This document shows, piece by piece, positions 1 through 64,000 of a stretch of 64,000 nucleotides of DNA. The notes below the pieces were generated by a model, which saw only the letters and a program-made list of their open reading frames with translations, searched no databases and was not told the DNA's origin. How positions within the stretch are numbered: the first letter of the stretch is position 1; each line of letters begins with the position of its first letter. Both the position numbers and the translations under genes were made by a program. Location: the sequence record MK268344.1. One strand, given 5' to 3'.

Positions 1-537
1 GAAATTACGGATATCAAAAAGAGAAATAATGAAATTCAAAACAACATTGATAAAAATAAAAATGAACAAGATTTGATTAATAAAAATCAAAATGTAAGTA
101 TTAAAAATAATACAAATGCAATTGAGGTTGAACGTGAAGAACGCAAGCAATCTATTTCTTCTGTAAATACAAAATTGAATAATCATGAATCACGTATTGA
201 ATCAAATACGCAAAGAATCAATACAGTGGAAAAAAGAACCAATGAATTTATGCATTCCACAAATAAACGTTTTTCTGAAATGAATAAAAAAATCGACGAA
301 AATCGTAAAATTTCCAGTGCTGGTATCGCTAGTTCCGGTGCAATGGCAAACATTCCACAATTATCTAAATATGGTGATTTTTCAATTGGGGCAGGTGTTG
401 GTGGATATGATGGTCAAGAAGCAATTGCAGTAGGTTTTAGTGCACGGATTTCTGAAAATGTATCAACTAAAGCATCAGTAAGTACTAATACTCAATCTGA
501 AGTATTGTGGGGTGCTGGTGTAGGAATTGAATGGTAA
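1..537 (+). CDS. YadA-type trimeric autotransporter adhesin, C-terminal coiled coil and membrane anchor (5'-truncated by window edge)
   Basis: Frame open from position 1; coiled-coil stalk then AGIASSGAMANIPQ...FSIGAGVGGYDGQEAIAVGFSARI...GAGVGIEW, a typical four-strand anchor ending in Trp. Confidence 0.9.
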   Translation, partial: EITDIKKRNNEIQNNIDKNKNEQDLINKNQNVSIKNNTNAIEVEREERKQSISSVNTKLNNHESRIESNTQRINTVEKRTNEFMHSTNKRFSEMNKKIDENRKISSAGIASSGAMANIPQLSKYGDFSIGAGVGGYDGQEAIAVGFSARISENVSTKASVSTNTQSEVLWGAGVGIEW

Positions 538-552
538 TATAATAAATGGGGG

Positions 553-581
553 TTGACATTGCCCCCAAAATTAAGTAAAAT
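553..581 (+). promoter_or_regulatory. sigma70-type promoter embedded in GC hairpin
   Basis: TTGACA(553-558)-17 nt-TAAAAT(576-581); -35 lies in the loop of TGGGGG...CCCCCA. Confidence 0.55.
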
Positions 582-669
582 GGGTACAGTCTTGGGCGTC
601 TAGTAAACTGGTGTTCATAACCAAGAACTTTAATGGAAAGATGTGGTTCGATTCCACGATGTACTCCCA
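582..669 (+). ncRNA. aberrant tRNA-like element (possible TCA anticodon)
   Basis: GGGTACA/TGTACTC acceptor-like stem followed by CCA, T-arm GTGG-TTCGATT-CCAC, TGGT-GTTCATA-ACCA arm, variable hairpin CTTT/AAAG; D-arm not canonical. Confidence 0.45.
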
Positions 670-685
670 AATTTATTGCAAAATC

Positions 686-716
686 TTGGGACAAACGATT
701 GATTTTGTGATATAAT
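686..716 (+). promoter_or_regulatory. phage promoter class TGGGAC-N18-TATAAT
   Basis: TTGGGACAAA...TGTGATATAAT; one of 7 copies with identical spacing. Confidence 0.75.
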
Positions 717-759
717 AAAAGCATCGACGGATGTAAAACGTGATAACCGCTCTCAATGA

Positions 760-1020
760 TTGAGAGTATTCGATAAAAGTAAAAGAAGGGTTTTACAAAT
801 TATGGCTAAAAATACTAACACCGAACACGTCATCGCAGATATCACCGACCTAGATCGTACTGTGAACTATATCAAGTTCCAGCTAGCACAAGTCGAAGAA
901 ATGCTAGATCAGCATTCAGGGGCTGACGTGAAGAAGATTGTATACGTACATCTTCTTGAGTGGAAGAATGAGCTAAAAAACGAGCTACATGATCTAACAC
1001 GCAAGAACAAGCGTAAGTAA
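760..1020 (+). CDS. hypothetical protein (start may be 802)
   Basis: ORF downstream of promoter, followed by terminator. Confidence 0.7.
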   Translation: MRVFDKSKRRVLQIMAKNTNTEHVIADITDLDRTVNYIKFQLAQVEEMLDQHSGADVKKIVYVHLLEWKNELKNELHDLTRKNKRK

Positions 1021-1027
1021 TTTGCCA

Positions 1028-1052
1028 GCCACCACTTCGGTGGTGGCATTTT
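1028..1052 (+). terminator. intrinsic terminator
   Basis: GCCACCAC-TTCG-GTGGTGGC then ATTTT. Confidence 0.8.
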
Positions 1053-1075
1053 AATTTAATACAAAGGATATCAAT

Positions 1076-1318
1076 ATGATTACTGAAGAGAAATTAAGAA
1101 GTACTTACCATCGTATCGAAGACCTCAAAATTGTCCGGGCTGAAAAGTGGAAGCGTTGGCATGTATTAAATGATCTTGAACAACGTACCAAAGATGAAGG
1201 TAAAGAGATGCAACAAGTATCTAGTACTATTACATCTTTGACTTACGAAATCCGTGGACTTCAAATTGCTTTTAAAGAAATGTCCGAACAATTCATTCTA
1301 CAAGTTGTGGGAGGATAA
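1076..1318 (+). CDS. hypothetical coiled-coil protein
   Basis: ORF with AAGGA RBS. Confidence 0.75.
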   Translation: MITEEKLRSTYHRIEDLKIVRAEKWKRWHVLNDLEQRTKDEGKEMQQVSSTITSLTYEIRGLQIAFKEMSEQFILQVVGG

Positions 1319-1810
1319 ATGGAATTCTTTTTCCTTTTATGTATGTCGATTGTGGCACTATTTGGTATATCATTACTGATTAGTACCGTAACAATGGGGT
1401 CTGAATCTTTTGTCTCCTTGCAAGTACTAACAGGTTCCCTAAAGTACAGCAAAGAAGTAAATGATAAGATTGATATCCTATTAGGTAAAGTAGAAGCTGA
1501 TTTATATTATATTAAAGTCGGTGAACATACTATTCAGTTCTTTGATAAAAGTAAATATGATTCATACGAAAACGCAGTTAATAACTGGCGTAACGAAGCT
1601 GACATTGAACTTTGGATTAGTAATAAATTTTATTCGTATGGTAATATATACCGCATTAATGGTGGACAAGCACCAATACAATTACGCGACAAACGTCCTA
1701 GCATTAAATTAATCAAACAAATTTTAGAGATAGAGAAATCTGGTGGAGTAGCTAAAAAGCCTAAATCCAAAGATAAATCATCTAAAAAAGACCCTGTGAT
1801 TCTAGGGTAA
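1319..1810 (+). CDS. hypothetical protein with N-terminal TM helix
   Basis: GGAGGA RBS; hydrophobic first 25 aa. Confidence 0.75.
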   Translation: MEFFFLLCMSIVALFGISLLISTVTMGSESFVSLQVLTGSLKYSKEVNDKIDILLGKVEADLYYIKVGEHTIQFFDKSKYDSYENAVNNWRNEADIELWISNKFYSYGNIYRINGGQAPIQLRDKRPSIKLIKQILEIEKSGGVAKKPKSKDKSSKKDPVILG

Positions 1811-1811
1811 C

Positions 1812-1838
1812 TAACGGGGCTGATGCCCCGTTACTTTT
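1812..1838 (+). terminator. intrinsic terminator
   Basis: TAACGGGGC-TGAT-GCCCCGTTA-CTTTT. Confidence 0.75.
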
Positions 1839-1861
1839 AAGTTAATATTCGGAGTACTATA

Positions 1862-2368
1862 ATGACTAATCAAGATTATATGGATATGTTAGAGAAGTAC
1901 GCTTTAAGTACAGATGAAAATAACAAGTTAGTACTTACAATAGATGAAAATTGTTCTATTACTATTCAGGTATTCACTAAGGATTTTTATTTGGATACCG
2001 GAAATCCATTTGATGGTGGTATGCAAGAGTATCCTATTATTACTATTTTAGATGGTGAATTACTAATGCCATTACCTAATATTATGGATGCATTGATTAA
2101 AAAAACATCTCGCAGAAATATCACATTTATAATGCGTGGAAATGCTGAAATAATGAGTGCACAAGGTAAAGAAAAAAACCAAACGAGTTCATCTGAATTA
2201 CGTATACCTTATTATGAAAATGAAGATGAACGCTTCCAAGCAGAATTGCTAGGTGAAATTGTTTTGTACGAAACGCATTTGAAGTATATTGATAGTCTTG
2301 TTCAAAAAGCTCATGATAATTATAAACAAATGATGCAAAAAACTTGGGACAACCGCATAATTTTGTGA
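1862..2368 (+). CDS. hypothetical protein, divergent EEEYFQ-family member
   Basis: GGAG RBS; C-terminal NEDERFQ motif. Confidence 0.7.
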   Translation: MTNQDYMDMLEKYALSTDENNKLVLTIDENCSITIQVFTKDFYLDTGNPFDGGMQEYPIITILDGELLMPLPNIMDALIKKTSRRNITFIMRGNAEIMSAQGKEKNQTSSSELRIPYYENEDERFQAELLGEIVLYETHLKYIDSLVQKAHDNYKQMMQKTWDNRIIL

Positions 2369-2374
2369 TATAAT
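2344..2374 (+). promoter_or_regulatory. phage promoter class TGGGAC-N18-TATAAT
   Basis: TTGGGACAA...TGTGATATAAT overlapping the end of the upstream ORF. Confidence 0.75.
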
Positions 2375-2403
2375 AATAGAGTCAATGACATGGAGAACAA
2401 AAA

Positions 2404-2718
2404 ATGGAATATTTAAACGAAGACAATTTTAAAGACCTTGATAAATTCATCAAGGATTGCACAGATACCTCAGCAGCAATTGGTAATCTAGATGAAGTAA
2501 CTGCATCGATTGATGGTATGTTTATGATCCCAATTCGCCCTAGTACTGTTTATGTTGGGGAATTACATACTAATCCTGAAACTACTCTTGAGGATTATGA
2601 AGAGTATTTGTCTCAGGGTGTAGAGTTAACGGAAGAAGAATATGCACATTACCAAGTACTTTTAAATGAATGTGAAAATAATTTAAAAGAAATTAAAAAA
2701 ACTTGGGACAAACAGTAA
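2404..2718 (+). CDS. hypothetical acidic protein
   Basis: GGAG RBS, intact ORF. Confidence 0.75.
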   Translation: MEYLNEDNFKDLDKFIKDCTDTSAAIGNLDEVTASIDGMFMIPIRPSTVYVGELHTNPETTLEDYEEYLSQGVELTEEEYAHYQVLLNECENNLKEIKKTWDKQ

Positions 2719-2733
2719 AAAATGTGATATAAT
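2703..2733 (+). promoter_or_regulatory. phage promoter class TGGGAC-N18-TATAAT (drives ncRNA/tRNA-Ser)
   Basis: TTGGGACAAA...TGTGATATAAT. Confidence 0.75.
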
Positions 2734-2765
2734 ATAATTATCGAAAGATAAAAAACGCTGGCAAG

Positions 2766-2908
2766 TGGATTCATACAGCAAACATTATTCAAATATATGA
2801 TGTATGTTATACCTTCGGGTATATAACGCTGGTAACGTGCGGAAAATTACGTTAACCTTATAGGTGAAAGATGCAGAGGCGGCCTATATTGTATTCATAA
2901 TGAATCCA
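2766..2908 (+). ncRNA. ACAGCAA closed-stem RNA, long copy
   Basis: TGGATTCA/TGAATCCA terminal stem, TACAGCAA right after 5' arm, internal hairpins incl. GTTATAC-CTTCGG-GTATATAAC. Confidence 0.55.
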
Positions 2909-2918
2909 GTTTTAGGTA

Positions 2919-3010
2919 GGTAGGTTGGTCGAGTTGGTTTATGGCTCTAGTCTTGAAAACTAGCGACGGTTAATAGCCGTCCGTGGGTTCGAATCCCACA
3001 CCTACCTCCA
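2919..3010 (+). tRNA. tRNA-Ser(TGA)
   Basis: GGTAGGT/ACCTACC acceptor, CTAGT-CTTGAAA-ACTAG anticodon arm, long variable arm, GTTCGAATC, CCA. Confidence 0.95.
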
Positions 3011-3063
3011 CGGTATCCAACAGCAATTAAAATTTCATGCTTAGAAAACCAAAAGGATTCCCG
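3011..3063 (+). ncRNA. ACAGCAA closed-stem RNA, short copy
   Basis: CGGTATCC-AACAGCAA...GGATTCCCG, imperfect terminal stem. Confidence 0.5.
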
Positions 3064-3065
3064 TT

Positions 3066-3461
3066 ATGTCATTTGATGATTTTGAAGTACACGCAAGACG
3101 TGAAATCCAAAATTATCTGGATGGAACGAATAGAGATTCTCGGTATTATGAAGTTCAATATAACCAAGTACTTAAACTTGAATGGACTTCTAAGCCAGAT
3201 ACTTCAGATGAAAAACTAATTATGTTTAATATTACATTGGAAAAGAACTTAAGTACGGTTCATTTCTCATTGCAAATAGATTATACATATGGTGAAGACG
3301 AAGATAATTTTTACACCGCAGGAAGAACAGATCTTCCACATAGTGAAGAAGAATATTTTCAAATGAGTACAGTACACGATTTAGGTTTCCGGTGGGAATT
3401 CTATCAGTACTTACTAAGTGTCTTCGAGCAGTTAAGAAAGAGAAATGGAAAAGAAACGTGA
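3066..3461 (+). CDS. EEEYFQ-family hypothetical protein
   Basis: SEEEYFQMSTVHDLGF motif. Confidence 0.75.
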   Translation: MSFDDFEVHARREIQNYLDGTNRDSRYYEVQYNQVLKLEWTSKPDTSDEKLIMFNITLEKNLSTVHFSLQIDYTYGEDEDNFYTAGRTDLPHSEEEYFQMSTVHDLGFRWEFYQYLLSVFEQLRKRNGKET

Positions 3462-4056
3462 TAGGAGGGCATATCAGAAAGAATGGTATGCCAAGAATAA
3501 AGAAAAGCATAGTGCAAATACACGAAAGAATCACAAAAATCAAAAGATTGAGGTTCTTGAACATTATGGTGGAAAATGTGCGTGTTGTGGTGAGAGTCAA
3601 ATTGATTTTTTAGCAATTGACCATATAGACGGTGGTGGCAATGAACACCGCCGGGAATTAGGAATTTCAAACGGGACTAGCTTTTACTCATGGTTGAAGC
3701 GTGAAAACTTCCCACCCGGATTCCAAGTTCTATGTCATAATTGCAATTTTTCCAAACATATAAATGATGGAGAATGTATCCATCAAATTTTAAGTAAAAG
3801 GTTGACAATGAATACAAACTTAGAAACAATTGCAGTACATGCACAAGGTATTATTGACGCAACTGTTAATATGCCAGAGCAGTATGCTCAAAAGATCGAA
3901 GAACTAGCAGCAACCATTCTTTCAGTTGCAGCAATGGCAGAAGGTGTACATACACAAACTGTTAGTACAGCAGACTTTGTAGAAGGTCGTAATGAATTAG
4001 GCAATGGGATCATTGCTCATAAAGAGAATGGTACTATTAGACTAGAACGCGAATAA
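3445..4056 (+). CDS. HNH-type endonuclease, in frame with a downstream 82-aa domain (internal start 3808)
   Basis: CACC...AIDHIDGGG...QVLCHNCN zinc/HNH pattern; second half MNTNLETIAV... unrelated in composition. Confidence 0.75.
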   Translation: MEKKRDRRAYQKEWYAKNKEKHSANTRKNHKNQKIEVLEHYGGKCACCGESQIDFLAIDHIDGGGNEHRRELGISNGTSFYSWLKRENFPPGFQVLCHNCNFSKHINDGECIHQILSKRLTMNTNLETIAVHAQGIIDATVNMPEQYAQKIEELAATILSVAAMAEGVHTQTVSTADFVEGRNELGNGIIAHKENGTIRLERE

Positions 4057-4076
4057 CTAAATATTTGTGAGGAAAT

Positions 4077-4373
4077 ATGTCAGTACACAAAGAGTTAGTA
4101 AAGAAACTTGAAGAAGTACTTGAAGTAGTTAAACCGCTTCCTCAAGGTTATCAATATAAGGTACGTGAATTATGTGCTTGTATTGAAACTGTAGTATCCA
4201 TGTATGATGATGTACAGAAGGGTATTATTCCTGAAGTACTGATTAAAATGCGTGAAGGTACTTTAGAAGATGAAGTACCACAAGAAGAACAAAAAGTAGT
4301 TGATACTGCTCCTGAAGAATCTCCCGCAATAGAGTCGAAAAAGAAACTTCAGATTGGTGATATCAAACTATAA
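4077..4373 (+). CDS. hypothetical protein
   Basis: GAGG RBS, intact ORF. Confidence 0.75.
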   Translation: MSVHKELVKKLEEVLEVVKPLPQGYQYKVRELCACIETVVSMYDDVQKGIIPEVLIKMREGTLEDEVPQEEQKVVDTAPEESPAIESKKKLQIGDIKL

Positions 4374-4380
4374 ATAAATT

Positions 4381-4438
4381 TAGAATCTTACAGCAAATCT
4401 TATAAAATACATTTGGCGTAATTAAAAAATAGATTCTA
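4381..4438 (+). ncRNA. ACAGCAA closed-stem RNA, short copy
   Basis: TAGAATCT-TACAGCAA...AGATTCTA. Confidence 0.55.
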
Positions 4439-4446
4439 GTAAAAAC

Positions 4447-4497
4447 GAAATCCAACAGCAATTCATTTTTTTCGGTATAAAAACAACAATGGATTTC
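4447..4497 (+). ncRNA. ACAGCAA closed-stem RNA, short copy
   Basis: GAAATCCA-ACAGCAA...TGGATTTC. Confidence 0.55.
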
Positions 4498-4502
4498 AGT
4501 AT

Positions 4503-4580
4503 CGGTGTGTAGCTCAGTTTGGTAGAGTGTATCGTTCGGGGCGATAAAGTCGGCGGGTTCGAATCCTCCCACACCGACCA
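4503..4580 (+). tRNA. tRNA-Pro(CGG)
   Basis: CGGTGTG/CACACCG acceptor, TATCG-TTCGGGG-CGATA, GTTCGAATC, CCA. Confidence 0.95.
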
Positions 4581-4637
4581 CTATATCATAATACTCCTTT
4601 AATGTAGTATTTTATGAAAAAATAATTTAAAAACAAG

Positions 4638-4666
4638 TTGACGATTATGTGAAAACATGGTCTAAT
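4638..4666 (+). promoter_or_regulatory. sigma70-type promoter for tRNA cluster
   Basis: TTGACG-17 nt-TCTAAT. Confidence 0.55.
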
Positions 4667-4677
4667 ACATAAATCGG

Positions 4678-4762
4678 GGGTCGTTGGCTGAGAGGGTAAG
4701 CGACGGACTGTTAATCCGTGTCATAAATGACTAGGCAGGTTCGATACCTGCACGACCCGCCA
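4678..4762 (+). tRNA. tRNA-Asn(GTT) with long variable arm
   Basis: GGGTCGT/ACGACCC acceptor, G73, ACGGA-CTGTTAA-TCCGT, variable hairpin GTCA-TAAA-TGAC, CCA. Confidence 0.9.
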
Positions 4763-4767
4763 CCTTT

Positions 4768-4843
4768 AGTCCTATAGTTTCAGCGGTAAAAATACTCCCC
4801 TGTCACGGGAGAGTCACGGGTTCGAATCCCGTTAGGACTGCCA
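4768..4843 (+). tRNA. tRNA-Asp(GTC)
   Basis: AGTCCTA/TAGGACT acceptor, CTCCC-CTGTCAC-GGGAG, CCA. Confidence 0.95.
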
Positions 4844-4845
4844 AT

Positions 4846-4923
4846 GCGTCGTTAGCTCAGTTGGTAGAGCACCGGACTTTTAATCCGGGTGTCGCTTAGG
4901 TTCGAATCCTGCACGGCGTACCA
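4846..4923 (+). tRNA. tRNA-Lys(TTT)
   Basis: GCGTCGT/ACGGCGT acceptor, CCGGA-CTTTTAA-TCCGG, CCA. Confidence 0.93.
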
Positions 4924-4924
4924 T

Positions 4925-4999
4925 ACTCCATTCGTCTATCGGTTAGGACGTTGGGTTTTCAACCCAAAAAGATCAGTTCAATTCTGTTATGGAGTACCA
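4925..4999 (+). tRNA. tRNA-Glu(TTC)
   Basis: ACTCCAT/ATGGAGT acceptor, TTGGG-TTTTCAA-CCCAA, CCA. Confidence 0.92.
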
Positions 5000-5003
5000 C
5001 AAT

Positions 5004-5134
5004 GTATAGAATCAGCAATCTATATATAACGATATTAGAGCGTCTAGGAGCATAATATCTGCATATATAGTGAGTGGGATTGATAAGAGGTTGATCGCTC
5101 TTTGATGTGGGTTCGATTCCTACTCTATATACCA
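5004..5134 (+). ncRNA. 131-nt tRNA-like RNA with long inserted hairpin
   Basis: GTATAGA/TCTATAT acceptor + ACCA, T-arm GTGGG-TTCGATT-CCTAC, CTATATAT...ATATATAG insert in D region, TCAGCAA after 5' arm. Confidence 0.6.
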
Positions 5135-5153
5135 CACCTTATACGAGGTACTT

Positions 5154-5651
5154 ATGAAAGAACTAATTAAACAAAAATGTATGTTCGAGTTATTAAGTAC
5201 TGAAATCAATTCGGGTATAGTACTTGATGAACCAGAATGTTGGCTTCGAGATTACTATGACGAACCATTTACCGTTCCCATCGATTCATATATGGATGAT
5301 TATTGTACTACAATATTTCCAGATGAAGTCCATTTATTCACAAATAATTTTCATTTTATACATTACCCAAGTACTAAAGAAATCCGCATATATCTTATGT
5401 TCCATTTCAATACTAGTGAATATGGTGTTCCACCTGAATATTATAGAGACGAATTACATGACAACATGGAATCATGTATTGCAATTAACTCGAACGGGTT
5501 TTGGTTCAGCGATGAGAATTACACATACAGTACTGAAGAAGAGATATTCCAGTTGTCCTGTACTGAATTGGGGTTTTACATTGATATAGTAGAACGTGCT
5601 AAAGAATTCATTTATGCGGAGATACAAAACCGTGAATGTAGAGAAGTATAG
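5154..5651 (+). CDS. EEEYFQ-family hypothetical protein
   Basis: GAGG RBS; TEEEIFQLSCTELGF. Confidence 0.75.
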   Translation: MKELIKQKCMFELLSTEINSGIVLDEPECWLRDYYDEPFTVPIDSYMDDYCTTIFPDEVHLFTNNFHFIHYPSTKEIRIYLMFHFNTSEYGVPPEYYRDELHDNMESCIAINSNGFWFSDENYTYSTEEEIFQLSCTELGFYIDIVERAKEFIYAEIQNRECREV

Positions 5652-6039
5652 AGATTTTTTAAAATACATGATTCATGCAGAAGATTTGAAGATTTCAGTA
5701 CTAGATGGTATTATGCACATTAACGTAGGAACACTACGTACTAATAGTATTGAAATAAACAACAATTATAATACAATTTCTATGTATGATTTAGAATGGG
5801 TAAGGGAAGAATCAAAAGAATTTACTAACAGTTCCACATCGATGTTAAGGGCTGTATTAAAAAATGCATCACCTCCTAAATTGGAATTCTATATTCCAAT
5901 ATCACAGGAAGATGAGTTTCAACAAAGTACTGCACGATTGGGATATATCCTACCGTATTCATTAGTACCATATGTTGATGAACTAATAAAACGTGTTCAT
6001 GATATAGTTGATGATTTTTATATTAAAGGAAGAGATTAA
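5596..6039 (+). CDS. EEEYFQ-family hypothetical protein (start uncertain)
   Basis: SQEDEFQQSTARLGY. Confidence 0.7.
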   Translation: MLKNSFMRRYKTVNVEKYRDFLKYMIHAEDLKISVLDGIMHINVGTLRTNSIEINNNYNTISMYDLEWVREESKEFTNSSTSMLRAVLKNASPPKLEFYIPISQEDEFQQSTARLGYILPYSLVPYVDELIKRVHDIVDDFYIKGRD

Positions 6040-6040
6040 T

Positions 6041-6301
6041 ATGAAAGATATAAACGGTATTGAAATTACAGTTGGATGTACTTTAATGTTTGCTGAACGT
6101 GAACCAGACAGGTGGAATCCACGTGATATGGTTTTCCATAAAGTTTCTAAAATAGATCCTGCTTTTGGTGGTCGTATTATTTTTGAAGATCAAAATCAAA
6201 ATAGTATCGCATACAAGCAAAATATCACAACTCTACGTGTTGTTTCAGACGGATTTGTTGAGGCTTGGAAAAGTGGTGAATTGTTTACGAGGGAATTCTA
6301 A
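6041..6301 (+). CDS. hypothetical protein
   Basis: AGGAAG RBS; YopX-like start MKDINGIEITVG. Confidence 0.7.
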   Translation: MKDINGIEITVGCTLMFAEREPDRWNPRDMVFHKVSKIDPAFGGRIIFEDQNQNSIAYKQNITTLRVVSDGFVEAWKSGELFTREF

Positions 6302-6540
6302 TGAGTAAGTACTTTGTACGTTATAGCTACGATGTAACTAATAAGGTTCAACGTGGCGATGGTCTAGGTTGGGATTATGAAACCGATAAAGTAACAGACT
6401 GTTGTGTTTGTGAAATCTCAGAAGAACGTATTGACATTTCTGAAGTACGTGATTACATTCTTTCATACGAAGTAAATTATTTGGGCGATCGAAAGCCTGA
6501 TGCTTATGATATTGACATATTGGTACTAAACAAACTATGA
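6301..6540 (+). CDS. hypothetical protein
   Basis: TAATG coupling. Confidence 0.7.
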   Translation: MSKYFVRYSYDVTNKVQRGDGLGWDYETDKVTDCCVCEISEERIDISEVRDYILSYEVNYLGDRKPDAYDIDILVLNKL

Positions 6541-6710
6541 TTAACTATATTTTTCGTGTAAATGGTGAAGGTATCGTTCCCGGTTTAACTGTTGTTCGTG
6601 CATATACCGTAACTGATGCTCTTGAAATGTTACGTGACGAATTCACTAATCCTGATAACATTTCAATCAAACTTGTTGAATGTACTCAAGAGTTATCATT
6701 TTTAAACTAG
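6537..6710 (+). CDS. hypothetical 57-aa protein (not in ORF track)
   Basis: ATGA coupling; MINYIFRVNGEGIVPGL...QELSFLN fills gap. Confidence 0.6.
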   Translation: MINYIFRVNGEGIVPGLTVVRAYTVTDALEMLRDEFTNPDNISIKLVECTQELSFLN

Positions 6711-6716
6711 GACATA

Positions 6717-6977
6717 TTGATGATTAAAGGTAACTTCTATAATGATCTACGCATTCGCTACTTGGAAATATTAGATACTAGAGCAGAGAATGATACAGAC
6801 CATCCGACATCAAGGCATCATTTATCATGGATGCTTAATGAATTATCATCTGATACAATGTCAGAAACCAAGAAACATCGGTGGCTTGGGTATGTTCAAG
6901 GTTGTATGGTGTCACAAAACCTTATTAATGTTGAAGATGAGCGTAATGCAACTCGAAATATTTTTAACGGAAAATGA
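6717..6977 (+). CDS. small conserved-looking phage protein (HRWLGYVQG motif)
   Basis: AGGA RBS; HLSWM...KKHRWLGYVQG...EDERNATR. Confidence 0.7.
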   Translation: MMIKGNFYNDLRIRYLEILDTRAENDTDHPTSRHHLSWMLNELSSDTMSETKKHRWLGYVQGCMVSQNLINVEDERNATRNIFNGK

Positions 6978-6997
6978 TAAAATCTTGGGATAAAATC

Positions 6998-7028
6998 TTG
7001 GGACAAAATCACATTTATGTGATATAAT
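6998..7028 (+). promoter_or_regulatory. phage promoter class TGGGAC-N18-TATAAT
   Basis: TTGGGACAAA...TGTGATATAAT, preceded by 13-bp tandem duplication TAAAATCTTGGGA. Confidence 0.75.
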
Positions 7029-7048
7029 ATAGATACAAGAGGAACGAT

Positions 7049-7264
7049 ATGAAGATTAAAGATTTACGGTCTATTCTTGAACAGCATCCTGATGCAGAAA
7101 TTGTCATTCAGACCACACCTTATGATGATTATTCATTAGGAGATTGTGGTACAGCACATTTTTATAAAGCTGGGGATTTAGTCTTTGAACGTGGTGAAAG
7201 CCTAACGGAATTCATTGATGTTGAATTGAGTACAGCCCTTGTCGATATAATCGTTCTATCATAA
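7049..7264 (+). CDS. hypothetical protein
   Basis: GAGGA RBS. Confidence 0.7.
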   Translation: MKIKDLRSILEQHPDAEIVIQTTPYDDYSLGDCGTAHFYKAGDLVFERGESLTEFIDVELSTALVDIIVLS

Positions 7265-7297
7265 TTGTAAAATTGCTAATTGGAGAAACCAAAGAAT

Positions 7298-7879
7298 ATG
7301 AAGCTAAGTCTACGTAAAGCACATCGTCTAGTTAAAGATCTACAGAACCACCTAAGCGTTCGTGATCAACCTCAAACCATCCACCACAGTGCTGATGAGC
7401 AAGAGATTCTAGACACTATCGATCTTGTTGAATCACGTAATGCAGAAGCAGTATACACTGCACTACACGTGGTTGAAGCTATCAGTGCAATTCGTGCTGG
7501 CGTTCAAGCGTTGAATGCGAAAGAAGTAGACGGTGATAGCGTTGATTCTTTGTTGAATAAAAAAGTTCAAATTGAATCCAAAATGCGTGTACTAGCAGCA
7601 TTTGCTGTTGCACCAAAAGATACTCAGGAGAAGCGTGTACTTTCTATTAAACGTCAAGTACAAGACGCAGCATCTAACGCAGGTCAGATGTACTCCAATA
7701 GTGATGTTGTTGTTCGTGGTCAGAGTATCAGTACTCAACAACATCTAAATGATCTTTATGTTGCACTAAAACAGGAACAAGAAGTAGTTAGTGATAAACT
7801 AGCTTATATCAACAATCTACTACAAGTAGAGATTGATGATAGCTACGCTGACTTGTTCAAGAAACTACAAGTTCTATAA
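7298..7879 (+). CDS. coiled-coil protein, possibly DIP1984-like
   Basis: MKLSLRKAHRL... helical heptad pattern, IQxxN-like and C-terminal NxxxxVEI-like motifs; followed by structured intergenic region. Confidence 0.7.
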   Translation: MKLSLRKAHRLVKDLQNHLSVRDQPQTIHHSADEQEILDTIDLVESRNAEAVYTALHVVEAISAIRAGVQALNAKEVDGDSVDSLLNKKVQIESKMRVLAAFAVAPKDTQEKRVLSIKRQVQDAASNAGQMYSNSDVVVRGQSISTQQHLNDLYVALKQEQEVVSDKLAYINNLLQVEIDDSYADLFKKLQVL

Positions 7880-7902
7880 GGTCGCTTAACGGCTGACCAC
7901 CT

Positions 7903-8345
7903 TACCGATAGAGCAATCGAAAAGCTATTTTTCGATACTACATGGTATGAAATGTTACTTTGAAAAAAGACATTTTATAAACAAAAGAGTTTGCTCCGTA
8001 AGAGATGACAGATAATTAATCTTGCTTGGTTGTGGAAACGGTATAACTCGATTGCTCAGTTGAATGGTTGAAGTGTTGCATTGTTGCTTCGCTCTATCGG
8101 TACGTATTTTGGCTACGCTTTGATGTAAATAAAGTGTAGCACTTTTTAAGTAAAATAAAATATTAAATCTGTGCGGTTGTAACCAGTACTGGAATTATAC
8201 TTAGGGAAGTAGTGATCCAATAGTACCAGTAGTATTAGGACTTTCACGAGGCCAGCACGAATAGGATCACAACCTATTCGTACACGTAGAGTTGGCATAA
8301 AACGGGTAAGTAGTCATTTACTGGTTAAGGTGGCCTTACATTCAG
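7903..8345 (+). ncRNA. structured intergenic region, candidate ncRNA(s)
   Basis: No ORF over ~470 nt; TACCGATAGAGC(7903-7914) pairs with GCTCTATCGGTA(8091-8102); GAGCAATCGA/TCGATTGCTC; GCTACGCTTT/AAAGTGTAGC; CGAATAGG/CCTATTCG. Confidence 0.5.
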
Positions 8346-8356
8346 GAACTAAAACT

Positions 8357-8432
8357 GCGTCTATCGTATAGTGGCCTAATATCACTGGTTTCCACCCAGT
8401 AGACCGGGATTCGAATTCCCGTAGACGCTCCA
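8357..8432 (+). tRNA. tRNA-Gly(TCC)
   Basis: GCGTCTA/TAGACGC acceptor, U73, ACTGG-TTTCCAC-CCAGT, CCA. Confidence 0.93.
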
Positions 8433-8482
8433 CTTTATAAAAGGAGACAAACATGAAGTTTTCCTTACAGGTTGGGAAGTAC

Positions 8483-8488
8483 TAAATA
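8483..8488 (+). promoter_or_regulatory. putative late promoter TAAATA
   Basis: TAAATA 25 nt upstream of ART gene; same core as T4 late promoter TATAAATA. Confidence 0.45.
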
Positions 8489-8512
8489 CTCATAGAATCC
8501 TAAGAGGACAAT

Positions 8513-9205
8513 ATGATGAATTTAAAAGAATTACAAGAATCAATCTCTTCCATAATGGAAGGGAAAATCGGAACCTTCTATCATGGAAGTACTTCAAACA
8601 TTAAAAGTTTTGTTGATGACTTCGTAGGTAAAGGAAACGATGAATATGGCCCCGGAATATACTTCTCGAATAGAGAATGGATTGCGAGGGGTTATGCCGA
8701 ACCTAACGGCTATATATATCGCTGTGATTTAGATTTTAGGAATGAATTAAGTGCTAACACTAAGTTCAATTTAGATCACATTAAAACATTAATTGCTAAA
8801 TCACCGGATGAATACGCAGCTACTAATTGGGATGAGGACGAAGCGAAAGCACATCGTATCGCATTGCAAAATTATCTAGATTCGTATGATCATAATATGC
8901 TGGAGATTTTTATGCAAATTTGGGCAGATTGGTACATGGACTATCCGGTTGATTTTGTTCGCAATATAGTTGCTATGGGGTATGATGGTTCGGTACACAA
9001 TCTAGGTAATCCAGATGTGGATGGTATTACGGATGACACGTTGTATATTGTTGTCTATAATCCAAAATCAATTAAATTAATTGAATCATATCCTTACCAA
9101 CAAACGGTAGAAAAACCTAAAGAACCCGAAAAGGTTCAACCACATACATTTGTGACAAACTCACATGGTAGTGATGATATCCCTCTCCAAACTACCAAAT
9201 CTTAA
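8513..9205 (+). CDS. ADP-ribosyltransferase-fold protein
   Basis: FYHGST...GPGIYFS...IARGYA...GYIY and YDG...YIVVYNP, H-type ART motifs; GAGG RBS. Confidence 0.65.
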   Translation: MMNLKELQESISSIMEGKIGTFYHGSTSNIKSFVDDFVGKGNDEYGPGIYFSNREWIARGYAEPNGYIYRCDLDFRNELSANTKFNLDHIKTLIAKSPDEYAATNWDEDEAKAHRIALQNYLDSYDHNMLEIFMQIWADWYMDYPVDFVRNIVAMGYDGSVHNLGNPDVDGITDDTLYIVVYNPKSIKLIESYPYQQTVEKPKEPEKVQPHTFVTNSHGSDDIPLQTTKS

Positions 9206-9227
9206 TGCATACGCATTATGTCTTTTT

Positions 9228-9262
9228 GCCGATAGTATTATCATCTACTATCGGCTTTTTTT
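9228..9262 (+). terminator. intrinsic terminator
   Basis: GCCGATAGTA...TACTATCGGC-TTTTTTT. Confidence 0.8.
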
Positions 9263-9289
9263 CATCCTAATTAATAGGAGTACAAAAAA

Positions 9290-9781
9290 ATGACAACTGA
9301 AAAATTTGTTCAGTACTTTTTGAATATCATCAATGTAAATAAAACATTTGATTTAGATACTTGGTTAGATACTTCTGGCTATCCAAAACTGTATGAAGGT
9401 GGTGTAATCAAAAGTACTTTACCCTTGAAAAAAGGAGTATTACCACAATCCCTGTTCATTGCTGGCAAAAGAAATTTATTCATGGGTATTATGGATTATG
9501 ATGATGCACATGATCATGATGTTGATTTAAATTATGATTTCCAAACCCAAGTACTAACAATTAATTTCACTGATATTACAACTCATAATGATGCATATGC
9601 AGAAGATGAGAACATGAATGACTATACTCTTAATGTGAAACTATTCGATGATGACGGTGAATTCTTTCAAGAGAATACAGTAACTGATTTACCATTTGAA
9701 TTTGAAGTACAAAAGAAAATGAAAGTATTCTTTGATGCTATGTATGATGGTTTCTGCAATAAGAAGGTATTAATAAAATGA
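9290..9781 (+). CDS. EEEYFQ-family hypothetical protein (divergent)
   Basis: AGGAG RBS; DDGEFFQENTVTDLPF. Confidence 0.7.
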   Translation: MTTEKFVQYFLNIINVNKTFDLDTWLDTSGYPKLYEGGVIKSTLPLKKGVLPQSLFIAGKRNLFMGIMDYDDAHDHDVDLNYDFQTQVLTINFTDITTHNDAYAEDENMNDYTLNVKLFDDDGEFFQENTVTDLPFEFEVQKKMKVFFDAMYDGFCNKKVLIK

Positions 9782-10260
9782 ATAATAAAATATATGTCAT
9801 GCCTGATAAAGTTCTTGAATTAATTTGGGAAAAGGTTGAGTACTATAAGGCATTGGAAATACTTTCATATGACCAAGTTGTTTTTAACAATCGTGGTGTG
9901 AATAATGAGATTTATACCAGTAAGAAGTTTCAAGACTTAGAATGTTTCCAGAATCCAAAAACAGGTGAATATAGCATTACAATACTAAGTAATGCACTAA
10001 TGGAACTGTACTTCTTTGCAAATCAACTAACAGAAGAACCTGATAATGGTTATTATCTAGAAATAGAGTATAGATATAATACAAATTGGGCACGAATGGC
10101 TACACACATTTATGAGTCAGAAGAAGAGTACTTTATGCAAAGTACTGTAGAAAATTTACAACTAAGTATCGACCGTAATTTTAAAGTTGCTAGCTTTATG
10201 GCACAACTTAAAGAGTTGATCAGATTGAGGGCTATTGAACATGGAAAATCAACATCGTAA
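9778..10260 (+). CDS. EEEYFQ-family hypothetical protein
   Basis: SEEEYFMQSTVENL; ATGA coupling. Confidence 0.75.
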   Translation: MNNKIYVMPDKVLELIWEKVEYYKALEILSYDQVVFNNRGVNNEIYTSKKFQDLECFQNPKTGEYSITILSNALMELYFFANQLTEEPDNGYYLEIEYRYNTNWARMATHIYESEEEYFMQSTVENLQLSIDRNFKVASFMAQLKELIRLRAIEHGKSTS

Positions 10261-10465
10261 AATCAAAGGTTATCGAGAGCTAACCGAAGATGAAATTAAA
10301 AACATGAATGATGTTAAAGAGCTTGCTGCACAAGTTGGTGAACTAATTGAACGGCTAGGGGATTCCCCTGATATCGACCGGCGTTGGTTGAATATCGCTA
10401 AGACCGATTTACAAAAAGGTTTTATGAGTGCTGTACGCAGCATTGCAAAACCAGATTCATTCTAA
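10241..10465 (+). CDS. acb2: Acb2-family anti-CBASS cyclic-nucleotide sponge
   Basis: MENQHRKIKGYRELT-x-DEI-x-MNxVK...RWLNIAKTDLQKGFMSAVRSIAKP matches the Acb2/T4 Vs.4 family N- and C-terminal motifs. Confidence 0.85.
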   Translation: MENQHRKIKGYRELTEDEIKNMNDVKELAAQVGELIERLGDSPDIDRRWLNIAKTDLQKGFMSAVRSIAKPDSF

Positions 10466-10477
10466 GGAGCATAATAT

Positions 10478-11119
10478 ATGCAAATGGACGACAACTTACC
10501 CGAAATGTTTGGGAATACTGAACTATCAGACGCTGATAAAAAACTACTAGCTGAACTAGATGCTATTGATATTAACAGTACTGATATGGTAGAATTTACG
10601 GATGATGATCTCGTTAAAAACGCATATCTACTAGGAACCATGTCTAAGATTCATGGACATGCGAACAATGTAAACTGTGCATCATATACTTACGTAATTA
10701 ATGTATACATTAAAGATGCAGTTTGTAGTACTTATAACTGTACACGTGTTTATGAGTTTGGGGAACCCGTAGAACATACACTATTGAAACTTTTTGCAAA
10801 ACAAAAATTCTATCTACGTAGTTCTACATCATCTTTTGGTGCAAAAGAATTCACACATCCACATCTTGAACTTGAACAACGTGCCGTGTTTGTGTATGAT
10901 CTAATCACAGATGAAAACTTTGATATAGATAAACCTTTCTATTTCTATCCACGCGAACTACAACTAGAACCGTGGAGTGTTAAAGAAGAAGAATGGTCAA
11001 CCGTTGCAAAGCCTGGATATCATGAACTATTACCGGGTAATAAAATGCTACCACTAAAACCAACCTCACCACATAGCATAGTTGGTTCTTATATGGTTCC
11101 AGACGAAATCTTAAAATAA
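10478..11119 (+). CDS. hypothetical protein
   Basis: AAGGAG RBS. Confidence 0.75.
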   Translation: MQMDDNLPEMFGNTELSDADKKLLAELDAIDINSTDMVEFTDDDLVKNAYLLGTMSKIHGHANNVNCASYTYVINVYIKDAVCSTYNCTRVYEFGEPVEHTLLKLFAKQKFYLRSSTSSFGAKEFTHPHLELEQRAVFVYDLITDENFDIDKPFYFYPRELQLEPWSVKEEEWSTVAKPGYHELLPGNKMLPLKPTSPHSIVGSYMVPDEILK

Positions 11120-11122
11120 GAC

Positions 11123-11161
11123 TTGACCACCGACCTTCACTGATGTATCATTAGTGAAGGT
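11123..11161 (+). promoter_or_regulatory. sigma70-type promoter with palindrome over -10
   Basis: TTGACC-17-TATCAT; ACCTTCACT...AGTGAAGGT inverted repeat spans -10. Confidence 0.55.
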
Positions 11162-11189
11162 TTTTAATTGAGAATTTGATGGAGGGGAA

Positions 11190-11675
11190 ATGAAATTTGA
11201 TCCAGAAAGGTTATTACTGTTATTGCAAGTTCTATCTATCCCAACAAATACAGGTATGGTTAGTTTCAATCCAGTAAAGCCAATGAATCTTAAAAATGGA
11301 GATTCAGTTAAATACCCTTGTATGTTATTTGGTATCAACAAATCTCATAATTTTACTTGTACTGACATGTATTGCATGTTGATTGTAAAAAATGATTCAA
11401 CATCAGATTATTGTTGTACTTGGTGGTTTACTAACGATAAGTTCATGTTATCCATTATTGATAATGATGATAACGAAGATCCAGAAATGACAAGAAATAT
11501 TTCTGATACTGTGGCTATGGGTAATTTCCATAAATCAGAAGAAGAACATTTTCAAAAAGATTGTTTATCAGGAACTCCTATTACTTGGGAACTTGAGGTG
11601 GCAGTGAAAGAATGTCTTTCTAATCTAAAATCTTTTTATAATGCAGCATTAGCCGAATGGAATGGTGTACTATGA
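11190..11675 (+). CDS. EEEYFQ-family hypothetical protein
   Basis: GGAGG RBS; SEEEHFQKDCL. Confidence 0.75.
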   Translation: MKFDPERLLLLLQVLSIPTNTGMVSFNPVKPMNLKNGDSVKYPCMLFGINKSHNFTCTDMYCMLIVKNDSTSDYCCTWWFTNDKFMLSIIDNDDNEDPEMTRNISDTVAMGNFHKSEEEHFQKDCLSGTPITWELEVAVKECLSNLKSFYNAALAEWNGVL

Positions 11676-12118
11676 ACACAACATTAATAAGACCTGAAGT
11701 ACTGAAACATGTAAAGGGAAGATATAAGGGAATTTCCAAAAATGATTTAAATTCATTTCCAGAAACCGAATTACTTGATAGTGAACAATTACTTTCTTAC
11801 GGGGATCAAAATCACGGTTATTACTTTGACTTAGGTATTGATATGGGTAGTAACGAGGAAATTGGTTTTGAAGGTTCAATCACTCAATTTGAATTCAAAC
11901 TGGTTGAGTACACGCAAATTGACACTAAACCAAATTCGTTTAAGATTGATTTAACTTTATTTGATGGGGCATTAACCGAAGAAGTCTTTTTTCAATTCAG
12001 TACTATAGAAGATTTTTATGGCTTGACATTCGAACAGCTTCGGGTTATCATAGAAATACGGGATGAAATTAAAAATCGCATTCCTCATTGGGGTATTAAT
12101 CCTAAAGAAAAACTTTAA
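11672..12118 (+). CDS. EEEYFQ-family hypothetical protein
   Basis: TEEVFFQFSTIEDFYGL; ATGA coupling. Confidence 0.75.
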   Translation: MNTTLIRPEVLKHVKGRYKGISKNDLNSFPETELLDSEQLLSYGDQNHGYYFDLGIDMGSNEEIGFEGSITQFEFKLVEYTQIDTKPNSFKIDLTLFDGALTEEVFFQFSTIEDFYGLTFEQLRVIIEIRDEIKNRIPHWGINPKEKL

Positions 12119-12122
12119 AAAG

Positions 12123-12153
12123 TTGGGACAAACTTAGAAAAATGTGATATGAT
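12123..12153 (+). promoter_or_regulatory. phage promoter class TGGGAC-N18-TATGAT
   Basis: TTGGGACAAA...TGTGATATGAT. Confidence 0.7.
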
Positions 12154-12191
12154 ATTATTATCAGGACAGTAAGATATTCTGGTAAAATTTC

Positions 12192-12270
12192 GTTGAGTAG
12201 CTTAAGAGAGAGCAGCAGGTAATAACGATAAGATCACCTGTCAGCGTGGATTTAAACACCACCTCAACAA
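12192..12270 (+). pseudogene. degenerate tRNA-like element with 15-nt anticodon loop, no CCA
   Basis: GTTGAG/CTCAAC acceptor, TAGCT D-arm start, CAGGT/ACCTG arm, GTGG...CCAC T-like arm. Confidence 0.45.
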
Positions 12271-12277
12271 TTCAATT

Positions 12278-12332
12278 TAGAATCCAACAGCAATTTTATT
12301 CAATCGCTTATATGAAAACAAAATGGATTCTA
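12278..12332 (+). ncRNA. ACAGCAA closed-stem RNA, short copy
   Basis: TAGAATCCA-ACAGCAA...TGGATTCTA. Confidence 0.55.
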
Positions 12333-12337
12333 GCTTT

Positions 12338-12420
12338 GCGGGTATGGGGGAACTGGTAGACCCGACGTGCTTAAAACACGTTTCGCAAGAGTGAGGATTC
12401 GAATTCCTCTACCCGCACCA
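12338..12420 (+). tRNA. tRNA-Leu(TAA)
   Basis: GCGGGTA/TACCCGC acceptor, ACGTG-CTTAAAA-CACGT, variable arm, CCA. Confidence 0.95.
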
Positions 12421-12485
12421 CATTTTAATAGTATAATTGATTCGAACTCATAAATAATGGTATATACCATAACTAAGGTTCGAAA

Positions 12486-13298
12486 ATGAGAAAAGACATA
12501 TTACAACAAAAAGAATTAATTCTTCAATTAATAGAAAAGAAAGCCCCTAAAAATGAGATTTGTAGAATTTTAAATTGTAAAACTACTACATTGGATTCAT
12601 ATCTAAAGAAAATGAATATTGAATATTCTGGTAACAAATCCAGAAAAGGGTTACAGAGAACTGAAAATTATAAAAATGTTGAAGAGTACCTATTCAATGG
12701 TAGTTCGATTCAATCTCATAAATTGAAATTGAAATTAATACGAGAAAATATATTTGAACATAAATGTCATAGATGTGGATTGCGTGAATGGGAAGGTGTA
12801 GAAATTCCATTAGAATTAGATCATATCGATGGTCAACATTTTAATAATGAACTATCAAACCTTAGATTATTATGTCCAAATTGTCATGCGTTAACTGATA
12901 CATACAGGTCAAAAAACCGAAGAACTGTTAGAACTAAAAAAGAAATAGAATCATTGGCAGAAGAAGTGTTTACGCGATTTGCTGATGATATAGAGAACAA
13001 TTCTATTGAGAAAGAATCAAAAGAAAAGAAACGAAAGATTACTAATATATGTAAAACATGTAATAAATCATATGAAAAATGTGGTAACATGAAAGGTAAG
13101 TATTTTTGCAGTGATGAATGTTATCGAAAATCATTACAAAAATTTGATATTACGTCAGAAGAATTAAGTAAATTAGTTTGGGAAATGCCTACTACTAAAA
13201 TAGCAGAAATATATAATGTTAGTGATGTTGCAATTTCTAAACGTTGTAAAAAATACGGTATTAAGAAACCACCACGTGGTTATTGGATGAAAAAATGA
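12486..13298 (+). CDS. HNH homing endonuclease
   Basis: CHRC...LELDHIDG...NNELSNLRLLCPNCHA; flanking HTH-like and Cys (CKTC...FCSDEC) DNA-binding modules; sits directly after tRNA-Leu. Confidence 0.88.
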   Translation: MRKDILQQKELILQLIEKKAPKNEICRILNCKTTTLDSYLKKMNIEYSGNKSRKGLQRTENYKNVEEYLFNGSSIQSHKLKLKLIRENIFEHKCHRCGLREWEGVEIPLELDHIDGQHFNNELSNLRLLCPNCHALTDTYRSKNRRTVRTKKEIESLAEEVFTRFADDIENNSIEKESKEKKRKITNICKTCNKSYEKCGNMKGKYFCSDECYRKSLQKFDITSEELSKLVWEMPTTKIAEIYNVSDVAISKRCKKYGIKKPPRGYWMKK

Positions 13299-13306
13299 TA
13301 TGTTTT

Positions 13307-13335
13307 AGGGAAGCATTTGCTTCCCTTTTCTTTTG
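13307..13335 (+). terminator. intrinsic terminator
   Basis: AGGGAAGCA-TT-TGCTTCCCT-TTTC. Confidence 0.65.
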
Positions 13336-13345
13336 AGGATGAAGT

Positions 13346-13768
13346 ATGAAATTCAGTGAAAAAGAAATTGAATTCGTGCGGAAGTTGATTAAAACTATAG
13401 ATAGTAAACCAAACTATGAAATATCACGAAGTGGTCATCGTTATAGTTTTTGGACATGTACTGGTGATCAAACAAATAGAAAAAATTGTCATAATATAAC
13501 ATTATACAGCGAAGATGATTTATGGGGAGCTAATTTCGATATATTCACAGATCGGATAGAAATAATTGTAGACTATGAAGATCATAGATGGGATCACACA
13601 TTATATACATCTGAATTCAGTACTGTATCAGAAGAAGAATTATTCCAACAAAGCATTATTCAAGATTTTTCTATGTTTGATGAATATCCTGATGTATTAG
13701 AACGCTTATTAAAATACTCGATTGAAGTGAGGTCTAATCTTGAAAAAGCCAATACAATACTCCAATGA
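13346..13768 (+). CDS. EEEYFQ-family hypothetical protein
   Basis: SEEELFQQSIIQDF. Confidence 0.75.
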   Translation: MKFSEKEIEFVRKLIKTIDSKPNYEISRSGHRYSFWTCTGDQTNRKNCHNITLYSEDDLWGANFDIFTDRIEIIVDYEDHRWDHTLYTSEFSTVSEEELFQQSIIQDFSMFDEYPDVLERLLKYSIEVRSNLEKANTILQ

Positions 13769-14255
13769 ATTAGATAAAAAGCAACGCGAGGTAATACTTC
13801 GGCAGTACTTTGATAATGCAATAAAAACTGCTGAGTACATGATTAGTACTGGAACTGATGTAATGAATAATAATGAACAAACAACTTTAGAAGAAGCAAA
13901 GTTGTGGTGTTTATTACATAAGAATCATTATGCGATAACATTTTATGATAATGACATTGGAAGTCAAGATATAAGAAAAGCTACTAACTTTGCTATTGAG
14001 TTCCCAGAAGATGAAGTATTTGAACGTAGTGCTGCTGTTATTGATGTATTTCCTGACCGTATTCTTTTATGTAACGAACTATGTGATGATGCACCATTGT
14101 CAGAAATTGACATTTCGTTCAATGAACTTGATGAAGGGTATCATTTTCAGATGGAAGCAACGCTTGAAATATTTCCATTTACATTTGAACAATTCAAGAC
14201 GTTATTTGGTATAGCAAAAAAACTAAAACAGCCATTGACAAAATTGGAATCCTAG
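13740..14255 (+). CDS. EEEYFQ-family hypothetical protein (divergent)
   Basis: DEGYHFQMEATLEIFPF. Confidence 0.7.
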   Translation: MKKPIQYSNELDKKQREVILRQYFDNAIKTAEYMISTGTDVMNNNEQTTLEEAKLWCLLHKNHYAITFYDNDIGSQDIRKATNFAIEFPEDEVFERSAAVIDVFPDRILLCNELCDDAPLSEIDISFNELDEGYHFQMEATLEIFPFTFEQFKTLFGIAKKLKQPLTKLES

Positions 14256-14263
14256 TGTATCAT
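14235..14263 (+). promoter_or_regulatory. sigma70-type promoter
   Basis: TTGACA-17-TATCAT. Confidence 0.6.
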
Positions 14264-14297
14264 GGTATAAAATGATAAACATCAATAAGGAAAACGA

Positions 14298-14627
14298 ATG
14301 TCTAAACATATTGAACCACATGAATTAGCAATGCGTCTTGTAAAATCCATTGTCAAACGTGATTTCGGTGATCCAATTCTGGATGAGTACTACGAACATG
14401 GAATTGATAAATTCACGGAAATATTAAGCCGGATGCATAATAATAAAGAAGAAGATATTCGTGCGACTTTATATGATATGGTTAAATTCAATAAATTATT
14501 TGACATGCAAGAAGAATACGAAAAAGAAAATGTAATATATTGGATGTTAGTAATTACTTTTGGTAATGGATTTGATTTGGAATATTTCGATGAAGGTATT
14601 CTATGCAATTCTCGTGCCGAGGTATAA
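14298..14627 (+). CDS. hypothetical protein
   Basis: AAGGA RBS. Confidence 0.75.
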   Translation: MSKHIEPHELAMRLVKSIVKRDFGDPILDEYYEHGIDKFTEILSRMHNNKEEDIRATLYDMVKFNKLFDMQEEYEKENVIYWMLVITFGNGFDLEYFDEGILCNSRAEV

Positions 14628-14628
14628 T

Positions 14629-15561
14629 ATGATTTCTAAAGATGATTTTTATGAATTTCTGAAAGCGTTTTATAATAAGTTCAAGTCAGCGGGTGAATAT
14701 TTCAATGTTCATCCATATAATGAATTTCAAAGAAAAGAAAAGGAATATCATAACTTATGTGATGAATTGGGATTTTATGCTCGTGTTAGTTCTAACACCT
14801 CCCCTCATGCACACAACATATATGGAATGTACGGAATTGATTTTCGTGATTTAATAACATTAGGGTATATTCAAAATAAAGAATATTATTTAGAAATTCG
14901 CAATGATGAAGAAAATCCAACTTACTTAACACCAGACGATAGTACTTTTGAAAAAATAGCTAAAGCATTTATTTATGGTCAAGGAAAATTCACTATTCTT
15001 CCAGATGATGTTATTACAATTGGTGATGTGTCTTTAACAGTTTTTGAAATCCATGAAGCAATTGAAGAATATTCAGTACCACATCGTCTTAAAAAAATAG
15101 CAATCGATGATTTGTATGTTTTCCCATCAAAGGGTGACGATTACTCCTTTGGGGTTGGGGAACGTTACACGGAAGAATATTGTGATATGATAGAAGATAT
15201 TGATACACGTTTATCACCTTATTTCTTTTCTGCTGATGGAATAGTGAATGCTGATATTTCTCCTGAACATCAACGGTACTCATGGGATACATTCAAAGAT
15301 AAAATAGTTGAAGATATTACTGATATGGATGCCGTTTGGATTTGTAAAACAAAACCAGATGTTCAAATTAATGTTAACATTGATACTTTAAAAAACTTGA
15401 TTTCTTCTTTAGTGAAATCTAAAAATCCAGTAGCAGGATTATTAATGATACGTGTATTGACACAAAACAAAATCACTATAAATTACACTGATGTTCCAGA
15501 ATTCAAAGTATTTGTGGAACAACATGGTAAAATAATGCGTGAATTGAGAACAATGCACTAA
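14629..15561 (+). CDS. hypothetical acidic protein
   Basis: GAGGT RBS before ATG 14629; long ORF. Confidence 0.75.
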   Translation: MISKDDFYEFLKAFYNKFKSAGEYFNVHPYNEFQRKEKEYHNLCDELGFYARVSSNTSPHAHNIYGMYGIDFRDLITLGYIQNKEYYLEIRNDEENPTYLTPDDSTFEKIAKAFIYGQGKFTILPDDVITIGDVSLTVFEIHEAIEEYSVPHRLKKIAIDDLYVFPSKGDDYSFGVGERYTEEYCDMIEDIDTRLSPYFFSADGIVNADISPEHQRYSWDTFKDKIVEDITDMDAVWICKTKPDVQINVNIDTLKNLISSLVKSKNPVAGLLMIRVLTQNKITINYTDVPEFKVFVEQHGKIMRELRTMH

Positions 15562-15565
15562 TATA

Positions 15566-15590
15566 TGGGAAGCAATGCTTCCCATTTTCT
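15566..15590 (+). terminator. intrinsic terminator
   Basis: TGGGAAGCA-A-TGCTTCCCA-TTTT; same stem as 13307. Confidence 0.6.
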
Positions 15591-15603
15591 TTAAGAGAAT
15601 CTT

Positions 15604-16020
15604 ATGAACTTAGAAAAAACATTAAAATACATTGATGTTAATTTTGAAAAACTGTATTCAGAAAAAAGTAAATCAAACACTAGAATTGATATTGAAAACA
15701 GTTTTATGGGTGTTATTTTTGATTGGGATTTTTCTACTAAAGATACAGTACTGAAACTTGAATGGTTTCCGCATCAATATAAGTATTCTATTATCATTGA
15801 ACTTTATAGTGAGACCGAATTTATATTAAACACATGGAATTCTAGAAGTTATTTGTGGTATGAAGATTTTATTATAGATTTTGATATTGAACGTGGTTAT
15901 TTTGATTGTTTAGATACTGTATATCCTATGGCATCTAACTTCAAATTTAAGTACTTAAAAATACTGAAAAGTATTTCTGCGAAATACATGATGAAGAAGG
16001 GCATAAAACAAATGAGGTGA
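15604..16020 (+). CDS. hypothetical protein (possible distant EEEYFQ member)
   Basis: Intact ORF; IERGYFDCLDTVYP. Confidence 0.7.
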   Translation: MNLEKTLKYIDVNFEKLYSEKSKSNTRIDIENSFMGVIFDWDFSTKDTVLKLEWFPHQYKYSIIIELYSETEFILNTWNSRSYLWYEDFIIDFDIERGYFDCLDTVYPMASNFKFKYLKILKSISAKYMMKKGIKQMR

Positions 16021-16265
16021 ATATGAAAACCGATAAAGCTATTGAAAAGATGCGTCGTAATAAGCGTAATTGGACTATCCCTAAACTGAAAGTAATCGCC
16101 GCACGTTGTGGTATTTCGTGCGTGTCGAATGGTAGTACTCATCACGTTTTCAGGTTAGAGGGTGTTGTAGAACATTTGTCAATTCCATTCAATGGTAAGG
16201 ACATTCACCCTGATTATATAACTAAATTTCTACGCCTAATAGATAAGGCAACAGGAGAGAAGTAA
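16017..16265 (+). CDS. hicA: HicA-family mRNA interferase (dsRBD-like), no adjacent HicB
   Basis: DKAIEKMRRN...W...L...GI...GSTHHVF...LSIP...IHPDYITKFL; GAGGT RBS (ATG 16023). Confidence 0.7.
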   Translation: MNMKTDKAIEKMRRNKRNWTIPKLKVIAARCGISCVSNGSTHHVFRLEGVVEHLSIPFNGKDIHPDYITKFLRLIDKATGEK

Positions 16266-17500
16266 TGATTTCTGAATACATGGCAATGTTTTCAAAAATG
16301 ATGAATGACTATCCGTGGATGATGGGTCTTTATTCATTATATGGAATGGCAGTAATAACGTATCTAACAAAATTCATTCCTAAGATTTGGAACTTTATCT
16401 ACAGTCAAAGCATTACAACATTAGAATTGAATAATGCTGGTTGGTCTGGAAATGAAGCTCACTTTTTGGCATTTATGGAATGGTACTTAAAAAGTCCATA
16501 TGCTAAGTGGTCACGCTATCTTTCACTAGATGGTAAATTTCACAGATGGGAAGATGATGAACCTACGAATAAAACTTATGTAATTGGTGCTGGTTATGGC
16601 ACACACTTCTTCTTTTACAAGAAGCGTCTATTTTGGTTCTCTAAAGGAACATTACAAAGTTCGGGTTCGGAGAAAGAAAAACAAAATATTGTAATTAAAA
16701 CACTAGGTCGCACACAGAAACCATTAGTAGATTTAGTCGCTGATTTTGCAGTTAAACCTAAAGAAACTGATATTAGTATCTTTAACTATAAAGATGATTG
16801 GGAACAGATTTCATCAGTAACTAAACGTCCACTATCATCAGTAATTCTACGTAAAGATATTAAAGATGAATTGGTTGGGAATCTTGAGTACTTCTATGCT
16901 AATCGTGAATGGTACGTGTCACGTGGTCTAGCATATAAACAAACTTATATCCTACACGGTTTGCCCGGTACAGGTAAAAGTAGTACTATCAAAGCACTAG
17001 CATCACACTTCAAAAAGAATATCTGTATCATTGATATTACTACAATGAGTAACATGGCATTCGAAAAAGCAATGGCATCCGTTCCTCGTGGTTCAATCGT
17101 TCTAATCGAAGACTTTGATTCGTGTCGTGCATTACATTCACGTGAAGATAGTGAAGATAATACAAATGGTATGGCTGAATTGGTAGAAGTACTATCACTA
17201 TCTAAAGTACTAAATGTTCTTGATGGTGTAGTTAGTCTAGATGATACTGTGGTATTTTTAACTACCAACCACCTAGATAAGATTGACGCTGCAATGACAC
17301 GTAAAGGAAGGGTTGATTATTGCATCGAGATTCCACACCTAGAAGATGCAGAAGTGAAAGAATATATTCATCTTATGTATCCAGATGAAGAAATTCCACA
17401 AAAAACATTTGACACCATCGCAGGTTGTGATATACAATCTCTTTACCTCGAACATAAAGAAGATTTCAACAGCTTCATTGGAAGTCTAAAGGAGAAATAA
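16265..17500 (+). CDS. BCS1-like AAA+ ATPase with N-terminal TM segment
   Basis: Walker A GLPGTGKS, Walker B IVLIEDFD, LSKVLNVLDG, TTNHLDKIDAAMTRKGRVD. Confidence 0.88.
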   Translation: MISEYMAMFSKMMNDYPWMMGLYSLYGMAVITYLTKFIPKIWNFIYSQSITTLELNNAGWSGNEAHFLAFMEWYLKSPYAKWSRYLSLDGKFHRWEDDEPTNKTYVIGAGYGTHFFFYKKRLFWFSKGTLQSSGSEKEKQNIVIKTLGRTQKPLVDLVADFAVKPKETDISIFNYKDDWEQISSVTKRPLSSVILRKDIKDELVGNLEYFYANREWYVSRGLAYKQTYILHGLPGTGKSSTIKALASHFKKNICIIDITTMSNMAFEKAMASVPRGSIVLIEDFDSCRALHSREDSEDNTNGMAELVEVLSLSKVLNVLDGVVSLDDTVVFLTTNHLDKIDAAMTRKGRVDYCIEIPHLEDAEVKEYIHLMYPDEEIPQKTFDTIAGCDIQSLYLEHKEDFNSFIGSLKEK

Positions 17501-17910
17501 TGGCTGAACTTAAACTCAAGTTGCGTGAGCGTTGGGTTAATGTTAGCGATAATACGGTAATTCAAAGTCTCATCACTGAGGAAACTATTCACATTGATGA
17601 TGATTTAGATTTTGAAGAAATGGCACATTATTATATGTGCCTCCGTGTTGGGTCGAGTATTGTAGATGGTGTCCGTCATGAAGTTTCGGTTTATGACGGT
17701 TCATTGACAAAAGAAGAAATGTTTGATTTCATTCTAAACAATACAGTAACATTATATCCTGATGGATCTACGTGGACGAAACATAATGAAGACGGTACTG
17801 AAGAAAAAGTAGTACTGAAATATAATGTATCCATTAATGGCTGTAGTATGAGTGGTTATGATTTAGAAGATGCTATTAATCACTACGTTAAGGAGATTCA
17901 AAATAAATGA
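17500..17910 (+). CDS. hypothetical protein
   Basis: AAGGAG RBS, TAATG coupling. Confidence 0.75.
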   Translation: MAELKLKLRERWVNVSDNTVIQSLITEETIHIDDDLDFEEMAHYYMCLRVGSSIVDGVRHEVSVYDGSLTKEEMFDFILNNTVTLYPDGSTWTKHNEDGTEEKVVLKYNVSINGCSMSGYDLEDAINHYVKEIQNK

Positions 17911-18230
17911 TTTCAGTAATGTGTGTAATTTGTGCTACTATCGTAATTTGTACTTTTATTAAGTACCGCTGCATTTGGAAATGTCAGCAACAAGAATACA
18001 GATTATATCGTGAGAAAAACAAGAAATCACCGTTTGTTATTCGTCCACATTTATATAAGCATCCACATGATGCATCTAAACATTATTGGGGTTATGTAGT
18101 ATTCAATACTGACACTGACCACCCATATACTGGCATTGATAAAAACAATACATCTTTTACTGTATATCGCGAAAAGGCCGATGCAGATAAGCGTCGTAAA
18201 GAATTGGATGAATTGTATGAATACAATTGA
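17907..18230 (+). CDS. hypothetical protein with N-terminal TM
   Basis: AAGGAG RBS. Confidence 0.7.
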   Translation: MISVMCVICATIVICTFIKYRCIWKCQQQEYRLYREKNKKSPFVIRPHLYKHPHDASKHYWGYVVFNTDTDHPYTGIDKNNTSFTVYREKADADKRRKELDELYEYN

Positions 18231-18582
18231 TTATAATGATGCCATAAAATTGATGGAGAAATTCATCAATACTTACAAAGTAAAAGGAAAATTAAAAGGG
18301 TATTCTTATTCATTCAGTTCACGTAAGATAGAATTACGAGACAATAGTACTTCTGAATCTGTTATTATATGCAACGATCGTCTGATATATGTCCAATCAG
18401 TATCAAGATTCAGAACTACATCCTTTAAACGTTACTTATGTGAAGAAGAATGTTTTCAGGATTCTTGTATTGGTGAAGTCGGTTGTGATGAAAAGATGGA
18501 GTTGCTTATCAAAGAATGTGTTGACGTGTACTACCAAAGTGTGATAAACTCGCTTAACATAGGTGGTTGGGTTGATGAGTGA
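18217..18582 (+). CDS. EEEYFQ-family hypothetical protein
   Basis: CEEECFQDSCIGEVG. Confidence 0.7.
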   Translation: MNTIDYNDAIKLMEKFINTYKVKGKLKGYSYSFSSRKIELRDNSTSESVIICNDRLIYVQSVSRFRTTSFKRYLCEEECFQDSCIGEVGCDEKMELLIKECVDVYYQSVINSLNIGGWVDE

Positions 18583-18973
18583 AAATGTTGTTAATCGTAA
18601 TAAACTATTAGAACGAGGTTTAATGTTGATAGTTGGTGCTACTATGTCATTAGAAGATACTGGTAGTACTGGTCAATACCTCGTGAAAATGGGTACAATG
18701 AAGTTAGTACTATCTAGAAACTTTACAGAGGTTGCTATTTCAAAACACTATGTAACTATTAGATGGATGAGTGAAAGTATTGTATTAAGTCGGGCAACAT
18801 CAGAAGAAGATTATTTTCAGAAGATGTGTCTTGATGATTCGTATTGTGATGAAGAGTACGAAAAAGGTATTAAAGAATTTTTTGATTTATATATGAAATC
18901 CTTGTATCGCAATTTTGCAATAGGGGGTTTCCTAGAAGGTGCTTATGCAGAAGATATCGAAAACGATCAGTAA
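18575..18973 (+). CDS. EEEYFQ-family hypothetical protein
   Basis: SEEDYFQKMCLDD; resembles upstream neighbour. Confidence 0.7.
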   Translation: MSENVVNRNKLLERGLMLIVGATMSLEDTGSTGQYLVKMGTMKLVLSRNFTEVAISKHYVTIRWMSESIVLSRATSEEDYFQKMCLDDSYCDEEYEKGIKEFFDLYMKSLYRNFAIGGFLEGAYAEDIENDQ

Positions 18974-19274
18974 GTATCTCGCTGGTTTGAGTAAGTTTAA
19001 ACAAGGCGAAGAATACGAAAGTAACAACATAAAATATAGGATTATGTTTGATCCACAATCCTATGATCAAGTACTATTATTTTTCAGTAAAGAGAATGGG
19101 CGAGAATCAATCCAATTTGCTTGTACTGAATTTGGTATTTACATTCGTGAAGAAGATAGTGATTCACCATCTCACTATTACTATCACACCCTTATGTACA
19201 CACGTGATTTTGGATTTACCCTTTACGATCTAGCCAATGTGTATCACATTTTCAAAGAAATGAAAAAATCTTGA
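18939..19274 (+). CDS. hypothetical protein
   Basis: AAGGT RBS. Confidence 0.65.
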   Translation: MLMQKISKTISKYLAGLSKFKQGEEYESNNIKYRIMFDPQSYDQVLLFFSKENGRESIQFACTEFGIYIREEDSDSPSHYYYHTLMYTRDFGFTLYDLANVYHIFKEMKKS

Positions 19275-19301
19275 GACAAATCTTGGCTTTTGTGATATAA
19301 T
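19271..19301 (+). promoter_or_regulatory. phage promoter class TGAGAC-N18-TATAAT
   Basis: TTGAGACAAA...TGTGATATAAT. Confidence 0.7.
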
Positions 19302-19329
19302 AACGAGAGTCAATCAATGGAGATAAAAT

Positions 19330-20190
19330 ATGTTTACTAAATTTCACAATGTAAGTTTCATCACTTCAACTGTCACTGGTCTAGAGGTCGAAGGCAATCA
19401 TCTAGTGATTCACACAACTGGTAGTTCTTACGAAGTTCCTTTCAAGAGTGGGGCTGAAGCAAAATCTGGTCTAGATGAACTAACTGATATTCTAAACAAT
19501 AATAATATTAATACCAATAAAAAAGAAGAAACCGCATCCAAGACCGATGATATTCTAAATCTTGCACAGGAAGCCGTAGAATCGCTTCAAGGCGTTCTAG
19601 GAACCCTACGTAGTGCTGCTACTTCTAAAGTGGCTGACGTAGCGGTACAAAAGGTTTTAGACCGTATTGATGGTCGTCTATCTTCTGTACTAGATGCAAA
19701 AGATGATCTTATTGCCAAAGCTAAGAGCATCTTTGAACATGCGGAACCAGAAAATAAACCAAAAGCACAACCAAAAACTAAAGAAAAGTCAGTGGTAAAA
19801 GAACCTAAAAACAGCGATGTGCCAGTAGGTGATAACATTTTTGGTGATATTCTAAATGATATCTTCACTGGTACTTCTTGTGTGGATGTTTCACATGAGC
19901 ATGGTGCTAAGAAAATCACAGTGGACGAATTCAAACAAGTATTTGGTACTGAGTCTGAACCACTAATCGGTGATCTAACTGATAAACAATTACGTGAGTT
20001 CATTTCTGAGTTTGTTGATGGTGCACTAGAGAATGAGCGTGTACAAGTGCTATTCAATAATATCAAAGAACAATTTGGCGTTGAAGAAGCAGAAAAAGCA
20101 ATTGAAGGATATAAGAAACTAATTCATACATTCTGTAACCAAAATGTTGAGATGACACTATCTCAAGTAATTGCTCGTTACTTCTCCTAA
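19330..20190 (+). CDS. hypothetical protein, high-expression-like codon usage
   Basis: GGAG RBS; own promoter and terminator. Confidence 0.8.
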   Translation: MFTKFHNVSFITSTVTGLEVEGNHLVIHTTGSSYEVPFKSGAEAKSGLDELTDILNNNNINTNKKEETASKTDDILNLAQEAVESLQGVLGTLRSAATSKVADVAVQKVLDRIDGRLSSVLDAKDDLIAKAKSIFEHAEPENKPKAQPKTKEKSVVKEPKNSDVPVGDNIFGDILNDIFTGTSCVDVSHEHGAKKITVDEFKQVFGTESEPLIGDLTDKQLREFISEFVDGALENERVQVLFNNIKEQFGVEEAEKAIEGYKKLIHTFCNQNVEMTLSQVIARYFS

Positions 20191-20191
20191 T

Positions 20192-20223
20192 AAAAAAAGG
20201 CGGCCTTTCGGTCGCCTTTTTTT
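20192..20223. terminator. bidirectional intrinsic terminator
   Basis: AAAAAAAGGCGGCC-TTTC-GGTCGCCTTTTTTT between convergent genes. Confidence 0.85.
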
Positions 20224-20226
20224 GTT

Positions 20227-21354
20227 TTAGTCTTTACCAACTATTACAATTTTACCAGTTAATTCAATATTGCTATGTAGAATTATTTCTTCATCACTTT
20301 CTAAATCTACTTCAAGCATAACTACTTTATTACCTTCGTACACAGTAAAGGAAATATTCTTCTTACCGTGTTCAGACGCTGCGATGTTCATCAAGAATTT
20401 TTCACCTGATGCAGTCCACGCTAGAGGTGCTACGTATGGAGTTGTTTTGAGAGTTTTGCCAATAATTACAGCACGATATGGAGTATCATCGTATTTGGTT
20501 ACTGTAATATTCCCATTCACTACTGATACGTCTGCATCATAAAGTACAAAATCAGTTTGATCTAATGATTGAAGTTGGATTACAATATCATTACCACGTC
20601 CATGAACAGAAGCAGGTATGGTTGATACGAATACATTACCAGATTGTTGTTGTTCTGAACTTGGAATTGAAATTGACGTAACATAATCTGAGTCTTGGTC
20701 ATCCATGATAATTGGAACTGTTACTGACTTGTCATTATAGTTTGGCGATGTTACTTTAATAGTAACAGTACCCGGCCCTACTATTGGGGTAACAGTGTCG
20801 ATAACGAATGAACCATCTGGATTTACAATACCGGTTACTTCCCTACCATCTGGTAGTGTTGCTGTTATTACCATACCATTAGTGTTTACTGTTCCACTAG
20901 GAACTGTTATCACACCGGTAATACTGGTATCACCATTTTTAATTGGATTTGCTATGATATTAGAAATATCAATGGGTGGAATTCCACATTCAGGAATGTA
21001 CATATCATAAAGTACTTTCCCGTTACTTAGAATCTTTTTATTAGTTAAGAATCTGATTACAAAACCTTCAATGGTATGTTGCGGGTTATAGCCACGCACA
21101 AAGAAAGTATTTCTTGGAATCATATTAACTAATTGTGAATCGGATAACGAATAATCTAAAAATACGCCTGTTAGTAATAGCTTTTGGTATACAATTTCAG
21201 TACTTGGATCAATTAAGTCAAACATTACATCTGAACGTTGTTTGTAGATGCGAAGGTTTGTAGTCTTAGTGTGATCGTGGAAGTGTACACCGTTAGCAAT
21301 ATACCCACAGACACCGTAAGGATATTCATTAATTCCAGCTATCGGTCTTGCCAT
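20227..21354 (-). CDS. putative virion structural protein with Ig-like domain
   Basis: Beta-rich; IKNGDTSITGV...TATLPDG...GSFVI...ITIKVT Ig-like; TAAATA on minus strand at 21386-21391. Confidence 0.65.
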   Translation of the reverse strand: MARPIAGINEYPYGVCGYIANGVHFHDHTKTTNLRIYKQRSDVMFDLIDPSTEIVYQKLLLTGVFLDYSLSDSQLVNMIPRNTFFVRGYNPQHTIEGFVIRFLTNKKILSNGKVLYDMYIPECGIPPIDISNIIANPIKNGDTSITGVITVPSGTVNTNGMVITATLPDGREVTGIVNPDGSFVIDTVTPIVGPGTVTIKVTSPNYNDKSVTVPIIMDDQDSDYVTSISIPSSEQQQSGNVFVSTIPASVHGRGNDIVIQLQSLDQTDFVLYDADVSVVNGNITVTKYDDTPYRAVIIGKTLKTTPYVAPLAWTASGEKFLMNIAASEHGKKNISFTVYEGNKVVMLEVDLESDEEIILHSNIELTGKIVIVGKD

Positions 21355-21408
21355 TTTTCCCCCTTAAACATGAGTGTTATATCAATATTTACCTCAAAGA
21401 ATAAAAAA

Positions 21409-21437
21409 TTGACACCATACATGATTTACAGTATAAT
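21409..21437 (+). promoter_or_regulatory. sigma70-type promoter
   Basis: TTGACA-17-TATAAT perfect consensus. Confidence 0.75.
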
Positions 21438-21493
21438 ATGTTTTGTTGATTGGGAGACCGATTGATCTCAAATTTATAAATTCAGGAGTTGTT

Positions 21494-22066
21494 ATGAGTC
21501 GTTTAATTATTAAGAATAACAAGATGACAGTTCGCTTGCACAATGATGAGGCTGATTCGTTCATGGCTAAAGCTATTGCGAAATCAGAAAAATTCGAACG
21601 CATTGCATCAGCAGCGAAATCACCTTATGGTTTCAATCATCCACACGCTCATTTCGTTGGGATGGTTGCAGAACACGCTTCATGGATTCTGTTTAATAGT
21701 ATTGAAGAACTAACCGGGAATGACCTGAAAATTGATCCTGCATATCGCGATGAGAACCGTGAGGCTGAATGTGACCTGTACGTTAACGGATTACGTATTG
21801 AAGTTAAAGGTATTAAGTATGGGTCGTGGCTAAACTTCGGGCCGTGTATTAGCTCTCGTCAATTGAAAAAAATTGAGAAAAAAGCTGACATTGTTTTGTG
21901 GGCGTTGTATAATGAACGTCGTCAGGAATTTTCATTCGAAGGATTTAACTACGTTAAAGATATTCGTTCGATTCCTACTGTAGTTACTGGTGCTGTGGGA
22001 CGCCCACAAATCGAAAACCATCCAGTACTGGATATTCTTAAACCACTTCAGGAGCTTGCACTATGA
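21494..22066 (+). CDS. PD-(D/E)xK restriction-like nuclease
   Basis: GMVAE...ECDLYVNGLRIEVKG; AGGAG RBS before ATG 21494. Confidence 0.6.
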   Translation: MSRLIIKNNKMTVRLHNDEADSFMAKAIAKSEKFERIASAAKSPYGFNHPHAHFVGMVAEHASWILFNSIEELTGNDLKIDPAYRDENREAECDLYVNGLRIEVKGIKYGSWLNFGPCISSRQLKKIEKKADIVLWALYNERRQEFSFEGFNYVKDIRSIPTVVTGAVGRPQIENHPVLDILKPLQELAL

Positions 22067-22272
22067 AAGCATGGGTATATGTTGATGGATATGCAAAAGT
22101 AGAAGCTGATTTCCCAGAACTCCCACGTATGGGAGATGAAATCTCTATTAAAAGCATGCCCGACTCATTTGGAACTAAGTACATTGTTGATTATGTACAG
22201 CATGAAATTCGCCACGGCGATCTAACAACTAAAGTAACTATTAATATCTACACAAAGGAGGTTCCACTATGA
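22063..22272 (+). CDS. hypothetical protein
   Basis: AGGAG RBS, ATGA coupling. Confidence 0.7.
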   Translation: MKAWVYVDGYAKVEADFPELPRMGDEISIKSMPDSFGTKYIVDYVQHEIRHGDLTTKVTINIYTKEVPL

Positions 22273-22742
22273 TTCTCTCGTGTATTGCAATTTTAATTCT
22301 ATTCTGTGTGATTCTTTCTTGGACTGATTTACACTCACATGTAGGGTATGCTTTCTATGTAGCAAAGAATGAAGGATGGCATCTATTTCCAATTGTTTGG
22401 TTTCAATCATTCTTTCTACCTACAGCATTTTTACGTAGTGGTAAGTCTGCTTTTGATTATACTGAATTGTCCAAATTGGAACGTACACTAAGGGCGTACT
22501 TTAGTAACGAGGAAGGAATCGAAGCAGAATGGGAATCACGGCGTGGACGGTATTTTGAAATCAGTCGTAAGGGATTTAAAGGAATTCGTTTCCATATACC
22601 AAAAGATGATAGTGTTTCAATCAATGGTTATGATCGCTTAGTTCCACCACGCCTAGCATTTTTGATGCTAGCATGTGCTAAACAGATTGTAAACGAACAT
22701 AAAAAGAAAAAAAATACGAGTGAAAAACCACTTTTCTGTTGA
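22269..22742 (+). CDS. hypothetical membrane protein
   Basis: AGGAGG RBS, N-terminal TM. Confidence 0.7.
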   Translation: MILSCIAILILFCVILSWTDLHSHVGYAFYVAKNEGWHLFPIVWFQSFFLPTAFLRSGKSAFDYTELSKLERTLRAYFSNEEGIEAEWESRRGRYFEISRKGFKGIRFHIPKDDSVSINGYDRLVPPRLAFLMLACAKQIVNEHKKKKNTSEKPLFC

Positions 22743-22767
22743 CAGATTGGTAATACCTAGATATAAT
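22739..22767 (+). promoter_or_regulatory. sigma70-type promoter
   Basis: TTGACA-17-TATAAT. Confidence 0.75.
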
Positions 22768-22795
22768 ACTTTCACTAACTAAGGAGATAATTTGT

Positions 22796-23278
22796 ATGAA
22801 TATCGTAGCAACTAAACTCTCAAGTTCAATGAGTAAACGTCAAGGTTATCTTTCAATCTCTGATGCAATGGAACCAAATCTAAAAAGCTATACATTCAGC
22901 CATTGCCTTAAACTCAAAAAAGATGCACTCGGATTTACAAAATGGGTTCTATATTGGGATGATACCGATTTCGTAGTAGTATTCACTGTTATTACCACTG
23001 TTCTCAGTACTGGTTATATCAAAGCAACTATCATTGATCGTGAATTGACTGATGTGCAAACTGTTGGTGCTTACACTGGTAAAAACTCATTCACTGAAGT
23101 TCATCTTGTACAAGGAAAATATCTAAGTACAAAAGATCGTGCTAACGCCATAAGTACTGCTCTCAGTACCCATGATTTTCGTGAGCATAACACTTCAACC
23201 AAAGAAGATCCTAAAAAACTACAAGCACAAATTGACGCTATTGCTGAATCTTGGGGAATTAAACCCAAAAAATCATAA
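22796..23278 (+). CDS. hypothetical protein
   Basis: AAGGAG RBS. Confidence 0.75.
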   Translation: MNIVATKLSSSMSKRQGYLSISDAMEPNLKSYTFSHCLKLKKDALGFTKWVLYWDDTDFVVVFTVITTVLSTGYIKATIIDRELTDVQTVGAYTGKNSFTEVHLVQGKYLSTKDRANAISTALSTHDFREHNTSTKEDPKKLQAQIDAIAESWGIKPKKS

Positions 23279-23322
23279 CCAGTTCAGGCCACTCAGTGGC
23301 CTTCTTTAAGGAGTTGATAAAA

Positions 23323-23766
23323 ATGATTACTTCAAAATTTTTCAAATATTATGTAGCATTTTATTTTTGTCTTGCATATTTGTTTGTAGGGTATTATACT
23401 AATATCATTACATGGGAAACTCCGTCGCATTTACGGTTTCTTATGAATATTATTCTAGCTCTTGGATCATGTTTCTTTGGTGCAATGATTTTATCTTACA
23501 TGGCAGAAGATATGATGGCTGCTAAAGATTCATTCAGTATTTTTGGAAAGAAAAAACTATTTCGTATTTGGCAATATTTAGCAGCACCAATTTTAATTTG
23601 GGGAATTTATAAATGGGAATATTTCGGAATTGTTATTCCATCATTCTTGATGTACATGGGTATGAAAGCACTAATCACTAATCATAATAAACACGTTGAA
23701 GTATTCAACGAAGAAGAACTTAAACGTAGAGCACGTCAAGAACAAGCGGAGAAGGTGACATTATGA
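23323..23766 (+). CDS. hypothetical multi-pass membrane protein
   Basis: AAGGAG RBS; about 4 hydrophobic segments. Confidence 0.7.
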   Translation: MITSKFFKYYVAFYFCLAYLFVGYYTNIITWETPSHLRFLMNIILALGSCFFGAMILSYMAEDMMAAKDSFSIFGKKKLFRIWQYLAAPILIWGIYKWEYFGIVIPSFLMYMGMKALITNHNKHVEVFNEEELKRRARQEQAEKVTL

Positions 23767-24176
23767 TCAAAGGTCTTTATATTTTCTTTTCTGTACTGAT
23801 CGGTATTAAAGTACTAGAAGGTATTCCATTTTTAGATGTATTATCAGGTTCGTGGCATACGCTAAGTACTGTTGCATTACGTTCTTTTATGTTTTTAGCA
23901 CTTTTTCTGGTTGCTTTTAACACTGCTGCGTTTATGGAAGAAAAAGATAATCATGACAGTTCTTTTGTGCAATTTTACCTACGTCAGTTCATTGGTCTTA
24001 AATTATTACCATTGTGGCCTTTGTACTTTTGGTTTGGGGCAGCAGCATTTCAAGTACAAGTGAATAATATCATCGATGCAGTAGCAATTTTCATTATTAC
24101 TTTACTAGCAACAAGCGTTGTTCTTGTCCAGAATGGCTTGTATAAGCGGTTCCTAATGGAAGAAGTAAAAAAGTAA
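23763..24176 (+). CDS. hypothetical multi-pass membrane protein
   Basis: ATGA coupling; about 4 hydrophobic segments. Confidence 0.7.
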   Translation: MIKGLYIFFSVLIGIKVLEGIPFLDVLSGSWHTLSTVALRSFMFLALFLVAFNTAAFMEEKDNHDSSFVQFYLRQFIGLKLLPLWPLYFWFGAAAFQVQVNNIIDAVAIFIITLLATSVVLVQNGLYKRFLMEEVKK

Positions 24177-24185
24177 ACATAATCA

Positions 24186-24214
24186 TTGACCGCCTAGGCG
24201 GTCATTGTTATAAT
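24186..24214 (+). promoter_or_regulatory. sigma70-type promoter with -35 inside hairpin
   Basis: TGACCGCC-TA-GGCGGTCA; TTGACC-17-TATAAT. Confidence 0.7.
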
Positions 24215-24244
24215 ATATGCATACAAACAAACGAGGAAATAAGA

Positions 24245-24667
24245 ATGTCTTGGAAACATGTTGACCGTGCTGAACTGAACCAATTTGATATCTTTGCTTT
24301 TGTAAATCTCAAACAAAATGTAGTGATGAAAGGTCGTGTTTTCACAGGTTCCGATTTAGTTACTAAAGTGCTAGTAATGGATAGTGAAGGTGAAATTCAA
24401 GGCGTACTCGATCTCCCTGATTGGGCATATTACAGTACTGAAGATGCCATGCTTAAAGCATTCTATGAAGAAGTCGGAGCACTTCCGGGGGGTGACTTCA
24501 AGAATAAAGTATGGAACATGACGCATAATAATTATCGCATGGAACAACTTTCGGCAATGATTCAGCGTCTTACTGACATTGCATTTGAAACGCCAGAAGC
24601 AATCATTTTAAAATACGTTCCCGATTTGACCATTACTGATTCAATGCTTGAGCAATTCAAGTTCTAA
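24245..24667 (+). CDS. hypothetical protein
   Basis: GAGGA RBS. Confidence 0.75.
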   Translation: MSWKHVDRAELNQFDIFAFVNLKQNVVMKGRVFTGSDLVTKVLVMDSEGEIQGVLDLPDWAYYSTEDAMLKAFYEEVGALPGGDFKNKVWNMTHNNYRMEQLSAMIQRLTDIAFETPEAIILKYVPDLTITDSMLEQFKF

Positions 24668-24676
24668 TAGAAAAAA

Positions 24677-24709
24677 GCAGTTGACGTTTAATACGTTGGC
24701 TGCTATAAT
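24677..24709 (+). promoter_or_regulatory. sigma70-type promoter with -35 inside hairpin
   Basis: GCAGTTGACG...CGTTGGCTGC; TTGACG-17-TATAAT. Confidence 0.7.
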
Positions 24710-24736
24710 TTCTGTACTTAATCAAAGGAGAATATC

Positions 24737-25093
24737 ATGAGACATCGTTTCGCATTCATTCGCAACCGTACTGAATATCTAATGAATAAAGGTATGGATG
24801 AAGATACTGCTTCCAAGCAAGCAAATCTTGATTTCCGTAGTATGACTTCGTTGGCGGCTGAATGTGTAATGACTTGTGCTGATGAAGAACTTCCCGGTAA
24901 AGGTAATACTCGTTGTAATCGTACAGCTTGTCAAAGTGATAAGCATGTGTTATTTTATAATTTCGTTATGGGAAAGAATTATTGCGTCAATTGTGCAACT
25001 GATATTCGTTTCTGTAACAATCTTAAAGAATTAGATTTATACCCTGAGTACAATAAATCTTTGGATAAACTGTTAGAGGACAATGCAAAATGA
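24737..25093 (+). CDS. hypothetical protein with Cys4 zinc finger
   Basis: CNRTAC...YCVNC; AAGGAG RBS. Confidence 0.75.
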   Translation: MRHRFAFIRNRTEYLMNKGMDEDTASKQANLDFRSMTSLAAECVMTCADEELPGKGNTRCNRTACQSDKHVLFYNFVMGKNYCVNCATDIRFCNNLKELDLYPEYNKSLDKLLEDNAK

Positions 25094-25338
25094 GTCAAGC
25101 TGAAATCACCGCAAACATTATCATCACTGAACAGCAACACATTGAAGAACTCCGTATGCACATCAAAGACCTGTACCAGCAAGTTTCTGATGGTCTAATG
25201 GCAAGTGGTAATGTAGTTACTAAGGATATTGAAAATCTTTACAAAGAGATCGATGCATCCTTTAATAAAAAAAGTAAGTACGAACAGAACGTACTAGCAC
25301 TTAAACGTCAAATCTTTAAAGAATTGGGAGTACTGTAA
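25090..25338 (+). CDS. hypothetical coiled-coil protein
   Basis: GAGGA RBS. Confidence 0.7.
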   Translation: MSQAEITANIIITEQQHIEELRMHIKDLYQQVSDGLMASGNVVTKDIENLYKEIDASFNKKSKYEQNVLALKRQIFKELGVL

Positions 25339-25629
25339 ATGTTCAAGAGCTTTGCCCCTTGGGATAAAAAACCAGAAGAAAATGGTGCGTACATAGTCGT
25401 GGTCTATTCTCGTGATGGTGTACCAGTGATGCGTATTGCATTTTATGATGTTGAGTCAAATACGTGGACACAACAGCATATTGAAGAATATGGATATGCC
25501 ACTACTTCCAAACTTAACGACAACATTATTTCTTATTATAAGAAAATTGATGGTGTTTCTTTTGAGGTAATCCCTGAATCCTATAATATCAAAATGGATG
25601 GGGTTAAACTTAACGAAGATGACGAATGA
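25339..25629 (+). CDS. hypothetical protein
   Basis: GGAG RBS. Confidence 0.7.
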   Translation: MFKSFAPWDKKPEENGAYIVVVYSRDGVPVMRIAFYDVESNTWTQQHIEEYGYATTSKLNDNIISYYKKIDGVSFEVIPESYNIKMDGVKLNEDDE

Positions 25630-26129
25630 CAACAATCTACGTTAACCACAAATTGGGTGTCGTGATGACCGACACCCGTACTACAACTACATTACAAGAA
25701 ACATTTCTCGGTATCCCAATAGCAACGTATGATACATTCAATGATGATGGTGTAAAAGCTATTAATGTACATGATCGTATCTTTGTTGAAAGTGGTTCAT
25801 GTGAAGAGAGTACAAAAATTCTTCAGTACTTAGCACATGGAACGCCTATTAAACCTGCACCAAAAAAGTATAAACTTCTAAGTAATTGTTTCCTCGTGGA
25901 TAAGAATTGGCTACTCCAAATTTATATCCAGAAAGGTAAGGTACACAAGCGTTTCCACATTGTAAAAGAAGACTCTTGGTATTGCACTGGTAGCGGTAGC
26001 AATGCGTTGTATGAAGCATTAAAGGTTTATGACTTTAAGCCAACGTTAGAAGAAGCAATAGCGGCCTTTAAGACCGTTCATTTCAGTGATCGTTTTACAA
26101 GCAATCAGGTACGGATTTACAAAATCTGA
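25626..26129 (+). CDS. HslV/proteasome beta-like Ntn-hydrolase
   Basis: N-terminal M-TTI...GVVMTDTR and later TGSGS, the Thr-nucleophile Ntn signature. Confidence 0.65.
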   Translation: MTTIYVNHKLGVVMTDTRTTTTLQETFLGIPIATYDTFNDDGVKAINVHDRIFVESGSCEESTKILQYLAHGTPIKPAPKKYKLLSNCFLVDKNWLLQIYIQKGKVHKRFHIVKEDSWYCTGSGSNALYEALKVYDFKPTLEEAIAAFKTVHFSDRFTSNQVRIYKI

Positions 26130-26187
26130 TTGACACAAATTTTAAATATTAGTATTATAGATGCCAGCAACAAAGCTGGCATTTTTT
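26130..26187 (+). promoter_or_regulatory. sigma70-type promoter with terminator-like hairpin at the start site
   Basis: TTGACA-17-TATTAT, then ATGCCAGC-AACAAA-GCTGGCAT-TTTTT. Confidence 0.6.
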
Positions 26188-26206
26188 ATCAAATTAGGAG
26201 TTATGC

Positions 26207-27175
26207 GTGAAAAAACTAAATCTAGAATCTATCCACGATGAAGTACTAGACGAATGTTTCCACAATGAGAACAATACTGTAAAAAGTTTGCTTCAAAGTT
26301 CGGCTGATGATATTGATGATGAAAGCACCGCAGTTGTAAGCAGTGAAGCATATAATACAAAAGAACGTTTACCAGCAGGTTTGACCAACGAAATTCTTAT
26401 TGACCGCATTAACAGCGGTATTGATGTGGCTAAAAACATGGACATGCTAGTACGTTGCAATAGTGGTTTAGTTTATGCAATTGCTCGTAAATGTACTTGT
26501 AACATTCAGTTCCAAGATAAAGTACAATATGGTTTCGAAGGATTGATTCATGCAATCCGCAAATTCGATACCTCAAAAAACACCAGTTTTAGTACTTATG
26601 CTACTACTGCCATCCGTCAGACTATGTATAACTACGGCAACGAAGAGTCTCGCATGGTAGCACTACCTAAGTATCAATCAGTAAACAATGTAACGATTCA
26701 GAACTTCATTGAGCGTTTCATTGCAAGTAATGGGCGTAACCCAACACATGAACAAATTTCAGAAGGTACAGGCATTGATCTAACTTCTGTATCGCGTGTG
26801 ATGAAGTACACAAGCAATGCAATTAGTCTTGATACGCCAGTGAACGAAGACGGGTCTGTAATGCTTCAGGACGTGATTAAAGGCGAAAGTGAAGACTTCC
26901 ATTTAGATCCGGGTCTAATCACGGATGAGAGCATTATGAACGAACTTTTGGAAGTAATTTTTCATGACCTATCACCAGATGATCGTGCATTAGTTGAAGC
27001 AGTACACGGATTGAATCACGAAGATGAAAAATCTTTTTGGACTCTAGCATCGGAAGGTTTTGTTTACACTGATAGTAAAGGGCGTCAATATTCTTCACGT
27101 ACCTCTTTACATCGCTGCTACAATGATGTAGTATCACGTATTCGTCGTCATATGAATGAGCGTGGTATCAAATGA
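26207..27175 (+). CDS. phage sigma70-family RNA polymerase sigma factor (regions 2-4)
   Basis: NSGLVYAIA...GFEGLIHAIRKFD...FSTYATTAIRQ (region 2); GRNPTHEQIS and ISLDTPV...LQDVI (region 3); divergent region 4; GTG start, AGGAG RBS. Confidence 0.85.
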   Translation: MKKLNLESIHDEVLDECFHNENNTVKSLLQSSADDIDDESTAVVSSEAYNTKERLPAGLTNEILIDRINSGIDVAKNMDMLVRCNSGLVYAIARKCTCNIQFQDKVQYGFEGLIHAIRKFDTSKNTSFSTYATTAIRQTMYNYGNEESRMVALPKYQSVNNVTIQNFIERFIASNGRNPTHEQISEGTGIDLTSVSRVMKYTSNAISLDTPVNEDGSVMLQDVIKGESEDFHLDPGLITDESIMNELLEVIFHDLSPDDRALVEAVHGLNHEDEKSFWTLASEGFVYTDSKGRQYSSRTSLHRCYNDVVSRIRRHMNERGIK

Positions 27176-27501
27176 AAATAGATGCGTTGGGTGTTGGTAT
27201 TGTGTTAGCAGTGGTAGGTATACTTTCCATGCCATTCTGGAAGCCACCACTTGATAAGATTGTGTTGAATGCACTTGATAATCCATATAAGTGCAATATG
27301 ATTGTTGCGAAAACCGATGGTGAAGTAGTTAGCTATCATGAAATCATAAAACGTTCGACATTGGTTGAATATAAATCCAAAAAGAGTGTATTAGATGGTG
27401 TGAATCTATATCCTTATTTGGAATTTAATGACACGTTTAGTACTAATGCAGTACCGAATGCGTCTATTCAATCAGCGTTGGTATTGTGTTCAAAGGTTTA
27501 A
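27172..27501 (+). CDS. hypothetical protein with N-terminal TM
   Basis: ATGA coupling. Confidence 0.7.
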   Translation: MKIDALGVGIVLAVVGILSMPFWKPPLDKIVLNALDNPYKCNMIVAKTDGEVVSYHEIIKRSTLVEYKSKKSVLDGVNLYPYLEFNDTFSTNAVPNASIQSALVLCSKV

Positions 27502-27505
27502 AAAT

Positions 27506-27540
27506 AAAGGGTTGACTTCGGTCAGCCCTTTTGTTATTAT
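27506..27540 (+). promoter_or_regulatory. fused terminator/promoter element
   Basis: AAAGGGTTGAC-TTCG-GTCAGCCCTTTT; TTGACT-17-TATTAT. Confidence 0.8.
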
Positions 27541-27571
27541 ATGTCTACACCAACTGATGAGGATTAATTAA

Positions 27572-27898
27572 ATGAAACATTCAACTTTTGACAAACAAGA
27601 AATTATGTCTCTTTTGTTCAACAATGAACAAGTCTATATCGAGCTACCATTTAATGACCATAGTGGTATGATGATCTCACGTACCATCTCCCACTTCCAC
27701 GGATATAAGAAGCAACCAAATATTGAAGTTCGTTTTTATGAAAAAGACGGAAATTATATGTCATATGCAACAGAATACTTCAATGTATATAATATTGAAA
27801 ACGCCACTGATGCAGTTCTTTCTCGCTATCACAGTGAAGATCCATTAGTGTATTCAAAATATAGTACTGATTTCGAATCAACCTTCGTGAAAGAATAA
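27572..27898 (+). CDS. hypothetical protein
   Basis: GAGGA RBS. Confidence 0.75.
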   Translation: MKHSTFDKQEIMSLLFNNEQVYIELPFNDHSGMMISRTISHFHGYKKQPNIEVRFYEKDGNYMSYATEYFNVYNIENATDAVLSRYHSEDPLVYSKYSTDFESTFVKE

Positions 27899-27918
27899 GA
27901 CAACAAGGAATCATAATA

Positions 27919-28194
27919 ATGCAAGTAATAAAAATTGAATATGAAGTAACTGACCATAAACTTGGTGGCAATTATCATTTCACTGAAATTGCAGCGAATG
28001 TTGATGCGGCTGTCGCATACTTAGAAAAGAACTTTACTGGACTGGTAGATGTTACTACTGATACTGTAGATTATAGTGATAATCCACCAGTAAGAGTATA
28101 CCATCATACAAAAGAACGTGTAGATGAAGACGGTGATTGGGATTACCCACGCGAAACAAAAATCGAATTATACTTTGAAGAGGTTATCGAATAA
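27919..28194 (+). CDS. hypothetical acidic protein
   Basis: AAGGA RBS. Confidence 0.75.
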   Translation: MQVIKIEYEVTDHKLGGNYHFTEIAANVDAAVAYLEKNFTGLVDVTTDTVDYSDNPPVRVYHHTKERVDEDGDWDYPRETKIELYFEEVIE

Positions 28195-28481
28195 TGAAAG
28201 GTATCAAAGAAGATGACCAATTACGTTCAGTACTAGAAAAAGATTATAATGATATTGTAAACTTTAAGTACTGTGGTGATGAGTACAAAAAGAATACAAA
28301 AATACGCGATTTCTTGAATAATATCTTTACAGCTAATATCAAAGCGGTGTATACTGTCAATTCCAAGATTAACATTGATAATGGATGGGATTGGAGCGGG
28401 GAAATCGTTATCATAGTTAATGGTAAAGGTAAAGTAATTATCATGTCTAATTCTGAATGGTCTACTATCAGCTTACTTTAA
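28194..28481 (+). CDS. hypothetical protein
   Basis: TAATG coupling. Confidence 0.7.
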   Translation: MKGIKEDDQLRSVLEKDYNDIVNFKYCGDEYKKNTKIRDFLNNIFTANIKAVYTVNSKINIDNGWDWSGEIVIIVNGKGKVIIMSNSEWSTISLL

Positions 28482-28490
28482 GGAATTAAA

Positions 28491-28802
28491 ATGAAAGGTA
28501 CTACAATCATAATCAGCATTTTATTTGTATTATTCGGAATTGGTGTTAAAACTGTTGTACAGAAAGCAATGGTTCAAGATTTAAAATGTGAAGTGCGTGT
28601 AATCTACGATGATTATCGTATTAATGTAAACACCGGAACATTCCAGTCAGATGAACTTGATAAAATTGTTGAATATGGTGGTGCTATGCTCGGTGAACAC
28701 ATCAATGATTTGAAGAAAGTCAATAAAGGTTTGTATGCTGGATCAGGTAAGAAACACGATGATGTATTGGCATCGGTTGTAACATGTAAAAAAGTAGAAT
28801 AA
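28491..28802 (+). CDS. hypothetical protein with N-terminal TM
   Basis: AAGGA RBS. Confidence 0.7.
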   Translation: MKGTTIIISILFVLFGIGVKTVVQKAMVQDLKCEVRVIYDDYRINVNTGTFQSDELDKIVEYGGAMLGEHINDLKKVNKGLYAGSGKKHDDVLASVVTCKKVE

Positions 28803-28810
28803 ATTAAAGC

Positions 28811-28845
28811 AAAGGGTTGACTTCGGTCAGCCCTTTTGTTATTAT
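28811..28845 (+). promoter_or_regulatory. fused terminator/promoter element
   Basis: AAAGGGTTGAC-TTCG-GTCAGCCCTTTT; TTGACT-17-TATTAT. Confidence 0.8.
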
Positions 28846-28877
28846 ATCTACATCGAAACGAATATTAAGAGGAAATC

Positions 28878-29303
28878 ATGTCAGCCCTTAAAACTAAAGA
28901 TGGGATTGCCCCCGGTAAAATTATGTACCACGTATACGGTACAGTACTTGCAAAAAGAAGACATAAACTTACTGAAAATAATATCGACGATCACATTGAA
29001 CGTTGTATTATTACGTCTTTCCCGAAATATTATCATTACAGCTTAAGTACTCGTACTGATAGTTTGTTCGTTGATTGTATTATGTTTGGGACTATGGGAG
29101 AGTTTCGTAGCGGATTTAGTCTTAAAGATTGTGGCATTGGCAATAAAAAGAATTACAACCTAAATCGTCTGTTCACCTCAATTGGTGATGCACGTGAATT
29201 CATTGGTGAAATCATGGCGGGAAAGTTCTTTGACGTTGAAGAACAAATGTTGTATAATGAAGAAAAATACTATTATGACATTTGTAATAGCATTACACTT
29301 TAA
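28878..29303 (+). CDS. hypothetical protein
   Basis: GAGGA RBS. Confidence 0.75.
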   Translation: MSALKTKDGIAPGKIMYHVYGTVLAKRRHKLTENNIDDHIERCIITSFPKYYHYSLSTRTDSLFVDCIMFGTMGEFRSGFSLKDCGIGNKKNYNLNRLFTSIGDAREFIGEIMAGKFFDVEEQMLYNEEKYYYDICNSITL

Positions 29304-29312
29304 GGAGAAATT

Positions 29313-29606
29313 ATGAAATATGATGTTATCATTCGTACTGAACAGACTATCCCATCTTTGAAGTACATCCATAAAGATGACAAATTTGATGAAGAACGTA
29401 GTCAAGAATTAGAACGCAATATTCTACGTATTTTCAATAAGGCATATCGCCCACATGGTATCGAATTAGTACCACATGAGGTTGAGTACTTACACTTTAC
29501 TATTCGTACTCTAAACTATGATGGTGAATGTAAGACGGATGAACTACGTATAGCGTATCATTTCTTCACTGGTATCTGTGAAGCCTTAGAACTTAAAGTT
29601 GCATAA
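29313..29606 (+). CDS. hypothetical protein
   Basis: AAGGAG RBS. Confidence 0.75.
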   Translation: MKYDVIIRTEQTIPSLKYIHKDDKFDEERSQELERNILRIFNKAYRPHGIELVPHEVEYLHFTIRTLNYDGECKTDELRIAYHFFTGICEALELKVA

Positions 29607-29628
29607 ACAAGATAAATGAGGATTTAAT

Positions 29629-30243
29629 ATGCCTATTCCATTATTCCATGAAACAAATACATTCACCGTATATAAAAAGAATGAAGAACTAAAGAGAATC
29701 AACTTCACTGGTCACAAAGTTAGTTTGTATTATAAATTATATTCAGTACTAAAAAAGAAGCATGACTACCACTTACAAACGTCAACAGTGCGTGATATTA
29801 CCGGACGTGTATTAATGAATGGTAGTTTCATAGATATCTTAATGCGGTTGATTGAAGAACTTAAGAAAAAATATAAGTACTCAATCATTAGTTACAACAG
29901 GGAAGGTATTGAAGTCTATCATTGGTATGATGACGAAGAAGGTGTTGCCTCACAACTGATGAATTTAAAAGAGAAGTATACTAAAAGTGGAGATCCACGT
30001 TTATTCCGCAAAGTACAAGTACTTGACAACGAATCTCAACGTAGTATGTATGAAAGTCTTGATGATCTAATTGATATGTTCAGAACTACTAAAGATGCTA
30101 AAGAACCAGAATTTGGTGTATACCTTAGCTTTGAAGAAGTACTAGAAGATATGCGTCCATTTATTGTTAATGGTTCAGACAAAGAAAAGATTGAAGCTAA
30201 AGCAATCTTGGCTTATGTTGCTGCTAAACTAGCGGAGAAATAG
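29629..30243 (+). CDS. hypothetical protein
   Basis: GAGGA RBS. Confidence 0.75.
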   Translation: MPIPLFHETNTFTVYKKNEELKRINFTGHKVSLYYKLYSVLKKKHDYHLQTSTVRDITGRVLMNGSFIDILMRLIEELKKKYKYSIISYNREGIEVYHWYDDEEGVASQLMNLKEKYTKSGDPRLFRKVQVLDNESQRSMYESLDDLIDMFRTTKDAKEPEFGVYLSFEEVLEDMRPFIVNGSDKEKIEAKAILAYVAAKLAEK

Positions 30244-30274
30244 TTGGGACAAACCTGAATTAATGTCCTATAAT
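30244..30274 (+). promoter_or_regulatory. phage promoter class TGGGAC-N18-TATAAT
   Basis: TTGGGACAAA...TGTCCTATAAT. Confidence 0.7.
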
Positions 30275-30280
30275 AAGATA

Positions 30281-30800
30281 TAAACCGATTACGGGGAGTC
30301 CAATTGACTCCCTGATGTTGTTATTCCTGATCCACTTGAAAATGTAAAGGGCAGATGAGTTGATAATCGCAACGAAGTGCAGATGAAACCCGCTCGGCGG
30401 CAATGCGGCACTATAAACGAGAACGTAAGGCACGTAACCTCGCTAGATAGACATATGAGAGTACTCACCAGATTGCTAAGGGAGTTTATTAAAGGGTTAG
30501 TCACGCCCGTAATAAACACATTCTAACGTGGACTGTATCGCGTTAGGATGAGTGTAGTAGGACTACGACCGTTGCATAGAACAGAGATAGGGAGAAACAG
30601 GGCAACCCGCTTCCGTGTCATTGACAATTCTCTATACAGTAAAGCCGATGCCACCAGCGTCAAGTTTTAATTCTTCCTCCCCAGCGGGGGGATGAAATTG
30701 CCTCAACAAACCTCGTCAATATAAAAGGTTGACATAATCGAATGAATGAATTACACTGAACGTAGTGAAGAGTAATTCCGTTGCTATCGAAGATAGTAAC
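30281..30800 (+). ncRNA. candidate large structured ncRNA (~500 nt)
   Basis: No + strand ORF, visibly GC-richer than flanks, own promoter, multiple hairpins (GGGGAGTC/GACTCCCT, TCTAACG/CGTTAGG, TCCTCCCC/GGGGGGA, GAATTAC/GTAATTC, GTTGCTATC/GATAGTAAC). Confidence 0.55.
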
Positions 30801-30818
30801 GTTTGATAGGAGTTCAAA

Positions 30819-31685
30819 ATGATCCACCTAAAATTATCAATTCCAGATATGGATTATGCCAATCTCAATCCTGATTTCTATCCATACATTGACTGGAATA
30901 AATTGCGAGATACAGAAATCTCATTAATGCCAAAAGATGTAATTCTGTATGCACCAATTCGTAAAATCATTTCCCATTTAAGTACACAAGAAAAATCCGG
31001 TGTAAGTGATACACAAGTACTGGAAGTAATCGCACGTTGCTTTAATGAATTGAATGAAAAAAAACATTTATTTTCACGCGATGTAGATTTGTTCAACTTC
31101 ATTAATGAATTTTGTAGTTTTGAATTTCGTAAGAAATATCATAGACAATTACTTGCTAAACGCCATCCAGAACATACATATCAGTTTGTCTGTACATTGG
31201 TTGCAGATTATATTGTTGGTTTGGAATTTTTAGATAAACTACCTTACCACAAAATGACAATTGATGTATTCAACAAACTAAAACTGGAGGATATGAGAAA
31301 ATTAATCTTCAATACTAATTACATTCAAAATACATTAACATATCAAGTACAGATGGATGAAGCTGCATTTGCATTACCATCGTCTGATTTAGAAAAATTA
31401 AAAATGCCAGTTCCCAAAAATGTTATGTTTACAAAAACACTACAGAAATTATGTACAAGTGAACAGTTTTCTGTAGTTGTAAAACAACAAGAAGAAATTA
31501 ATTGGGATGAAATGGTTGACTTATACCATAAAGGTGAAATAGTATACAGTGACTTATTTCTAGTTTGGAAAAATTTTATTGAAGAAAGTAATGAGGATTA
31601 TATTCGCGATTCTGAAGAATTTGTAAGCGAATCTATCAACAACAACTTCGATAGAAGTTACTTTAATATTAAGGATTACTTATGA
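30819..31685 (+). CDS. hypothetical protein
   Basis: AGGAG RBS. Confidence 0.75.
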   Translation: MIHLKLSIPDMDYANLNPDFYPYIDWNKLRDTEISLMPKDVILYAPIRKIISHLSTQEKSGVSDTQVLEVIARCFNELNEKKHLFSRDVDLFNFINEFCSFEFRKKYHRQLLAKRHPEHTYQFVCTLVADYIVGLEFLDKLPYHKMTIDVFNKLKLEDMRKLIFNTNYIQNTLTYQVQMDEAAFALPSSDLEKLKMPVPKNVMFTKTLQKLCTSEQFSVVVKQQEEINWDEMVDLYHKGEIVYSDLFLVWKNFIEESNEDYIRDSEEFVSESINNNFDRSYFNIKDYL

Positions 31686-31978
31686 TTCTAAACATTTTTG
31701 TACTAATGATTGTTTTCATCCCTTTTTGGACTTCACTAGTCTATAAACACTCAACTTGGATTACTAAAGTAATGGTGTTCATTTGGTGTTCGTTGGTTGC
31801 ATTTGTACTGTTCATGGTACGGGATGCTTCTATATCACTTGAACAGTACGGATATCCAATTGATTGGTTCCCAATAACGTTAATTTGTTCTTGGTTTATA
31901 TTGGGACAATTTATTGGTTTAAAGGCAGTATTATCTGAACCACCCCGGTACAATTCTCTAAATAGTACTAATGATTAA
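31682..31978 (+). CDS. hypothetical membrane protein (3 TM)
   Basis: AAGGA RBS, hydrophobic segments. Confidence 0.7.
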   Translation: MILNIFVLMIVFIPFWTSLVYKHSTWITKVMVFIWCSLVAFVLFMVRDASISLEQYGYPIDWFPITLICSWFILGQFIGLKAVLSEPPRYNSLNSTND

Positions 31979-31998
31979 ATCTTTTTAGGAGAATTTAT

Positions 31999-32379
31999 AT
32001 GGCACACGACAAATGGGATCGCAAAGATCCGTCACATGATGTAGATGCATCGAAACTAGACAACGAACACAAAACCAAATACTTTGATGAATTAGGGCTA
32101 TTGAAGCCAGATCAATCTCTTTCGCATGATCGTCCTTCACGTGAGAAGTCTTTCAGTCTAGAATCATTAGGCCATGAGCTACGTGAAGTTTTCAGTAATC
32201 ACCCAATCTATGTGCGTGACATTATTGAAAAACTCAAGGTAACACCAAAAGAACATTTTAAAGCTACAGTACACGCCGCTTTCAAAGCACTACACGAAGC
32301 ACGTGGCAGTGAGCGTAAGATCCATGCTGCAATCATTGACGCGATTGAGTCAGTGAAGCACAAATTTAGTAAGAAATAA
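31999..32379 (+). CDS. hypothetical His/Lys-rich protein
   Basis: AGGAG RBS; TAAATA about 40 nt upstream. Confidence 0.75.
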   Translation: MAHDKWDRKDPSHDVDASKLDNEHKTKYFDELGLLKPDQSLSHDRPSREKSFSLESLGHELREVFSNHPIYVRDIIEKLKVTPKEHFKATVHAAFKALHEARGSERKIHAAIIDAIESVKHKFSKK

Positions 32380-32382
32380 CAC

Positions 32383-32419
32383 AAAAGGGTTGACGAGAGT
32401 CAGCCCTTTTTCGTATAAT
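32383..32419 (+). promoter_or_regulatory. fused terminator/promoter element
   Basis: AAAAGGGTTGAC-GAGA-GTCAGCCCTTTTT; TTGACG-18-TATAAT. Confidence 0.8.
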
Positions 32420-32454
32420 AAGAGTATTGAAACAAAACTATTAAGGAAATCATA

Positions 32455-33414
32455 ATGCCACATTTCACTTTTGCAGAACCAAAACAAACCAGTACTAAAA
32501 AGACAAAGGTTAAAACCGATAATGCTGCTGGTTTAATCTACACTGCAATGAAGAAATCAAAGGTTCGTAATCCTAAATTTAAACCAGCATTTGTTGCTAG
32601 TTTACCACGTCAGCACAACTACTCTAAAACAGTACAAGTACTGTTGAATATGTATAAATCATCGGGTTCATTGAAATGCTCCTGCTGTAATTCATCTGAA
32701 GCATACTTTGTAATACATGTCGAATGTGGTCGTGCAACATTTCGTGCTATGGTAGATACTAATAGTGGTCGTCAAGTCCTGACCGTTGACCATGATGTAC
32801 TGAAATCGTTAGGCGGTAAAGATGAAGAACAAAACTACAATCCGTTGTGCTATAAATGTAATCAGATTCGTGGTTCTCGTTTCGCTGGATTTAAAGAATT
32901 CAAAGAATGGTATGATTCACAAGAAGTAATTGATACCATCAGTGGTTTACCATCAGCAAACTTCTGCCATATAGATTTTAAAAGTAATCTTAACAATAAT
33001 ATCCATTGTGAAACCATTAATGGTGCAACTGCGTTGCCACCAAATATAATGAATGAACTTAAGAAAGAAATGCGTCGTGACCAATATGACATTTTCTCTA
33101 AACTATCTATAAAGATTTGGTTGAAGATGGATCGTGATAGTGCTAATGCTATCTTAAATGAATTAGTACTCGAACGTATACAAAAACGTCATAACAAGAA
33201 ACATATTAAATTACAAAATCATAACTTTTTTAACTACCAGAAGAATATTACAGATCATCGTAAAATAAAGATGCATATCGAAGAACAATTACGTGCACAG
33301 GTTCGCAAGTTACGTAATACACCAGTACATGTCAGTACTGAAGAAGTTAAGAAAGTCAATACTGCATTTAGTTTTAAAAATATTTGGTCAGCCTTGAAAA
33401 ATATCTTTGCCTAA
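32455..33414 (+). CDS. HNH-domain protein
   Basis: CSCC...LTVDHDVLKSLGGKD...NYNPLCYKCNQIRG. Confidence 0.75.
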   Translation: MPHFTFAEPKQTSTKKTKVKTDNAAGLIYTAMKKSKVRNPKFKPAFVASLPRQHNYSKTVQVLLNMYKSSGSLKCSCCNSSEAYFVIHVECGRATFRAMVDTNSGRQVLTVDHDVLKSLGGKDEEQNYNPLCYKCNQIRGSRFAGFKEFKEWYDSQEVIDTISGLPSANFCHIDFKSNLNNNIHCETINGATALPPNIMNELKKEMRRDQYDIFSKLSIKIWLKMDRDSANAILNELVLERIQKRHNKKHIKLQNHNFFNYQKNITDHRKIKMHIEEQLRAQVRKLRNTPVHVSTEEVKKVNTAFSFKNIWSALKNIFA

Positions 33415-33417
33415 GTA

Positions 33418-33452
33418 TTGACACGATTAGGGAGTATGCTATAATACTCCCA
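33418..33452 (+). promoter_or_regulatory. promoter with GGGAGTAT/ATACTCCC palindrome over -10
   Basis: TTGACA-16-TATAAT with TG extension; GGGAGTAT-GCTATA-ATACTCCC. Confidence 0.75.
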
Positions 33453-33474
33453 TAGCAAATAAAGAGGACATATC

Positions 33475-33801
33475 ATGAATTATCAACTAGTACTTGCTGC
33501 ATTAAATGAACTTAAATCTGGTCATATTGAAGACACCAGTAAAGGTATTTGTTTCAATTTAGCATGGAAACTTGATATGGATCGTAACAATCCATTGAAC
33601 ATGAGTACTCATTTCATTGAGGAAGCATTTACTTCAATCTTTGGTTCAGTACTGACTTCTCCAGTTGAAGGTGATATTATTTCCTATTTGAATAATAAAA
33701 ATAAATGGGATAAAGAATCTGAAATGGGCTTGCGTCGTTTTGATTTACTTGATAAAATGATTGCATACGCTGAAGAACAACTTAACAAAGAGGAAGCATA
33801 A
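33475..33801 (+). CDS. hypothetical protein
   Basis: GAGGA RBS. Confidence 0.75.
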   Translation: MNYQLVLAALNELKSGHIEDTSKGICFNLAWKLDMDRNNPLNMSTHFIEEAFTSIFGSVLTSPVEGDIISYLNNKNKWDKESEMGLRRFDLLDKMIAYAEEQLNKEEA

Positions 33802-33802
33802 G

Positions 33803-33967
33803 ATGAAATACTTAATCGCATTCGCACTGATTATTGGTTTGGCTGGTGGTTTCTGGATTGGTAAAGCAACTTATCAGGTCAAACTCACTGCTGGTTCTTG
33901 TCTCGATGCTACTACACAAAGCATTGGAGAAAGTATCGACAACTTCATTAGCAACATTAAGGGGTAA
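33803..33967 (+). CDS. small protein with N-terminal TM
   Basis: GAGGA RBS; MKYLIAFALIIGLAGGFWIG. Confidence 0.65.
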   Translation: MKYLIAFALIIGLAGGFWIGKATYQVKLTAGSCLDATTQSIGESIDNFISNIKG

Positions 33968-33970
33968 CAT

Positions 33971-34258
33971 ATGATTCAGTACTTCCAAACTCGTCGTATT
34001 TCTGACATGACTGAAGGCCTTGGTCACATGGTTAATGACCGTGCTTTTACGGAATGGCAATATGCAGCAGATTATATTAACTCCCAACCGGGTGTAATGG
34101 GTCGTCGTGTGAAATGGACTGAAGAAAAATATGCTGGTGATTGGGATATTCAAACAATTAATGTATATGATACCCCATTTGATCCAGAAGCGGAAGCACG
34201 TGCAAACGCACTTGCTAAACTAACACCACAAGAACGCAAACTATTGGGGCTTGAATAA
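33971..34258 (+). CDS. hypothetical protein
   Basis: C-terminal ALAKLTPQERKLLGL motif typical of small phage proteins. Confidence 0.75.
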   Translation: MIQYFQTRRISDMTEGLGHMVNDRAFTEWQYAADYINSQPGVMGRRVKWTEEKYAGDWDIQTINVYDTPFDPEAEARANALAKLTPQERKLLGLE

Positions 34259-34470
34259 TGAGTGTAGAACTTACTACCTTCAATGAAGGTAATAAAACTT
34301 ACTTAGCTGTCGGTTTCATTGAAGATCGTGGTTTTGATGATTCTAATGTATGTCAGTACCGTTGTGTTGATGCTCAAGGTTATGAGTTTTACACTGATGA
34401 TCACGGTGAAGCAATGGCATTTATCAGTAATGGTCTAACACAGCCTAAGAACACATGGACGCTTCCATGA
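34258..34470 (+). CDS. hypothetical protein
   Basis: TAATG coupling. Confidence 0.7.
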   Translation: MSVELTTFNEGNKTYLAVGFIEDRGFDDSNVCQYRCVDAQGYEFYTDDHGEAMAFISNGLTQPKNTWTLP

Positions 34471-34727
34471 AGTACATAATGATTGTACTGGCTATGTTTT
34501 TCCTAAGTGCATGTGATGATGAACCAGTTATAGATGCCAAGTATTTGGCTATGCATGAGTGTGTCTACACTGGTAAATCATTTCAAGCTGATGAAAAGAC
34601 GTGGATTTCTAACGGTCGTGGGGGTTCATGGAAAGATGTAACTAATCGTTACTATGTCTATGATTGTCCACCGGGAAAGCAAAAAACTTTATCAACTGTT
34701 AGGCTTGTTATTGATACTGAGCATTGA
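34467..34727 (+). CDS. putative lipoprotein
   Basis: MKYIMIVLAMFFLSA-C lipobox. Confidence 0.7.
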   Translation: MKYIMIVLAMFFLSACDDEPVIDAKYLAMHECVYTGKSFQADEKTWISNGRGGSWKDVTNRYYVYDCPPGKQKTLSTVRLVIDTEH

Positions 34728-34757
34728 CAACATTAGGGAGTATGCTATAATACTCCC
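34724..34757 (+). promoter_or_regulatory. promoter with GGGAGTAT/ATACTCCC palindrome over -10
   Basis: TTGACA-16-TATAAT; identical palindrome to 33430. Confidence 0.75.
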
Positions 34758-34781
34758 ATATTAAGAAACGAGGGAAATCAA

Positions 34782-35336
34782 ATGGCAGCGATCGAAAAAG
34801 TATGTGAATTCAGTGGCGAGTATCCGGGTGGTGAAATGTATGGTTTTAAACGCAACCATATTCAAATTATGCCAAAGCATCGTAAGAAGTTCCGTGGTCA
34901 TAAGGCAGTACTGTTTGTGTTCAAAAACAGACTAATTGTAGATCGTTCCTGGGGTTATGAAACTGCCAATCTTGATTGCATTAATCCAAATCCTTCTGAA
35001 GCCGATTGGGAAAGCGGTGCAGCAGATCGTAAAGTCACATACGAAAACGGCGAGAAACGCATTTACAGTGTGTTTTATTCAAACCTATCCGAGTACAAGG
35101 CAGCTTTGAAAAAACGTCACCAGCGGCTTCTCATGCAGTATGAGTACATCTTATATGTACCTGATATGCCCGGTGATGTTTCTGGTTGCTATACAAATCT
35201 AAGTACTGATATGTCATCCGTGATTCGCCGCTTGCGTCGTATGGTTGGTGCACGTAATTTAACAGTGAAGTACAAAGAAGGTGATTGCTGGGATTTCATG
35301 AATGAAAATTTAATTCCAGAACCACATAAGTATTGA
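34782..35336 (+). CDS. hypothetical protein
   Basis: GAGGG RBS. Confidence 0.75.
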   Translation: MAAIEKVCEFSGEYPGGEMYGFKRNHIQIMPKHRKKFRGHKAVLFVFKNRLIVDRSWGYETANLDCINPNPSEADWESGAADRKVTYENGEKRIYSVFYSNLSEYKAALKKRHQRLLMQYEYILYVPDMPGDVSGCYTNLSTDMSSVIRRLRRMVGARNLTVKYKEGDCWDFMNENLIPEPHKY

Positions 35337-35368
35337 CACCATTCGGGAGTATGTTATATAATACTCCC
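35333..35368 (+). promoter_or_regulatory. promoter with GGGAGTAT/ATACTCCC palindrome over -10
   Basis: TTGACA...GGGAGTAT-GTTATATA-ATACTCCC. Confidence 0.7.
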
Positions 35369-35391
35369 ATATTAAGAAAACAGGAGCTACG

Positions 35392-35550
35392 ATGGAAAAT
35401 ATTTACGTTAATGCATTTACTGGTTTAGTTCGTAAGTTCGTTGGTGGTAAAGGTTTCAATTTACAAGATGATGGAACATGGGTTAAAACCGGTATATCTG
35501 AGAAATTGATTAAAAATCTTCCTTACTATAAGTTACAGGAAAACAAATAA
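35392..35550 (+). CDS. hypothetical 52-aa protein (not in ORF track)
   Basis: AGGAG RBS; MENIYVNAFTGLVRKF...KLQENK. Confidence 0.65.
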   Translation: MENIYVNAFTGLVRKFVGGKGFNLQDDGTWVKTGISEKLIKNLPYYKLQENK

Positions 35551-35840
35551 TGAAAGTAGATATCCATTATACTAGTTTTAATATGCGTAAAGATACTGAA
35601 AGTATTGTGGCTACTTCTGGGGCAATTGCATTTTTTAATGATCACGACATTCCTTATGTTCTTGAAGAACATGATAGGTTCGGCGGCGGCAAGAAAGAAA
35701 TGATAACTTGGCATGAAAGTGCAACACCAATCGAACTTGTTGATTTCTCTATTGATGTTATGCATGAATACGCTCAACGCTATAATCTCATTTTCCAGAT
35801 TGGTAAAGAAACCGTAGTTATTAAATTCGATGAAAAATAA
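35550..35840 (+). CDS. hypothetical protein
   Basis: TAATG coupling. Confidence 0.7.
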   Translation: MKVDIHYTSFNMRKDTESIVATSGAIAFFNDHDIPYVLEEHDRFGGGKKEMITWHESATPIELVDFSIDVMHEYAQRYNLIFQIGKETVVIKFDEK

Positions 35841-35849
35841 GGAATTCTT

Positions 35850-36497
35850 ATGTTAAAAGATCCTAACTTTGAACCAATGGATTTATTTTTTAAGAATAAA
35901 GATCACGGTTTGTATTTCTCTTACATTATGGTTAAGAGTCCTATTGATGGACGTATTATCCCTGCCATGAGTGGATACACTGATCCTTCTCATGAACGCT
36001 GGGAAGGTGAAAAGAAATCTATTAAGGTATTTTTAACAGCACGTCATGCACCGGGAATCTATTTGGGTTTTCCAATGGAAGACATGCTCGCATTGAGTCC
36101 AACCCGCCATATTGAAAGCGTTGGAAATTTCGACTTGAGTACTGGTATGTACTATACATATGAAGAAATGAAAGAACAATTCAATCGTGGTTATCATTTG
36201 CAGAATGAACCATTAAGTACTGGAAAACCAGCAGCACATATGAATTCAATAGCCAATCCATATGGGTTAGCTGATAACATCTCTCAAGTACTAAAATATT
36301 ATCGGAAGGTTGTGACTAATCCTGATGTTAACGTAGTCCTGCATGTACAGCAGTATGATAAGACTAAAAATACAGTGGGTAAGCGTTGGCATAAATCCGG
36401 TAAGTATATCGGTAATCATAAGCCAAAGCATGAATATATTAATGATGAAGAAGGGTTTGATCGCTTTATTTCTTACCATTTCTATGTTATAGAGTAG
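35850..36497 (+). CDS. conserved-looking phage protein (RWHKxGxYIG motif)
   Basis: YGLADN...GKRWHKSGKYIG...YHFY. Confidence 0.75.
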   Translation: MLKDPNFEPMDLFFKNKDHGLYFSYIMVKSPIDGRIIPAMSGYTDPSHERWEGEKKSIKVFLTARHAPGIYLGFPMEDMLALSPTRHIESVGNFDLSTGMYYTYEEMKEQFNRGYHLQNEPLSTGKPAAHMNSIANPYGLADNISQVLKYYRKVVTNPDVNVVLHVQQYDKTKNTVGKRWHKSGKYIGNHKPKHEYINDEEGFDRFISYHFYVIE

Positions 36498-36707
36498 GTG
36501 TGTATGGGTAAATTTCTAGTAATTGGATTTATAATAGGATTTCTAGTAATATTATGTATTTTTGGGGCTGCCTTTATGATTACATATTGGGATTCATTGT
36601 ATCCTGAATGGGATCGCATTGGAACAGATGAAATCGCGATCACCTGTTTAATATCATCATTTGGTGGTCTAATCGGTATGTTTATAACTATGTGGATAAT
36701 TGATTAA
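36498..36707 (+). CDS. small membrane protein (2 TM)
   Basis: Hydrophobic segments. Confidence 0.65.
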   Translation: MCMGKFLVIGFIIGFLVILCIFGAAFMITYWDSLYPEWDRIGTDEIAITCLISSFGGLIGMFITMWIID

Positions 36708-37087
36708 TGCATAAAATAATTATTGCAGTACTTCTAATGTTTGGTGTATCATATTCAGCATTAGCTGAAAAGATTCTTTGTGTTGATGTGAAGCATAAAG
36801 CTCACGTCATTGAATTTGTCACCGATAGTATTGACTTTGTGTATCTAGATGGTGTAGAATATCAACGTCAGTCACATATGGCAAAAATAAGTACTGAGTA
36901 CTTTACGAGTGATAAGAAAATGTTAACATTTTTCTTTGATCCAAATCCAGAAAATCGTGATTGGTTTAATATTTTGTTAACATCAATCCCAAAGAAAAAT
37001 GAAAAAGTACTTGAAGATTTCTTCGCATTGTGCGATAATGTCAACCTTCTCGAAGAAGATCAACAACCTCAACTCGTTAAACAATAA
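36707..37087 (+). CDS. secreted/periplasmic protein
   Basis: Signal peptide MHKIIIAVLLMFGVSYSALA. Confidence 0.7.
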   Translation: MHKIIIAVLLMFGVSYSALAEKILCVDVKHKAHVIEFVTDSIDFVYLDGVEYQRQSHMAKISTEYFTSDKKMLTFFFDPNPENRDWFNILLTSIPKKNEKVLEDFFALCDNVNLLEEDQQPQLVKQ

Positions 37088-37096
37088 GGAAACTAC

Positions 37097-37429
37097 ATGT
37101 TTATTCTATCTCTAGGTTATATCATTTTTGTCGCTACTATGATTATTTCTATCTTCCGTGTTCACGTTAATAAAGAAGATTTTGATGTAATTGGCTCTTA
37201 TTTCAATAATACCCCAGAACACAGTAAATTTGCAAAATATGTATATTACTGTCTTTATGCTTGGGCGATTGCTTGGGTACTATCTCTTATTCTACCAGTA
37301 CTTACTATCGTATGTATGGTAATTAATCTAGTACTTTACATTGTAGCTTGGATTTGGATTTACGAATGTTATAAAGATGGTCACATGGTACGTTGGTTCA
37401 ACGACATTAAAGCTAAATTAAATCCATAA
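37097..37429 (+). CDS. membrane protein (3 TM)
   Basis: AAGGA RBS, hydrophobic segments. Confidence 0.7.
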   Translation: MFILSLGYIIFVATMIISIFRVHVNKEDFDVIGSYFNNTPEHSKFAKYVYYCLYAWAIAWVLSLILPVLTIVCMVINLVLYIVAWIWIYECYKDGHMVRWFNDIKAKLNP

Positions 37430-37435
37430 GTTGAA

Positions 37436-37472
37436 AAAAGGGTTGACGAAAGTCAGCCCTTTTTGCTATAAT
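37436..37472 (+). promoter_or_regulatory. fused terminator/promoter element
   Basis: AAAAGGGTTGAC-GAAA-GTCAGCCCTTTTT; TTGACG-18-TATAAT. Confidence 0.8.
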
Positions 37473-37498
37473 AATTTCATCAACTAAAGGAGAACCAT

Positions 37499-37921
37499 AT
37501 GCCTCGTGCTTCATTTAAAGTAACTGAATGCGATGTAAATCTTATTAAGCGTGATATGTTTGAAACAAAGAAATCCTATGAATATTTTCTCATTGGTTTC
37601 CACGCAGCACGTGAATTGCAGATGTTGAAAGATTCTGGAAATATTATCATGGATTCTGGAACACCACTTGAATCTAATTGTGATTTTTATATTGCATTTG
37701 ACCAGTGGAAAGATGAACTATCAATGCCTCGGCTTGGGCCATCTGAAGATGGTAAGAGTATGACTATGTGGCTTGGTGCAACAATGGGTAACATTCCTAA
37801 TACCACTTTTGTATATAAACGCGAATTGAAAGATGCGTTTGGTAAGATCACATATGTAGTACCAACAAATCAAAAAAAATTTGAAGTAAAAGAGTTGACT
37901 GACTACAATTCTATGGTATAA
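37499..37921 (+). CDS. hypothetical protein
   Basis: AAGGAG RBS. Confidence 0.75.
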   Translation: MPRASFKVTECDVNLIKRDMFETKKSYEYFLIGFHAARELQMLKDSGNIIMDSGTPLESNCDFYIAFDQWKDELSMPRLGPSEDGKSMTMWLGATMGNIPNTTFVYKRELKDAFGKITYVVPTNQKKFEVKELTDYNSMV

Positions 37922-37951
37922 TAGTAGTACTTAATTGGCGAGGACTCTAAA

Positions 37952-38182
37952 ATGTTCGATGAAGATATGCCGGAATTACCACCAGTACTAGAAGAAACGC
38001 TTGAAGAAATCAATAAAATGGGTAAGAAAGAACTACGTGAGTTTGCCCGTAGTATTCTTTTAAACTTAGTAGATCTTCAAGAAAAGCATTTAGAACTTCA
38101 ACGTCGTTACAATCGTAATAGTGCAGACTATCTTTCACGTTGCACAAGTTCTGGTGGTATTACTATCCCTCCACGTTTTTAA
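37952..38182 (+). CDS. hypothetical protein
   Basis: GAGGA RBS; TTGACT-16-TATAAT promoter at 37895-37922. Confidence 0.7.
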   Translation: MFDEDMPELPPVLEETLEEINKMGKKELREFARSILLNLVDLQEKHLELQRRYNRNSADYLSRCTSSGGITIPPRF

Positions 38183-38192
38183 GGAGTTGTAT

Positions 38193-38522
38193 ATGGTTAT
38201 TGTACTTAATTCTATTTCTCAAATACTTTGGTTTTTTGCTTCGGTATTCGGATTAGTTTCTTTAATCCTTATGTTCTTTAAAAAGAAATCATGGCTAAGA
38301 CGTATTAATATGGACGAATGGGATTCACCTTTGTTAGCGTGGGTTTCATTTATTGGTGGTATGTTCATTTTTGGTATGCATTTAGTGAGGGATGAAAGTG
38401 GTGTTTCATTGAATGGTTTTAGTGTAGGTTTTATGATTTCAATAATGCTTATTGGGTTTTGTTTAGTAGCGTTTTTATTTTCATTAATCTCAGATTGGCG
38501 TAAAAATATACCGGAGTCCTAA
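38193..38522 (+). CDS. membrane protein (3 TM)
   Basis: AAGGAG RBS before ATG 38193. Confidence 0.7.
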   Translation: MVIVLNSISQILWFFASVFGLVSLILMFFKKKSWLRRINMDEWDSPLLAWVSFIGGMFIFGMHLVRDESGVSLNGFSVGFMISIMLIGFCLVAFLFSLISDWRKNIPES

Positions 38523-38855
38523 ATGAAACTAGCATTGCAAAATATTTTACTACTAATTATCACTGTAAGTATTGCATTTGGCTTTTATTATGTGTATAAT
38601 AATGCTATGCAAAAACGTTTGGAAAAGCCATACCATTGTTATCTGATTGTTAAACCGAAAAATGATTATGGAATAACTGAACGTTTCAATACAACCAGAA
38701 AAGAATTGAGTACTCTCACTGTTGGACATGTATATCATGGTTACACCATATCAAGTATCAATTCAACAATGAGTAAAAGTGTGTACACAATTCGCTACAA
38801 TCCAGATGATAATTCTGAACTAATTGAAGGTTCAGTGTCATGTTTTGAAGATTAG
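38523..38855 (+). CDS. hypothetical protein with N-terminal TM
   Basis: GGAG RBS. Confidence 0.7.
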   Translation: MKLALQNILLLIITVSIAFGFYYVYNNAMQKRLEKPYHCYLIVKPKNDYGITERFNTTRKELSTLTVGHVYHGYTISSINSTMSKSVYTIRYNPDDNSELIEGSVSCFED

Positions 38856-38863
38856 AGGTTTAA

Positions 38864-39181
38864 ATGAATTTCAGTACTACAACTAAGTCGGGTATGATTC
38901 AATACGCTAAAATCGACCCAACTAAAAACATCAACGTCTTAGAAGTCGAGCAGAATATTATTGAAAAATTTAATAAGAAATGGAAAAATAAAAATATTGA
39001 AGTTCAAAAATATTCTGAACATTTACCATTTGCTTTTGTAATTTCTGCTACAACAACATATAGTACGGTAACTGGTGTTAAAGAACAACATCCAGAATAT
39101 AGTGAGTTTGTTCTATGTGCTGGTTATCTCGATGGTTGTGCAGACAATTTTGGGTTGAAGTGTACACGTTCTGGATTGTAA
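38864..39181 (+). CDS. hypothetical protein
   Basis: GAGGT RBS. Confidence 0.7.
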   Translation: MNFSTTTKSGMIQYAKIDPTKNINVLEVEQNIIEKFNKKWKNKNIEVQKYSEHLPFAFVISATTTYSTVTGVKEQHPEYSEFVLCAGYLDGCADNFGLKCTRSGL

Positions 39182-39186
39182 TGAAA

Positions 39187-39222
39187 AAAGGGATTGACTT
39201 CGGTCATCCCTTTTAATATAAT
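39187..39222 (+). promoter_or_regulatory. fused terminator/promoter element (variant)
   Basis: AAAGGGATTGAC-TTCG-GTCATCCCTTTT; TTGACT-17-TATAAT. Confidence 0.75.
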
Positions 39223-39234
39223 AAAGGAAATAAT

Positions 39235-39438
39235 ATGAGAACTTGTCTAACATTTCTTATTATTTTTGTATTAAGTTGTACCTTTATGTATGGCATACCT
39301 ATATATAAAGAATGGAATGAACTTGGTAAGTATGTTGATAGTTTGGACACACTAAACAAGTTTGCTCCTATATTAATTTCTGCATGTATTGCAACTTTTT
39401 TAACATTAATGAATGAAATCTTTTTGGAGATTAATTAA
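39235..39438 (+). CDS. small membrane protein
   Basis: AAGGA RBS. Confidence 0.65.
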   Translation: MRTCLTFLIIFVLSCTFMYGIPIYKEWNELGKYVDSLDTLNKFAPILISACIATFLTLMNEIFLEIN

Positions 39439-39761
39439 TGACTATGAATCAATTAATATTTCTTGTAATTCTTACTATTGTTGCAGTTGGCTTATCCTCC
39501 AAATCACATGCTGATGAATTAGACGAACCAATTTGTAAAGTACGGGTATGTAATAAGATTGAACGCTTCTCTTTAGACTTATTTTCTCATGTGAAAGATT
39601 CAATGGGTGAAGTATGTGACACTATTATTATTCCACAATCACAATTAGGTCAAGGTGTAGGTCAAGTACTGAACTCTGAATCAAGATGGTATCAAGGTTC
39701 TAGTATTAATCCTACTAAGAAATCAGTTACTCGTATTCAAGAAATTATTCGTTGCAAATAA
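39438..39761 (+). CDS. secreted protein with paired Cys
   Basis: Signal-peptide-like N-terminus ending SKSHA; 4 Cys. Confidence 0.7.
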   Translation: MTMNQLIFLVILTIVAVGLSSKSHADELDEPICKVRVCNKIERFSLDLFSHVKDSMGEVCDTIIIPQSQLGQGVGQVLNSESRWYQGSSINPTKKSVTRIQEIIRCK

Positions 39762-39775
39762 TATGTGAGGAAAGT

Positions 39776-39982
39776 ATGATTAAAGAATTTCCAGATGGTG
39801 TAAGTGTTCGTGAACTAAAAGAACTAATCAAAGATTGGCCTGAAGTAAGAGAAAATGGCGAAGATACGATGGTGTACTTGGGTGATGGAAATGGCTACAG
39901 TAACCAAGCAATTGAGGTTAGTACTATCGATCAAGATGAACATGGAGTAAGTGATTTATTCATTGCTCATAATTCCAAATAA
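39776..39982 (+). CDS. hypothetical protein
   Basis: GAGGA RBS. Confidence 0.7.
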   Translation: MIKEFPDGVSVRELKELIKDWPEVRENGEDTMVYLGDGNGYSNQAIEVSTIDQDEHGVSDLFIAHNSK

Positions 39983-39987
39983 AACAA

Positions 39988-40194
39988 TTGGAGGAAGAAG
40001 TGACCAGTACTATTCATTCTACTTTAACATTTATTGTGTCACAAATAATCCTTGTTGGATTGATGATGATAGGGTATAATGTATATCAAAGTACAGGAAA
40101 GTTCTGGCACTTCTTAGCATTAGGAATGGTAGCCGTCTGTACTGCATTATTGTTTATTGAGTTGATGAACAGATACATTAAGGTGAAGCAATGA
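39988..40194 (+). CDS. small membrane protein (2 TM)
   Basis: Hydrophobic segments; start uncertain. Confidence 0.6.
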   Translation: MEEEVTSTIHSTLTFIVSQIILVGLMMIGYNVYQSTGKFWHFLALGMVAVCTALLFIELMNRYIKVKQ

Positions 40195-40832
40195 CTAAAC
40201 AAGAAATCTTTAAGCACATTATTACGATCCTACGTCCCGAAACCCTCCGTCGCCAAATGGAGTTTGATATTGTTCAAGCAGAACGTATCATCAAAGAGAA
40301 AGTACAAGAAGTTGGCCTGACCTTTGTTGGTATTGGGATGTATGCTGTAGTAGTCGAACATCCTAACTATCCTGAACGTGTATTCAAAGTAACTACTTCT
40401 CGCTGGGATGGTTATCGTGAGTATGCAAAGTACTGTATAGCTAACAAGGGTAAAAAGTTTCTACCTGTTATTCATAGTGCCAATGAGAAAGGAAACTTCG
40501 GATGGTATGAACTTGACAAGTACTACCCCATCATAAACCCTAACGGTGGCTATGAGGCGTTCGTTAGCATCTATGTAGAGGATATGTATGCTTATGCTCA
40601 TGCGGGTCAGTACAGCGATTCTGTTAAGGATTTAGAGGGTAGACCAGAAGCTATTGAGATTTATAAACGTGCAAAAGAGATTGCTGATTTATACAAAAAT
40701 AGCTTTACATTAGATATCCACACTGGTAATATAATGCTTAGTAAAGATGGTGAAGTAATTATTACTGATCCGCTAGCGGCTGATGTACGCAGGGAAATCC
40801 CTGTATCAGAAGCTGATCCCGAATTCGATTAG
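40191..40832 (+). CDS. Ser/Thr protein kinase, T7 gp0.7-like
   Basis: GIGMYAVV (Gly loop), VFKV, LDIHTGNIML catalytic loop, ITDPL metal-binding motif. Confidence 0.8.
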   Translation: MTKQEIFKHIITILRPETLRRQMEFDIVQAERIIKEKVQEVGLTFVGIGMYAVVVEHPNYPERVFKVTTSRWDGYREYAKYCIANKGKKFLPVIHSANEKGNFGWYELDKYYPIINPNGGYEAFVSIYVEDMYAYAHAGQYSDSVKDLEGRPEAIEIYKRAKEIADLYKNSFTLDIHTGNIMLSKDGEVIITDPLAADVRREIPVSEADPEFD

Positions 40833-40840
40833 GAGCTATT

Positions 40841-41011
40841 ATGAACTCAAATAACCTCATTCTGAAAGAAGCAATTCATACTCTGTGTGTTCTTCGTTGT
40901 CAAAATCTTCAGATGATTTATGAAGGAAACGATAACACTTCAAAAGAAAAAGAAATCGAAGCACAGGAGAAATTCATCAAAGAGTTTATTGATGAACATG
41001 TGCCTAACTAA
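40841..41011 (+). CDS. hypothetical 56-aa protein (not in ORF track)
   Basis: AGGAG RBS; MNSNNLILKEA...DEHVPN. Confidence 0.6.
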   Translation: MNSNNLILKEAIHTLCVLRCQNLQMIYEGNDNTSKEKEIEAQEKFIKEFIDEHVPN

Positions 41012-41021
41012 TGGTGAATGT

Positions 41022-41606
41022 ATGAGAAAAATAGTTCTTGCACTTGCATTAACACTATTCAGTACTACAGCTTTTAGTACTCAATACCAATGCAGTGTAT
41101 CAAGAAGTACAGGACAATTCACAAAAGGTATCATCACTGAACGTGGTGATACCGTATCCTTTACGACCTTTGACAATAAAGAAACTTATACGTCTGGTTC
41201 CTTATTCGAACTACAGACGAATAATATCATGCTAAAGCATAAAGCAAAGGATAACGTAGCTTTCTGTACTAACGTCATGACTACTGCTACTGAAGATAAC
41301 TTTGGTAATAAGTCTTTCATGTTCAAAAATACTGGTAGTGGTGAAAGTTTAACCTTCTATGATTGTGAAGAGTTTCAGCAACCAGAAGGAGAAGAGGAAG
41401 AAGCATGTGATTTACCCCTCCCAGAACCATCTGTATGCCCCGCTACTGAGCCTAAAAAACTAGCTGATAAGCTAGATGGTAATGGTGACAAACCCCCTGA
41501 GAAGAAGTCTGGTAAGCCACATAAGCCTAAGAATCCATTCAACAAAGCTAACAAACCGAAGCCAAAATCAAAAATGCCAACACCAGATAATATGTGTCCT
41601 ACTTAA
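41022..41606 (+). CDS. secreted protein with Pro/Lys-rich C-terminal tail
   Basis: Signal peptide MRKIVLALALTLFSTTAFS; several Cys. Confidence 0.7.
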   Translation: MRKIVLALALTLFSTTAFSTQYQCSVSRSTGQFTKGIITERGDTVSFTTFDNKETYTSGSLFELQTNNIMLKHKAKDNVAFCTNVMTTATEDNFGNKSFMFKNTGSGESLTFYDCEEFQQPEGEEEEACDLPLPEPSVCPATEPKKLADKLDGNGDKPPEKKSGKPHKPKNPFNKANKPKPKSKMPTPDNMCPT

Positions 41607-41610
41607 AAAT

Positions 41611-41645
41611 AAAGGGTTGACTTAGGTCAGCCCTTTTGCTATTAT
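41611..41645 (+). promoter_or_regulatory. fused terminator/promoter element
   Basis: AAAGGGTTGAC-TTAG-GTCAGCCCTTTT; TTGACT-17-TATTAT. Confidence 0.8.
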
Positions 41646-41674
41646 ATATGCATACCAACAAAGAGGCTTACGTG

Positions 41675-41845
41675 ATGAAAATCGAACTAACTACTCATGA
41701 TAAAAAACCAGCATTCAAAATTCTTACTGGTTATCGTGCTGGTAACTACATTGAAAGTAAGGAAGGTTGGGTTCAACACTTTCAAAGTACTGAATCAGCT
41801 ATCAAATGGGCTGAAGAAATTGGTTATGAAATAATTATTAAGTGA
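41675..41845 (+). CDS. hypothetical protein
   Basis: GAGG RBS. Confidence 0.65.
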   Translation: MKIELTTHDKKPAFKILTGYRAGNYIESKEGWVQHFQSTESAIKWAEEIGYEIIIK

Positions 41846-41852
41846 GGATAAT

Positions 41853-42080
41853 ATGAAAATTGCATACGTAGGTATCCATAAGTTTATTACACGTAATGAA
41901 CGTCTGTACTTTATTTGTGAGCGTACAAAAGACGCTGCTGTACAGGCTGAATGGGCTGATGATGTACTGAAACGTACTAACGTACAGTTTGATAATGGTC
42001 GTTGGTCACATGAAGCTGCGGGAGAAATCCTTGAGAAAGCGGAAGATGTACTTTCGAACTATCTTGTTGTTACTGCATAA
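41853..42080 (+). CDS. hypothetical protein
   Basis: GAGGA RBS. Confidence 0.7.
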   Translation: MKIAYVGIHKFITRNERLYFICERTKDAAVQAEWADDVLKRTNVQFDNGRWSHEAAGEILEKAEDVLSNYLVVTA

Positions 42081-42091
42081 GGGGAAATATT

Positions 42092-42283
42092 ATGAAACTC
42101 AAACGTTATGACCGCAATCGTATCATGGATGCACTGTACCGCGAAGAAACTTCAATCAAAGCAGTGAAACAGCATTTTATTTTGGGATTCCGTATGCCAG
42201 CCCGTAAAGCAAAACAGACTGCCGTTGATCTTCTTAATGAAGGTATCGAGTACTGGAACTCTGACGTGATGGATGATATTTAA
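42092..42283 (+). CDS. hypothetical protein
   Basis: AAGGGG RBS. Confidence 0.7.
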   Translation: MKLKRYDRNRIMDALYREETSIKAVKQHFILGFRMPARKAKQTAVDLLNEGIEYWNSDVMDDI

Positions 42284-42450
42284 TGGGTGGATTTATATTC
42301 ACGATAGTTGTAACATGTATTGCTTGTGCAATATCTTACTACTATCTTCATATACATCCAGACGGGGTATATACCAAAAATAAAGATCCAGAACCAAAAG
42401 AAGATAATTATGATGTAAATAATTTTTGGAAGTAAGCATTTATATGCATA

Positions 42451-42485
42451 AAAGGGTTGACTTCGGTCAGCCCTTTTGATATTAT
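42451..42485 (+). promoter_or_regulatory. fused terminator/promoter element
   Basis: AAAGGGTTGAC-TTCG-GTCAGCCCTTTT; TTGACT-17-TATTAT. Confidence 0.8.
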
Positions 42486-42515
42486 ATATGCATACCAACG
42501 AAGGAGATTAAGTAA

Positions 42516-43283
42516 ATGACCCGCGAAGAGAAAGCAATCCAAATTGAGAAAAACTTCAATAGCATGATGGATGCATTGGAATGTCTTCTGTCTCCTGAGA
42601 GCACCGTAAACAGCATGATTGTTAGCGGTAAAGGCGGCGTCGGGAAAACATATAACATTGAGCAACGCCTTATGCAAGCTGACAGTAACCTTGAATGCAC
42701 ATACAAAAGCATTTCTGGTAAAATCACTACTATGGGTCTGTTCAAAGCTCTCTACGAATCACGTCACAGTACTGATGTGCTTCTGCTTGACGATGTTGAT
42801 GTATTCGCAAATGAAACAACCATCGATTTATTGAAAGCAGTACTTGATACTACTGATGTTCGTACTGTATCATACATCACAAGCTCAAAAGCATTAGCTG
42901 AAGCTGGAATCCCACAGCAATTTGACTTCCGTGGTAAAGTAATCTTTATCACTAACAAAAATTTAGCTCGTATGGCTAAAGCTGAGAATTCCTTGTCACC
43001 ACACGTTGATGCATTGCTTACTCGTAGTATCTTTATTGATCTTCAACTCTTCACTAACGAAGAAGTGATGATCCACGTAGAAAACCTTATGCGTAAGCAT
43101 AACATGCTTGTTAAGCATGGTATTAACAAACAAGGTTCTGATATGATCCTGAATTGGATGCTTAAACATGAATCTAAACTTCGTTCACCTTCATTGCGTA
43201 TGCCAGTACTAATCGCTGGTATGTACAATAAATTCCCATTTGATTGGGAAGAAAAATGTGAAAACATGTTCCTTGAAAAATAA
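42516..43283 (+). CDS. P-loop AAA+-type ATPase
   Basis: Walker A GKGGVGKT, Walker B LLLDDVD, sensor IFITN, DALLTRS arginine finger. Confidence 0.8.
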   Translation: MTREEKAIQIEKNFNSMMDALECLLSPESTVNSMIVSGKGGVGKTYNIEQRLMQADSNLECTYKSISGKITTMGLFKALYESRHSTDVLLLDDVDVFANETTIDLLKAVLDTTDVRTVSYITSSKALAEAGIPQQFDFRGKVIFITNKNLARMAKAENSLSPHVDALLTRSIFIDLQLFTNEEVMIHVENLMRKHNMLVKHGINKQGSDMILNWMLKHESKLRSPSLRMPVLIAGMYNKFPFDWEEKCENMFLEK

Positions 43284-43293
43284 TGGAGAATCC

Positions 43294-43611
43294 ATGATTA
43301 CTTTAAACGTTATTCTAGCTCTACTCGGTGCAGTATTTCTTGTTGTTGGTTGGTATTCAATTTGGAAAGAAACAGTATTCACTGACTTCTTTGAATTCTA
43401 TATTGAAAAAAATAACATTTGGGCTGTTGTTCTACAATCATTCAACCACTCTCTAATTCTAATTGGTTATGCTTGTGGTATTCTACGCGAAACAACTGGA
43501 GAAACATTACTTCTACTAGCATATCTAGTACTATCACTTGTATTAATGCTAGGTACAGCATTTTTCTTTGCACCCGGTCGTTTCAAGAAGTTAAAAGGTA
43601 AACAGAAATGA
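43294..43611 (+). CDS. membrane protein (3 TM)
   Basis: GGAG RBS before ATG 43294. Confidence 0.7.
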   Translation: MITLNVILALLGAVFLVVGWYSIWKETVFTDFFEFYIEKNNIWAVVLQSFNHSLILIGYACGILRETTGETLLLLAYLVLSLVLMLGTAFFFAPGRFKKLKGKQK

Positions 43612-43967
43612 ATTGGCACAACGTTAATATTGTGGTAAGCATTTACACTATACTAGTAGTGATGTTATCATTACTAGCGTTAGGTAAGTTCTTTTGTGTA
43701 AAAGTACTGTACGATTTATATGACCGCATTAATAATTATATTGACGAAACACTTCCCGGTATATTTTGTATAGGTCTAGTCATTGAAATAGCAACATTAG
43801 TATGTTATCATTATGAGTGGAAACCGGGATTGATGTTATTATTATTTGCTATTTCGATTATAACACTCATCGGTATTGTATTTTTAGTACTTGGATTATT
43901 TTTCATTACATCAAAGTTTTTATCTGATTATCATCGTAAACTTAAAGAACGTAAAAACATTTACTAG
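43608..43967 (+). CDS. membrane protein (3 TM)
   Basis: ATGA coupling. Confidence 0.7.
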   Translation: MNWHNVNIVVSIYTILVVMLSLLALGKFFCVKVLYDLYDRINNYIDETLPGIFCIGLVIEIATLVCYHYEWKPGLMLLLFAISIITLIGIVFLVLGLFFITSKFLSDYHRKLKERKNIY

Positions 43968-43976
43968 GAGATTATT

Positions 43977-44306
43977 ATGTTTCTTCAATATTATGGCATG
44001 ATTGGTTTTGCTATTGGTATTATAATCTGCTTAGTTTTTCTTTACCAATGGTATTTCAACGTAAAAGAATTTAAAGAACTAAAATACTTTGGTTCTTTCT
44101 TTTGTGTAATTGGTACTATTATGTCAGTGGTTGGATATGTACTATTGGTTATTTTTGGCGTTGGTGGCGATAATCCCGAACAGATGTTGCGTTTCTGGAA
44201 CAGGTGTGGTATTATATATTCAACAATTACGATATTATTCGTGATTGAGATGCTATTACATTATCGTTCAAAGTATATTATTGGGGATAAGAACAATGAA
44301 ACCTGA
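43977..44306 (+). CDS. membrane protein (3 TM)
   Basis: AGGAG RBS. Confidence 0.7.
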   Translation: MFLQYYGMIGFAIGIIICLVFLYQWYFNVKEFKELKYFGSFFCVIGTIMSVVGYVLLVIFGVGGDNPEQMLRFWNRCGIIYSTITILFVIEMLLHYRSKYIIGDKNNET

Positions 44307-44427
44307 TTCATGGGTTATTGAAGATATTCGCAGAATGCGGCAAACAAAAACCCGTACAAAAATCGAAGAATCATACTTAGAACTTCTATTGTGGTATGTG
44401 AAAGTACTTAATTCTAAGGAGTAATAT

Positions 44428-44766
44428 ATGTTCGGAACTACTAGTGATTTTATTGTTATTATCAGCCTAACATTAATGGTTATGTTATTCCTTGATTATG
44501 TCTTCGGTGCTGACAAACTTGAATTTGCCCGGACATTCCTTGTAAAGAATCAGGAATGGATTTTTGCACTAGGGTGGATTGGTGTTGGTACTATATTCAA
44601 ATGTATTGGAATCTTTACTGATAGTGAAACACTATATGGTTTAGGAACATTTTATGTTTGGATTATTATTGGTGCTTTCGGTATATATTATGGTTCATTA
44701 TATGTGGTAAAATTTATTTTGAATCTACGTTCTGCCAATATTGCAAAACGCAAAAAGCCCCGTTAA
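44428..44766 (+). CDS. membrane protein (3 TM)
   Basis: AAGGAG RBS. Confidence 0.7.
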   Translation: MFGTTSDFIVIISLTLMVMLFLDYVFGADKLEFARTFLVKNQEWIFALGWIGVGTIFKCIGIFTDSETLYGLGTFYVWIIIGAFGIYYGSLYVVKFILNLRSANIAKRKKPR

Positions 44767-44777
44767 GGGGCTTTTTT
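44752..44777. terminator. bidirectional intrinsic terminator
   Basis: AAAAAGCCCC-GTTAA-GGGGCTTTTT at convergence of + and - blocks. Confidence 0.85.
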
Positions 44778-45423
44778 ATTCAAATGGATATGTTGGTGGA
44801 GTTATGGATGATTCTGTATACAACGCAGAATTGCTTATTCTGATTTGGTCATAGTAAGCATTAGCAGAAGTTTCATACCCACCAATTCGTAATGGTGTGT
44901 TATAAACACCCCATCGATCGCCATTAAGAATCATTTTCAAAGAACCACTGATATATAAACGAACATCGGTTCCGCTCTGTACTAATGCTACATGTGTCCA
45001 TACATTAAGTGGTATATTACTTGAAATTAGGCTAGTACCTTTCGTTCTACCCTGTAAGTACAAATTACTTGTATAGATTTTTACACCACCAGTAACACCA
45101 GTACCATTACTGATATACCAGTTATTGGTATTTCTACCAACAGCATACATGTAAAATTCAATAGTATAATCACCTTCTTGTTTAGATACGTTAAGATCTT
45201 GCATTTGATCCACAGCTAAACTGATAAAACCAGAAGTGAATCTAAATGATTTCACTTGTTCGGGTAATACTATAGTACTGTCTATAGAAGGAGTACTGTT
45301 TAATGTAATAACCCTTCCCGGATTCCAAACATCTTTGAATCCATCTTTAGCTCTCATGAGCATACCATATTTTTTATCTGGTGCTGTATTAGCATATGTT
45401 AATAATCTTGAAAATGGTATCAT
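44776..45423 (-). CDS. MIPF-array protein: LamG/concanavalin-like domain
   Basis: MIPFSRLLTYAN; YTIEFYMY...WTHVALV...LYISG...LRIGG...YDQIRIS. Confidence 0.8.
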   Translation of the reverse strand: MIPFSRLLTYANTAPDKKYGMLMRAKDGFKDVWNPGRVITLNSTPSIDSTIVLPEQVKSFRFTSGFISLAVDQMQDLNVSKQEGDYTIEFYMYAVGRNTNNWYISNGTGVTGGVKIYTSNLYLQGRTKGTSLISSNIPLNVWTHVALVQSGTDVRLYISGSLKMILNGDRWGVYNTPLRIGGYETSANAYYDQIRISNSALYTESSITPPTYPFE

Positions 45424-45496
45424 TTTATTTTCCTTAATTTTGCAGACATATATTTAATTAGAAAAATCCCCTAACTTTGACAGTACATGGATACAT

Positions 45497-46627
45497 TTAA
45501 AAAGGTAAATCCGTCTGTTCAGAAATAATATAACTCAATGGTGTTTGGCATATCGAATAATTTTTACCAGCCATACTACTAGGTGGATATCCACTCATCC
45601 AAATTTTATTACCTGACCAGAAATAATTAATATACGTTCCACCACTATATGACATATTCGTATTATAAGAACTGAAATCTACTTCTTTCCATGATTCAAA
45701 ATATGGTAAATTATTGCTGGACTGACTATTAATAGGACTATACCCTGTACTAACAAGTTTATTTGTATCAGAATTGTGTAGATATAATCTACTAGGAGAT
45801 GGAGATATATTGTCATTATAAAATTTACTCATGTCACCTATATTGAATCCAACATTAATACTTTTTTGACTTAAACCTGAAACCCCTGTATTTGATGTAC
45901 CGGTAACATGGATAATATTATCAGTACTTATAACAATTATACCATTATTATAATAAATGGTATTAGGTGTGAAAGATATATCTTTAAGTACTTCGGTAAA
46001 CGTAACTTTATCTCCCGGTTGGTCATTTATTTGCAGGGAGTTATTATTTCCAGCACCCCAAATAGTATTATCATTTTTTACAATAAAACATGTGTCTCCG
46101 CCAGCATCACCAAAAACACTTTTAACATTTTCAGACATTAATACCCAATCACTAACAAATGTTTTAGTTCCATTTCCAATAGAACCATTGCGATTATATC
46201 CTCTACCATAAAGTTTACCATCATTTAACAAAACAAAGACAGTGTATCCAGCGATAATATTTTTAATATTAGATATATCGAAAGCTGAAAAGTACTGACT
46301 TACATCTGTAAATCCCTGCTGGATTGTATTCGCATTATGAAAGCAATATAATGATCCAGTAGCATACATTTTACCATCAGTCTTATGAGCAAAAGTAACA
46401 TACCCTGTCCAGAAGTTTACAACATCTTGTGCAGACAAGACAATATCTCCTGTTATATTCAAAGCTGTACTTCCACCCCATAGGTAATCATTATCAACAC
46501 CATGTGCATATAAATCCCCGTTTTCTAAGAGGATCAGACCACGGGTGTTATATGACAAAATTTTTTTAATACTTGGTAATCCGGGTGCTATATTAGCATA
46601 ATTTAATATACGAGTGAATGGTATCAT
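45497..46627 (-). CDS. MIPF-array protein: RCC1/BLIP-II-like beta-propeller
   Basis: MIPFTRILNYAN; repeats of (L/M)YxxGxNxxGxxG; AAGGAG RBS fixes start. Confidence 0.8.
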   Translation of the reverse strand: MIPFTRILNYANIAPGLPSIKKILSYNTRGLILLENGDLYAHGVDNDYLWGGSTALNITGDIVLSAQDVVNFWTGYVTFAHKTDGKMYATGSLYCFHNANTIQQGFTDVSQYFSAFDISNIKNIIAGYTVFVLLNDGKLYGRGYNRNGSIGNGTKTFVSDWVLMSENVKSVFGDAGGDTCFIVKNDNTIWGAGNNNSLQINDQPGDKVTFTEVLKDISFTPNTIYYNNGIIVISTDNIIHVTGTSNTGVSGLSQKSINVGFNIGDMSKFYNDNISPSPSRLYLHNSDTNKLVSTGYSPINSQSSNNLPYFESWKEVDFSSYNTNMSYSGGTYINYFWSGNKIWMSGYPPSSMAGKNYSICQTPLSYIISEQTDLPF

Positions 46628-46638
46628 TTTATTTCTCC

Positions 46639-47817
46639 TTACGTGTTCCACGGTAATTTTATTGGTGTGAATTTTGGATACAAAATAGTTGCTTCTAAAC
46701 CGGGTAAGTACTTACCTTGTCCAGCACCATAAACATTCCCATTAACATCACACAGTATTGTTGAATAATTTCCACATGCAGTTATTGTTTTTATTTCTGA
46801 ACCTTTTACTTGTACATCCCCTCCACCAAAAATAGTTGGTAGGTAATTAACAATAGTTGCCACAGTAGAACCAGTACCAGATGAATACGAACTCGCATTA
46901 TTATATCCATTAACCATCAATCTATCATAACCATCAACAATATATGTAAGAACATTAAATGTAGTGAATGATGATTTTGCAGGTAATGACAATGTATTAG
47001 TAACTAATGTTGGTTTTTGAACCGGGGCAGGTGAAGCAGTACTTCCCGGTGTTGCAGTACTATAATAATTTGTACCCCATGAATATACATTACCATCAAT
47101 TGTGATACATTTATAGGATAATGCATCGCTTGATAACGATTTACACTTTTGATTATTTGGTAACACCAATCTTGTAAATGATAAAAGTGTAACCCCGTTA
47201 TTGGCAATGCCAGAATTATTATCATTTCCACATCGGTATAGTTCTCCGGTTTTAGTAAGGAGCCATGTTGCAATATTTCCATTAACATCAAGTACTTCCT
47301 CTATTGGCCCACCAGTATGCTGTAACATAGTCCATGTTAATGGTGCGGTACTTAATCCAAATGATGGATAATTAGTTGGACTAATTACTTTTACAACCCC
47401 AGAACTATCAATTTTATATAATCCATGTCTAGTAGTAAATAACTTATGAATATCATTGCCATCTGATAGCATTAGATCAGTGAAATCAGTAAATGTATTT
47501 GTATTCGATGCATTTGGTATAACAGACGCAATCCAACCCGTATAAAACCATTTTCCATCTACTGTTTTGATTATACATCCCGGAGTCATATCTTCTATCC
47601 AAAAGTCTTCTACGTCATCGCGAAGAATATGCCATCCATCTAAAAAATTATTAATGTCTTGACCATTGCCAAATTCACCATTACTACTTTCACCGAATGC
47701 ATATAATATATTATTATTATCTAACAGATAAAGTGCTTTTTGCCATCCTGCTATTTTCTTTACAAATTTGTTTTGTACGGTATTTCCATACGTTAATATC
47801 CTTGCGAATGGTATCAT
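46639..47817 (-). CDS. MIPF-array protein: RCC1-like beta-propeller
   Basis: MIPFARILTYGN; LYAFGESSNGEFG, VYSWGTN. Confidence 0.8.
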   Translation of the reverse strand: MIPFARILTYGNTVQNKFVKKIAGWQKALYLLDNNNILYAFGESSNGEFGNGQDINNFLDGWHILRDDVEDFWIEDMTPGCIIKTVDGKWFYTGWIASVIPNASNTNTFTDFTDLMLSDGNDIHKLFTTRHGLYKIDSSGVVKVISPTNYPSFGLSTAPLTWTMLQHTGGPIEEVLDVNGNIATWLLTKTGELYRCGNDNNSGIANNGVTLLSFTRLVLPNNQKCKSLSSDALSYKCITIDGNVYSWGTNYYSTATPGSTASPAPVQKPTLVTNTLSLPAKSSFTTFNVLTYIVDGYDRLMVNGYNNASSYSSGTGSTVATIVNYLPTIFGGGDVQVKGSEIKTITACGNYSTILCDVNGNVYGAGQGKYLPGLEATILYPKFTPIKLPWNT

Positions 47818-49010
47818 TTTATATCTCCTTGATTTACATTCAATCCATGTTTCATTGATTCTTTCGTTAAATCTTTTGGGAATTTACCAAATTTGTCTGA
47901 TATATTAGTATAAGTATCATATGTAATTATTTCTGTTTTAGTATTAAATCTACCACACATATATATTGAACCATCTTTCAAGTATACATAAGTTGCTGAG
48001 TTACCTAAATCAAGATACACAATATCATTAGTATTAAATGGAACTTGAACTTTTACTGGAGATACTCTAACGGTTCCATCATTTAATCCTCTAAATGAAG
48101 TATTTCCGGTAACATACATACCTTCATTTGTGTAATACATAGTTGTATTACAGTTTGAAAATGAATTATCAGCAAGACCTATAATACTGGTTCTCATAGG
48201 CCATGAATTACTTATTATAGTGGTTGATGTTAGATTATTAGTAGAACCATTACCAAATACACCATTAAAACCAAATCCTCTTCCATACCACGTTTTATCA
48301 ACATAAGAAGGAAAAATTATTGCATATTGATGATCCTGTAGTGATTTACCATATATCTCATCAGTACTAGCATTTCCAATTAATACTGGATATGAATAAA
48401 AAGTACTTTCAGGGGCTGATGAAAATATACTAGCTATATTTTGACCACCACCATGTACTTGACCCGATGTATTAATTGTCCACCAGTTTGTACCACTATT
48501 ACCTATAGCTATAATATTTGTACTTACTAAATTCCAATTTGTATATGGCACTGTACTAGAGTTTAAACCCCTTTGTGAACCAATCACTCTGAAAAAATTA
48601 TTATTATCTATGAAACCAATACTAGGGGAACCTGTATTAAATGAAACTGTATCAATAATAATAGAGCCTGAAGAAAAGAAAATATCTTCTTTGAAAGTTG
48701 TTTCCATTGTATTGTCATTACTAGTACGATAAAATCTAGAACCCGTATAATAGACTTTATTATTAGTTTCTTGAAGCATCAAAGAGTTCCCAAATTGATC
48801 CATCCAGAAATTTTTTACGTTATTTCTTATAAGTGTCCAATCTTCATGCCATACTTTTGCTTGACCATCACCAAAAGCACCATTGCCTCTACCATGCAAT
48901 TCCCCATTACTTAATAAAATCATCCAAGATGCTGTACTGAATTGTATTTTAACAATCTTAGAATCTTCCGCTATATTGCCATAATTTAACATTCTTGTGA
49001 ACGGTATCAT
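47814..49010 (-). CDS. MIPF-array protein: RCC1-like beta-propeller
   Basis: MIPFTRMLNYGN; GELHGRGNG, GRGFGFNGVFG. Confidence 0.8.
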   Translation of the reverse strand: MIPFTRMLNYGNIAEDSKIVKIQFSTASWMILLSNGELHGRGNGAFGDGQAKVWHEDWTLIRNNVKNFWMDQFGNSLMLQETNNKVYYTGSRFYRTSNDNTMETTFKEDIFFSSGSIIIDTVSFNTGSPSIGFIDNNNFFRVIGSQRGLNSSTVPYTNWNLVSTNIIAIGNSGTNWWTINTSGQVHGGGQNIASIFSSAPESTFYSYPVLIGNASTDEIYGKSLQDHQYAIIFPSYVDKTWYGRGFGFNGVFGNGSTNNLTSTTIISNSWPMRTSIIGLADNSFSNCNTTMYYTNEGMYVTGNTSFRGLNDGTVRVSPVKVQVPFNTNDIVYLDLGNSATYVYLKDGSIYMCGRFNTKTEIITYDTYTNISDKFGKFPKDLTKESMKHGLNVNQGDIK

Positions 49011-49020
49011 CCCCTTCTCC

Positions 49021-50187
49021 TTATATTATTCTTGGTTGCATTGGAACTTTATTCCATTTGGTAAAATCTTCAGTTGACCCCGGTATCCATCTTGAATTAC
49101 CCACTGCATATACCGTATTTTCATGCCAATAATACACGTAATAACCACCTTGAACAACATGTGTTGGATCGAAGATAATATCTTGAAGAAAACCATTTTG
49201 CACTAAGGTTGAATATATTATTGTTGATGTATTACCTATTCCAAATCTACCATAGTAATCAGAACCAGAACTATATATAGATTCTGAAGTACAAAGATAA
49301 ATTGCTCCTTCACTGCAAAAACTATTTGTGTACTGAACAAATTTACTGGCTAATTCAGAATCAATTAATGTATTTTTTGTTAGTGTCGTGTAATAAGAAG
49401 ATGCAGTAGTCCCATCAGCACATAAACCATTACCACGAAACCCGCTCATATATACATCATTGCTTTCTGTAATAATCAAGACATTATTAGCACTTAAAAT
49501 AATGGTTTTTATTGGCAATGTAAACGGTACTTTATAGAATATAGGTTGCTCACTTGAAAATCCTAGACCTAAAGTTCCATATAAATTTCTTCCAGTACCG
49601 AAAAGTTCACCTGATGTACTAATATAAAATGAGGCATCACTTGATGAACTTAATGAACTATAAATTTCTTTCACACCACTAGCTACATGTTTAAATGATG
49701 CTGAAGGTGTAGTACCTAAACCAATATTACCGTACTGATTATTTGATGCATATGTTCCTTGACCAATAGCATAAAGCTGTTCATCTTGTAATAAAAATAA
49801 TCCTCTACTTCCAAACATTAATTTGGCTTTGTTTAAATCAAAGTTATTGAAAGTTGATGTTATTTCAGTAAATGTATTTAAATATCCAGATGATGCTCCC
49901 AATGATGCTCGATAACCAGTAAAAAACACTTTATTATTTTCAGTAATAATTAAAGTACAGTCAACACCAACATATATATCTTTTATATTTTCGATTGGAC
50001 ATTTTACCCATGTATTTTTGTTTACTAATGTTCCATCACCTAATTGACCACTTGTATTATCACCAGTACCAAATGCTTGACCATCATCAAATAGTACAAA
50101 AATAAATCCATAATACGAAACAACTTTTTTAATTTTAGTTTTTGGTAAAATATTACCATATGATATAATTCTTGGAAACGGAATCAT
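49021..50187 (-). CDS. MIPF-array protein: RCC1-like beta-propeller
   Basis: MIPFPRIISYGN; GTGDNTSGQLG, GTGRNLYGTLG. Confidence 0.82.
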   Translation of the reverse strand: MIPFPRIISYGNILPKTKIKKVVSYYGFIFVLFDDGQAFGTGDNTSGQLGDGTLVNKNTWVKCPIENIKDIYVGVDCTLIITENNKVFFTGYRASLGASSGYLNTFTEITSTFNNFDLNKAKLMFGSRGLFLLQDEQLYAIGQGTYASNNQYGNIGLGTTPSASFKHVASGVKEIYSSLSSSSDASFYISTSGELFGTGRNLYGTLGLGFSSEQPIFYKVPFTLPIKTIILSANNVLIITESNDVYMSGFRGNGLCADGTTASSYYTTLTKNTLIDSELASKFVQYTNSFCSEGAIYLCTSESIYSSGSDYYGRFGIGNTSTIIYSTLVQNGFLQDIIFDPTHVVQGGYYVYYWHENTVYAVGNSRWIPGSTEDFTKWNKVPMQPRII

Positions 50188-51341
50188 TTTATCTCCTTAA
50201 ATGTAGTACCCGGTGGGAATGATAATTCTTTAAATTGTACAGTTGCTGGAGTACTAGGATAACCAACAACAAAACGTTGTTGTCCACAAAAGAACATTTT
50301 ATTCTCATCGTACCATATACTTGATTCATTTCCAAAGTATCCTTTTACTTTAGAAGGATTTAACCCACTATTTCCTAGATTAGTTGTCCACAACCCAAGA
50401 TTATCATCATCTGTACCAGCCCCCATATAAGTAAGATTACCACTGAAGTATATAGTAGGATTATCACTATCTTTATTCATTGATACAAACGCATTAAATG
50501 TATTATTACTTGTACCCAAAATATAGCTATTATCAGGAGTAACCTTAGTAATATTTGGAAGAGGAATAAAGGTGTTACTTGAACTACCTCTACCGGTTGC
50601 CTGAGCACCAGTACTATATATAGTACCATCACTTAATACAATCCAAGTACTATTATTAGCGGAAGAAACACCATCAACTTTATCAAAATTATAAATGGAA
50701 TTTATGTTTGTCCAAGTATTAGACTGTGTTGTTCCATTATATCCAAGAGAACCTCCTTGATTCCATCCAGTACCAAATAAGATACCATTATTATCAATAT
50801 AAAAGGAATTATTACTACTTGATGTAACATACTTTACATTTGATGCGAGCTTTATGTAAGTGCGATGATCTGTTGTATTACCAGTACCTAATACTCCACG
50901 ACTGTTAGTATATGCTAAACCATATAAGTCATCATCTTCAGTAATTCCGAAAACAGTATTATTAGTTATACTGAATTTGACTATTGGCTTATTTCCACCA
51001 ACACCAATTAGATTTGTAATATCAACTGGTTCCTGTGTACCCCTTGTGTTACCAGTAAAAGCTATATCTCCTGCACCATAAATCGTATCACCTTTTCTAT
51101 AAGCAATACCACTATTCCATGAATCTATGATATCAGTAACTCCAGTATCAACCACTACATAAGATTTAACAGCAGAAGTTGAACCATCCCTACTGATTTG
51201 TCCATAACGATTGTATCCAGCACCCCAAAGTGTTCCGTCATACCATAAAATATAGGTGTCTAATGCGTGAGAAATTTTTCGAACTGCGGTAGGCTTTACA
51301 GCTTCATTTCCATATTTCATAATTCTTGCAAATGGTATCAT
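50184..51341 (-). CDS. MIPF-array protein: RCC1-like beta-propeller
   Basis: MIPFARIMKYGN; WGAGYNRYGQI, FGTGWNQGGSLG. Confidence 0.82.
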   Translation of the reverse strand: MIPFARIMKYGNEAVKPTAVRKISHALDTYILWYDGTLWGAGYNRYGQISRDGSTSAVKSYVVVDTGVTDIIDSWNSGIAYRKGDTIYGAGDIAFTGNTRGTQEPVDITNLIGVGGNKPIVKFSITNNTVFGITEDDDLYGLAYTNSRGVLGTGNTTDHRTYIKLASNVKYVTSSSNNSFYIDNNGILFGTGWNQGGSLGYNGTTQSNTWTNINSIYNFDKVDGVSSANNSTWIVLSDGTIYSTGAQATGRGSSSNTFIPLPNITKVTPDNSYILGTSNNTFNAFVSMNKDSDNPTIYFSGNLTYMGAGTDDDNLGLWTTNLGNSGLNPSKVKGYFGNESSIWYDENKMFFCGQQRFVVGYPSTPATVQFKELSFPPGTTFKEIK

Positions 51342-52039
51342 ATTTGAACCTCCCTCATCTTAATATATTGTATCCTACCTTTGAATAAAACCGGATTAGC
51401 ATTATTATCACCATCAACATATGAACCAAATAAACTAAAATACTGATTAACAGGAGATAATATTTGATACCACGGAAATGTTTGTGTTTCATTAAAAAGT
51501 TCAGAATGTACTGTAATAGAAATACCTTTTCTAAATTCCATTTTTATGGTATCCCAAGCATTGGGGTTAGCCCATGTAGGAAGTACTCTGGCATAATTAT
51601 TTCCCCAATCTATGAATACTTGATTATATGTAGAACTATATTGGTTGAATGCATTAACAAAACCCGATATTCTTCTGGAATTATAATTACCAGTTTCAAA
51701 TAACGCTTGTCCTCCGATTGGTGAACATTTCATTCTATATTCTATGTCAAATGCATTATATAGACTGAAGTCCAATTTGGTTCCTTTTACCGGATTTAAA
51801 GTTCTAAAATAAGCACTACTATTTGTACAATCTAATACATTAGACCCAATTTCATCATCATATACCACAGTTCCTGCGACGGGATTAATTGTACCGATTT
51901 GTGAACGTTGTAAAAATTGATTACCTGCTCTATCAGGAACGCCCGTACTACCAATTTCTTGAGTACTGTAATCTACATCAAGTATCATTTTTTCAGGAGC
52001 GATATTCCCGTATGTTAATATCTTTGAAAAAGGTATCAT
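51338..52039 (-). CDS. MIPF-array protein: LamG/lectin-like beta-sandwich
   Basis: MIPFSKILTYGN; FDIEYRMK...LFETG...WDTIKMEF...FKGRIQYIKM. Confidence 0.7.
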   Translation of the reverse strand: MIPFSKILTYGNIAPEKMILDVDYSTQEIGSTGVPDRAGNQFLQRSQIGTINPVAGTVVYDDEIGSNVLDCTNSSAYFRTLNPVKGTKLDFSLYNAFDIEYRMKCSPIGGQALFETGNYNSRRISGFVNAFNQYSSTYNQVFIDWGNNYARVLPTWANPNAWDTIKMEFRKGISITVHSELFNETQTFPWYQILSPVNQYFSLFGSYVDGDNNANPVLFKGRIQYIKMREVQI

Positions 52040-52110
52040 ATATCCCCCATAATTCTTGTAATTATACTATATTTAATTAAAAAAGGCCAGTACTAGTATT
52101 GTACTGGCCT
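52032..52110 (-). repeat. cassette junction repeat type A (terminator + TAAATA + RBS + start); copies at 57716-57792 and 61268-61342
   Basis: GGTATCATATATCCCCCATAATT..TGTAATTATACTATATTTAATTAAAAAAGGC.AGTAC nearly identical at three junctions. Confidence 0.85.
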
Positions 52111-52115
52111 TTTTA

Positions 52116-53237
52116 TTATTTCCAAGGCATTTTTTCATCGGCAAGTCGAGTAAGCCTATTGTAAAATGAAATTCCATTTATTGGTGTATTACCACATACA
52201 AACATATCATCGTTATTATCAATAACCATTGAAAATAAATTATCACCACCAAAGGATACAATATTAGATACTGTACCAAATATCATTGGTGTAAGTGTAG
52301 CTTGTGCTGACGAAGCTGCACCATTACCACATTGTCCATATATATTAAATCCACAACGCCATATTTGATTGTTAATCCATATCATCGGTGACATACCCGC
52401 ACTATTTGATAAAGAACCAATTACTCTTAATGGTACAGAAGGATCAAATTGAGTACGGATCTGTACTGAATTAAGTACTGGATTCGTATTACCAACAGAA
52501 CCTTGACCTTGCGTGTTAATTGATGCAGTTCGTATAGAACCATCTTTCATAAAATAATATGTTGTATAAAATGTATTAGCAGTGTACAATACATCATCCA
52601 ATGTTTTTGTAAATGTAGGTACTGAGGTTGGCGTAGTACCAGATAACATCATCGTTCCTGCATAATAACAGCTTCCATCACTTAATATTAAACAGGTTGT
52701 ATTAAATCCACAGGACATGTACTGAACGTTTTCGATTGAACTATATGTGAATTTAGTAACACTAGCAGAACTACCAGTACCGAAACACCCCGCACTATTG
52801 CTTCCATAAAAGAACCATTTTCCATTATTCAATAATACTCTAATACCTTCAGCAATGTAAACACTTTTTATATCATCTGGCGATACCCCAAAATCTGAAA
52901 AGTACTTCGTTACATTAACAAAGGATCTTGTATTTTGTGCTATTGGCATACCATATGTACTTCCAGTGTACCACATTATATTATCTTCATCTATAGCCAG
53001 TGTTCCATGTACACCACCGAAATATCTTTTCACTCTGGTTAATACCTTAGTCCACGATGATAGGTTCGTTGTATCACCAGTTCCTAATTGACCCAAGTTA
53101 TTCTGTCCAATTGCATATAGATCACCATTACGGTGTAAATACCATGCTGCACTGTAATTTACCTGAACTCGTTCACCCAATATAGTCGGTGCTTTAACTT
53201 CATTGCCATAACTTAATATTCTTGTAAATGGTATCAT
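52116..53237 (-). CDS. MIPF-array protein: RCC1-like beta-propeller
   Basis: MIPFTRILSYGN; LYAIGQNNLGQLGTG, CGFNIYGQCG. Confidence 0.82.
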   Translation of the reverse strand: MIPFTRILSYGNEVKAPTILGERVQVNYSAAWYLHRNGDLYAIGQNNLGQLGTGDTTNLSSWTKVLTRVKRYFGGVHGTLAIDEDNIMWYTGSTYGMPIAQNTRSFVNVTKYFSDFGVSPDDIKSVYIAEGIRVLLNNGKWFFYGSNSAGCFGTGSSASVTKFTYSSIENVQYMSCGFNTTCLILSDGSCYYAGTMMLSGTTPTSVPTFTKTLDDVLYTANTFYTTYYFMKDGSIRTASINTQGQGSVGNTNPVLNSVQIRTQFDPSVPLRVIGSLSNSAGMSPMIWINNQIWRCGFNIYGQCGNGAASSAQATLTPMIFGTVSNIVSFGGDNLFSMVIDNNDDMFVCGNTPINGISFYNRLTRLADEKMPWK

Positions 53238-53259
53238 TATTATTCCTCGATTATTTTAA

Positions 53260-54429
53260 TTACATTGGCAATACCAACGGAAGTACTGAACCAATACCAT
53301 ATGTTGGAACATTACTTTGTATTGTTGGTGCTGTATTTTTTGGTGAAGATGTGGCTATATTAGGAAAAGATGAAGATGGATTAAACAATACTATATTACC
53401 AGAACCACTCATAAGCATCAACCCATCGTATTTCTCATTTTGTGCACATTTCTCGAATGTTCCAATGTCAACTGTAGAATTCACATAGTTTTTACTTCTA
53501 TGTCCACAACCATATATTTCATTATCAACTGTCATGTAATATGATACGCTTCCTGAACTCGTATTAATAAATTTAAAATAGCTACGGAAATTAGCTGGTA
53601 GAATTGGTAATGTTCCTGATACGAATCCATAAAACCCACTATTAGTATTACCATTACCCAACGAACCATATGATCCCCATCCAGTTCCGTAATATGTCCC
53701 ATCAGATAAAAAAATTATACAATTGTTATTGCACATTTTAATTTGATTGATTTTTTGAACATCCACACCCGGAAATGATTCAGTAAATGTTAATACATTA
53801 GAAACACTACTTGCATTACATTGGTTTTGTGTATTACGTCCAGATGATAGTACTGTGCCATCTTCTAAGATAATTCTTGCTGCTCCAGTACCAGACATAC
53901 ATGCTACCGCATTTGATGAATTAAACAATTTCTTTAACGAAAAAAAACCAACATTGGCTTTCCCTTGACCTGACCAACCTTCTGTATCAGTACCAATACC
54001 CCACACCGAACCATCATTATGAATAAGCATAAGACCATTTCTATCAATATTAATGTATTTTATCTCATTAATATCTATTCCGACAAAACTAGATGTAACG
54101 TCAATCCATGTATTCGAAACTGTTACAGAACTTTTCAATACGTTGTGACCAGTTAACATAACTTTACCAGTACTTGTAATATATATTGTTTGTGAAAAAC
54201 CAGTACTACATAACCTAACTTCATCAACTTCGGGAACCATAATCCACTCATTAAATGAATTTGTGTTATTTCCAGTACCCAATTGACCATTGGCATTACT
54301 ACCAGACAAATATAACTTTTCATTGTAAATCAATGAATACGTTTCACTATATTCTGAAGTACTCAATAAAATTGATTTTGGTATTGGTGGGGTATTTCCA
54401 TATAACATGATTCTAGCAAATGGTATCAT
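53260..54429 (-). CDS. MIPF-array protein: RCC1-like beta-propeller
   Basis: MIPFARIMLYGN; SGSNANGQLGTG, SGRNTQNQC. Confidence 0.82.
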   Translation of the reverse strand: MIPFARIMLYGNTPPIPKSILLSTSEYSETYSLIYNEKLYLSGSNANGQLGTGNNTNSFNEWIMVPEVDEVRLCSTGFSQTIYITSTGKVMLTGHNVLKSSVTVSNTWIDVTSSFVGIDINEIKYINIDRNGLMLIHNDGSVWGIGTDTEGWSGQGKANVGFFSLKKLFNSSNAVACMSGTGAARIILEDGTVLSSGRNTQNQCNASSVSNVLTFTESFPGVDVQKINQIKMCNNNCIIFLSDGTYYGTGWGSYGSLGNGNTNSGFYGFVSGTLPILPANFRSYFKFINTSSGSVSYYMTVDNEIYGCGHRSKNYVNSTVDIGTFEKCAQNEKYDGLMLMSGSGNIVLFNPSSSFPNIATSSPKNTAPTIQSNVPTYGIGSVLPLVLPM

Positions 54430-54472
54430 ACATTCTCCTTATTTGTACAATTATATTATATTTAATTAAAAA
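54413..54472 (-). repeat. 60-bp exact direct repeat (cassette junction type B), second copy 55682-55741
   Basis: CTAGCAAATGGTATCATACATTCTCCTTATTTGTACAATTATATTATATTTAATTAAAAA identical in both. Confidence 0.9.
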
Positions 54473-54513
54473 AAGGCCAATACTGTATCAGTACTAACCG
54501 ACATTTAATTTAA

Positions 54514-55698
54514 CTATAATTTCCACGGCAATTGCATTAGAGATTGAAAATATCCATTAAAAATATCATTTGTTAAACAAGTTGGGTTCGTGTTTTTCCC
54601 GCAGCCCAAAATAATATTTTCATCCCTGCATATATATCCATTATAATAATTACATATAATAATATCATGTTCTTTGCAAATTATATCAGGAACTATAGTG
54701 TATGTACCTATATATTGGGGTGATGTTCCTAAACCCAACGCATAATTATAATTATTTCCAGTACTATATAATCTATTATTAATATCAACATACATGGAAA
54801 CGCCACTATGCATTGTATATACTTTACCAAAATAATTATAATCATTACATGAATTCGGTAATTCCACGGTGATCATATTACCTGATGTATTTTGATTCGT
54901 ATTCGTTGTATTTCCATCACCGAATGCCCCGGCTGAATTCGTACCAATACAATATGCTGTTGACTTAGTATACGCAATCGTATTGTTAGTAGACATCCTA
55001 ACCTGAAGTATAGGTTCACTTACAGTACTAAACATTCGATGAAAACGAACAATATTCTCATTATTAATGCCACCCTCAGTACTGGTTTTTATACAATATG
55101 ATGCATTCCTGCCAGCACCCCACACTGTCCCGTCTTTTTTAATATATACACTATTTTGTGAAGTAATAGAACAATCTTCAACATCAGTATCTATCAATGT
55201 CAATGGGAAATATCCAGTACTACCAACACCTAATTCACCATAACGATTAAGTCCAATACCATAAAGTTCACCATTGTTTAATAATACAAATGTATTATTC
55301 TCAGGAACTATTTTTTTAATATCTGATATATTAATAGAACTAAACAAGTTAGAGATATCAGTAAATGTCGTATACCCTGATGCTGTACCACTGTTATTCT
55401 GAATTGCTCGATCGCCTGATAAAAATATTTTATCATCATGCGAAATATATATAGTACTTCCAATCCCATTAGTACATAACTTAATATCCGATTCTGGTAT
55501 TTTAAATAAAGATCTAGGTCTATCTGATTTATGACCCAACCCCAATTGACCATATGCGTTATACCCACCAACATAGGCATCGCCGGTGCTTAATAAAATA
55601 CTATAAGAAACATTAGAACTAAAACTTAAATTCATTTGTTTGATATATGGTATTTCTCTTATATTACCGTATGTCAATATCCTAGCAAATGGTATCAT
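54514..55698 (-). CDS. MIPF-array protein: RCC1-like beta-propeller
   Basis: MIPFARILTYGN; GGYNAYGQLGLG, GLNRYGELG. Confidence 0.82.
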   Translation of the reverse strand: MIPFARILTYGNIREIPYIKQMNLSFSSNVSYSILLSTGDAYVGGYNAYGQLGLGHKSDRPRSLFKIPESDIKLCTNGIGSTIYISHDDKIFLSGDRAIQNNSGTASGYTTFTDISNLFSSINISDIKKIVPENNTFVLLNNGELYGIGLNRYGELGVGSTGYFPLTLIDTDVEDCSITSQNSVYIKKDGTVWGAGRNASYCIKTSTEGGINNENIVRFHRMFSTVSEPILQVRMSTNNTIAYTKSTAYCIGTNSAGAFGDGNTTNTNQNTSGNMITVELPNSCNDYNYFGKVYTMHSGVSMYVDINNRLYSTGNNYNYALGLGTSPQYIGTYTIVPDIICKEHDIIICNYYNGYICRDENIILGCGKNTNPTCLTNDIFNGYFQSLMQLPWKL

Positions 55699-55775
55699 AC
55701 ATTCTCCTTATTTGTACAATTATATTATATTTAATTAAAAATGACAGTACTACATAAGTACTGTCATTTTTCTTA

Positions 55776-56579
55776 TTATGTAGTTGTGCCTACATTACTT
55801 GTGGGAAATCTACGACCACCTCCCCAAATAATACGCACACCACCCAATCCTTCATCAGTACTTGTATTACCAGCACCACGATATATGGTTGTACCCGGAA
55901 CCGCACTACCTGAACTACCACGATAATGTGCAGCAGAACCACGTCCAGATTCACCCATACCAAATAAACCAACTGCACCACCAGAAGCAGCTATTCCGCC
56001 CCCTCCTCCACCACCACCAGCACCAGAACTGCCAGATGAACTACTTGCACCATTACCACCATTACCTTCATAGCCACCAGCACCACCTGAGCCGCCTCTT
56101 TCATATCGATAAGTACCAGAAGTCGGGCCACTACCACCTCTACCACCATCGCCGCCGCCATCGTTTATTTGACTGGCATTCTTTCCACCAACACCTCCTG
56201 ACCCACCGGCACCACTAGACATTGTAGTACCATAACTGCCCATTTTTCCACCACCAGCAATGCAAGCATTTGAGTTATTTTGTAATACATAAGAATTTCC
56301 ACCATCAGAATTGGCTGTATAACCATTTACACCAACTGTAACTGATAGTACTTCACCGGGAGTTACCGCTACATCATTCCTATAACTTAAACCACCACCA
56401 CCGCCACCACCCCCAGTACTTCCAGTGCCAACCCTACCACCACCGCCAACACATAATATACATATAGATTCAACATCATCTGGTACTATAAACTCAAATG
56501 TTCCAGATTGAACCCAGACCATTTCCCCTTTTGGTGGTAATTTATTTCCGTATGTTAGCATTTTTGTAAATGGTATCAC
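55776..56579 (-). CDS. MIPF-array protein: glycine-rich tail-fibre-like domain
   Basis: GTG start, MIPFTKMLTYGN; SGTFEFIVP...VGGGG...VTPGEVLSVTVG...GGGG...GGVRIIW. Confidence 0.8.
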   Translation of the reverse strand: MIPFTKMLTYGNKLPPKGEMVWVQSGTFEFIVPDDVESICILCVGGGGRVGTGSTGGGGGGGGLSYRNDVAVTPGEVLSVTVGVNGYTANSDGGNSYVLQNNSNACIAGGGKMGSYGTTMSSGAGGSGGVGGKNASQINDGGGDGGRGGSGPTSGTYRYERGGSGGAGGYEGNGGNGASSSSGSSGAGGGGGGGGIAASGGAVGLFGMGESGRGSAAHYRGSSGSAVPGTTIYRGAGNTSTDEGLGGVRIIWGGGRRFPTSNVGTTT

Positions 56580-56589
56580 GATTGTCTCC

Positions 56590-57723
56590 TTAATTAATTC
56601 TTATTTTAGTAAAAATATTATTTTCTGAACCATCAGATTTTTTTCCCGGTAAAACACTAATACTTCCAACTCCCCAAATATCATTTCCATCAAATATTAA
56701 AGAATAAAAAGTTCCACCCAAAATCTGTACTTTTTTGTTATCTTGTACTGTTGTAAATTTAGGAATTTCTTTAAAAATAGAGGATGCCTGTGGTAAGCCA
56801 CTATATTCAACTAGACCCGTTGCATAAAATGTACCGTTAGTACCTAAAAATATATTTCTGTTTGGTGTACCCTTTAACTTTCCTCCAATAACCATTTGGG
56901 ATGGCATGTTTATTTTGGTTGACCAAGATTTAAGCTGAGTATTTAAATTTACACCGTCACCTAATATCCCATTAATTTGCCAACCAGAACCTGCTATTGT
57001 CGTTGGTGTCCAATATGATAATGTACTAGCACGTGTTGCCATAAAGGATGATGTGCCACCATTAAGTATTATCCCCCACGTATACTTATTTTCTGAATTA
57101 CCAGAACCAAATTGACCATAAGGCTGTTGTCCCGCTCCATACAAATATACGGAAGTGGGTGAAATTCCACGAGCTATCATAGAATAGTCTCCAACATATA
57201 ATTCTTGATGGTAAGTAGTACCAACTCGCGTAAATGAACTTATCCGATTTGTAGATCCTAGACCACACGCCCCATTACTATTCCAACCTCTTGAATATAA
57301 TTGATTGTCGATATCAATATATCCCATAGTGTATAAACCAATATCTAATTCTTTCACCGAATCATAAGATGGCATAGTATTAGTTATATCATCACCTTCT
57401 ATTGGAGATAATCCACCAGTAGTATTCTTGGTTCCTAATACATCATAGTTTCCATTAAAAATCCATTTTCCATCCTTAGTATATATTAATGTACTCTTAG
57501 AACCACACCAAACATCTTCTGCATTTCTATCCAGTACTACAAACTCGTAGTACTGATATGTTGCTGTGCAATCCTTTAACTGATTAGAATTGTTATAACC
57601 AATACCATATAGTAATCCACTTTCCATTAATACCACATAATGTGTATCACCACATGATATTTTCTTTATATTACTTGGTACAACTACATTACCATATCCC
57701 AATATCCTCGCAAATGGTATCAT
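56590..57723 (-). CDS. MIPF-array protein: RCC1-like beta-propeller
   Basis: MIPFARILGYGN; ISCGDTHYVVL, RGWNSNGACGLG. Confidence 0.82.
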   Translation of the reverse strand: MIPFARILGYGNVVVPSNIKKISCGDTHYVVLMESGLLYGIGYNNSNQLKDCTATYQYYEFVVLDRNAEDVWCGSKSTLIYTKDGKWIFNGNYDVLGTKNTTGGLSPIEGDDITNTMPSYDSVKELDIGLYTMGYIDIDNQLYSRGWNSNGACGLGSTNRISSFTRVGTTYHQELYVGDYSMIARGISPTSVYLYGAGQQPYGQFGSGNSENKYTWGIILNGGTSSFMATRASTLSYWTPTTIAGSGWQINGILGDGVNLNTQLKSWSTKINMPSQMVIGGKLKGTPNRNIFLGTNGTFYATGLVEYSGLPQASSIFKEIPKFTTVQDNKKVQILGGTFYSLIFDGNDIWGVGSISVLPGKKSDGSENNIFTKIRIN

Positions 57724-57797
57724 ATATCCCCCATAATTCATGTAATTATACTATATTTAATTAAAAAAGGCTAGTACGCACTTGTACTAGCCATCTC

Positions 57798-58943
57798 TCA
57801 ATTAATAGATTTAATATCAACTTCTGCACCCAATGACAATTTAGTAAAGGTAGTTGTATCTTGACTTAAGGAAGGAAAAGAAGAACCACTATACCAAATT
57901 GTATTTCTAGTTATTATCATAGTATTAGTTGAATTAGCACATATTCCAATTATATCATTAAGTACTAACTCATCTGGTAAATTAATAATTGTCTTATTTT
58001 GGGGCGTAACCTTATTACCTAAACCCAATTGTCCACTTGTATTATTTCCAGTACAATATAAATCATTATTCACACTAAAAAATGTACCATAACGTGTTAA
58101 TATAGAATATGGATGATTGAAAAACTTATTAGCACCAACCATACTATACAAACTCGTAATACCAATTTGGGCTGTACTTCCATTACCCATGCAATAATAA
58201 GTACCTAATCCCGCTCCATATATCCAACTTTGATTAATAGACATAACCGCCGATGGCATTAAACTCCATGAAATGTTAGAAGTTCTAGGAGCAGAAGCAA
58301 CTTGTACTTCATTCGGCGTAGGTGATGTTCCAAGCATCGATGGTGCATTACCAAAACCACAGATAACATCATATGCACTGAACCATTTTCGATAAGCCGT
58401 TATGCCATTATAAAGCTGTACATCTTTAACCCTAGAAACCATTAAAGTAGGTACTGATAACATTCCATTTAAGGCAACCTTATTACTTAAACTATAAGTA
58501 CTATTCCTACCAACCATATATAAATCACCATATGTGCGATCAGTCGAATTCGGTATTAAATAAGCCATGTTGTTTAAAGTAGCTGTAATGTTATAAGCAT
58601 CACTAGGAATAGTAAAGGGAAGTTTGGTAAAACTATATACATTACTATTAAGCCCTAAACATGTGCGGTTGCCAGATATATAGTACTGACCATCATTTCC
58701 TTGAATGATCACACTCATATCAGTAGCACATACCACTTTTTTAATATTACCTGCAATCAATCTCCATTCAGATAATGGTGCAGAATCACCAGTACCCAAT
58801 TGACCCTGACTATTATCCCCTAATGCAAATAAATTACCAATAGAATCTATATATAATGCAAAATAATTCAATCCACAGAATTGAACTATTTTTGCATCCG
58901 GTAATGTGTTCCCATAATCCAATATCCTAGCAAACGGTATCAT
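57798..58943 (-). CDS. MIPF-array protein: RCC1-like beta-propeller
   Basis: MIPFARILDYGN; LGDNSQGQLGTG, TGNNTSGQLGLG. Confidence 0.82.
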   Translation of the reverse strand: MIPFARILDYGNTLPDAKIVQFCGLNYFALYIDSIGNLFALGDNSQGQLGTGDSAPLSEWRLIAGNIKKVVCATDMSVIIQGNDGQYYISGNRTCLGLNSNVYSFTKLPFTIPSDAYNITATLNNMAYLIPNSTDRTYGDLYMVGRNSTYSLSNKVALNGMLSVPTLMVSRVKDVQLYNGITAYRKWFSAYDVICGFGNAPSMLGTSPTPNEVQVASAPRTSNISWSLMPSAVMSINQSWIYGAGLGTYYCMGNGSTAQIGITSLYSMVGANKFFNHPYSILTRYGTFFSVNNDLYCTGNNTSGQLGLGNKVTPQNKTIINLPDELVLNDIIGICANSTNTMIITRNTIWYSGSSFPSLSQDTTTFTKLSLGAEVDIKSIN

Positions 58944-60136
58944 ATCTCATCCTCCGGTCTAAATCCAGTTGGTCGTACAAAAAAGTATTGGGCTGTTGTA
59001 TATCCCGGTATCGTATAATTAGAACTATCTCCCGCTGCCAAAAAATTATTTCCGTAAGAATAATATAATGCATTACGATTATAATTAATTAGTTCAGCAG
59101 AAGGTTCAATACCACTCCAATAAAAATATCTTTGATATGTATTATTACCCACACCAAAAGCTCCACTAGCATTACTAGCACTGAAATAATACCCATAAGC
59201 AGCACCACTGCTCTTATCAATACGTTGCATTAGTATCGCCGGGTACATTGGATCACCACTACCACCAAACATTTTACCTTTATATTCCAAATCAAATCCA
59301 GAATCATCACGCATTATAACTTCAGAAAAGGTAAGTACCGAACCATCAGCAGATGCGTTTTTATTAAATGCACCACCACCTGCACCACATGCATATAACT
59401 TGTTAGTACTAGGTGAATATAACACTGCTCCCGTTCTACATACCGCAAATACATCATCAAAGGATGTGTATAAATCTGAAACTCCAGCAGGTAGTACTAT
59501 CGGCTTAGGTAGTGTGATTGTAGATGTATTCTGGGAAACTCCTATGTAAGAACCGTTACCCGCTGCATATATTTTCGAATCACCTCTAATAACAAATAAA
59601 CAATTGTTATCATTATTCACAAAATCTACAACATCTCGGTATATTAGTGTGAATTTATTATAAGTCGTCGATGTAGAAGGTGCTAATAATTGTCCATTAC
59701 TATTCATCCCAATAGCATACAAATCACCACTCGTACTTAAAATGTATATAGCTCTCCATGCTACCTGTACTTTCTTTATTTTATCCAATGCAATAACATC
59801 AGTAATTAATGAAGTTATATCTAAATTGGTAAATGTTATATTACCACTAATCCCAAGAGTCCCACTAAAACCACTATAGACGTATTTTTCCGCTTTGGTT
59901 TTATAAAGGGAACCCCATCCACCTAACCAACAATCATCTACATCAGTAGCCATCAACGCTTTTCCATCCCTGCCACTGATTACCTCACCATATGCAGGCA
60001 AACCAAATGAATATAAATTCCCACTCCCACCTAAAACCATAGTACTGCTATAATTGCAACAAATTTTTTTGTACTTACTTACGTCTGGCTCAGGTGCAAT
60101 ATTCCCATAACTCAATATCCTTGCAAATGGTATCAT
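58940..60136 (-). CDS. MIPF-array protein: RCC1-like beta-propeller
   Basis: MIPFARILSYGN; LYAIGMNSNGQL; GGGAGG RBS fixes start. Confidence 0.8.
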   Translation of the reverse strand: MIPFARILSYGNIAPEPDVSKYKKICCNYSSTMVLGGSGNLYSFGLPAYGEVISGRDGKALMATDVDDCWLGGWGSLYKTKAEKYVYSGFSGTLGISGNITFTNLDITSLITDVIALDKIKKVQVAWRAIYILSTSGDLYAIGMNSNGQLLAPSTSTTYNKFTLIYRDVVDFVNNDNNCLFVIRGDSKIYAAGNGSYIGVSQNTSTITLPKPIVLPAGVSDLYTSFDDVFAVCRTGAVLYSPSTNKLYACGAGGGAFNKNASADGSVLTFSEVIMRDDSGFDLEYKGKMFGGSGDPMYPAILMQRIDKSSGAAYGYYFSASNASGAFGVGNNTYQRYFYWSGIEPSAELINYNRNALYYSYGNNFLAAGDSSNYTIPGYTTAQYFFVRPTGFRPEDEI

Positions 60137-61275
60137 ATTTCCTCCCACGGTAATTTAACTTTCTTATACTCAATCGTTTCATTTATACTTCCATCACCTA
60201 ATATCCATCTACCATCACCTGATTGATACATCTCTTCATCTGTATATAAACAAGATGTAAGATTCGATGAAGATAACCCAATGACCTTAGAAAAATCAAT
60301 ATTCAACGTACATTTCGTAAATCTTCCAATGCCAGTTTCACCACCATATGCAGTACCAAAAATTCCCGTTTTATATCCAGTACTGTATACTCCAGTATCA
60401 CTAACAAAAGCCATATTAAATATACCATTTCCTCGATGGATTGGCCTTAAATTACTCGTATCACCACTATAGGACACAATCTGATAATATAATTGATTCA
60501 CGTGCGTTGTACTTACATTACCATTACCTAATTGACCATATATCTGATTACCAGCCGATGAAAGAGATTTGTTGATATTAAAATACATACTTGAACTATA
60601 ACCAGTTCCAACCATCAATGCATTCTGTGTGAAAAACATTGGGCTTCTAATTGCATTATTATTACCTAATCCAAATTCACCATTAGCATTTCTACCCCAT
60701 ACGTACATATCACCATTGTTGCATAACGCAACTGCACTTCCCGCCGCTGTTGTATATTGAATGTAATTAACGTCAGTTATTCCCTGAACCTCGGTCAGTA
60801 CTGATAACGAACCAGAACCAGATATTCCACTATTCACATTACTATTTGAACCAATTGCATATATATTTCCATTAATATCTTTAAAATGTAACATCTGTTG
60901 ATGACAAAATACGTCAACAATAGTAGAAGGATCAATAGAACCAAATTCAAATAACATTCTTACCCAACTACTAGCAGTATCATTTATACCACCTAATCCT
61001 GTATACCAAAAAGTACCATCACTCTTCTTGATTAAGGTATAATTCCCATATACCCATACATCAAAAACATTTGTCATGATCTCAACACTTCTTCCATAAT
61101 ATGATACATTAGTATTAGTAAAACCTAATTGATTATAATTGTTAGTTCCACATCCCCATAATACACCTTTACTATCCAGTATTACAAAATGAGTACTGCC
61201 AAATTGTGCTTTTTTTATAGTTCTCTTAAACGAAACAATGTTCCCATAATCCAATATCCTCGTAAATGGTATCAT
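60133..61275 (-). CDS. MIPF-array protein: RCC1-like beta-propeller
   Basis: MIPFTRILDYGN; VWGRNANGEFGLG, AGNQIYGQLG. Confidence 0.82.
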   Translation of the reverse strand: MIPFTRILDYGNIVSFKRTIKKAQFGSTHFVILDSKGVLWGCGTNNYNQLGFTNTNVSYYGRSVEIMTNVFDVWVYGNYTLIKKSDGTFWYTGLGGINDTASSWVRMLFEFGSIDPSTIVDVFCHQQMLHFKDINGNIYAIGSNSNVNSGISGSGSLSVLTEVQGITDVNYIQYTTAAGSAVALCNNGDMYVWGRNANGEFGLGNNNAIRSPMFFTQNALMVGTGYSSSMYFNINKSLSSAGNQIYGQLGNGNVSTTHVNQLYYQIVSYSGDTSNLRPIHRGNGIFNMAFVSDTGVYSTGYKTGIFGTAYGGETGIGRFTKCTLNIDFSKVIGLSSSNLTSCLYTDEEMYQSGDGRWILGDGSINETIEYKKVKLPWEEI

Positions 61276-61348
61276 ATATCCCCCATAATCTCTTATTATA
61301 ATATATTTAACCAAAAAAGGCCAGTACTATCACTGTACTGACCTAACT

Positions 61349-62473
61349 TTAGTTTGTTGGTAAAATCATCGGCCTTAATGCCGCTGTATCATCTTTTCCC
61401 GGTAAAAATTGTAAATTAGCACCAGATATATAAAATCCAGTACTGTTCTTATATACATAATGATTAAATCCACCCTGTACCTTATCAAATATTTCACTAT
61501 ACATAAATCTAAACGAATTAACTACACCCACTACACCATTTACATCAAACTGCTGACCTAATACATATAAACCACTCTGTAGACCCTGTACTTCCGGTGG
61601 TATAACAACAACTACTCCCCTTGTATTATATGAACATACCATATTACGTGCCGTAACTAAATCAGTACTAAAAGATAATATACGCTGAAAATCACTAATC
61701 GTACCATTCGGTGTATTACCTCGTATATATATACCATCCGTCCTTATCGCAATTACAACATAATCTCCACAATGGATATTTTGTGAAGTTAACGTGGCTT
61801 GAGTATATACATTATAAGTACTCGTCGAGGTATTCGCAACCTGCTTAAATGAATTATTACCAACAGCTAATATGTTAGAATTCACAGTAGTAATAAAACA
61901 ATTAAATGCACTCGCACTTATAGACATAATCGTTTTCGGAGCAGTACTACATAACGCTAAAGCATAGTGTGCAGGTGTATTATTTCCTTGCCCTAATGTC
62001 ACCCCTTTTCCCTGAGAGTATAAAGCACCATAATTAGAATCAGATATCCTTCCAACTAATACCATCATACTATTATCATTCACTTGTATGTCCTTTATGT
62101 AGCAATCAGCGTATTCATATATAGTACTAATATCCGGGATTATTAATGTGAATTTAGTATACGTCCCATTATCATTTCCTGTATATAAGGTATTCTTACC
62201 ACTTAAATATATCGAATTGCCTTTTCTTATTAATACCGCATATGATGCCATACCAGTGTAAACTTCATCAACTCCTGTATCACACCGAACCCATTCATTA
62301 CGGGTCTCTGTATCACCTAACCCCAATTGCCCCAATGCATTATCCCCTGTACTATAAAGAACTTTATCAGTACTTAATGCATAGAACGATTGTGAACCAA
62401 CATATGTCGAAATTATTGAGGATGGTAAGGGGGCTTTATTCCCGTAATCCAATATCCTAGCAAACGGTATCAT
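61349..62473 (-). CDS. MIPF-array protein: RCC1-like beta-propeller
   Basis: MIPFARILDYGN; STGDNALGQLGLG. Confidence 0.8.
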   Translation of the reverse strand: MIPFARILDYGNKAPLPSSIISTYVGSQSFYALSTDKVLYSTGDNALGQLGLGDTETRNEWVRCDTGVDEVYTGMASYAVLIRKGNSIYLSGKNTLYTGNDNGTYTKFTLIIPDISTIYEYADCYIKDIQVNDNSMMVLVGRISDSNYGALYSQGKGVTLGQGNNTPAHYALALCSTAPKTIMSISASAFNCFITTVNSNILAVGNNSFKQVANTSTSTYNVYTQATLTSQNIHCGDYVVIAIRTDGIYIRGNTPNGTISDFQRILSFSTDLVTARNMVCSYNTRGVVVVIPPEVQGLQSGLYVLGQQFDVNGVVGVVNSFRFMYSEIFDKVQGGFNHYVYKNSTGFYISGANLQFLPGKDDTAALRPMILPTN

Positions 62474-63669
62474 ATATTATCCTCTCTTAAATTAAAATCT
62501 GTTATTAATGTAAAATTCTCAGATAATGGTGTACTTAATGGCGTAAATCCAACACCAGCACTTGTTGTTAACCCCGAACCCTTTGCATATAGTAACGGGG
62601 ACATATTCAATGCACAAAGAGCAAACATCCTCGTATTTGTATAAGCCCTATATGTGTTCCCATTGCCCTGTACTGTATATCTTGGCGTGAATGTGAGAAG
62701 ACGATCTCCACCACCTCCATCCATATAACCCGCAAAATATAGTACACCATTAGTATCAGATAGGATATTCGTCCAATACGTCTGGATGGATGTCCCAAAT
62801 AGTGATAATAAATTACCCGGCTTAAATGCTAATTGTGCAGTATATAACCGAACATTCGCATCTACACTAATATTACCTATCCCCCACGCACCAGCATAAT
62901 TTCTTCCTGAACAATAATATTTTCCGTCCGTCCTAAAAAGCATAAAATGTGTTTGACTTATACGAAATGCATTATATTCATAATCTACCTCAGACGTAGC
63001 CTCAGAAAATAATTGTGTCCATGTAGTATATACAGTACTTTGAGATGTAGTCTGCATCTGTTGATAAGTGTTATCTCCAGTACCCCAAAATGTTCCATCC
63101 AAATCCTGATATACTCCATTAATATTCGTTATCCAACAATCCTGTACTGACGATTTTAATAGTACTGGCGTGAAACTAGGAGTTTTATTAGCACTACCAA
63201 AGTAACCATAATCGTTTTTTCCATGTGCATATAATGAACCATCATTCAACAAAATATAAACTGTGTTGTAATTCATTGTTATTTTCTTAATCTTTAATAT
63301 ATCAAAATACGTAGAATAAAATGAAGTCTTATCAACCCATGTGGCTGTATTACTAGTACCATCATATATCGTCTGACGACCTGTATAAAATAATTTATCA
63401 TCATTCGATAATACAAACGTTCCATATGTACTACCCCATGCAGTCTTTACATCCCTCTTAACTAAATGCATCTCACCATAGTAATTTACACCAACTGGAA
63501 AACCCAAAACATATCCATAATTCTTATCACAGGTTCCCCATAACTCTCCATTATTCAAATGCATCCACATCGTCGCTGCGGTATTATCCGAATCCAAAAA
63601 GAAGTCAATCACTTTTGCGGGTGCTGCTACCTTATTCCCATACTCTAATATCCTAGTAAATGGTATCAT
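62470..63669 (-). CDS. MIPF-array protein: RCC1-like beta-propeller
   Basis: MIPFTRILEYGN; HGKNDYGYFG, GTGDNTYQQM; TAAATA at 63699-63704. Confidence 0.8.
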   Translation of the reverse strand: MIPFTRILEYGNKVAAPAKVIDFFLDSDNTAATMWMHLNNGELWGTCDKNYGYVLGFPVGVNYYGEMHLVKRDVKTAWGSTYGTFVLSNDDKLFYTGRQTIYDGTSNTATWVDKTSFYSTYFDILKIKKITMNYNTVYILLNDGSLYAHGKNDYGYFGSANKTPSFTPVLLKSSVQDCWITNINGVYQDLDGTFWGTGDNTYQQMQTTSQSTVYTTWTQLFSEATSEVDYEYNAFRISQTHFMLFRTDGKYYCSGRNYAGAWGIGNISVDANVRLYTAQLAFKPGNLLSLFGTSIQTYWTNILSDTNGVLYFAGYMDGGGGDRLLTFTPRYTVQGNGNTYRAYTNTRMFALCALNMSPLLYAKGSGLTTSAGVGFTPLSTPLSENFTLITDFNLREDNI

Positions 63670-64000
63670 ATTATCCCCCTATAATTATCATTATATCATA
63701 TTTACCCATATATATACCCTTTTTAATATATTAGAAAACTCTATAGTACTACCATATATACACCATATAAACGCATAGAAAGCCATAAGAGAAGACTTCT
63801 CCAATATTATACACAGGTGTAGCTCCTGTAGATAGCGGCTCTTAGACGCTTATCGAAAGGATTCAACACCTGTAAAAATACCCAATTGTTAATATGTACA
63901 GTACTTTTACTTTTAAAATTATTCAGGAAATAGTTACACATTGAACTATATTAGTAAGTACTAATGGAAGCTACTATTCAGTACTTACCCCCTTCCGCTA

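Follow-up and report, generated by a model that had tools for sequence, protein, structure and literature searches.

The stretch of DNA analysed here (the window) comprises the final 64 kb of the 350,103-bp genome of Salmonella phage Munch (MK268344.1, 286104-350103). The hexamer AGTACT is scattered along its whole length (1-64000), with 174 copies or 2.7 per kb, of which 160 lie in ORFs, in all three frames, and 14 in intergenic DNA; the 18 positions in 1-6000 listed by an initial annotation are all exact matches. A minus-strand array of about 16 similar-sized ORFs annotated as 'DNA condensation protein' (45497-63669) carries 53 copies, an ordinary density of 2.9 per kb. The three array ORFs tested are RCC1-repeat beta-propellers, and the array was rejected as a DNA organiser or AGTACT partner.

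Three hairpins between minus-strand paralogues of this array contain the hexamer in their stems, as had been proposed for the array terminators. The hairpin at 52085-52109 (GGCCAGTAC / GTACTGGCC), flanked by A- and T-runs between two RCC1-repeat paralogues, looks like a bidirectional terminator, with the AGTACT at 52089 forming part of its stem; a degenerate copy of the same type (GGCCAGTAC / GTACTGACC) lies at 61319-61343, with AGTACT at 61323. The hairpin at 55737-55771 (AAAAATGACAGTACT-ACATA-AGTACTGTCATTTTT) has AGTACT in both arms (55746 and 55757), and the 86-nt segment that contains it has a fold energy of -29 kcal/mol. Four sites lie at 63745-63985, where the right end of the record is non-coding. 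The left end (record 1-1300), also annotated as non-coding, holds 16, mainly as (C)CAGTACTGA, and the first 1 kb of the record is the densest 1-kb AGTACT stretch in the genome.

Some 35-40 copies within the first 21 kb of Munch belong to early promoter cassettes of the sigma-70 type, where they take up two fixed places; some of these cassettes are repeated. One place lies directly against the -35 element (AGTACTTGACA / AGTACTTGCAT), and the second is 7 bp ahead of TATAAT and 20-23 bp from the first. A role as a general promoter element was rejected. Of 850 sites only these ~35-40 fit it, every one within a Munch-group early cassette, and the association did not appear among the RpoD-like promoters that have been listed for CBB.

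The plus-strand HNH endonuclease gene at 12486-13298 (27.7% GC) contains the only HNH domain in the window confirmed by Pfam; the candidate HNH at 3445-4056 had no Pfam match. It was suggested from the lack of AGTACT in HNH domains that these were acquired recently. The lack is real at 12486-13298, but with zero sites against ~2.2 expected (P about 0.11) the argument for recent acquisition is statistically weak. The three annotated HNH genes of the genome and the candidate at 3445-4056 together have 2 sites in 2.56 kb, against ~6 expected.

Over-representation of AGTACT in duplex DNA

AGTACT is the commonest hexamer of the window (174; runner-up 116), and far exceeds the count in 100 dinucleotide-preserving shuffles (16.2 +/- 3.8, maximum 27). 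Base composition alone (order 0) predicts 21.8 per 64 kb, in agreement with an earlier estimate of about 2 per 6 kb. Observed/expected ratios were 8.0, 10.7, 5.5 and 2.6 under Markov orders 0, 1, 2 and 3, and the z-score ranked first among window hexamers at each of these orders; the order-4 ratio falls to 1.1 because the pentamers AGTAC and GTACT share the excess. In the whole genome AGTACT is again the commonest hexamer, with 850 copies against 98-183 expected (orders 0-2) or 368 (order 3). This is 8.7 times the order-1 expectation, while the next palindromic hexamer reaches only 1.9 times.

The initial annotation named loss of the excess on correction for codon usage as grounds for rejecting its idea. 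The excess was not lost: when the 552 Munch ORFs were synonymously shuffled, 770 sites compared with 208 +/- 12.7 (z = 38.9), placing AGTACT first of 4096 hexamers, and the words ranked next overlap it. The corresponding figures for the window ORFs were 160 and 42.2 +/- 5.6. The expected spread over frames and over both gene strands was likewise borne out, with 83 sites in the Ser-Thr frame (23.8 after synonymous shuffling), 56 in the Val-Leu frame (14.4) and 21 in the (K/Q/E)-Tyr frame (4.0), a 3.5-5.3-fold excess per frame, and with 104 sites in plus-strand and 56 in minus-strand genes. Permuting whole codons gave 23 sites in the window rather than the 42 given by synonymous shuffling, so the amino-acid sequence supplies part of the count. 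The 14 intergenic sites in the window, in 5.1 kb, equal the coding density, and intergenic DNA of the genome outside the early region also shows an excess (26 sites in 18 kb). Sites are evenly spread (variance-to-mean ratio 0.83 in 1-kb bins), with short-range spacing that is near Poisson, slightly even, and about one site per 400 bp; every long Munch gene carries at least one, and the metagene profile is flat outside the early cassettes. The excess thus operates at the level of duplex DNA, not of codons, peptides or RNA.

Half-sites (AGTACN/NGTACT) are enriched 1.5-2.3-fold and the complete palindrome 7.2-fold. The summed surplus (observed minus expected) of one-off variants is 568 for positions 1/6, 148 for 2/5 and 113 for 3/4, and the six transition neighbours are all at or above expectation (observed/expected 1.05-3.4). 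No consensus longer than AGTACT was found in the flanks, which are varied (no 10-mer context occurs more than five times), with G at -1 depleted (0.65x) and C at +1 disfavoured. The unit recognised is the GTAC core, with a preference for the outer A...T pair. This core, the outer A/T preference and the multiplicative half-sites together point to a reader that is a two-fold symmetric protein reading duplex DNA, presumably one encoded by the phage.

GCGC never occurs in Munch, 22 of the 64 palindromic hexamers are likewise missing, and its ORFs are devoid of several CCAGG-containing hexamers; the host Chi sequence (GCTGGTGG) is enriched, with 28 copies against 2.6 expected.

Distribution and turnover among RaK2-like jumbo phages

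Relatives were compared by observed/expected AGTACT counts in one syntenic 25-kb region. Each of the seven sampled RaK2-like jumbo phages of enterobacteria combines the excess with absence of GCGC: Munch (37/7.1), Hallingskeid (68/8.9), BF (45/7.5), GAP32 (51/7.6), 121Q (47/7.7), CBB (56/8.0) and RaK2 (48/6.0). The trait is carried by the Munch group and by the genera Asteriusvirus, Mimasvirus, Eneladusvirus and Alcyoneusvirus, and in the enterobacterial relatives, as in Munch itself, AGTACT outnumbers every other hexamer. There was no excess in Vibrio 2.275.O (4/7.4), the Pseudomonas relative PA5oct (0/9.1) or the Agrobacterium relative Atu_ph07 (3/2.9), and a weak, about 2-fold one in the Salicola relative SCTP-2 (12/5.5); relatives without the excess include some of similar GC content. 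Nor was it present in two large phages that share these hosts (Klebsiella, Salmonella) but are unrelated (6/7.8, 2/7.1). An E. coli K-12 sample, likewise free of the excess, had 3 sites per 50 kb, a density about 40-fold below that of the phage. Phylogeny and host range are confounded in this sample, all the trait-bearing phages infecting Enterobacterales.

A comparison of 13 orthologous genes found 115 AGTACT positions, of which 78 were private to one phage, and gains included amino-acid-altering changes. Retention exceeded that of frame-matched control hexamers by a modest ~1.6-fold (376 of 1181, against 235.5 expected), ranking tenth of 99 same-composition hexamers. Between genera, positions turn over heavily while density stays 5- to 8-fold over expectation; what is conserved is site density (~1 per 400 bp), not individual positions. 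Between Munch and its close relative fENko-Kae01, 4 of 120 Munch sites differed, against 13.6 for control hexamers; the point differences span many mutation types, with 8 of 12 falling on position 1 or 6. If an old excess were decaying neutrally, ~16-17 sites would be expected to differ in this pair and 13 were observed, so that the pair by itself is compatible with neutral decay, which the deep clade comparison alone excludes. The proposal of a selected genome-wide tag is upheld in part: the excess acts at the DNA level, is genome-wide and is actively maintained. It withstands codon and Markov corrections, contrasts with an extreme purge of other palindromes, and endures in at least four genera and in the Munch group although positions turn over; a reader protein could not be tied to it.

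Candidate partners and related systems

No binding protein, nuclease or methyltransferase specificity in Munch could be tied to the motif, and no homologue of a ScaI/RsaI/CviQI-type enzyme was identified in the phage. The sole recognisable DNA methyltransferase is CPT_Munch_090 (record 41720-42250), a Dam-family N6-adenine enzyme that is syntenic throughout the clade; the characterised members of this family are known either to target GATC or to lack specificity. A 'type II restriction endonuclease' in the annotation was rejected as such, its gene encoding instead a Cas4/MGME1-like PD-(D/E)XK exonuclease. Among the other products of the phage are topoisomerase II subunits, gp46/47-like nuclease subunits, endonuclease VII and several HNH nucleases. 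The annotation includes no Vsr-like gene, though an absent annotation is weak evidence.

Symmetric restriction enzymes and methyltransferases for the site and its core exist in nature; ScaI cuts AGT^ACT (PMC8919816), and RsaI and CviQI recognise GTAC. Their targets are identical in sequence to AGTACT or its core, but restriction-modification targets are not normally enriched. Munch shows the classical phage avoidance of restriction sites in extreme form, in its missing GCGC and palindromic hexamers, yet AGTACT is over-represented. Like Chi and DNA uptake sequences, AGTACT is a short word at high genome-wide density, of the kind read by a DNA-processing machine; those words, however, are asymmetric, dependent on orientation or strand, and 8-12 bp long, whereas AGTACT is a 6-bp palindrome, its own reverse complement, and has no polarity.

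Of known systems, AGTACT comes closest to the HIP1 palindrome of cyanobacteria (GCGATCGC), with its alternate HIPs. HIP1 is a short palindrome far over expectation that lies within ORFs in all frames and between them, and both selection and methylation-linked biased repair have been proposed for it (PMC5861425, PMC4390886). AGTACT resembles it in exceeding composition and Markov expectations many-fold throughout the genome, in occupying coding (all frames) and non-coding DNA beyond what codon or peptide usage gives, in conservation of its sites above controls, and in one-off variants at the outermost bases (the cores being CGATCG for HIP1 and GTAC for AGTACT). It differs in being a low-GC hexamer of a virus rather than an octamer of a cellular chromosome, in its fold-excess (7-11, against 15-300 for HIP1) and in standing in a genome otherwise purged of palindromes. 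HIP1 has cognate orphan methyltransferases, whereas the Dam-family enzyme of Munch is a candidate only; HIP1 is also periodic over long ranges (10-90 kb in cyanobacteria), whereas our figures for AGTACT cover short-range spacing. No prior description of an AGTACT excess was found in the searchable literature.

Competing explanations and a possible self-mark

We regard AGTACT as a maintained, genome-wide iterated palindrome of enterobacterial RaK2-like jumbo phages, and favour a methylation-linked self-mark as the candidate for its partner and function, with a probability of about 45%. A possible but less probable reading is that AGTACT is bound by a dimeric phage protein that has no enzymatic activity and leaves no chemical mark, whether a nucleoid organiser or compaction factor, a shielding coat, or a regulator that also silences early promoters; the sites would then be tolerated because ScaI-type enzymes are rare in hosts or because the bound protein occludes them. 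The palindrome with its multiplicative half-sites suits a symmetric dimer, the spacing is even at ~400 bp, the two fixed places in the early cassettes have the geometry of an operator pair, and the non-coding left end packs 16 sites into 1.3 kb. Yet no candidate protein was found, the RCC1 array is not a DNA binder, and the promoter association covers <5% of sites and, missing from the CBB RpoD-like list, is not clade-wide. A non-adaptive origin through biased repair or gene conversion, on the lines of Elhai's HIP model, is unlikely; under it, mismatch repair that recognises (methylated) GTAC would resolve mismatches towards AGTACT and so renew the sites with no benefit to the phage. This would account for a density that is stable despite heavy positional turnover, for amino-acid-altering gains, for the Munch-Kae01 differences at positions 1 or 6, and for one-off variants biased outward, as with HIP1 (PMC4390886). 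Very-short-patch repair, however, predicts a depleted neighbour, and none of the six transition neighbours is depleted; many mutation types separate close relatives, AGTACT is kept 1.6 times as often as frame-matched controls, and the missing Vsr-like annotation adds its slight weight.

Use of AGTACT as the preferred cleavage or nicking site of a phage enzyme appears quite improbable. A symmetric 6-bp site with a 4-bp core would suit the geometry of a T4-type topoisomerase II (A|GTAC|T, 4-base stagger) or a site-specific nickase or endonuclease; the phage has topoisomerase II, gp46/47-like, endonuclease VII and HNH genes, the sites are evenly spread, and the breaks could serve decatenation, recombination-dependent replication or packaging of a 350-kb genome. 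Against this, a link between the motif and any nuclease could not be made, the supposed restriction endonuclease is an exonuclease, and we know of no genome that enriches topoisomerase sites in this way. Still further down in probability is service to a host protein of Enterobacterales, such as SlmA, to block cell division. The E. coli SlmA site GTGAGTACTCAC has AGTACT at its centre, and binding requires G1, T2, A4 and G5 of this 12-bp palindrome (PMC3020112); all trait-bearing phages, moreover, infect Enterobacterales. But the required GTR flank occurs at 18 of 850 sites, fewer than the 26 expected, and the full site once in 350 kb; the phage motif disfavours G at -1 and C at +1, and the unrelated Klebsiella and Salmonella phages lack the excess. 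The SlmA reading is thereby largely refuted. An artefact of composition, codon or dicodon usage, amino acids, repeats or paralogues could draw on the amino-acid contribution to the count and on the partly repeated early cassettes, but is refuted by the first rank under Markov orders 0-3 and by a z of 39 that survives synonymous shuffling. The similar fold-excess in three frames and in intergenic DNA, the diverse flanks and the similar-GC relatives without excess also speak against it.

The methylation-linked self-mark would operate as follows. Since nearly all other restriction-type palindromes have been removed and 850 ScaI-type sites would be unaffordable if unprotected, the AGTACT sites are most likely shielded from cleavage, and a phage DNA methyltransferase acting on GTAC or AGTACT is the favoured shield. 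Protection accounts for tolerance of the sites, not for their enrichment. At ~40-fold the density in the E. coli sample, AGTACT could in principle separate phage from host DNA; in methylated form it would be a sequence-encoded mark of phage DNA, usable in protecting the DNA, in repair or strand discrimination, or in distinguishing phage DNA from that of the host, with a mode of action like that of HIP1 and its cognate orphan methyltransferases.

More speculatively, and with a probability we consider low, these jumbo phages, which have neither the base-replacement chemistry of the T-even phages nor a phiKZ-like protein nucleus, may write their identity into their sequence, with AGTACT as a positive mark and the complete absence of GCGC and many other palindromes as a negative one. 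If so, the positive mark, placed every ~400 bp and read or methylated by a phage factor, could let phage enzymes tell their own DNA from that of the host in protection, host-DNA destruction, transcription and packaging.

The AGTACT excess and its statistical controls

The window is 100% identical to positions 286104-350103 of the Salmonella phage Munch record (MK268344.1), forming its right end. Munch is a 350,103-bp jumbo myovirus with T4-like core genes. Its placement among the RaK2-like jumbo phages rests on the major capsid protein, which has 100% identity to those of 7t3, SE_PL, PHA46 and fENko-Kae01, 96% to that of Erwinia phage Hallingskeid, 92-93% to those of Eneladus-, Mimas- and Asteriusvirus, and 78% to that of RaK2. 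Word statistics were run on the window and then repeated for the full 350,103-bp record, using mechanically called ORFs.

AGTACT is the commonest hexamer in the window (GC content 34.5%), with 174 copies versus 16.2 ± 3.8 (maximum 27) in dinucleotide-preserving shuffles; all 18 positions reported for it in the initial annotation are exact sites. The observed/expected ratios at Markov orders 0, 1, 2 and 3 were 8.0, 10.7, 5.5 and 2.6, and at each of these orders AGTACT had the top z-score. At order 4 the ratio drops to 1.1 because the pentamers AGTAC and GTACT, which set the expectation, share the same excess; this value does not refute the excess. The window ORFs contained 160 copies, as against 42.2 ± 5.6 after within-gene synonymous-codon shuffling and 23 after whole-codon permutation. 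The excess was similar in the Ser-Thr (83 versus 23.8 by synonymous shuffling), Val-Leu (56 versus 14.4) and (K/Q/E)-Tyr (21 versus 4.0) frames and was seen for both gene strands, and the density between genes equaled that in coding sequence. For the whole genome, synonymous shuffling gave 208 ± 12.7 copies versus 770 observed (z = 38.9), which places AGTACT first of 4096 hexamers, the next ranks being taken by overlapping words. The over-representation proposed in the initial annotation therefore withstands both Markov and codon correction, and Markov orders 0-3, synonymous shuffling and codon permutation together rule out an artefact of composition, codon or dicodon usage. Inflation by repeats or paralogues is likewise ruled out by the diversity of the flanks, no 10-mer context occurring more than five times.

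Phage genomes are a textbook example of palindrome avoidance, and AGTACT is the lone exception in Munch, at 8.7 times the order-1 expectation versus 1.9 times for the next palindrome. Among the palindromic hexamers, 22 of 64 have no copy in the genome (including AAGCTT, CAGCTG, CCATGG, CTGCAG, GGTACC, CTCGAG, GAGCTC and GTCGAC) and another four are found once or twice; several CCAGG-containing hexamers are absent from the ORFs. GCGC does not occur at all in the 350 kb, versus 190-346 copies expected, nor in 25-50-kb samples of seven related enterobacterial jumbo phages (L008-L012, L014 and L016). E. coli K-12, sampled over 50 kb, had 3 AGTACT and 327 GCGC; the phage thus carries AGTACT at about 40 times the host density, and GCGC is confined to the host. 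In the RaK2 paper, resistance of RaK2 DNA to most restriction enzymes is reported and ascribed to methylation; missing sites may be part of the explanation for restriction-resistant DNA in RaK2 and its group.

Two further word biases were observed. The host Chi sequence (GCTGGTGG) is enriched in Munch, with 20 plus-strand and 8 minus-strand copies versus 1.3 expected per strand; 12 of the 28 fall within the first 21 kb, an inverted pair (CCACCAGCTTAAGCTGGTGG) lies near the left end (record 484-503), and the window holds copies at 33842 (+) and at 30651, 56014, 56074 and 56251 (-). TAAATA (69 versus 238) and TATTTA (50 versus 211) are 3-4 fold under-represented in the ORFs by synonymous shuffling, as might be expected if ATAAATA, a late-promoter-like word, were avoided inside genes.

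Motif anatomy and genomic distribution

No longer consensus was found in the flanks of AGTACT. C is preferred (1.76x) and G disfavoured (0.65x) at position -1, and position +1 mirrors this; C/A at -1 and G/A/T at +1 are the only flank preferences. Within the NGTACN matrix a single half-site (AGTACN/NGTACT) goes with 1.5-2.3 fold enrichment and AGTACT with 7.2 fold, so the enrichment of the full palindrome is approximately the product of its two half-site enrichments; GGTACC and CGTACG have no copies. One-off variants of AGTACT show a surplus (our sums of observed minus expected) of 568 at the outer positions versus 148 and 113 at the two inner pairs. From this surplus and the half-site pattern it follows that the selected unit is a GTAC core with a preferred outer A...T pair, the pattern that would be expected from a two-fold symmetric protein reading duplex DNA.

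The genome carries 850 AGTACT sites versus 98-118 expected, at 13-35 per 10 kb throughout and more in the first 21 kb. Beyond that region the per-kb counts nearly follow a Poisson distribution and are spread a little more evenly than random (variance-to-mean ratio 0.83), and each long gene contains at least one site. The metagene profile is flat, dipping only at ribosome-binding sites and stop codons, which rejects a tie to gene boundaries. Non-coding DNA at the two ends also carries the word, with 16 copies at the annotated non-coding left end (record 1-1300), mostly as (C)CAGTACTGA, and four at the right end of the window. Three hairpins between minus-strand paralogues in the window have CAGTAC/GTACTG stems, bearing out the statement in the initial annotation that the site forms the stems of the array terminators; phage CBB has a comparable terminator.

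The early region (record 1-21000, the same positions in stretch L002) has 56-67 sites per 10 kb. It holds some 55 small ORFs. Each has a sigma-70-type promoter cassette in front of it, a repeat belonging to one of a few near-identical families. The first of two AGTACT copies directly adjoins the -35 element (AGTACTTGACA or AGTACTTGCAT); the second is 7 bp ahead of TATAAT, 20-23 bp away from the first, so that the pair flanks the -35. These cassettes, which resemble the mobile promoter cassettes of T4-type phages, are a feature of the Munch group rather than the cause of the excess, because the sites linked to them (about 35-40) are <5% of the total and the arrangement was not seen among the RpoD-like promoters tabulated for phage CBB. 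A general role as a promoter element is rejected by this limitation to the early cassettes of the Munch group.

Phylogenetic spread and turnover

Spread was measured as observed/expected AGTACT over 25 kb of syntenic sequence surrounding the capsid gene, each relative being represented by one such block. The excess was present in Munch (37/7.1), Hallingskeid (68/8.9), Serratia BF (45/7.5), GAP32 (51/7.6), 121Q (47/7.7), CBB (56/8.0) and RaK2 (48/6.0), and GCGC was absent from the block in all seven. The more distant relatives Vibrio 2.275.O (4/7.4), Pseudomonas PA5oct (0/9.1), Agrobacterium Atu_ph07 (3/2.9) and Salicola SCTP-2 (12/5.5) had 19-41 GCGC per block; PA5oct, over its 25-kb sample (L015), appears to avoid AGTACT, the word enriched in the enterobacterial clade. 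Unrelated large phages infecting the same hosts gave 6/7.8 (T4-like, Klebsiella) and 2/7.1 (Kuttervirus, Salmonella). Because it occurs in these seven, is weak (SCTP-2, about 2-fold) or missing in the distant relatives and is missing in the same-host phages, the excess is a trait of the enterobacterial RaK2-like clade. The unrelated Klebsiella and Salmonella phages reject a host-driven trait, and the excess is not a general host effect; phylogeny and host range are confounded within the sample.

Individual sites turn over. An alignment of 13 genes with orthologues across the seven phages (16,956 columns, 64-70% identity at the nucleotide level) contained 115 distinct AGTACT positions, of which 78 were confined to one phage and two were common to all seven; some gains altered amino acids. 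Retention was 376, versus 235.5 expected from frame-matched control hexamers, and ranked 10th among 99 hexamers of the same composition. The close pair Munch and fENko-Kae01 was aligned over 46.8 kb at 2.16% divergence. Of the 120 Munch sites, 4 differed, versus 13.6 for control hexamers, and nine sites were found only in fENko-Kae01. The 12 point differences were of many mutation types, eight of them at positions 1 or 6. By our estimate this close pair, taken by itself, would fit neutral decay of an old excess as well as purifying selection, but the deep comparison is incompatible with such decay. For every lineage to show a 5- to 8-fold excess at mostly lineage-specific positions, sites must keep being gained, through selection for density or through directed repair.

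Candidate readers and significance

The AGTACT signal is real and lies at the DNA level; it is clade-wide, maintained by density and symmetric in anatomy. A symmetric phage factor would read the site, and the 850 copies are probably shielded, since the genome removes other restriction palindromes. We favor methylation of GTAC/AGTACT, the dense mark serving as a sign of phage DNA, a reading modeled on HIP1, the highly iterated palindrome of cyanobacteria, and its methyltransferases (PMC4390886, PMC5861425). The candidate partner is CPT_Munch_090, a Dam-family (PF05869) N6-adenine enzyme and the only recognisable DNA methyltransferase in Munch, with syntenic homologues in Asteriusvirus (66%), K64-1 (56%) and Eneladusvirus (43%). 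A motif-IV scan for further methyltransferases gave two more ORFs, both lacking methyltransferase homology. At record 41720-42779 (L002:41720-42779), the Dam-family gene has behind it a small gene with the annotation nucleotidyl- or cytidyltransferase, and annotations of relatives under the matched region also show a methyltransferase and cytidyltransferase pair.

Recognition by a non-enzymatic DNA-binding protein would fit the symmetric anatomy and is a possible though distinctly less probable alternative to methylation. The initial annotation had listed a DNA-organising protein among several possible roles, an idea to which the minus-strand array of about 16 similar-sized 'DNA condensation protein' ORFs (window 45497-63669) lends no support: the three members tested are all RCC1-repeat beta-propeller proteins (Pfam RCC1/PF25390, phrog_4219) and are rejected as AGTACT-binding partners. 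The label derives from 'regulator of chromosome condensation' and looks like an annotation artefact. Elsewhere, in the window's first 20 kb, a relative's record has 'virion structural protein' and 'tail protein' annotations; a hypothetical protein (8516-9205, +) has an ART-PolyVal ADP-ribosyltransferase domain (E 1e-10), and a 'mitochondrial chaperone' (16265-17500, +) is a BCS1-like AAA ATPase (BCS1_N and AAA domains).

Biased repair without function, which could also account for the continued gain, is unlikely; no transition neighbour of AGTACT is under-represented, contrary to what repair of the very-short-patch type would produce. That the sites are cleavage or topoisomerase targets is more doubtful still. 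The annotated 'type II restriction endonuclease' CPT_Munch_326 (record 225593-226300; 25593-26300 in stretch L006) matches no models beyond PD-(D/E)XK_1 and Cas4, and the solved structure closest to it is that of the MGME1 exonuclease (E about 3e-4). Neither kind of match gives a sign of a site-specific enzyme, and this Cas4/MGME1-like PD-(D/E)XK exonuclease fold was rejected as a partner. Service to a host factor such as SlmA, whose binding site has AGTACT at its centre, is highly improbable, as the flanks of the phage sites lack what SlmA requires.

No prior description of the excess was found in the searchable literature on AGTACT in phages or on RaK2-like jumbo phages. One restriction-type palindrome is the commonest hexamer in a 350-kb genome and across an enterobacterial jumbo-phage clade, several members of which are phage-therapy or biocontrol candidates. 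The excess provides a simple sequence signature for spotting clade members in metagenomes, and implies a DNA reader, which could be a methyltransferase, a binding protein or a repair activity. AGTACT also offers a small, tractable viral counterpart of HIP1.

What the first reader, a model, noticed from the sequence alone, without database searches (positions are those of the whole stretch)
2766..12332. Five-copy family of closed-stem ACAGCAA RNAs interleaved with tRNA genes
Seen: copies at 2766-2908, 3011-3063, 4381-4438, 4447-4497 and 12278-12332. Each has a terminal stem that varies in sequence but keeps pairing (TGGATTCA/TGAATCCA, TAGAATCT/AGATTCTA, GAAATCCA/TGGATTTC, TAGAATCCA/TGGATTCTA). 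An invariant [AT]ACAGCAA sits just 3' of the 5' arm, and the short copies have a central weak hairpin and an A-rich 3' linker. Every copy lies next to a tRNA or another copy. The central loops of the two copies before tRNA-Pro contain TGG and CGG, and the copy after tRNA-Ser contains GCT, which may be chance. Inference: small RNAs released by tRNA processing, possibly protein-binding decoys (e.g. for anticodon nucleases) or Y-RNA-like ligands of a Ro60/TROVE RNA-repair protein.
Basis: partly seen in the sequence, partly recalled or inferred. Interest (0 to 1): 0.78.

Follow-up and report, generated by a model that had tools for sequence, protein, structure and literature searches.

The report
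Phage Y-RNA-like small RNAs, Ro-like partner
The five elements are real members of an uncatalogued family of small structured phage RNAs that look like the partner "Y RNAs" of a divergent Ro60-like protein, and they closely resemble the unexplained Class I RNAs of social amoebae.

Summary
The window is Salmonella jumbo phage Munch. All five copies exist at the stated coordinates. Each has an 8-10 bp terminal helix, single-stranded [A/U]ACAGCAA just 3' of the 5' arm, and an A-rich 3' linker. The helix covaries (8 of 9 pairs compensatory; 0/500 shuffles). No Rfam family reaches threshold.

The family is far larger than five copies. It recurs in tRNA islands of Rak2-like jumbo phages, and with quite different stems in Felixounavirus, Listeria P100-like, Campylobacter and uncultured phages. 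Long relatives enclose a YrlA-type permuted-tRNA domain inside the same module.

Every examined carrier lineage whose full genome was searchable encodes a DUF2828/DUF7788 protein. The Munch copy is predicted to have the full-length Ro60 fold. In five lineages the RNAs lie about 20 nt to 6 kb from that gene on the same strand.

Best explanation: these are Y-RNA-like ligands of a divergent Ro60-like protein, co-transcribed with tRNAs and released by tRNA processing. Binding is inferred, not shown. The anticodon-nuclease decoy idea gets no support.

The motif, stem position, length and end sequences also match Dictyostelium Class I RNAs, but only below Rfam's threshold.

The parts
2705..2733 (+). 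sigma-70-like promoter (GGGACA-17-TATAAT with TG) that would start the c1/tRNA-Ser transcript near 2740
   Evidence: Consensus scan scored 10 of 12. The same motif recurs at 2346 and 12125. This is a consensus match only; function was not tested.
2766..2908 (+). c1, long member (143 nt). It has a 9-bp terminal helix and UACAGCAA. The interior forms four hairpins, one capped by UUCG.
   Evidence: Fold energy -38.2 kcal/mol, z = -3.0. A syntenic orthologue sits upstream of tRNA-Ser(UGA) in Serratia phage BF. It shows a compensatory C-G to U-A change and the same four-hairpin layout. Model R1 does not detect c1, and it has no YrlA match.
2919..3010 (+). tRNA-Ser(UGA), flanked by c1 and c2. Its processing sites would define the 3' end of c1 and the 5' end of c2.
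   Evidence: Called by ARAGORN and Rfam. The processing role is inferred.
3011..3063 (+). c2, short member, starting at the CCA end of tRNA-Ser. Its 3' arm AAGGAUUC also serves as the Shine-Dalgarno sequence of the ORF at 3066-3461.
   Evidence: R1 scores 65.8 bits. In 5 of 6 family members with AAGGAUUC, an ORF of at least 118 aa starts directly after the element.
4381..4438 (+). c3, short member, first of a tandem pair.
   Evidence: R1 scores 63.4 bits. Weak Rfam match to RF01414 at 17.4 bits. The pair is conserved in 7t3, fENko-Kae01, L189 and L194.
4447..4497 (+). c4, short member, ending 5 nt before tRNA-Pro.
   Evidence: R1 scores 64.5 bits. The stem GAAAUCCA/UGGAUUUC carries two compensatory changes relative to c5.
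4503..4580 (+). tRNA-Pro(CGG). RNase P cleavage here would give c4 its 3' end.
   Evidence: Called by ARAGORN and Rfam. The processing role is inferred.
12125..12153 (+). second copy of the GGGACA-17-TAT(G/A)AT promoter-like motif, upstream of the tRNA-like element, c5 and tRNA-Leu.
   Evidence: Read directly from the sequence, by analogy with the sites found.
12192..12269 (+). tRNA-like cloverleaf with a 15-nt 'anticodon' loop, co-transcribed with c5. It is a neighbour, not a family member.
   Evidence: Fold result. The element is almost invariant in L055 and L161. Neither ARAGORN nor Rfam calls it.
12278..12332 (+). c5, short member, ending 5 nt before tRNA-Leu(UAA).
   Evidence: R1 scores 75.7 bits. 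Orthologues in L055 and L161 carry a compensatory A-U to G-C change. Weak RF01414 match at 17.7 bits.
12338..12420 (+). tRNA-Leu(UAA). RNase P cleavage here would give c5 its 3' end.
   Evidence: Called by ARAGORN and Rfam. The processing role is inferred.

Best explanation
The five elements are small non-coding RNAs of a phage family built like Y RNAs.

- **Binding module.** The 5' and 3' ends pair into a short helix. Single-stranded (N)ACAGCAA follows the 5' arm directly, and an A-rich tract precedes the 3' arm. Together these form a conserved protein-binding module.
- **Variable interior.** It ranges from about 35 nt of A/U-rich loop to a complete permuted-tRNA (YrlA-type) domain.
- **Production (inferred).** The RNAs are transcribed from host-type early promoters together with the phage tRNAs. 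They are cut out by the tRNA-processing machinery. RNase P acts at the downstream tRNA. 3'-end processing of the upstream tRNA, or RNase E in the A/U-rich spacers, frees the other end.
- **Partner (inferred).** The likely partner is the phage's own Ro60-fold protein of the DUF2828/DUF7788 family. In Munch this is CPT_Munch_210, MK268344 110426-111943, which lies outside the window next to an RNA ligase.
- **Function (by analogy with Ro60-Y RNA particles).** The RNA would gate or tether this ring-shaped protein. The complex would act in RNA surveillance, degradation or repair during infection.
- **The short Munch copies** are the binding module alone. Long copies in sister phages add a tRNA-like effector module.

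Shown here: the RNA family and its helix, the fold-level Ro60 prediction, and the genomic linkage. Inferred: processing, binding and downstream function.
For: 1. **Real, selected + strand structure.** The helix is 92% paired with 8 of 9 pairs compensatory and 0/500 shuffles reaching this. RNAalifold agrees and finds 12 U-G pairs. The stems differ completely between lineages while ACAGCAA stays fixed: GGAAUCC, AGACCGA, UAGGAAGC, AUGGUACU, AGAAGACU, GGAUAGC.

2. **Modular Y-RNA architecture.** All four YrlA-like hits in jumbo phages are enclosed by the same helix plus AACAGCAA.
- BF L123:18814-18876, 40.3 bits, E 3e-7.
- GAP32-length contig L150:126-234, 44.7 bits, E 4e-9.
- L129:1624-1686, 36.2 bits.
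- L181:5813-5871, 41.9 bits.

As a control, the accepted mycobacteriophage Bxz1 YrlA next to its Ro60 gene scores only 32.5 bits over the same model span. In canonical YrlA the Rsr-binding motif also sits at or just after the 5' strand of the terminal helix (PMC4201824).

3. **Ro60-fold partner.** CPT_Munch_210 matches DUF2828 (E 5e-34) and DUF7788 (E 8e-44).
- Its AlphaFold model has pLDDT 87.6 and pTM 0.85.
- The eight best PDB matches are all Ro60, Rsr or TROVE over the full length. These are 2I91, 1YVR, 9KOP, 9NFA, 9NF8, 1YVP and 2NVO, with E from 8e-9 to 4e-6 and TM up to 0.59.
- The next matches are isolated vWA domains at E above 6e-3.
- The DxSxS MIDAS motif is invariant.

4. **Co-occurrence and linkage.** Homologues of this protein occur in 7t3, fHe-Yen9-04, BF, CBB and GAP32, the jumbo phages that carry the RNAs. 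In other lineages RNA and gene lie close together on the same strand.
- Felixounavirus EC6: gene 10354-11769, four elements at 12107-12875 inside the tRNA array.
- Listeria LP-083-2: three elements 74-337 nt upstream of the gene, which is followed by RtcB and an RNA ligase.
- Campylobacter CP30A: two elements 22-172 nt upstream.
- L128 and L147: elements 2.2-5.7 kb downstream of the gene.

5. **Specificity.** Count of ACAGCAA sites with a closing stem of at least 7 bp:
- Controls: 0 of 9 in the Bxz1 Ro60 locus, 0 of 1 in BONAISHI, 0 of 2 in the T4 tRNA region.
- Carriers, on the tRNA strand: 9 of 10 in BF, 6 of 7 in L147, 3 of 3 in Listeria.

6. **Expression in a relative.** In Listeria phage CKA15, the most heavily transcribed unannotated regions lie within 2 kb upstream of the Rsr-like gene CKA15_055 on the same strand. 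The authors proposed Y RNAs (PMC12282133).

7. **Geometry fits tRNA-type processing.** 19 of 64 elements end 1-14 nt before a tRNA 5' end.
Against: - No binding or expression data exist for Munch.
- In Munch and BF the Ro-like gene is about 160-200 kb from the RNAs, not adjacent.
- The canonical Rsr-binding motif GNCGAAN0-1G is absent.
- The protein has no sequence-level TROVE match. Profile comparison with Ro60 aligns only the MIDAS region at 53% probability. Homology therefore rests on a predicted fold with TM about 0.6.
- DUF2828 proteins are common in phages with tRNA arrays: 440 records. Part of the co-occurrence could simply reflect shared residence in tRNA islands.
- I did not run a genome-wide co-occurrence statistic. 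For L083 and L190/L172/L168 only parts of the contigs were held, so the gene's presence there is unknown.
- Some copies double as ribosome-binding sites. That points to an additional or alternative role in cis.
- The mapping of the CKA15 transcribed regions onto the three LP-083-2 elements is by position only.
Confidence: 0.62

Rival explanations
1. The elements act in cis as punctuation within mixed tRNA-mRNA transcripts. After RNase P or tRNA 3'-end cleavage, the helix would cap the new mRNA end as a 3' or 5' stabiliser. Where the 3' arm is a Shine-Dalgarno sequence, it would gate translation. No dedicated Ro-like partner would be needed.
For: - The elements sit at junctions: ORF-to-tRNA, tRNA-to-ORF and ORF-to-ORF.
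- In 5 of 6 elements reading AAGGAUUC, an ORF starts immediately downstream, so the helix would sequester the ribosome-binding site.
- In Munch the Ro-like gene is far away.
Against: - This does not explain a strictly conserved single-stranded CAGCA across lineages whose stems are unrelated.
- It does not explain tandem copies such as c3-c4.
- It does not explain copies that follow a promoter with no ORF to protect, such as c1 and the BF array at 14.1-15.1 kb.
- It does not explain a whole YrlA-type domain nested in the same module.
- The helices are weak, about -5 to -10 kcal/mol, so they would make poor exonuclease barriers.
Confidence: 0.18
2. The RNAs are decoys or sponges for host RNA-targeting defence or toxin nucleases. 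Candidates include anticodon nucleases or sequence-specific mRNA interferases that cut ACA or GCA. Alternatively they could sponge Hfq through the A-R-N triplets AAC-AGC-AAU and the A-rich tract.
For: - The region is an accessory, counter-defence island. It holds an Acb2/Tad1-type protein at 10241-10465 and an ART-PolyVal protein at 8516-9205, alongside phage tRNAs.
- The motif is single-stranded and contains ACA, GCA and two or three A-R-N triplets.
Against: - No copy mimics an anticodon stem-loop, and the tRNA-like relatives lack the anticodon arm.
- Invariance of CAGCA goes beyond what A-R-N binding would require.
- No defence-system RNA family in Rfam matches.
- This idea does not predict the tight linkage to the Ro-like gene seen in EC6, Listeria and Campylobacter phages.
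Confidence: 0.07
3. The elements work at the DNA level. They could be repeats that mediate modular shuffling of tRNA and ORF cassettes (like T4 promoter-stem-loop cassettes or integron attC sites), or miniature mobile elements or homing sites.
For: - Copies lie at mosaic boundaries. The tRNA-Tyr cassette is present in 7t3 and fENko-Kae01 but absent in Munch. tRNA-Pro is replaced by an ORF in 7t3, with c3-c4 retained.
- HNH endonuclease genes are nearby.
Against: - U-G pairs are tolerated only on the tRNA strand: 12 sequences at one pair.
- All 64 copies are co-oriented with the tRNAs.
- Orthologous copies are syntenic and evolve by compensatory substitution rather than presence/absence with target duplications.
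- There are no attC-type R boxes, and no integrase turned up in the regions I examined.
Confidence: 0.04

Closest known systems
Bacterial and phage Y RNAs of the YrlA type (Rfam RF02553) with Ro60/Rsr
   Same: - The terminal helix is formed by the two ends.
- A conserved protein-binding motif sits at the 5' side of that helix.
- The architecture is modular, with a variable effector domain.
- In long relatives (BF, GAP32-type, EC6) that domain is a permuted tRNA: T arm, loop-capped acceptor, D arm. These score as well as an accepted phage YrlA.
- The RNAs are linked to a Ro60-fold gene on the same strand within a few kb in several phages, the criterion used in PMC4201824.
- RNA ligase or RtcB genes lie nearby.
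   Different: - The motif is ACAGCAA, not GNCGAAN0-1G.
- The partner belongs to the DUF2828/DUF7788 family and has no sequence-level TROVE match.
- The Munch copies lack the tRNA-like domain.
- No copy reaches the Rfam gathering score.
- The RNAs are embedded in tRNA arrays.
- In jumbo phages the RNAs are unlinked from the protein gene.
Dictyostelium Class I RNAs (Rfam RF01414)
   Same: - Length is 42-65 nt.
- A short helix joins the two ends.
- The conserved motif lies immediately 3' of the 5' arm. The Rfam consensus there is CCUUACAGCAA; c3 reads CUUACAGCAA.
- The interior is variable and A/U-rich, with an A-run before the 3' arm.
- The ends are conserved as AAG...CUGU (PMC7919456). L147 and L128 copies read AAGA/AAGG...UCUGU/CCUGU.
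- RF01414 was the non-tRNA Rfam family that recurred, hitting three members at 17.4, 17.7 and 24.3 bits.
   Different: - All scores are far below the gathering score of 41.5, and E-values are 0.5-7.
- Class I RNAs are eukaryotic genes with a DUSE promoter.
- Their only shown direct binder is the RRM protein Rnp1A.
- They were reported as restricted to dictyostelids.
- The Munch-type ends are UAG...CUAGU rather than AAG...CUGU.
- I could not test whether dictyostelids encode a DUF2828 protein.
Putative Y RNAs of Listeria phage CKA15 (P100-like), PMC12282133
   Same: - Highly transcribed unannotated regions lie just upstream of an Rsr-like gene, downstream of the tRNA array, on the same strand.
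- In the related phage LP-083-2, that position holds three ACAGCAA elements.
   Different: - That paper defines no sequence or structure family.
- The correspondence is by position in a different isolate only.
- The host is Gram-positive.
T4 stable RNAs species 1 and 2 (rnaC, rnaD)
   Same: They are small stable RNAs of unknown function, encoded in a phage tRNA cluster and released by tRNA processing. rnaC carries a T arm.
   Different: They lack the terminal helix plus ACAGCAA module. The family model finds nothing there, and no ACAGCAA site has a closing stem.

Membership tests
Y RNA / YrlA (RF02553) | Terminal helix formed by the 5' and 3' ends | tested here: met
   8-10 bp helix in all five copies. 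Covariation counts; independent RNAalifold prediction.
Y RNA / YrlA (RF02553) | Ro/Rsr-binding motif GNCGAAN0-1G near the 5' end | tested here: not met
   (N)ACAGCAA occupies that position instead. The canonical motif is visible in Bxz1 YrlA and in the Rfam consensus.
Y RNA / YrlA (RF02553) | tRNA-like effector domain (T arm, loop-capped acceptor, D arm) | tested here: not met
   Absent from c2-c5. c1 has four hairpins but no YrlA match. The domain is present in long relatives in BF, L150, L129, L181 and EC6.
Y RNA / YrlA (RF02553) | Reaches the Rfam gathering score (69 bits) | tested here: not met
   No hit for the Munch copies. Long relatives score 36-45 bits. The accepted Bxz1 YrlA also scores only 32.5 bits.
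Y RNA / YrlA (RF02553) | Encoded within about 4 kb of a Ro60 orthologue on the same strand | tested here: not met
   In Munch the Ro-like gene is about 177 kb away. For the family, with a DUF2828-type Ro-like gene, the criterion is met in EC6, LP-083-2, CP30A and L128. It is partly met in L147.
Y RNA / YrlA (RF02553) | Physically bound by Ro60/Rsr | not testable with these tools
   Needs immunoprecipitation or gel-shift experiments.
Ro60/TROVE proteins (proposed partner, CPT_Munch_210) | Sequence match to TROVE or Ro60 | tested here: not met
   - tblastn with two phage Ro60 proteins found no enterobacterial jumbo phage.
- Pfam gives DUF2828 plus DUF7788 only.
- hhalign aligns only the MIDAS region.
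- phmmer against PDB sequences finds nothing.
Ro60/TROVE proteins (proposed partner, CPT_Munch_210) | Helical-repeat ring plus C-terminal vWA domain with MIDAS | tested here: met
   The predicted structure has pLDDT 87.6. Its top eight PDB matches are all Ro60, Rsr or TROVE over the full length. DxSxS is invariant. This rests on a predicted model, not a solved structure.
Dictyostelium Class I RNA (RF01414) | Short terminal stem, adjacent 11-nt motif CCUUACAGCAA, length 42-65 nt | tested here: inconclusive
   - Architecture and length are met.
- 7 to 10 of the 11 motif positions are identical.
- The AAG...CUGU ends are matched by L147 and L128 relatives and only partly by Munch.
- Scores are 17-24 bits against a gathering score of 41.5.
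Dictyostelium Class I RNA (RF01414) | DUSE promoter about 60 nt upstream; dictyostelid genome | tested here: not met
   These are phage genes behind sigma-70-like promoters or inside tRNA operons.
T4 species 1/2 stable RNAs | Sequence or structure similarity to rnaC or rnaD | tested here: not met
   The model finds no match in the T4 tRNA region, and inspecting the sequence shows no module.

The most novel reading that the evidence does not exclude
The phage ACAGCAA RNAs and the Dictyostelium Class I RNAs may be one RNA family, or convergent ligands of one protein family. If so, Class I RNAs, long of unknown function and thought unique to dictyostelids, would be Y-RNA-like partners of a DUF2828-type Ro60-like protein.

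- One candidate partner is the uncharacterised DdR-21 pull-down protein DDB_G0281243. I did not examine that protein, so this is a guess.
- The same RNA-protein particle would then occur from phages of Gram-positive and Gram-negative bacteria to amoebae. It might extend to other eukaryotes that carry DUF2828.
Probability: 0.25. Interest if true: 0.92.

Novelty: new variant of a known kind. Interest (0 to 1): 0.8.

Why it matters
- **A missing RNA partner.** This would give a large, uncharacterised protein family its RNA ligand. DUF2828/DUF7788 has more than 7,600 relatives and occurs in 440 phage records. Carriers include Felixounavirus and P100-like phages used in biocontrol.
- **A wider Ro60-Y RNA system.** It would extend Ro60-Y RNA particles to many lytic phages in which sequence searches for Ro60 find nothing.
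- **tRNA islands.** It suggests that phage 'tRNA islands' also house an RNA surveillance or repair particle.
- **Testable reagents.** It offers a defined 55-nt RNA, a 7-nt motif and a named protein for direct experiments.
- **A cross-kingdom lead.** It gives a concrete hypothesis for the Dictyostelium Class I RNAs, whose mechanism has been open since 2004.

Tried and rejected
- **Rfam.** At gathering thresholds only tRNAs matched. Permissive scans added only sub-threshold RF01414 and, in relatives, YrlA.
- **Generic motif-plus-stem scan.** It has a high background: 32% of random 7-mers get a closing stem of at least 7 bp. I did not use it as evidence on its own.
- **14-mer scan of viral contigs.** It returned mostly chance hits. 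The c1-specific scan behaved the same way.
- **Ro60 by tblastn.** Two phage Ro60 queries were negative for these phages. That nearly led me to conclude 'no Ro'. The fold search later corrected this.
- **RtcB.** The E. coli RtcB search could not resolve Munch's status.
- **Neighbouring ORFs.** Pfam and PHROGs on about 45 window ORFs gave no RNA-binding candidate.
- **Conserved neighbour gene.** Local BLAST found none shared across lineages.
- **T4 rnaC/rnaD.** Not the same family.
- **Model R1.** It is tuned to one arm sequence. It missed c1 and all EC6, Listeria and Campylobacter copies.
- **Central hairpin.** Not recovered by RNAalifold.
- **Ideas considered and dropped.**
  - Integron attC-like sites: no R boxes and no integrase.
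  - Retron msr/msd: too small and no reverse transcriptase seen.
  - Functional permuted tRNA genes: no anticodon arm and no CCA.
  - K-turn: no tandem G-A pairs.
  - Pairing of the 3' arm with the T arm of the downstream tRNA: fails for L083 and BF.
  - ToxI-like antitoxin: no Rfam match.
- **Literature.** The primary paper on Class I RNA pull-downs is not in the library. Searches for DUF2828 and DDB_G0281243 were uninformative.

Full report
**Identity of the window.** The window is the last 64 kb of Salmonella phage Munch (MK268344.1, 350,103 bp). Window coordinate equals record coordinate minus 286,103. Munch is a Rak2-like jumbo myovirus. None of the five elements is annotated in the record.

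- The four short copies align along their whole length (A1, A2). The consensus runs UUU(A/G)GAAUC(C/U), then (A/U)ACAGCAA, then about 25-35 nt of A/U-rich sequence. It ends with an A-run, U(A/G)GAUUC(U/C)AG(U).
- The 8-mer alone is not enriched: 9 found against 5.4 expected. A generic stem search has a high background. The case therefore rests on homology and covariation.

**Evidence from the covariance model R1.**
- I built R1 from c2-c5.
- It finds orthologues in 7t3 and fENko-Kae01. It also finds 11 copies in 7 kb of the Serratia phage BF tRNA island, and copies in uncultured contigs.
- It finds nothing in the other 51 kb of the window or in 62 kb of other Munch DNA. It also finds nothing in the T4 tRNA region or around two canonical phage Ro60 genes.

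**Covariation of the closing helix.**
- On 23 matches the helix is 92% paired.
- Eight of nine pairs show compensatory changes.
- None of 500 shuffles reached this, and slid registers gave 20-51% paired.
- RNAalifold on a MAFFT alignment of 59 short members predicts the same helix and nothing else. Its U-G pairs are compatible only with the + strand.

**Caveats on individual copies.**
- c1 is a divergent long member that R1 misses.
- c1 has a syntenic BF orthologue upstream of tRNA-Ser(UGA). That orthologue shows a compensatory change and the same four-hairpin interior.
- c2 has an imperfect helix.

**Context.**
- All 64 distinct members found with R1 are co-oriented with tRNAs.
- 19 end 1-14 nt before a tRNA 5' end, and 5 start at a tRNA CCA end. 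The rest follow or precede ORFs or other copies.
- Where the 3' arm reads AAGGAUUC, an ORF starts immediately after it in 5 of 6 cases, including c2. The arm therefore doubles as a Shine-Dalgarno sequence.
- Munch has seven other tRNAs with no copy, and no copies outside window 2.7-12.4 kb in the 136 kb I examined.
- Promoter-like sites of one type (GGGACA-17-TATAAT with TG) precede c1 and the c5 unit.

**First link to Y RNAs.**
- BF and other jumbo phages carry long copies of 115-135 nt. In these, the same helix plus AACAGCAA encloses a T arm, an acceptor-like helix capped by a tetraloop, and a D arm.
- Rfam scores these cores as YrlA: 36-45 bits, with E down to 4e-9 in a local search. That is below the 69-bit gathering score.
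- All four such hits lie inside the module.
- The accepted YrlA of mycobacteriophage Bxz1, beside its Ro60 gene, scores only 32.5 bits over the same span.
- Published work describes YrlA as a Ro60-binding terminal module plus a permuted-tRNA effector module lacking a free CCA. The binding motif GNCGAAN0-1G lies near the 5' end (PMC4201824; bioRxiv 10.1101/312249).
- The phage family has the same plan but a different motif.

**Finding the protein.**
- tblastn with Ro60 of Bxz1 and of Vibrio phage BONAISHI found about 357 phage records. None was an enterobacterial jumbo phage.
- Pfam and PHROGs on about 45 window ORFs gave no RNA-binding candidate.
- The lead came from uncultured contigs L128, L145 and L147. 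There a 593-aa ORF near the RNAs matches DUF2828 plus DUF7788.
- tblastn with that ORF hits 440 phage records. They include 7t3, fHe-Yen9-04, BF, CBB and GAP32, which are the jumbo phages that carry the RNAs.
- The Munch orthologue is CPT_Munch_210 (record 110426-111943). It matches DUF2828 at E 5e-34 and DUF7788 at E 8e-44. It sits near an Rnl2-type RNA ligase and a weak 2H-phosphoesterase match.

**The protein has a Ro60 fold.**
- I modelled it with AlphaFold from a 35-sequence alignment with an invariant DxSxS. The model has pLDDT 87.6 and pTM 0.85.
- Its eight best PDB matches are all Ro60, Rsr or phage TROVE structures over the full length. E ranges from 8e-9 to 4e-6, with TM up to 0.59.
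- Everything below those is an isolated vWA domain.
- Sequence methods do not see the relationship.

**Linkage in other phage lineages.** A stem-independent scan looked for ACAGCAA plus any closing helix of at least 6-7 bp.

| Phage | Ro-like gene | RNA elements | Relation |
|---|---|---|---|
| Felixounavirus EC6 | 10354-11769, 165 nt upstream of a 23-tRNA array | Three short copies and one long copy with a T arm, at 12107-12875; stems AGACCGN/NCGGUCU | Same strand, 0.3-1.1 kb downstream |
| Listeria phage LP-083-2 | 5098-6621, followed by RtcB and an RNA ligase | Three elements | 74-337 nt upstream |
| Campylobacter phage CP30A | 5245-6627 | Two elements | 22-172 nt upstream |
| L147 and L128 | See | Six and three elements | 2-6 kb downstream of the gene |

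- Stems differ completely between lineages, while ACAGCAA, the A-run and the end nucleotides persist.
- Controls: no ACAGCAA site in the Bxz1, BONAISHI or T4 loci has a closing stem. On the tRNA strand, 9 of 10 do in BF, 6 of 7 in L147 and 3 of 3 in Listeria.
- A multi-omics study of the P100-like Listeria phage CKA15 adds expression evidence. The most heavily transcribed unannotated regions lie within 2 kb upstream of the Rsr-like gene CKA15_055 on the same strand. The authors suggested Y RNAs without defining them (PMC12282133).

**Mechanism I commit to.** The RNAs are Y-RNA-like ligands of the DUF2828-type Ro60-like protein.
- They are made with the tRNAs and excised by tRNA processing.
- The helix plus ACAGCAA and the A-tract form the binding module. 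The interior is an optional effector module, tRNA-like in long members.
- By analogy with Ro60-Y RNA-PNPase particles, the complex would act in RNA surveillance, decay or repair during infection.
- The RNA structure, the fold prediction and the linkage are shown. Processing, binding and function are inferred. My confidence is about 0.6.
- A cis role in mRNA-end protection or translation control may coexist and is the main rival.
- The decoy and DNA-repeat readings have little support.

**Dictyostelium resemblance.**
- RF01414 (Class I RNAs) was the one non-tRNA Rfam family that recurred among permissive hits: c3 at 17.4 bits, c5 at 17.7 and a BF copy at 24.3. Its gathering score is 41.5.
- Class I RNAs are 42-65 nt, with a short terminal stem, an 11-nt motif adjacent to the 5' arm and conserved ends AAG...CUGU (PMC7919456). 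The Rfam consensus line reads that motif as CCUUACAGCAA.
- c3 reads CUUACAGCAA. L147 and L128 copies begin AAGA or AAGG and end UCUGU or CCUGU.
- Four proteins were pulled down with DdR-21: GuaB, NdkC, Rnp1A/CIBP and the uncharacterised DDB_G0281243 (bioRxiv 10.1101/2020.04.05.026054).
- I could not determine whether dictyostelids encode a DUF2828 protein, or what DDB_G0281243 is.
- This remains a lead, not a finding.

**Limits.**
- There are no expression or binding data for Munch.
- Homology of the protein to Ro60 rests on a predicted model.
- Co-occurrence was sampled, not tested genome-wide.
- The IMG/VR members were retrieved with an arm-specific pattern. Conservation of those arm positions in that subset is therefore partly by construction.
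- I could not determine whether Munch has RtcB.

Noticed in passing
window 12192-12269 (+): A tRNA-like cloverleaf with a 15-nt 'anticodon' loop lies between a promoter-like site and c5. Neither ARAGORN nor Rfam calls it. It is almost invariant in L055 and L161, although the flanking proteins there are only 30-60% identical.
   Followed up: partly
window 5004-5135 (+): A roughly 130-nt tRNA-like element sits directly after tRNA-Glu. It has a 7-bp acceptor, a T arm and an encoded CCA, with a long interior. ARAGORN does not call it. It is also present in 7t3.
   Followed up: no
window 10241-10465 (+): A 74-aa protein matches the Acb2/Tad1 hairpin domain (Pfam E 4e-19), the cyclic-nucleotide sponge family that counters CBASS and Thoeris. 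It is conserved in L055 (79%) and BF (74%).
   Followed up: no
window 8516-9205 (+): An ART-PolyVal ADP-ribosyltransferase-domain protein (Pfam E 1e-10) lies just after tRNA-Gly.
   Followed up: no
window 45497-63669 (-): An array of at least 13 paralogous genes encodes proteins of about 375-400 aa. The three I scanned carry RCC1-like repeats.
   Followed up: partly
window 16023-17500 (+) and 26207-27175 (+): Three further genes: a weak HicA-like 80-aa protein (below Pfam threshold), then a BCS1_N plus AAA ATPase, and a sigma-70 region 2/3 protein.
   Followed up: no
MK268344 108904-112551 (outside the window; L218:5905-9552): An RNA-repair-like cluster: an Rnl2-type RNA ligase with an OB domain, the Ro60-fold DUF2828/DUF7788 protein, and a weak 2H-phosphoesterase match. 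The 7t3 orthologue is annotated 'structural protein'. The Listeria CKA15 orthologue was detected in virions (PMC12282133), so the protein may be packaged.
   Followed up: partly
L002 (7t3) 4971-5704; L003 (fENko-Kae01) 13685-13759; window 4503-4580: The slot after the c3-c4 pair holds different cargo in close relatives. Munch has tRNA-Pro(CGG), fENko-Kae01 has a different tRNA-Pro(UGG), and 7t3 has a 220-aa ORF with no tRNA. The RNA pair itself is retained in all three.
   Followed up: partly
L195:1680-2054 (-); L123 (BF) 9421-10143 (+): Proteins with the cREC_REC domain (cyclic-phosphate processing receiver, Pfam E 1e-21) lie in the same tRNA islands. BF has two tandem paralogues just upstream of an annotated pseudo-tRNA.
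   Followed up: no
L055:4290-4400 (-); L161:2990-3090 (+): Relatives carry an additional conserved, apparently non-coding segment upstream of the tRNA-like element, containing AGCGAAGG. Munch has a promoter and a small hairpin in its place.
   Followed up: no
window 4678-4999 (+): The tRNA-Asn-Asp-Lys-Glu block is 86-96% identical to tRNA clusters of about 170-kb Enterobacter, Klebsiella and Salmonella phages. This suggests exchange of tRNA cassettes between unrelated phage families.
   Followed up: no

Follow-up and report, generated by a model that had tools for sequence, protein, structure and literature searches.

A new family of large structured RNAs in Rak2-like jumbo phages and enterobacterial chromosomal islands

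The Munch locus and its promoter

The window analyzed here, 64,000 nucleotides in all, is the final 64 kb of the genome of Salmonella phage Munch (MK268344.1, 350,103 bp); a window position is the record position minus 286,103. One ORF stops at 30243 and the next starts at 30819, leaving a gap of 575 nt (30244-30818) in which the sole GenBank annotation is the ribosome-binding site of the downstream gene. The original prediction, made from the letters of this DNA, was that the gap has no credible ORF and is richer in G+C than its flanks. Both statements are borne out: there is no conserved ORF (even among the nearest orthologues, frameshifts or stops interrupt the small ORFs), and G+C is 0.42-0.48 inside the gap and 0.30-0.36 in the flanks. 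No tandem or direct repeats were found within the element. The locus contains the following features.

30245-30274, + strand: promoter, with a -35-like TGGGAC (30245-50), an 18-nt spacer and a -10 TATAAT (30269-74)
30281-30801, + strand: RNA gene of about 520 nt, supported by nhmmer and covariance-model matches and by conservation across 79 copies
30808-12 and 30819-21, + strand: ribosome-binding site AGGAG and start codon of CPT_Munch_496

The promoter, TGGGAC-N18-TATAAT, had been predicted to precede the element and does so. Against the sigma-70 consensus, 10 of its 12 positions match. Sites of the form TGRRAC-N16-19-TATAAT occur six times on the + strand of the window (at 687, 2345, 2704, 6999, 19272 and 30245) and not at all on the - strand, the expected number being 0.24 per strand. 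In the genome paper of phage CBB the same class, there with TGAAACG at -35, is called a 'divergent RpoD-like promoter' (PMC5259590). Among the homologues described below, the -10 box lies at the same alignment place in every full-length copy, those in bacterial islands included, and most full-length copies keep the -35 element TGRRAC. Because copies in bacterial chromosomes keep the -10 box too, the promoter is probably recognized by the host polymerase. The element therefore does have a promoter of its own, as predicted, but not a strictly phage-type one, given its sigma-70 consensus and its retention in chromosomal island copies.

From the position of the promoter, transcription would start at about 30281, the 5' end of the RNA. 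The 3' limit of 30801 is the end of the last conserved helix, P18, so that the RNA extends to at least this point; no intrinsic terminator was found after the element in the window copy. As 7 nt separate P18 from the ribosome-binding site of CPT_Munch_496, the CPT_Munch_496 mRNA probably begins with this RNA, unless the RNA is processed off.

Conservation and fold of the RNA

In blastn searches the core of the element was found in 62-72 GenBank phage records, all of them from Rak2-like jumbo phages with genomes of 310-385 kb, each of which has 2-5 matching places; the family spans all Rak2-like jumbo phages, and there were no temperate-phage homologues among the GenBank records. The phages with the RNA include 121Q, PBECO4, EJP2, GAP32, fHe-Yen9-04, the Erwinia SNUABM phages, Serratia BF, CBB and XaC1; RaK2 has a weaker match than these. 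Several of the GenBank records carry spurious 'hypothetical protein' genes overlying the RNA, an annotation that is corrected here. Pattern scans of IMG/VR and of JGI and ENA metagenomes, filtered with nhmmer, gave 79 distinct copies. Both GACCGTTGC and GCAACCCGC were part of the retrieval patterns, which accounts in part for their invariance in this set. A loose DNA pattern scan returned chance matches only. The core motifs of the family include GACCGUUGC and GCAACCCGCUU. For the window copy the family HMM gives a score of 403 bits, and R1, a covariance model of the central domain, gives 144 bits; this copy fits the family definition of a sigma-70-like promoter followed by P1-P18 with PK1-PK3, all helices being present.

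Comparison of these copies supports the prediction of a large structured noncoding RNA. In a MAFFT alignment of the 79 copies, in which no structure was used in fitting, 18 helices with 92 pairs were found; 92.7% of their cells are canonical, and 68 of the 92 pairs show compensatory changes in at least two sequences. The check that had been proposed, a covariation test on homologues from related jumbo phages, thus revealed good conservation together with covariation. RNAalifold, applied to 31 copies, gave 61 pairs, 37 of them with compensatory changes, and a scan for stacked covarying column pairs (in 31, then in 79 copies) recovered the RNAalifold helices along with long-range ones. Within the helix cells of the 79 copies, G-U (9.5%) outnumbers A-C (1.3%) by seven to one, implying that the + strand is the folding strand; the folding energy of the element has z = -3.79 on the + strand and z = -3.40 on the - strand. 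Length varies only at helix tips (P4, P7, P13 and a site after P14), which is the pattern expected of an RNA, and many bases in junctions and loops are near-invariant. The fold has three domains and about 18 helices, with two pseudoknots that covary and a third for which there is one compensatory case. Its 5' part is made up as follows.

30292-30314, + strand: P0, 9-bp hairpin at the 5' end, GGGGAGTC/GACTCCCT
30326-30517, + strand: 5' domain, P1a-P7 with PK1
30327-29 / 30352-54, + strand: P1a
30332-37 / 30347-51, + strand: P1, loop GAAAAUGUA
30359-62 / 30370-73, + strand: P2
30376-80 / 30408-12, + strand: P3
30390-93 / 30397-400, + strand: P4, with 30-45-nt inserts here in other copies
30403-05 / 30452-54, + strand: PK1
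30418-21 / 30439-42, + strand: P5
30456-59 / 30464-67, + strand: P6
30484-91 / 30510-17, + strand: P7

P0 had been predicted as a helix. Its sequence varies, but a hairpin of at least 5 bp is kept at the same place in 44 of 48 copies, and the region is more stable than shuffled sequence in 46 of 48. In the 5' domain, pairing ranges from 76 to 95% per helix and compensatory changes occur in every helix. Sliding the partners by 1-2 columns as a control left far less pairing, with the single exception of PK1; PK1 itself covaries, from G-C to A-U and from U-A to C-G.

The central domain is the most conserved part of the RNA.

30519-30661, + strand: central domain, P8-P14, PK2 and PK3
30519-31 / 30538-50, + strand: P8
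30532-38 with 30634-40, + strand: PK2, formed by the P8 loop
30553-57 / 30563-67, + strand: P9
30571-75 with 30602-06, + strand: PK3, GUUGC with GCAAC
30571-73 / 30580-82, + strand: local alternative to PK3
30583-87 / 30629-33, + strand: P11
30590-94 / 30610-14, + strand: P12
30617-19 / 30623-25, + strand: P13
30647-51 / 30657-61, + strand: P14

Model R1 was built from 47 sequences less than 93% identical, and 77 matches were realigned to it (alignment A4). In the R1 alignment 98.2% of cells are paired and 27 of 32 pairs have changed on both sides. The covariation score is 0.743, as against 0.215 for shuffles (0 of 500 reached 0.743) and at most 0.142 when the partners were slid by 1-3 columns. 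The predicted helix TCTAACG/CGTTAGG turned out to be part of the 13-bp P8, in which 12 of 13 pairs covary, and all seven pairs made by the 7-nt P8 loop in PK2 covary as well, with 97.7% of cells paired. We considered and rejected a hetero-oligomer in which the PK2 loop would pair with another paralogue, since each loop matches its own strand only. PK3 is invariant in the pattern-selected set; the divergent fifth copy in Munch, found by blastn and not by pattern, has GUUGU/ACAAC, a compensatory change. A long-range pairing of GCAACG with CGTTGC, thought possible in the original prediction, is not supported: the 5' partner varies without compensation, and the bases pair in P2 and PK3.

The remaining helices belong to the 3' domain.

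30677-30801, + strand: 3' domain, P15-P18
30677-82 / 30686-91, + strand: P15, C-run with G-run
about 30692-30719, + strand: conserved unpaired stretch
30715-19 / 30729-33, + strand: P16, in the closest relatives only
30748-54 / 30772-78, + strand: P17, with a conserved base and a conserved 11-nt loop, GAACGUAGUGA, at 30758-68
30779-88 / 30792-801, + strand: P18

All four had been proposed. P15 (TCCTCCCC/GGGGGGA) is conserved, with one-sided changes only, as is its G6 run at 30686-91. P16 (GTCAA/TTGAC) forms in the closest relatives but does not hold family-wide, where 42% pair. P17 (GAATTAC/GTAATTC) and P18 (GTTGCTATC/GATAGTAAC) are conserved elements, and P18 covaries, with at least five mutually complementary versions of the stem at the same place. 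These two helices were judged by per-sequence folding; RNAalifold on the gappy 3'-domain alignment returned no structure. In about two thirds of the 31-copy alignment a terminator-like hairpin with a U-run follows P14. The window copy is without it, and conserved structure extends about 150 nt past it.

Judged by this comparative evidence, the data show that 30281-30801 on the + strand is the gene of a large RNA evolving under selection for its fold.

We also asked whether the RNA belongs to a known family. With Rfam 15, cmscan at gathering thresholds found only 7 tRNAs in the window; in the region itself, at E up to 10, it gave only two chance-level matches (a CRISPR repeat and a microRNA), and at thirteen phage and nine bacterial loci no family fell on the element. 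This search, which had been suggested as a check, hence produced no match, at gathering or permissive thresholds, to ROOL, GOLLD, OLE, raiA or any other Rfam 15 family. ARAGORN found nothing in 29500-31500, and the statement that tmRNA ends and the RNase P P4 signature are lacking agrees with the absence from the element of any tRNA, tmRNA or RNase P signal in the Rfam and ARAGORN searches. No description of this RNA was found in the literature by full-text searches. We are nearly certain that the family is new and consists of genuine structured-RNA genes. Of the classes first offered, ROOL/OLE/GOLLD or an undescribed one, it is the undescribed class, in the ROOL/GOLLD size range, that stands; a match to the Rfam families does not. 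Group I and II introns and self-cleaving ribozymes were discarded, there being no Rfam match and the element not lying inside a gene. A hammerhead-like CAGAUGAG-stem-CGAAG at 30352-30376 was likewise rejected: A replaces U4, A14 is absent and the next base is part of a covarying pair.

Paralogues in Munch and copies in chromosomal islands

Munch has five diverged copies, all on the + strand (positions of the MK268344.1 record).

about 40,481-41,116, + strand: copy 1
about 100.1 kb, end near 100,780, + strand: copy 2
182,043-182,599, + strand: copy 3
262,956-263,524, + strand: copy 4
316,347-316,921, + strand: copy 5, the window copy

The gaps between them are 59.6, 81.9, 80.9, 53.4 and 74.2 kb. 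Five points placed at random on 350 kb would leave no gap smaller than 53 kb with a probability of (1 - 5 x 53.4/350.1)^4, or about 0.003, a value computed post hoc and for one lineage. There is no GC-skew inflection at 30.2 kb; the skew tracks gene strand. In a tree, the copies fall into deep paralogue clades, each with members from several genomes, implying that the duplications are old and that each copy has been retained. The 40-kb Munch copy is syntenic in Yersinia phage fHe-Yen9-04: downstream of it, both phages have a gene of about 175 aa together with genes for a Dam methylase and a cytidylyltransferase. In most phage copies a gene begins 7-25 nt past the last helix. The genes downstream of different paralogue types belong to unrelated protein clusters, and the 121Q copy lies between opposite-strand genes, with no same-strand gene downstream.

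A scan of one genome per prokaryotic species revealed nine full-length homologues (297-375 bits), in Citrobacter, Serratia (two), Silvania, Enterobacter, Buttiauxella, two other Enterobacteriaceae and one 'Clostridium' contig, which is probably mis-binned. Among complete E. coli genomes, 2 of 5,426 have the RNA; none of 72,556 plasmids has a homologue. The bacterial copies lie in islands, one per island, beside an integrase and with the same promoter. Most islands have an integrase of the tyrosine or large serine type, the RNA on the same strand, and a convergent cI-like HTH/S24 repressor; next, in most, come a cro-like gene, a hypothetical protein of 257-286 aa, a small protein and then defense cargo (nSTAND3, AbiGi and DUF4238, or mSLOG-DUF4326, DUF488 and DuOB). 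One Serratia island is an exception to the strand rule, having a serine integrase and two ParB/RepB-like genes, with the RNA on the opposite strand. In some records the 257-286-aa protein is labelled a membrane subunit.

No structural or recognizable replication genes were seen within the 8-28 kb of island examined. The islands have core proteins in common with each other and none in common with the Rak2-like phages, leaving the RNA as the only element common to both; the genera that host the islands are those infected by Rak2-like phages. We found no protein gene that travels with the RNA: the phage neighbors are uninformative, the downstream genes unrelated, and the island proteins absent from Rak2-like phages.

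Possible functions and comparison with known RNAs

What might such an RNA do? Large bacterial and phage RNAs with tertiary structure conserved to this degree are rare, and those known are ribozymes, cores of ribonucleoproteins or enigmatic assemblies, namely ROOL, GOLLD and OLE. By analogy with ROOL or GOLLD, we tentatively favor a stable RNA particle acting in trans, a reading to which we give somewhat less than an even chance. According to this model, the host sigma-70 RNA polymerase would transcribe the RNA from infection onwards, and the P0 hairpin and compact pseudoknotted fold would make it a stable particle. It would act in trans through its fold, on a partner supplied by host or phage and not by a dedicated neighboring gene; its core for binding or catalysis would consist of the near-invariant junction nucleotides, and the paralogues would be told apart by their variable peripheral helices. 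Such behavior has been proposed for ROOL and GOLLD, ornate RNAs that phages carry.

The density of near-invariant junction and loop bases does resemble the core of a ribozyme or aptamer more than a leader, although the invariance of two core motifs is partly an artefact of pattern retrieval. Independence from the neighbors (unrelated downstream genes, the setting of the 121Q copy, the convergent cI-like gene of the islands) and the absence of a co-inherited protein are also consistent with action in trans, as are the niche in phages and prophages, the size and the multiple pseudoknots shared with ROOL and GOLLD (bioRxiv 10.1101/2024.12.08.627333). On the other side, no terminator defines a 3' end, and the gene that starts so close behind the last helix in most phage copies suggests that the RNA may be a leader. 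The sole relative with a transcriptome, PA5oct, does have RNA-seq-transcribed unannotated gaps of 0.24-0.62 kb, ncRNA001-004 ('putative lncRNA'), two of which (236 and 451 nt) are abundant, at up to 5% of phage reads (PMC7318152); PA5oct is a distant Rak2-like relative, and its ncRNA002 is not homologous to this RNA by nhmmer or R1. Finally, syntenic, evenly spaced, diverged paralogues fit a role tied to the locus more naturally than a diffusible RNA.

That last point leads to the main rival, to which we accord a real but minor likelihood: each copy would be a replication origin of the jumbo phage, the 3' part of the RNA serving as hybrid or primer for a T4-like replisome, and the islands would be satellite-like elements with one copy, replicated by a helper phage. 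Precedents exist. T4-type phages have several origins, and oriF and oriG of T4 fire from transcripts that begin at a promoter and form R-loops; RNA II, the primer of ColE1, is structured, about 550 nt long and endowed with a G-run, and its fold matters. The conserved G6 run at 30686-91 recalls that of RNA II, and the five same-strand paralogues are spaced at 53-82 kb around 350 kb, though the statistic of about 0.003 is post hoc and concerns one lineage. Positions are syntenic across genera, and promoter and RNA are conserved as a unit, islands included. The islands, for their part, show no recognizable replication genes (one is made up of the RNA, an integrase and two ParB/RepB-like genes), share only the promoter and RNA with the phages, and occur in the very genera that Rak2-like phages infect. 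Yet pseudoknots and near-invariant junctions go beyond what a primer needs, the GC skew has no inflection at 30.2 kb, and the RNA is absent from the 72,556 plasmids. Nor was a conserved AT-rich unwinding element or a set of iterons seen downstream, where coding sequence follows directly. In its full form, with the five copies as Rak2-like phage origins that use a pseudoknotted primer or R-loop RNA and the islands as a new kind of satellite without a replication protein, this proposal is possible but doubtful. If it were true, the islands would be copied by the infecting jumbo phage through one RNA origin. Instead of an origin transcript, the RNA may be a new ribozyme or a self-assembling RNA particle.

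Quite improbable, in our estimate, is a cis-acting leader that controls the downstream genes, whether an antiterminator like HK022 put, a very large riboswitch or a 5' stabilizer. Such a role would suit an RNA that a promoter immediately precedes and that, in most of the phage copies, ends 7-25 nt ahead of a ribosome-binding site; the internal terminator-like hairpin and U-run, in about two thirds of 31 copies, would suit control of read-through, and the copies are spaced along a genome transcribed almost wholly in one direction. However, the genes downstream of different paralogue types are unrelated, and the 121Q and island copies have no same-strand gene downstream, which speaks against membership of a riboswitch or leader class. 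Conserved structure continues for about 150 nt beyond the hairpin, no conserved sequestering of the ribosome-binding site was seen, and known antiterminator RNAs are 70-120 nt long.

That the element is no RNA gene at all, and is instead the remnant of a protein gene, or a repeat that acts as DNA (a protein-binding array or recombination site, for example), is extremely improbable: the - strand too folds below shuffled sequence (z = -3.40) and the GTTGC...GCAAC inverted repeat could in principle be a DNA site, but 68 of 92 pairs are compensatory in an unfitted MAFFT alignment, which argues against covariation as an alignment artefact, G-U is tolerated on one strand only, length varies only at helix tips, and there is neither a conserved ORF nor any tandem or direct repeat within the element.

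A trans-acting particle, then, is the reading we prefer. The position-conserved copies and the sharing with islands point to a so far unstudied level of biology between phage and host or phage and satellite. The family is tractable: coliphages and Salmonella phages that can be cultured (Munch, 121Q, PBECO4, GAP32) carry it, as do chromosomes of E. coli, Enterobacter and Klebsiella, which should make genetics and biochemistry straightforward.

Among known systems, the HK022 put and EAR antitermination RNAs are likewise promoter-proximal and structured, stand at the head of phage transcription units and have terminator-like hairpins downstream. To our knowledge, they are 70-120 nt long and always precede an operon, whereas the present RNA is 5-8 times larger and some of its copies precede nothing on their strand. 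ColE1 RNA II and the T4 origin transcripts are the comparison for a promoter-defined noncoding transcript of about 0.5 kb, and a G-run is conserved here. The present RNA has no homology to them, with no match to RNAI or any other Rfam model and none on plasmids; its tertiary structure is far more elaborate, and no unwinding element was identified.

GOLLD RNAs have optional inserted modules. They are very large, ornate phage and prophage RNAs with a conserved core and variable regions (bioRxiv 10.1101/2024.12.08.627333), and they differ from this RNA in fold, hosts, copy number and context. Neither GOLLD nor ROOL is matched through its Rfam model, and the tRNA context typical of both is missing, the nearest tRNA in the window ending at 8429, 22 kb away. 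ROOL, at 500-700 nt, has multiple pseudoknots, is borne by phages and prophage-like elements, has been proposed to form an RNA-only particle, and has no known protein partner or function (bioRxiv 10.1101/2024.12.08.627333). Its range is Firmicutes and rumen phages, where it usually lies close to tRNA genes, whereas the RNA described here belongs to Rak2-like phages (mostly of Enterobacterales) and to islands of Enterobacteriaceae, with five spaced copies per phage genome.

Optional parts of the RNA

In alignment A2, which holds 31 copies of the RNA, an optional module of ~35 nt, with a consensus close to GUACAAUAUAGAUCCGUCCAAAAUU, is inserted repeatedly at the tips of two helices, P7 and P13. 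The same module is found in copies of the RNA carried by islands, the small integrase-bearing chromosomal elements of Enterobacteriaceae; the window copy does not have it. The insert looks like a portable structural module.

Examples of the ~35-nt insert at P7 and P13 in alignment A2
Locus L023, ~3100-3150
Loci L008, L016 and L021

A second optional part lies between P14 and P15, where about two thirds of the copies (19 of 31) have a covarying hairpin with at least six consecutive U after it. This element falls inside the conserved RNA, at a site corresponding to window ~30663, and is present in many paralogues and absent from the window copy. It is either an arm of the structure or a terminator that acts conditionally within the RNA.

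Divergent copies and integrase islands

The RNA has a deep-branching subclass in six metagenome contigs (L198, L209, L229, L232, L239 and L248), which differs in its 5' domain but retains the central domain and some of the 3' domain. The existence of this subclass implies that the family is wider than the isolates of the Rak2-like group, the jumbo phages to which Munch belongs.

Among the integrase islands with the RNA, some bear defence-type cargo as well, and in the one from E. coli LR-29-1 the integrase is split by an IS3 element.

Cargo of RNA-bearing islands
Buttiauxella (L266/L267): nSTAND3, AbiGi, DUF4238
E. coli LR-29-1 (L265), adjoining ffs: mSLOG-DUF4326, DUF488-N3, DuOB

In Serratia fonticola (L262, NZ_CP183218.1), two adjacent full-length rof genes occupy 4775-5490 at the island edge, beside tilS; this arrangement suggests that rof was the integration target and was duplicated in the process. 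An island copy near-identical to those of Enterobacter and Buttiauxella is also present in L263 (DPOH01000171.1), a 2.8-kb contig of the MAG 'Clostridium sp. UBA10317', and this contig is probably mis-binned enterobacterial DNA.

Annotation, window context and a second jumbo-phage RNA

In several GenBank records, strings of tiny 'hypothetical protein' genes, part of them on the wrong strand, are annotated over copies of the RNA. These are very likely spurious calls.

Records with tiny genes over the RNA
PHA46 (L269, 881-1414)
7t3
Hallingskeid (L003, 1412-2023)
fHe-Yen9-04, g047/g048 and g347/g348

Within the window, five further promoters of the RNA's class (TGGGACAAA...TGTGATATAAT) were found, all on the + strand, at 687, 2345, 2704, 6999 and 19272; one such promoter lies shortly 5' of the tRNA at window 2919. 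A neighbouring gene labelled 'hypothetical protein' in GenBank is, by its profile matches, an HNH endonuclease.

Window 32455-33414, + strand: CPT_Munch_499, HNH endonuclease, 319 aa (Pfam HNH, E = 3e-5; phrog_25420, E = 3e-39)

At window ~45000 the GC skew changes abruptly, from ~+0.1 to ~-0.2/-0.3, and stays negative through the window end, presumably reflecting a change of coding strand.

Finally, phage PA5oct encodes a G+C-rich, abundant 'putative lncRNA', ncRNA002 (L176, PA5oct 21951-22401). It is unrelated to the Munch RNA family, and is a separate jumbo-phage RNA.
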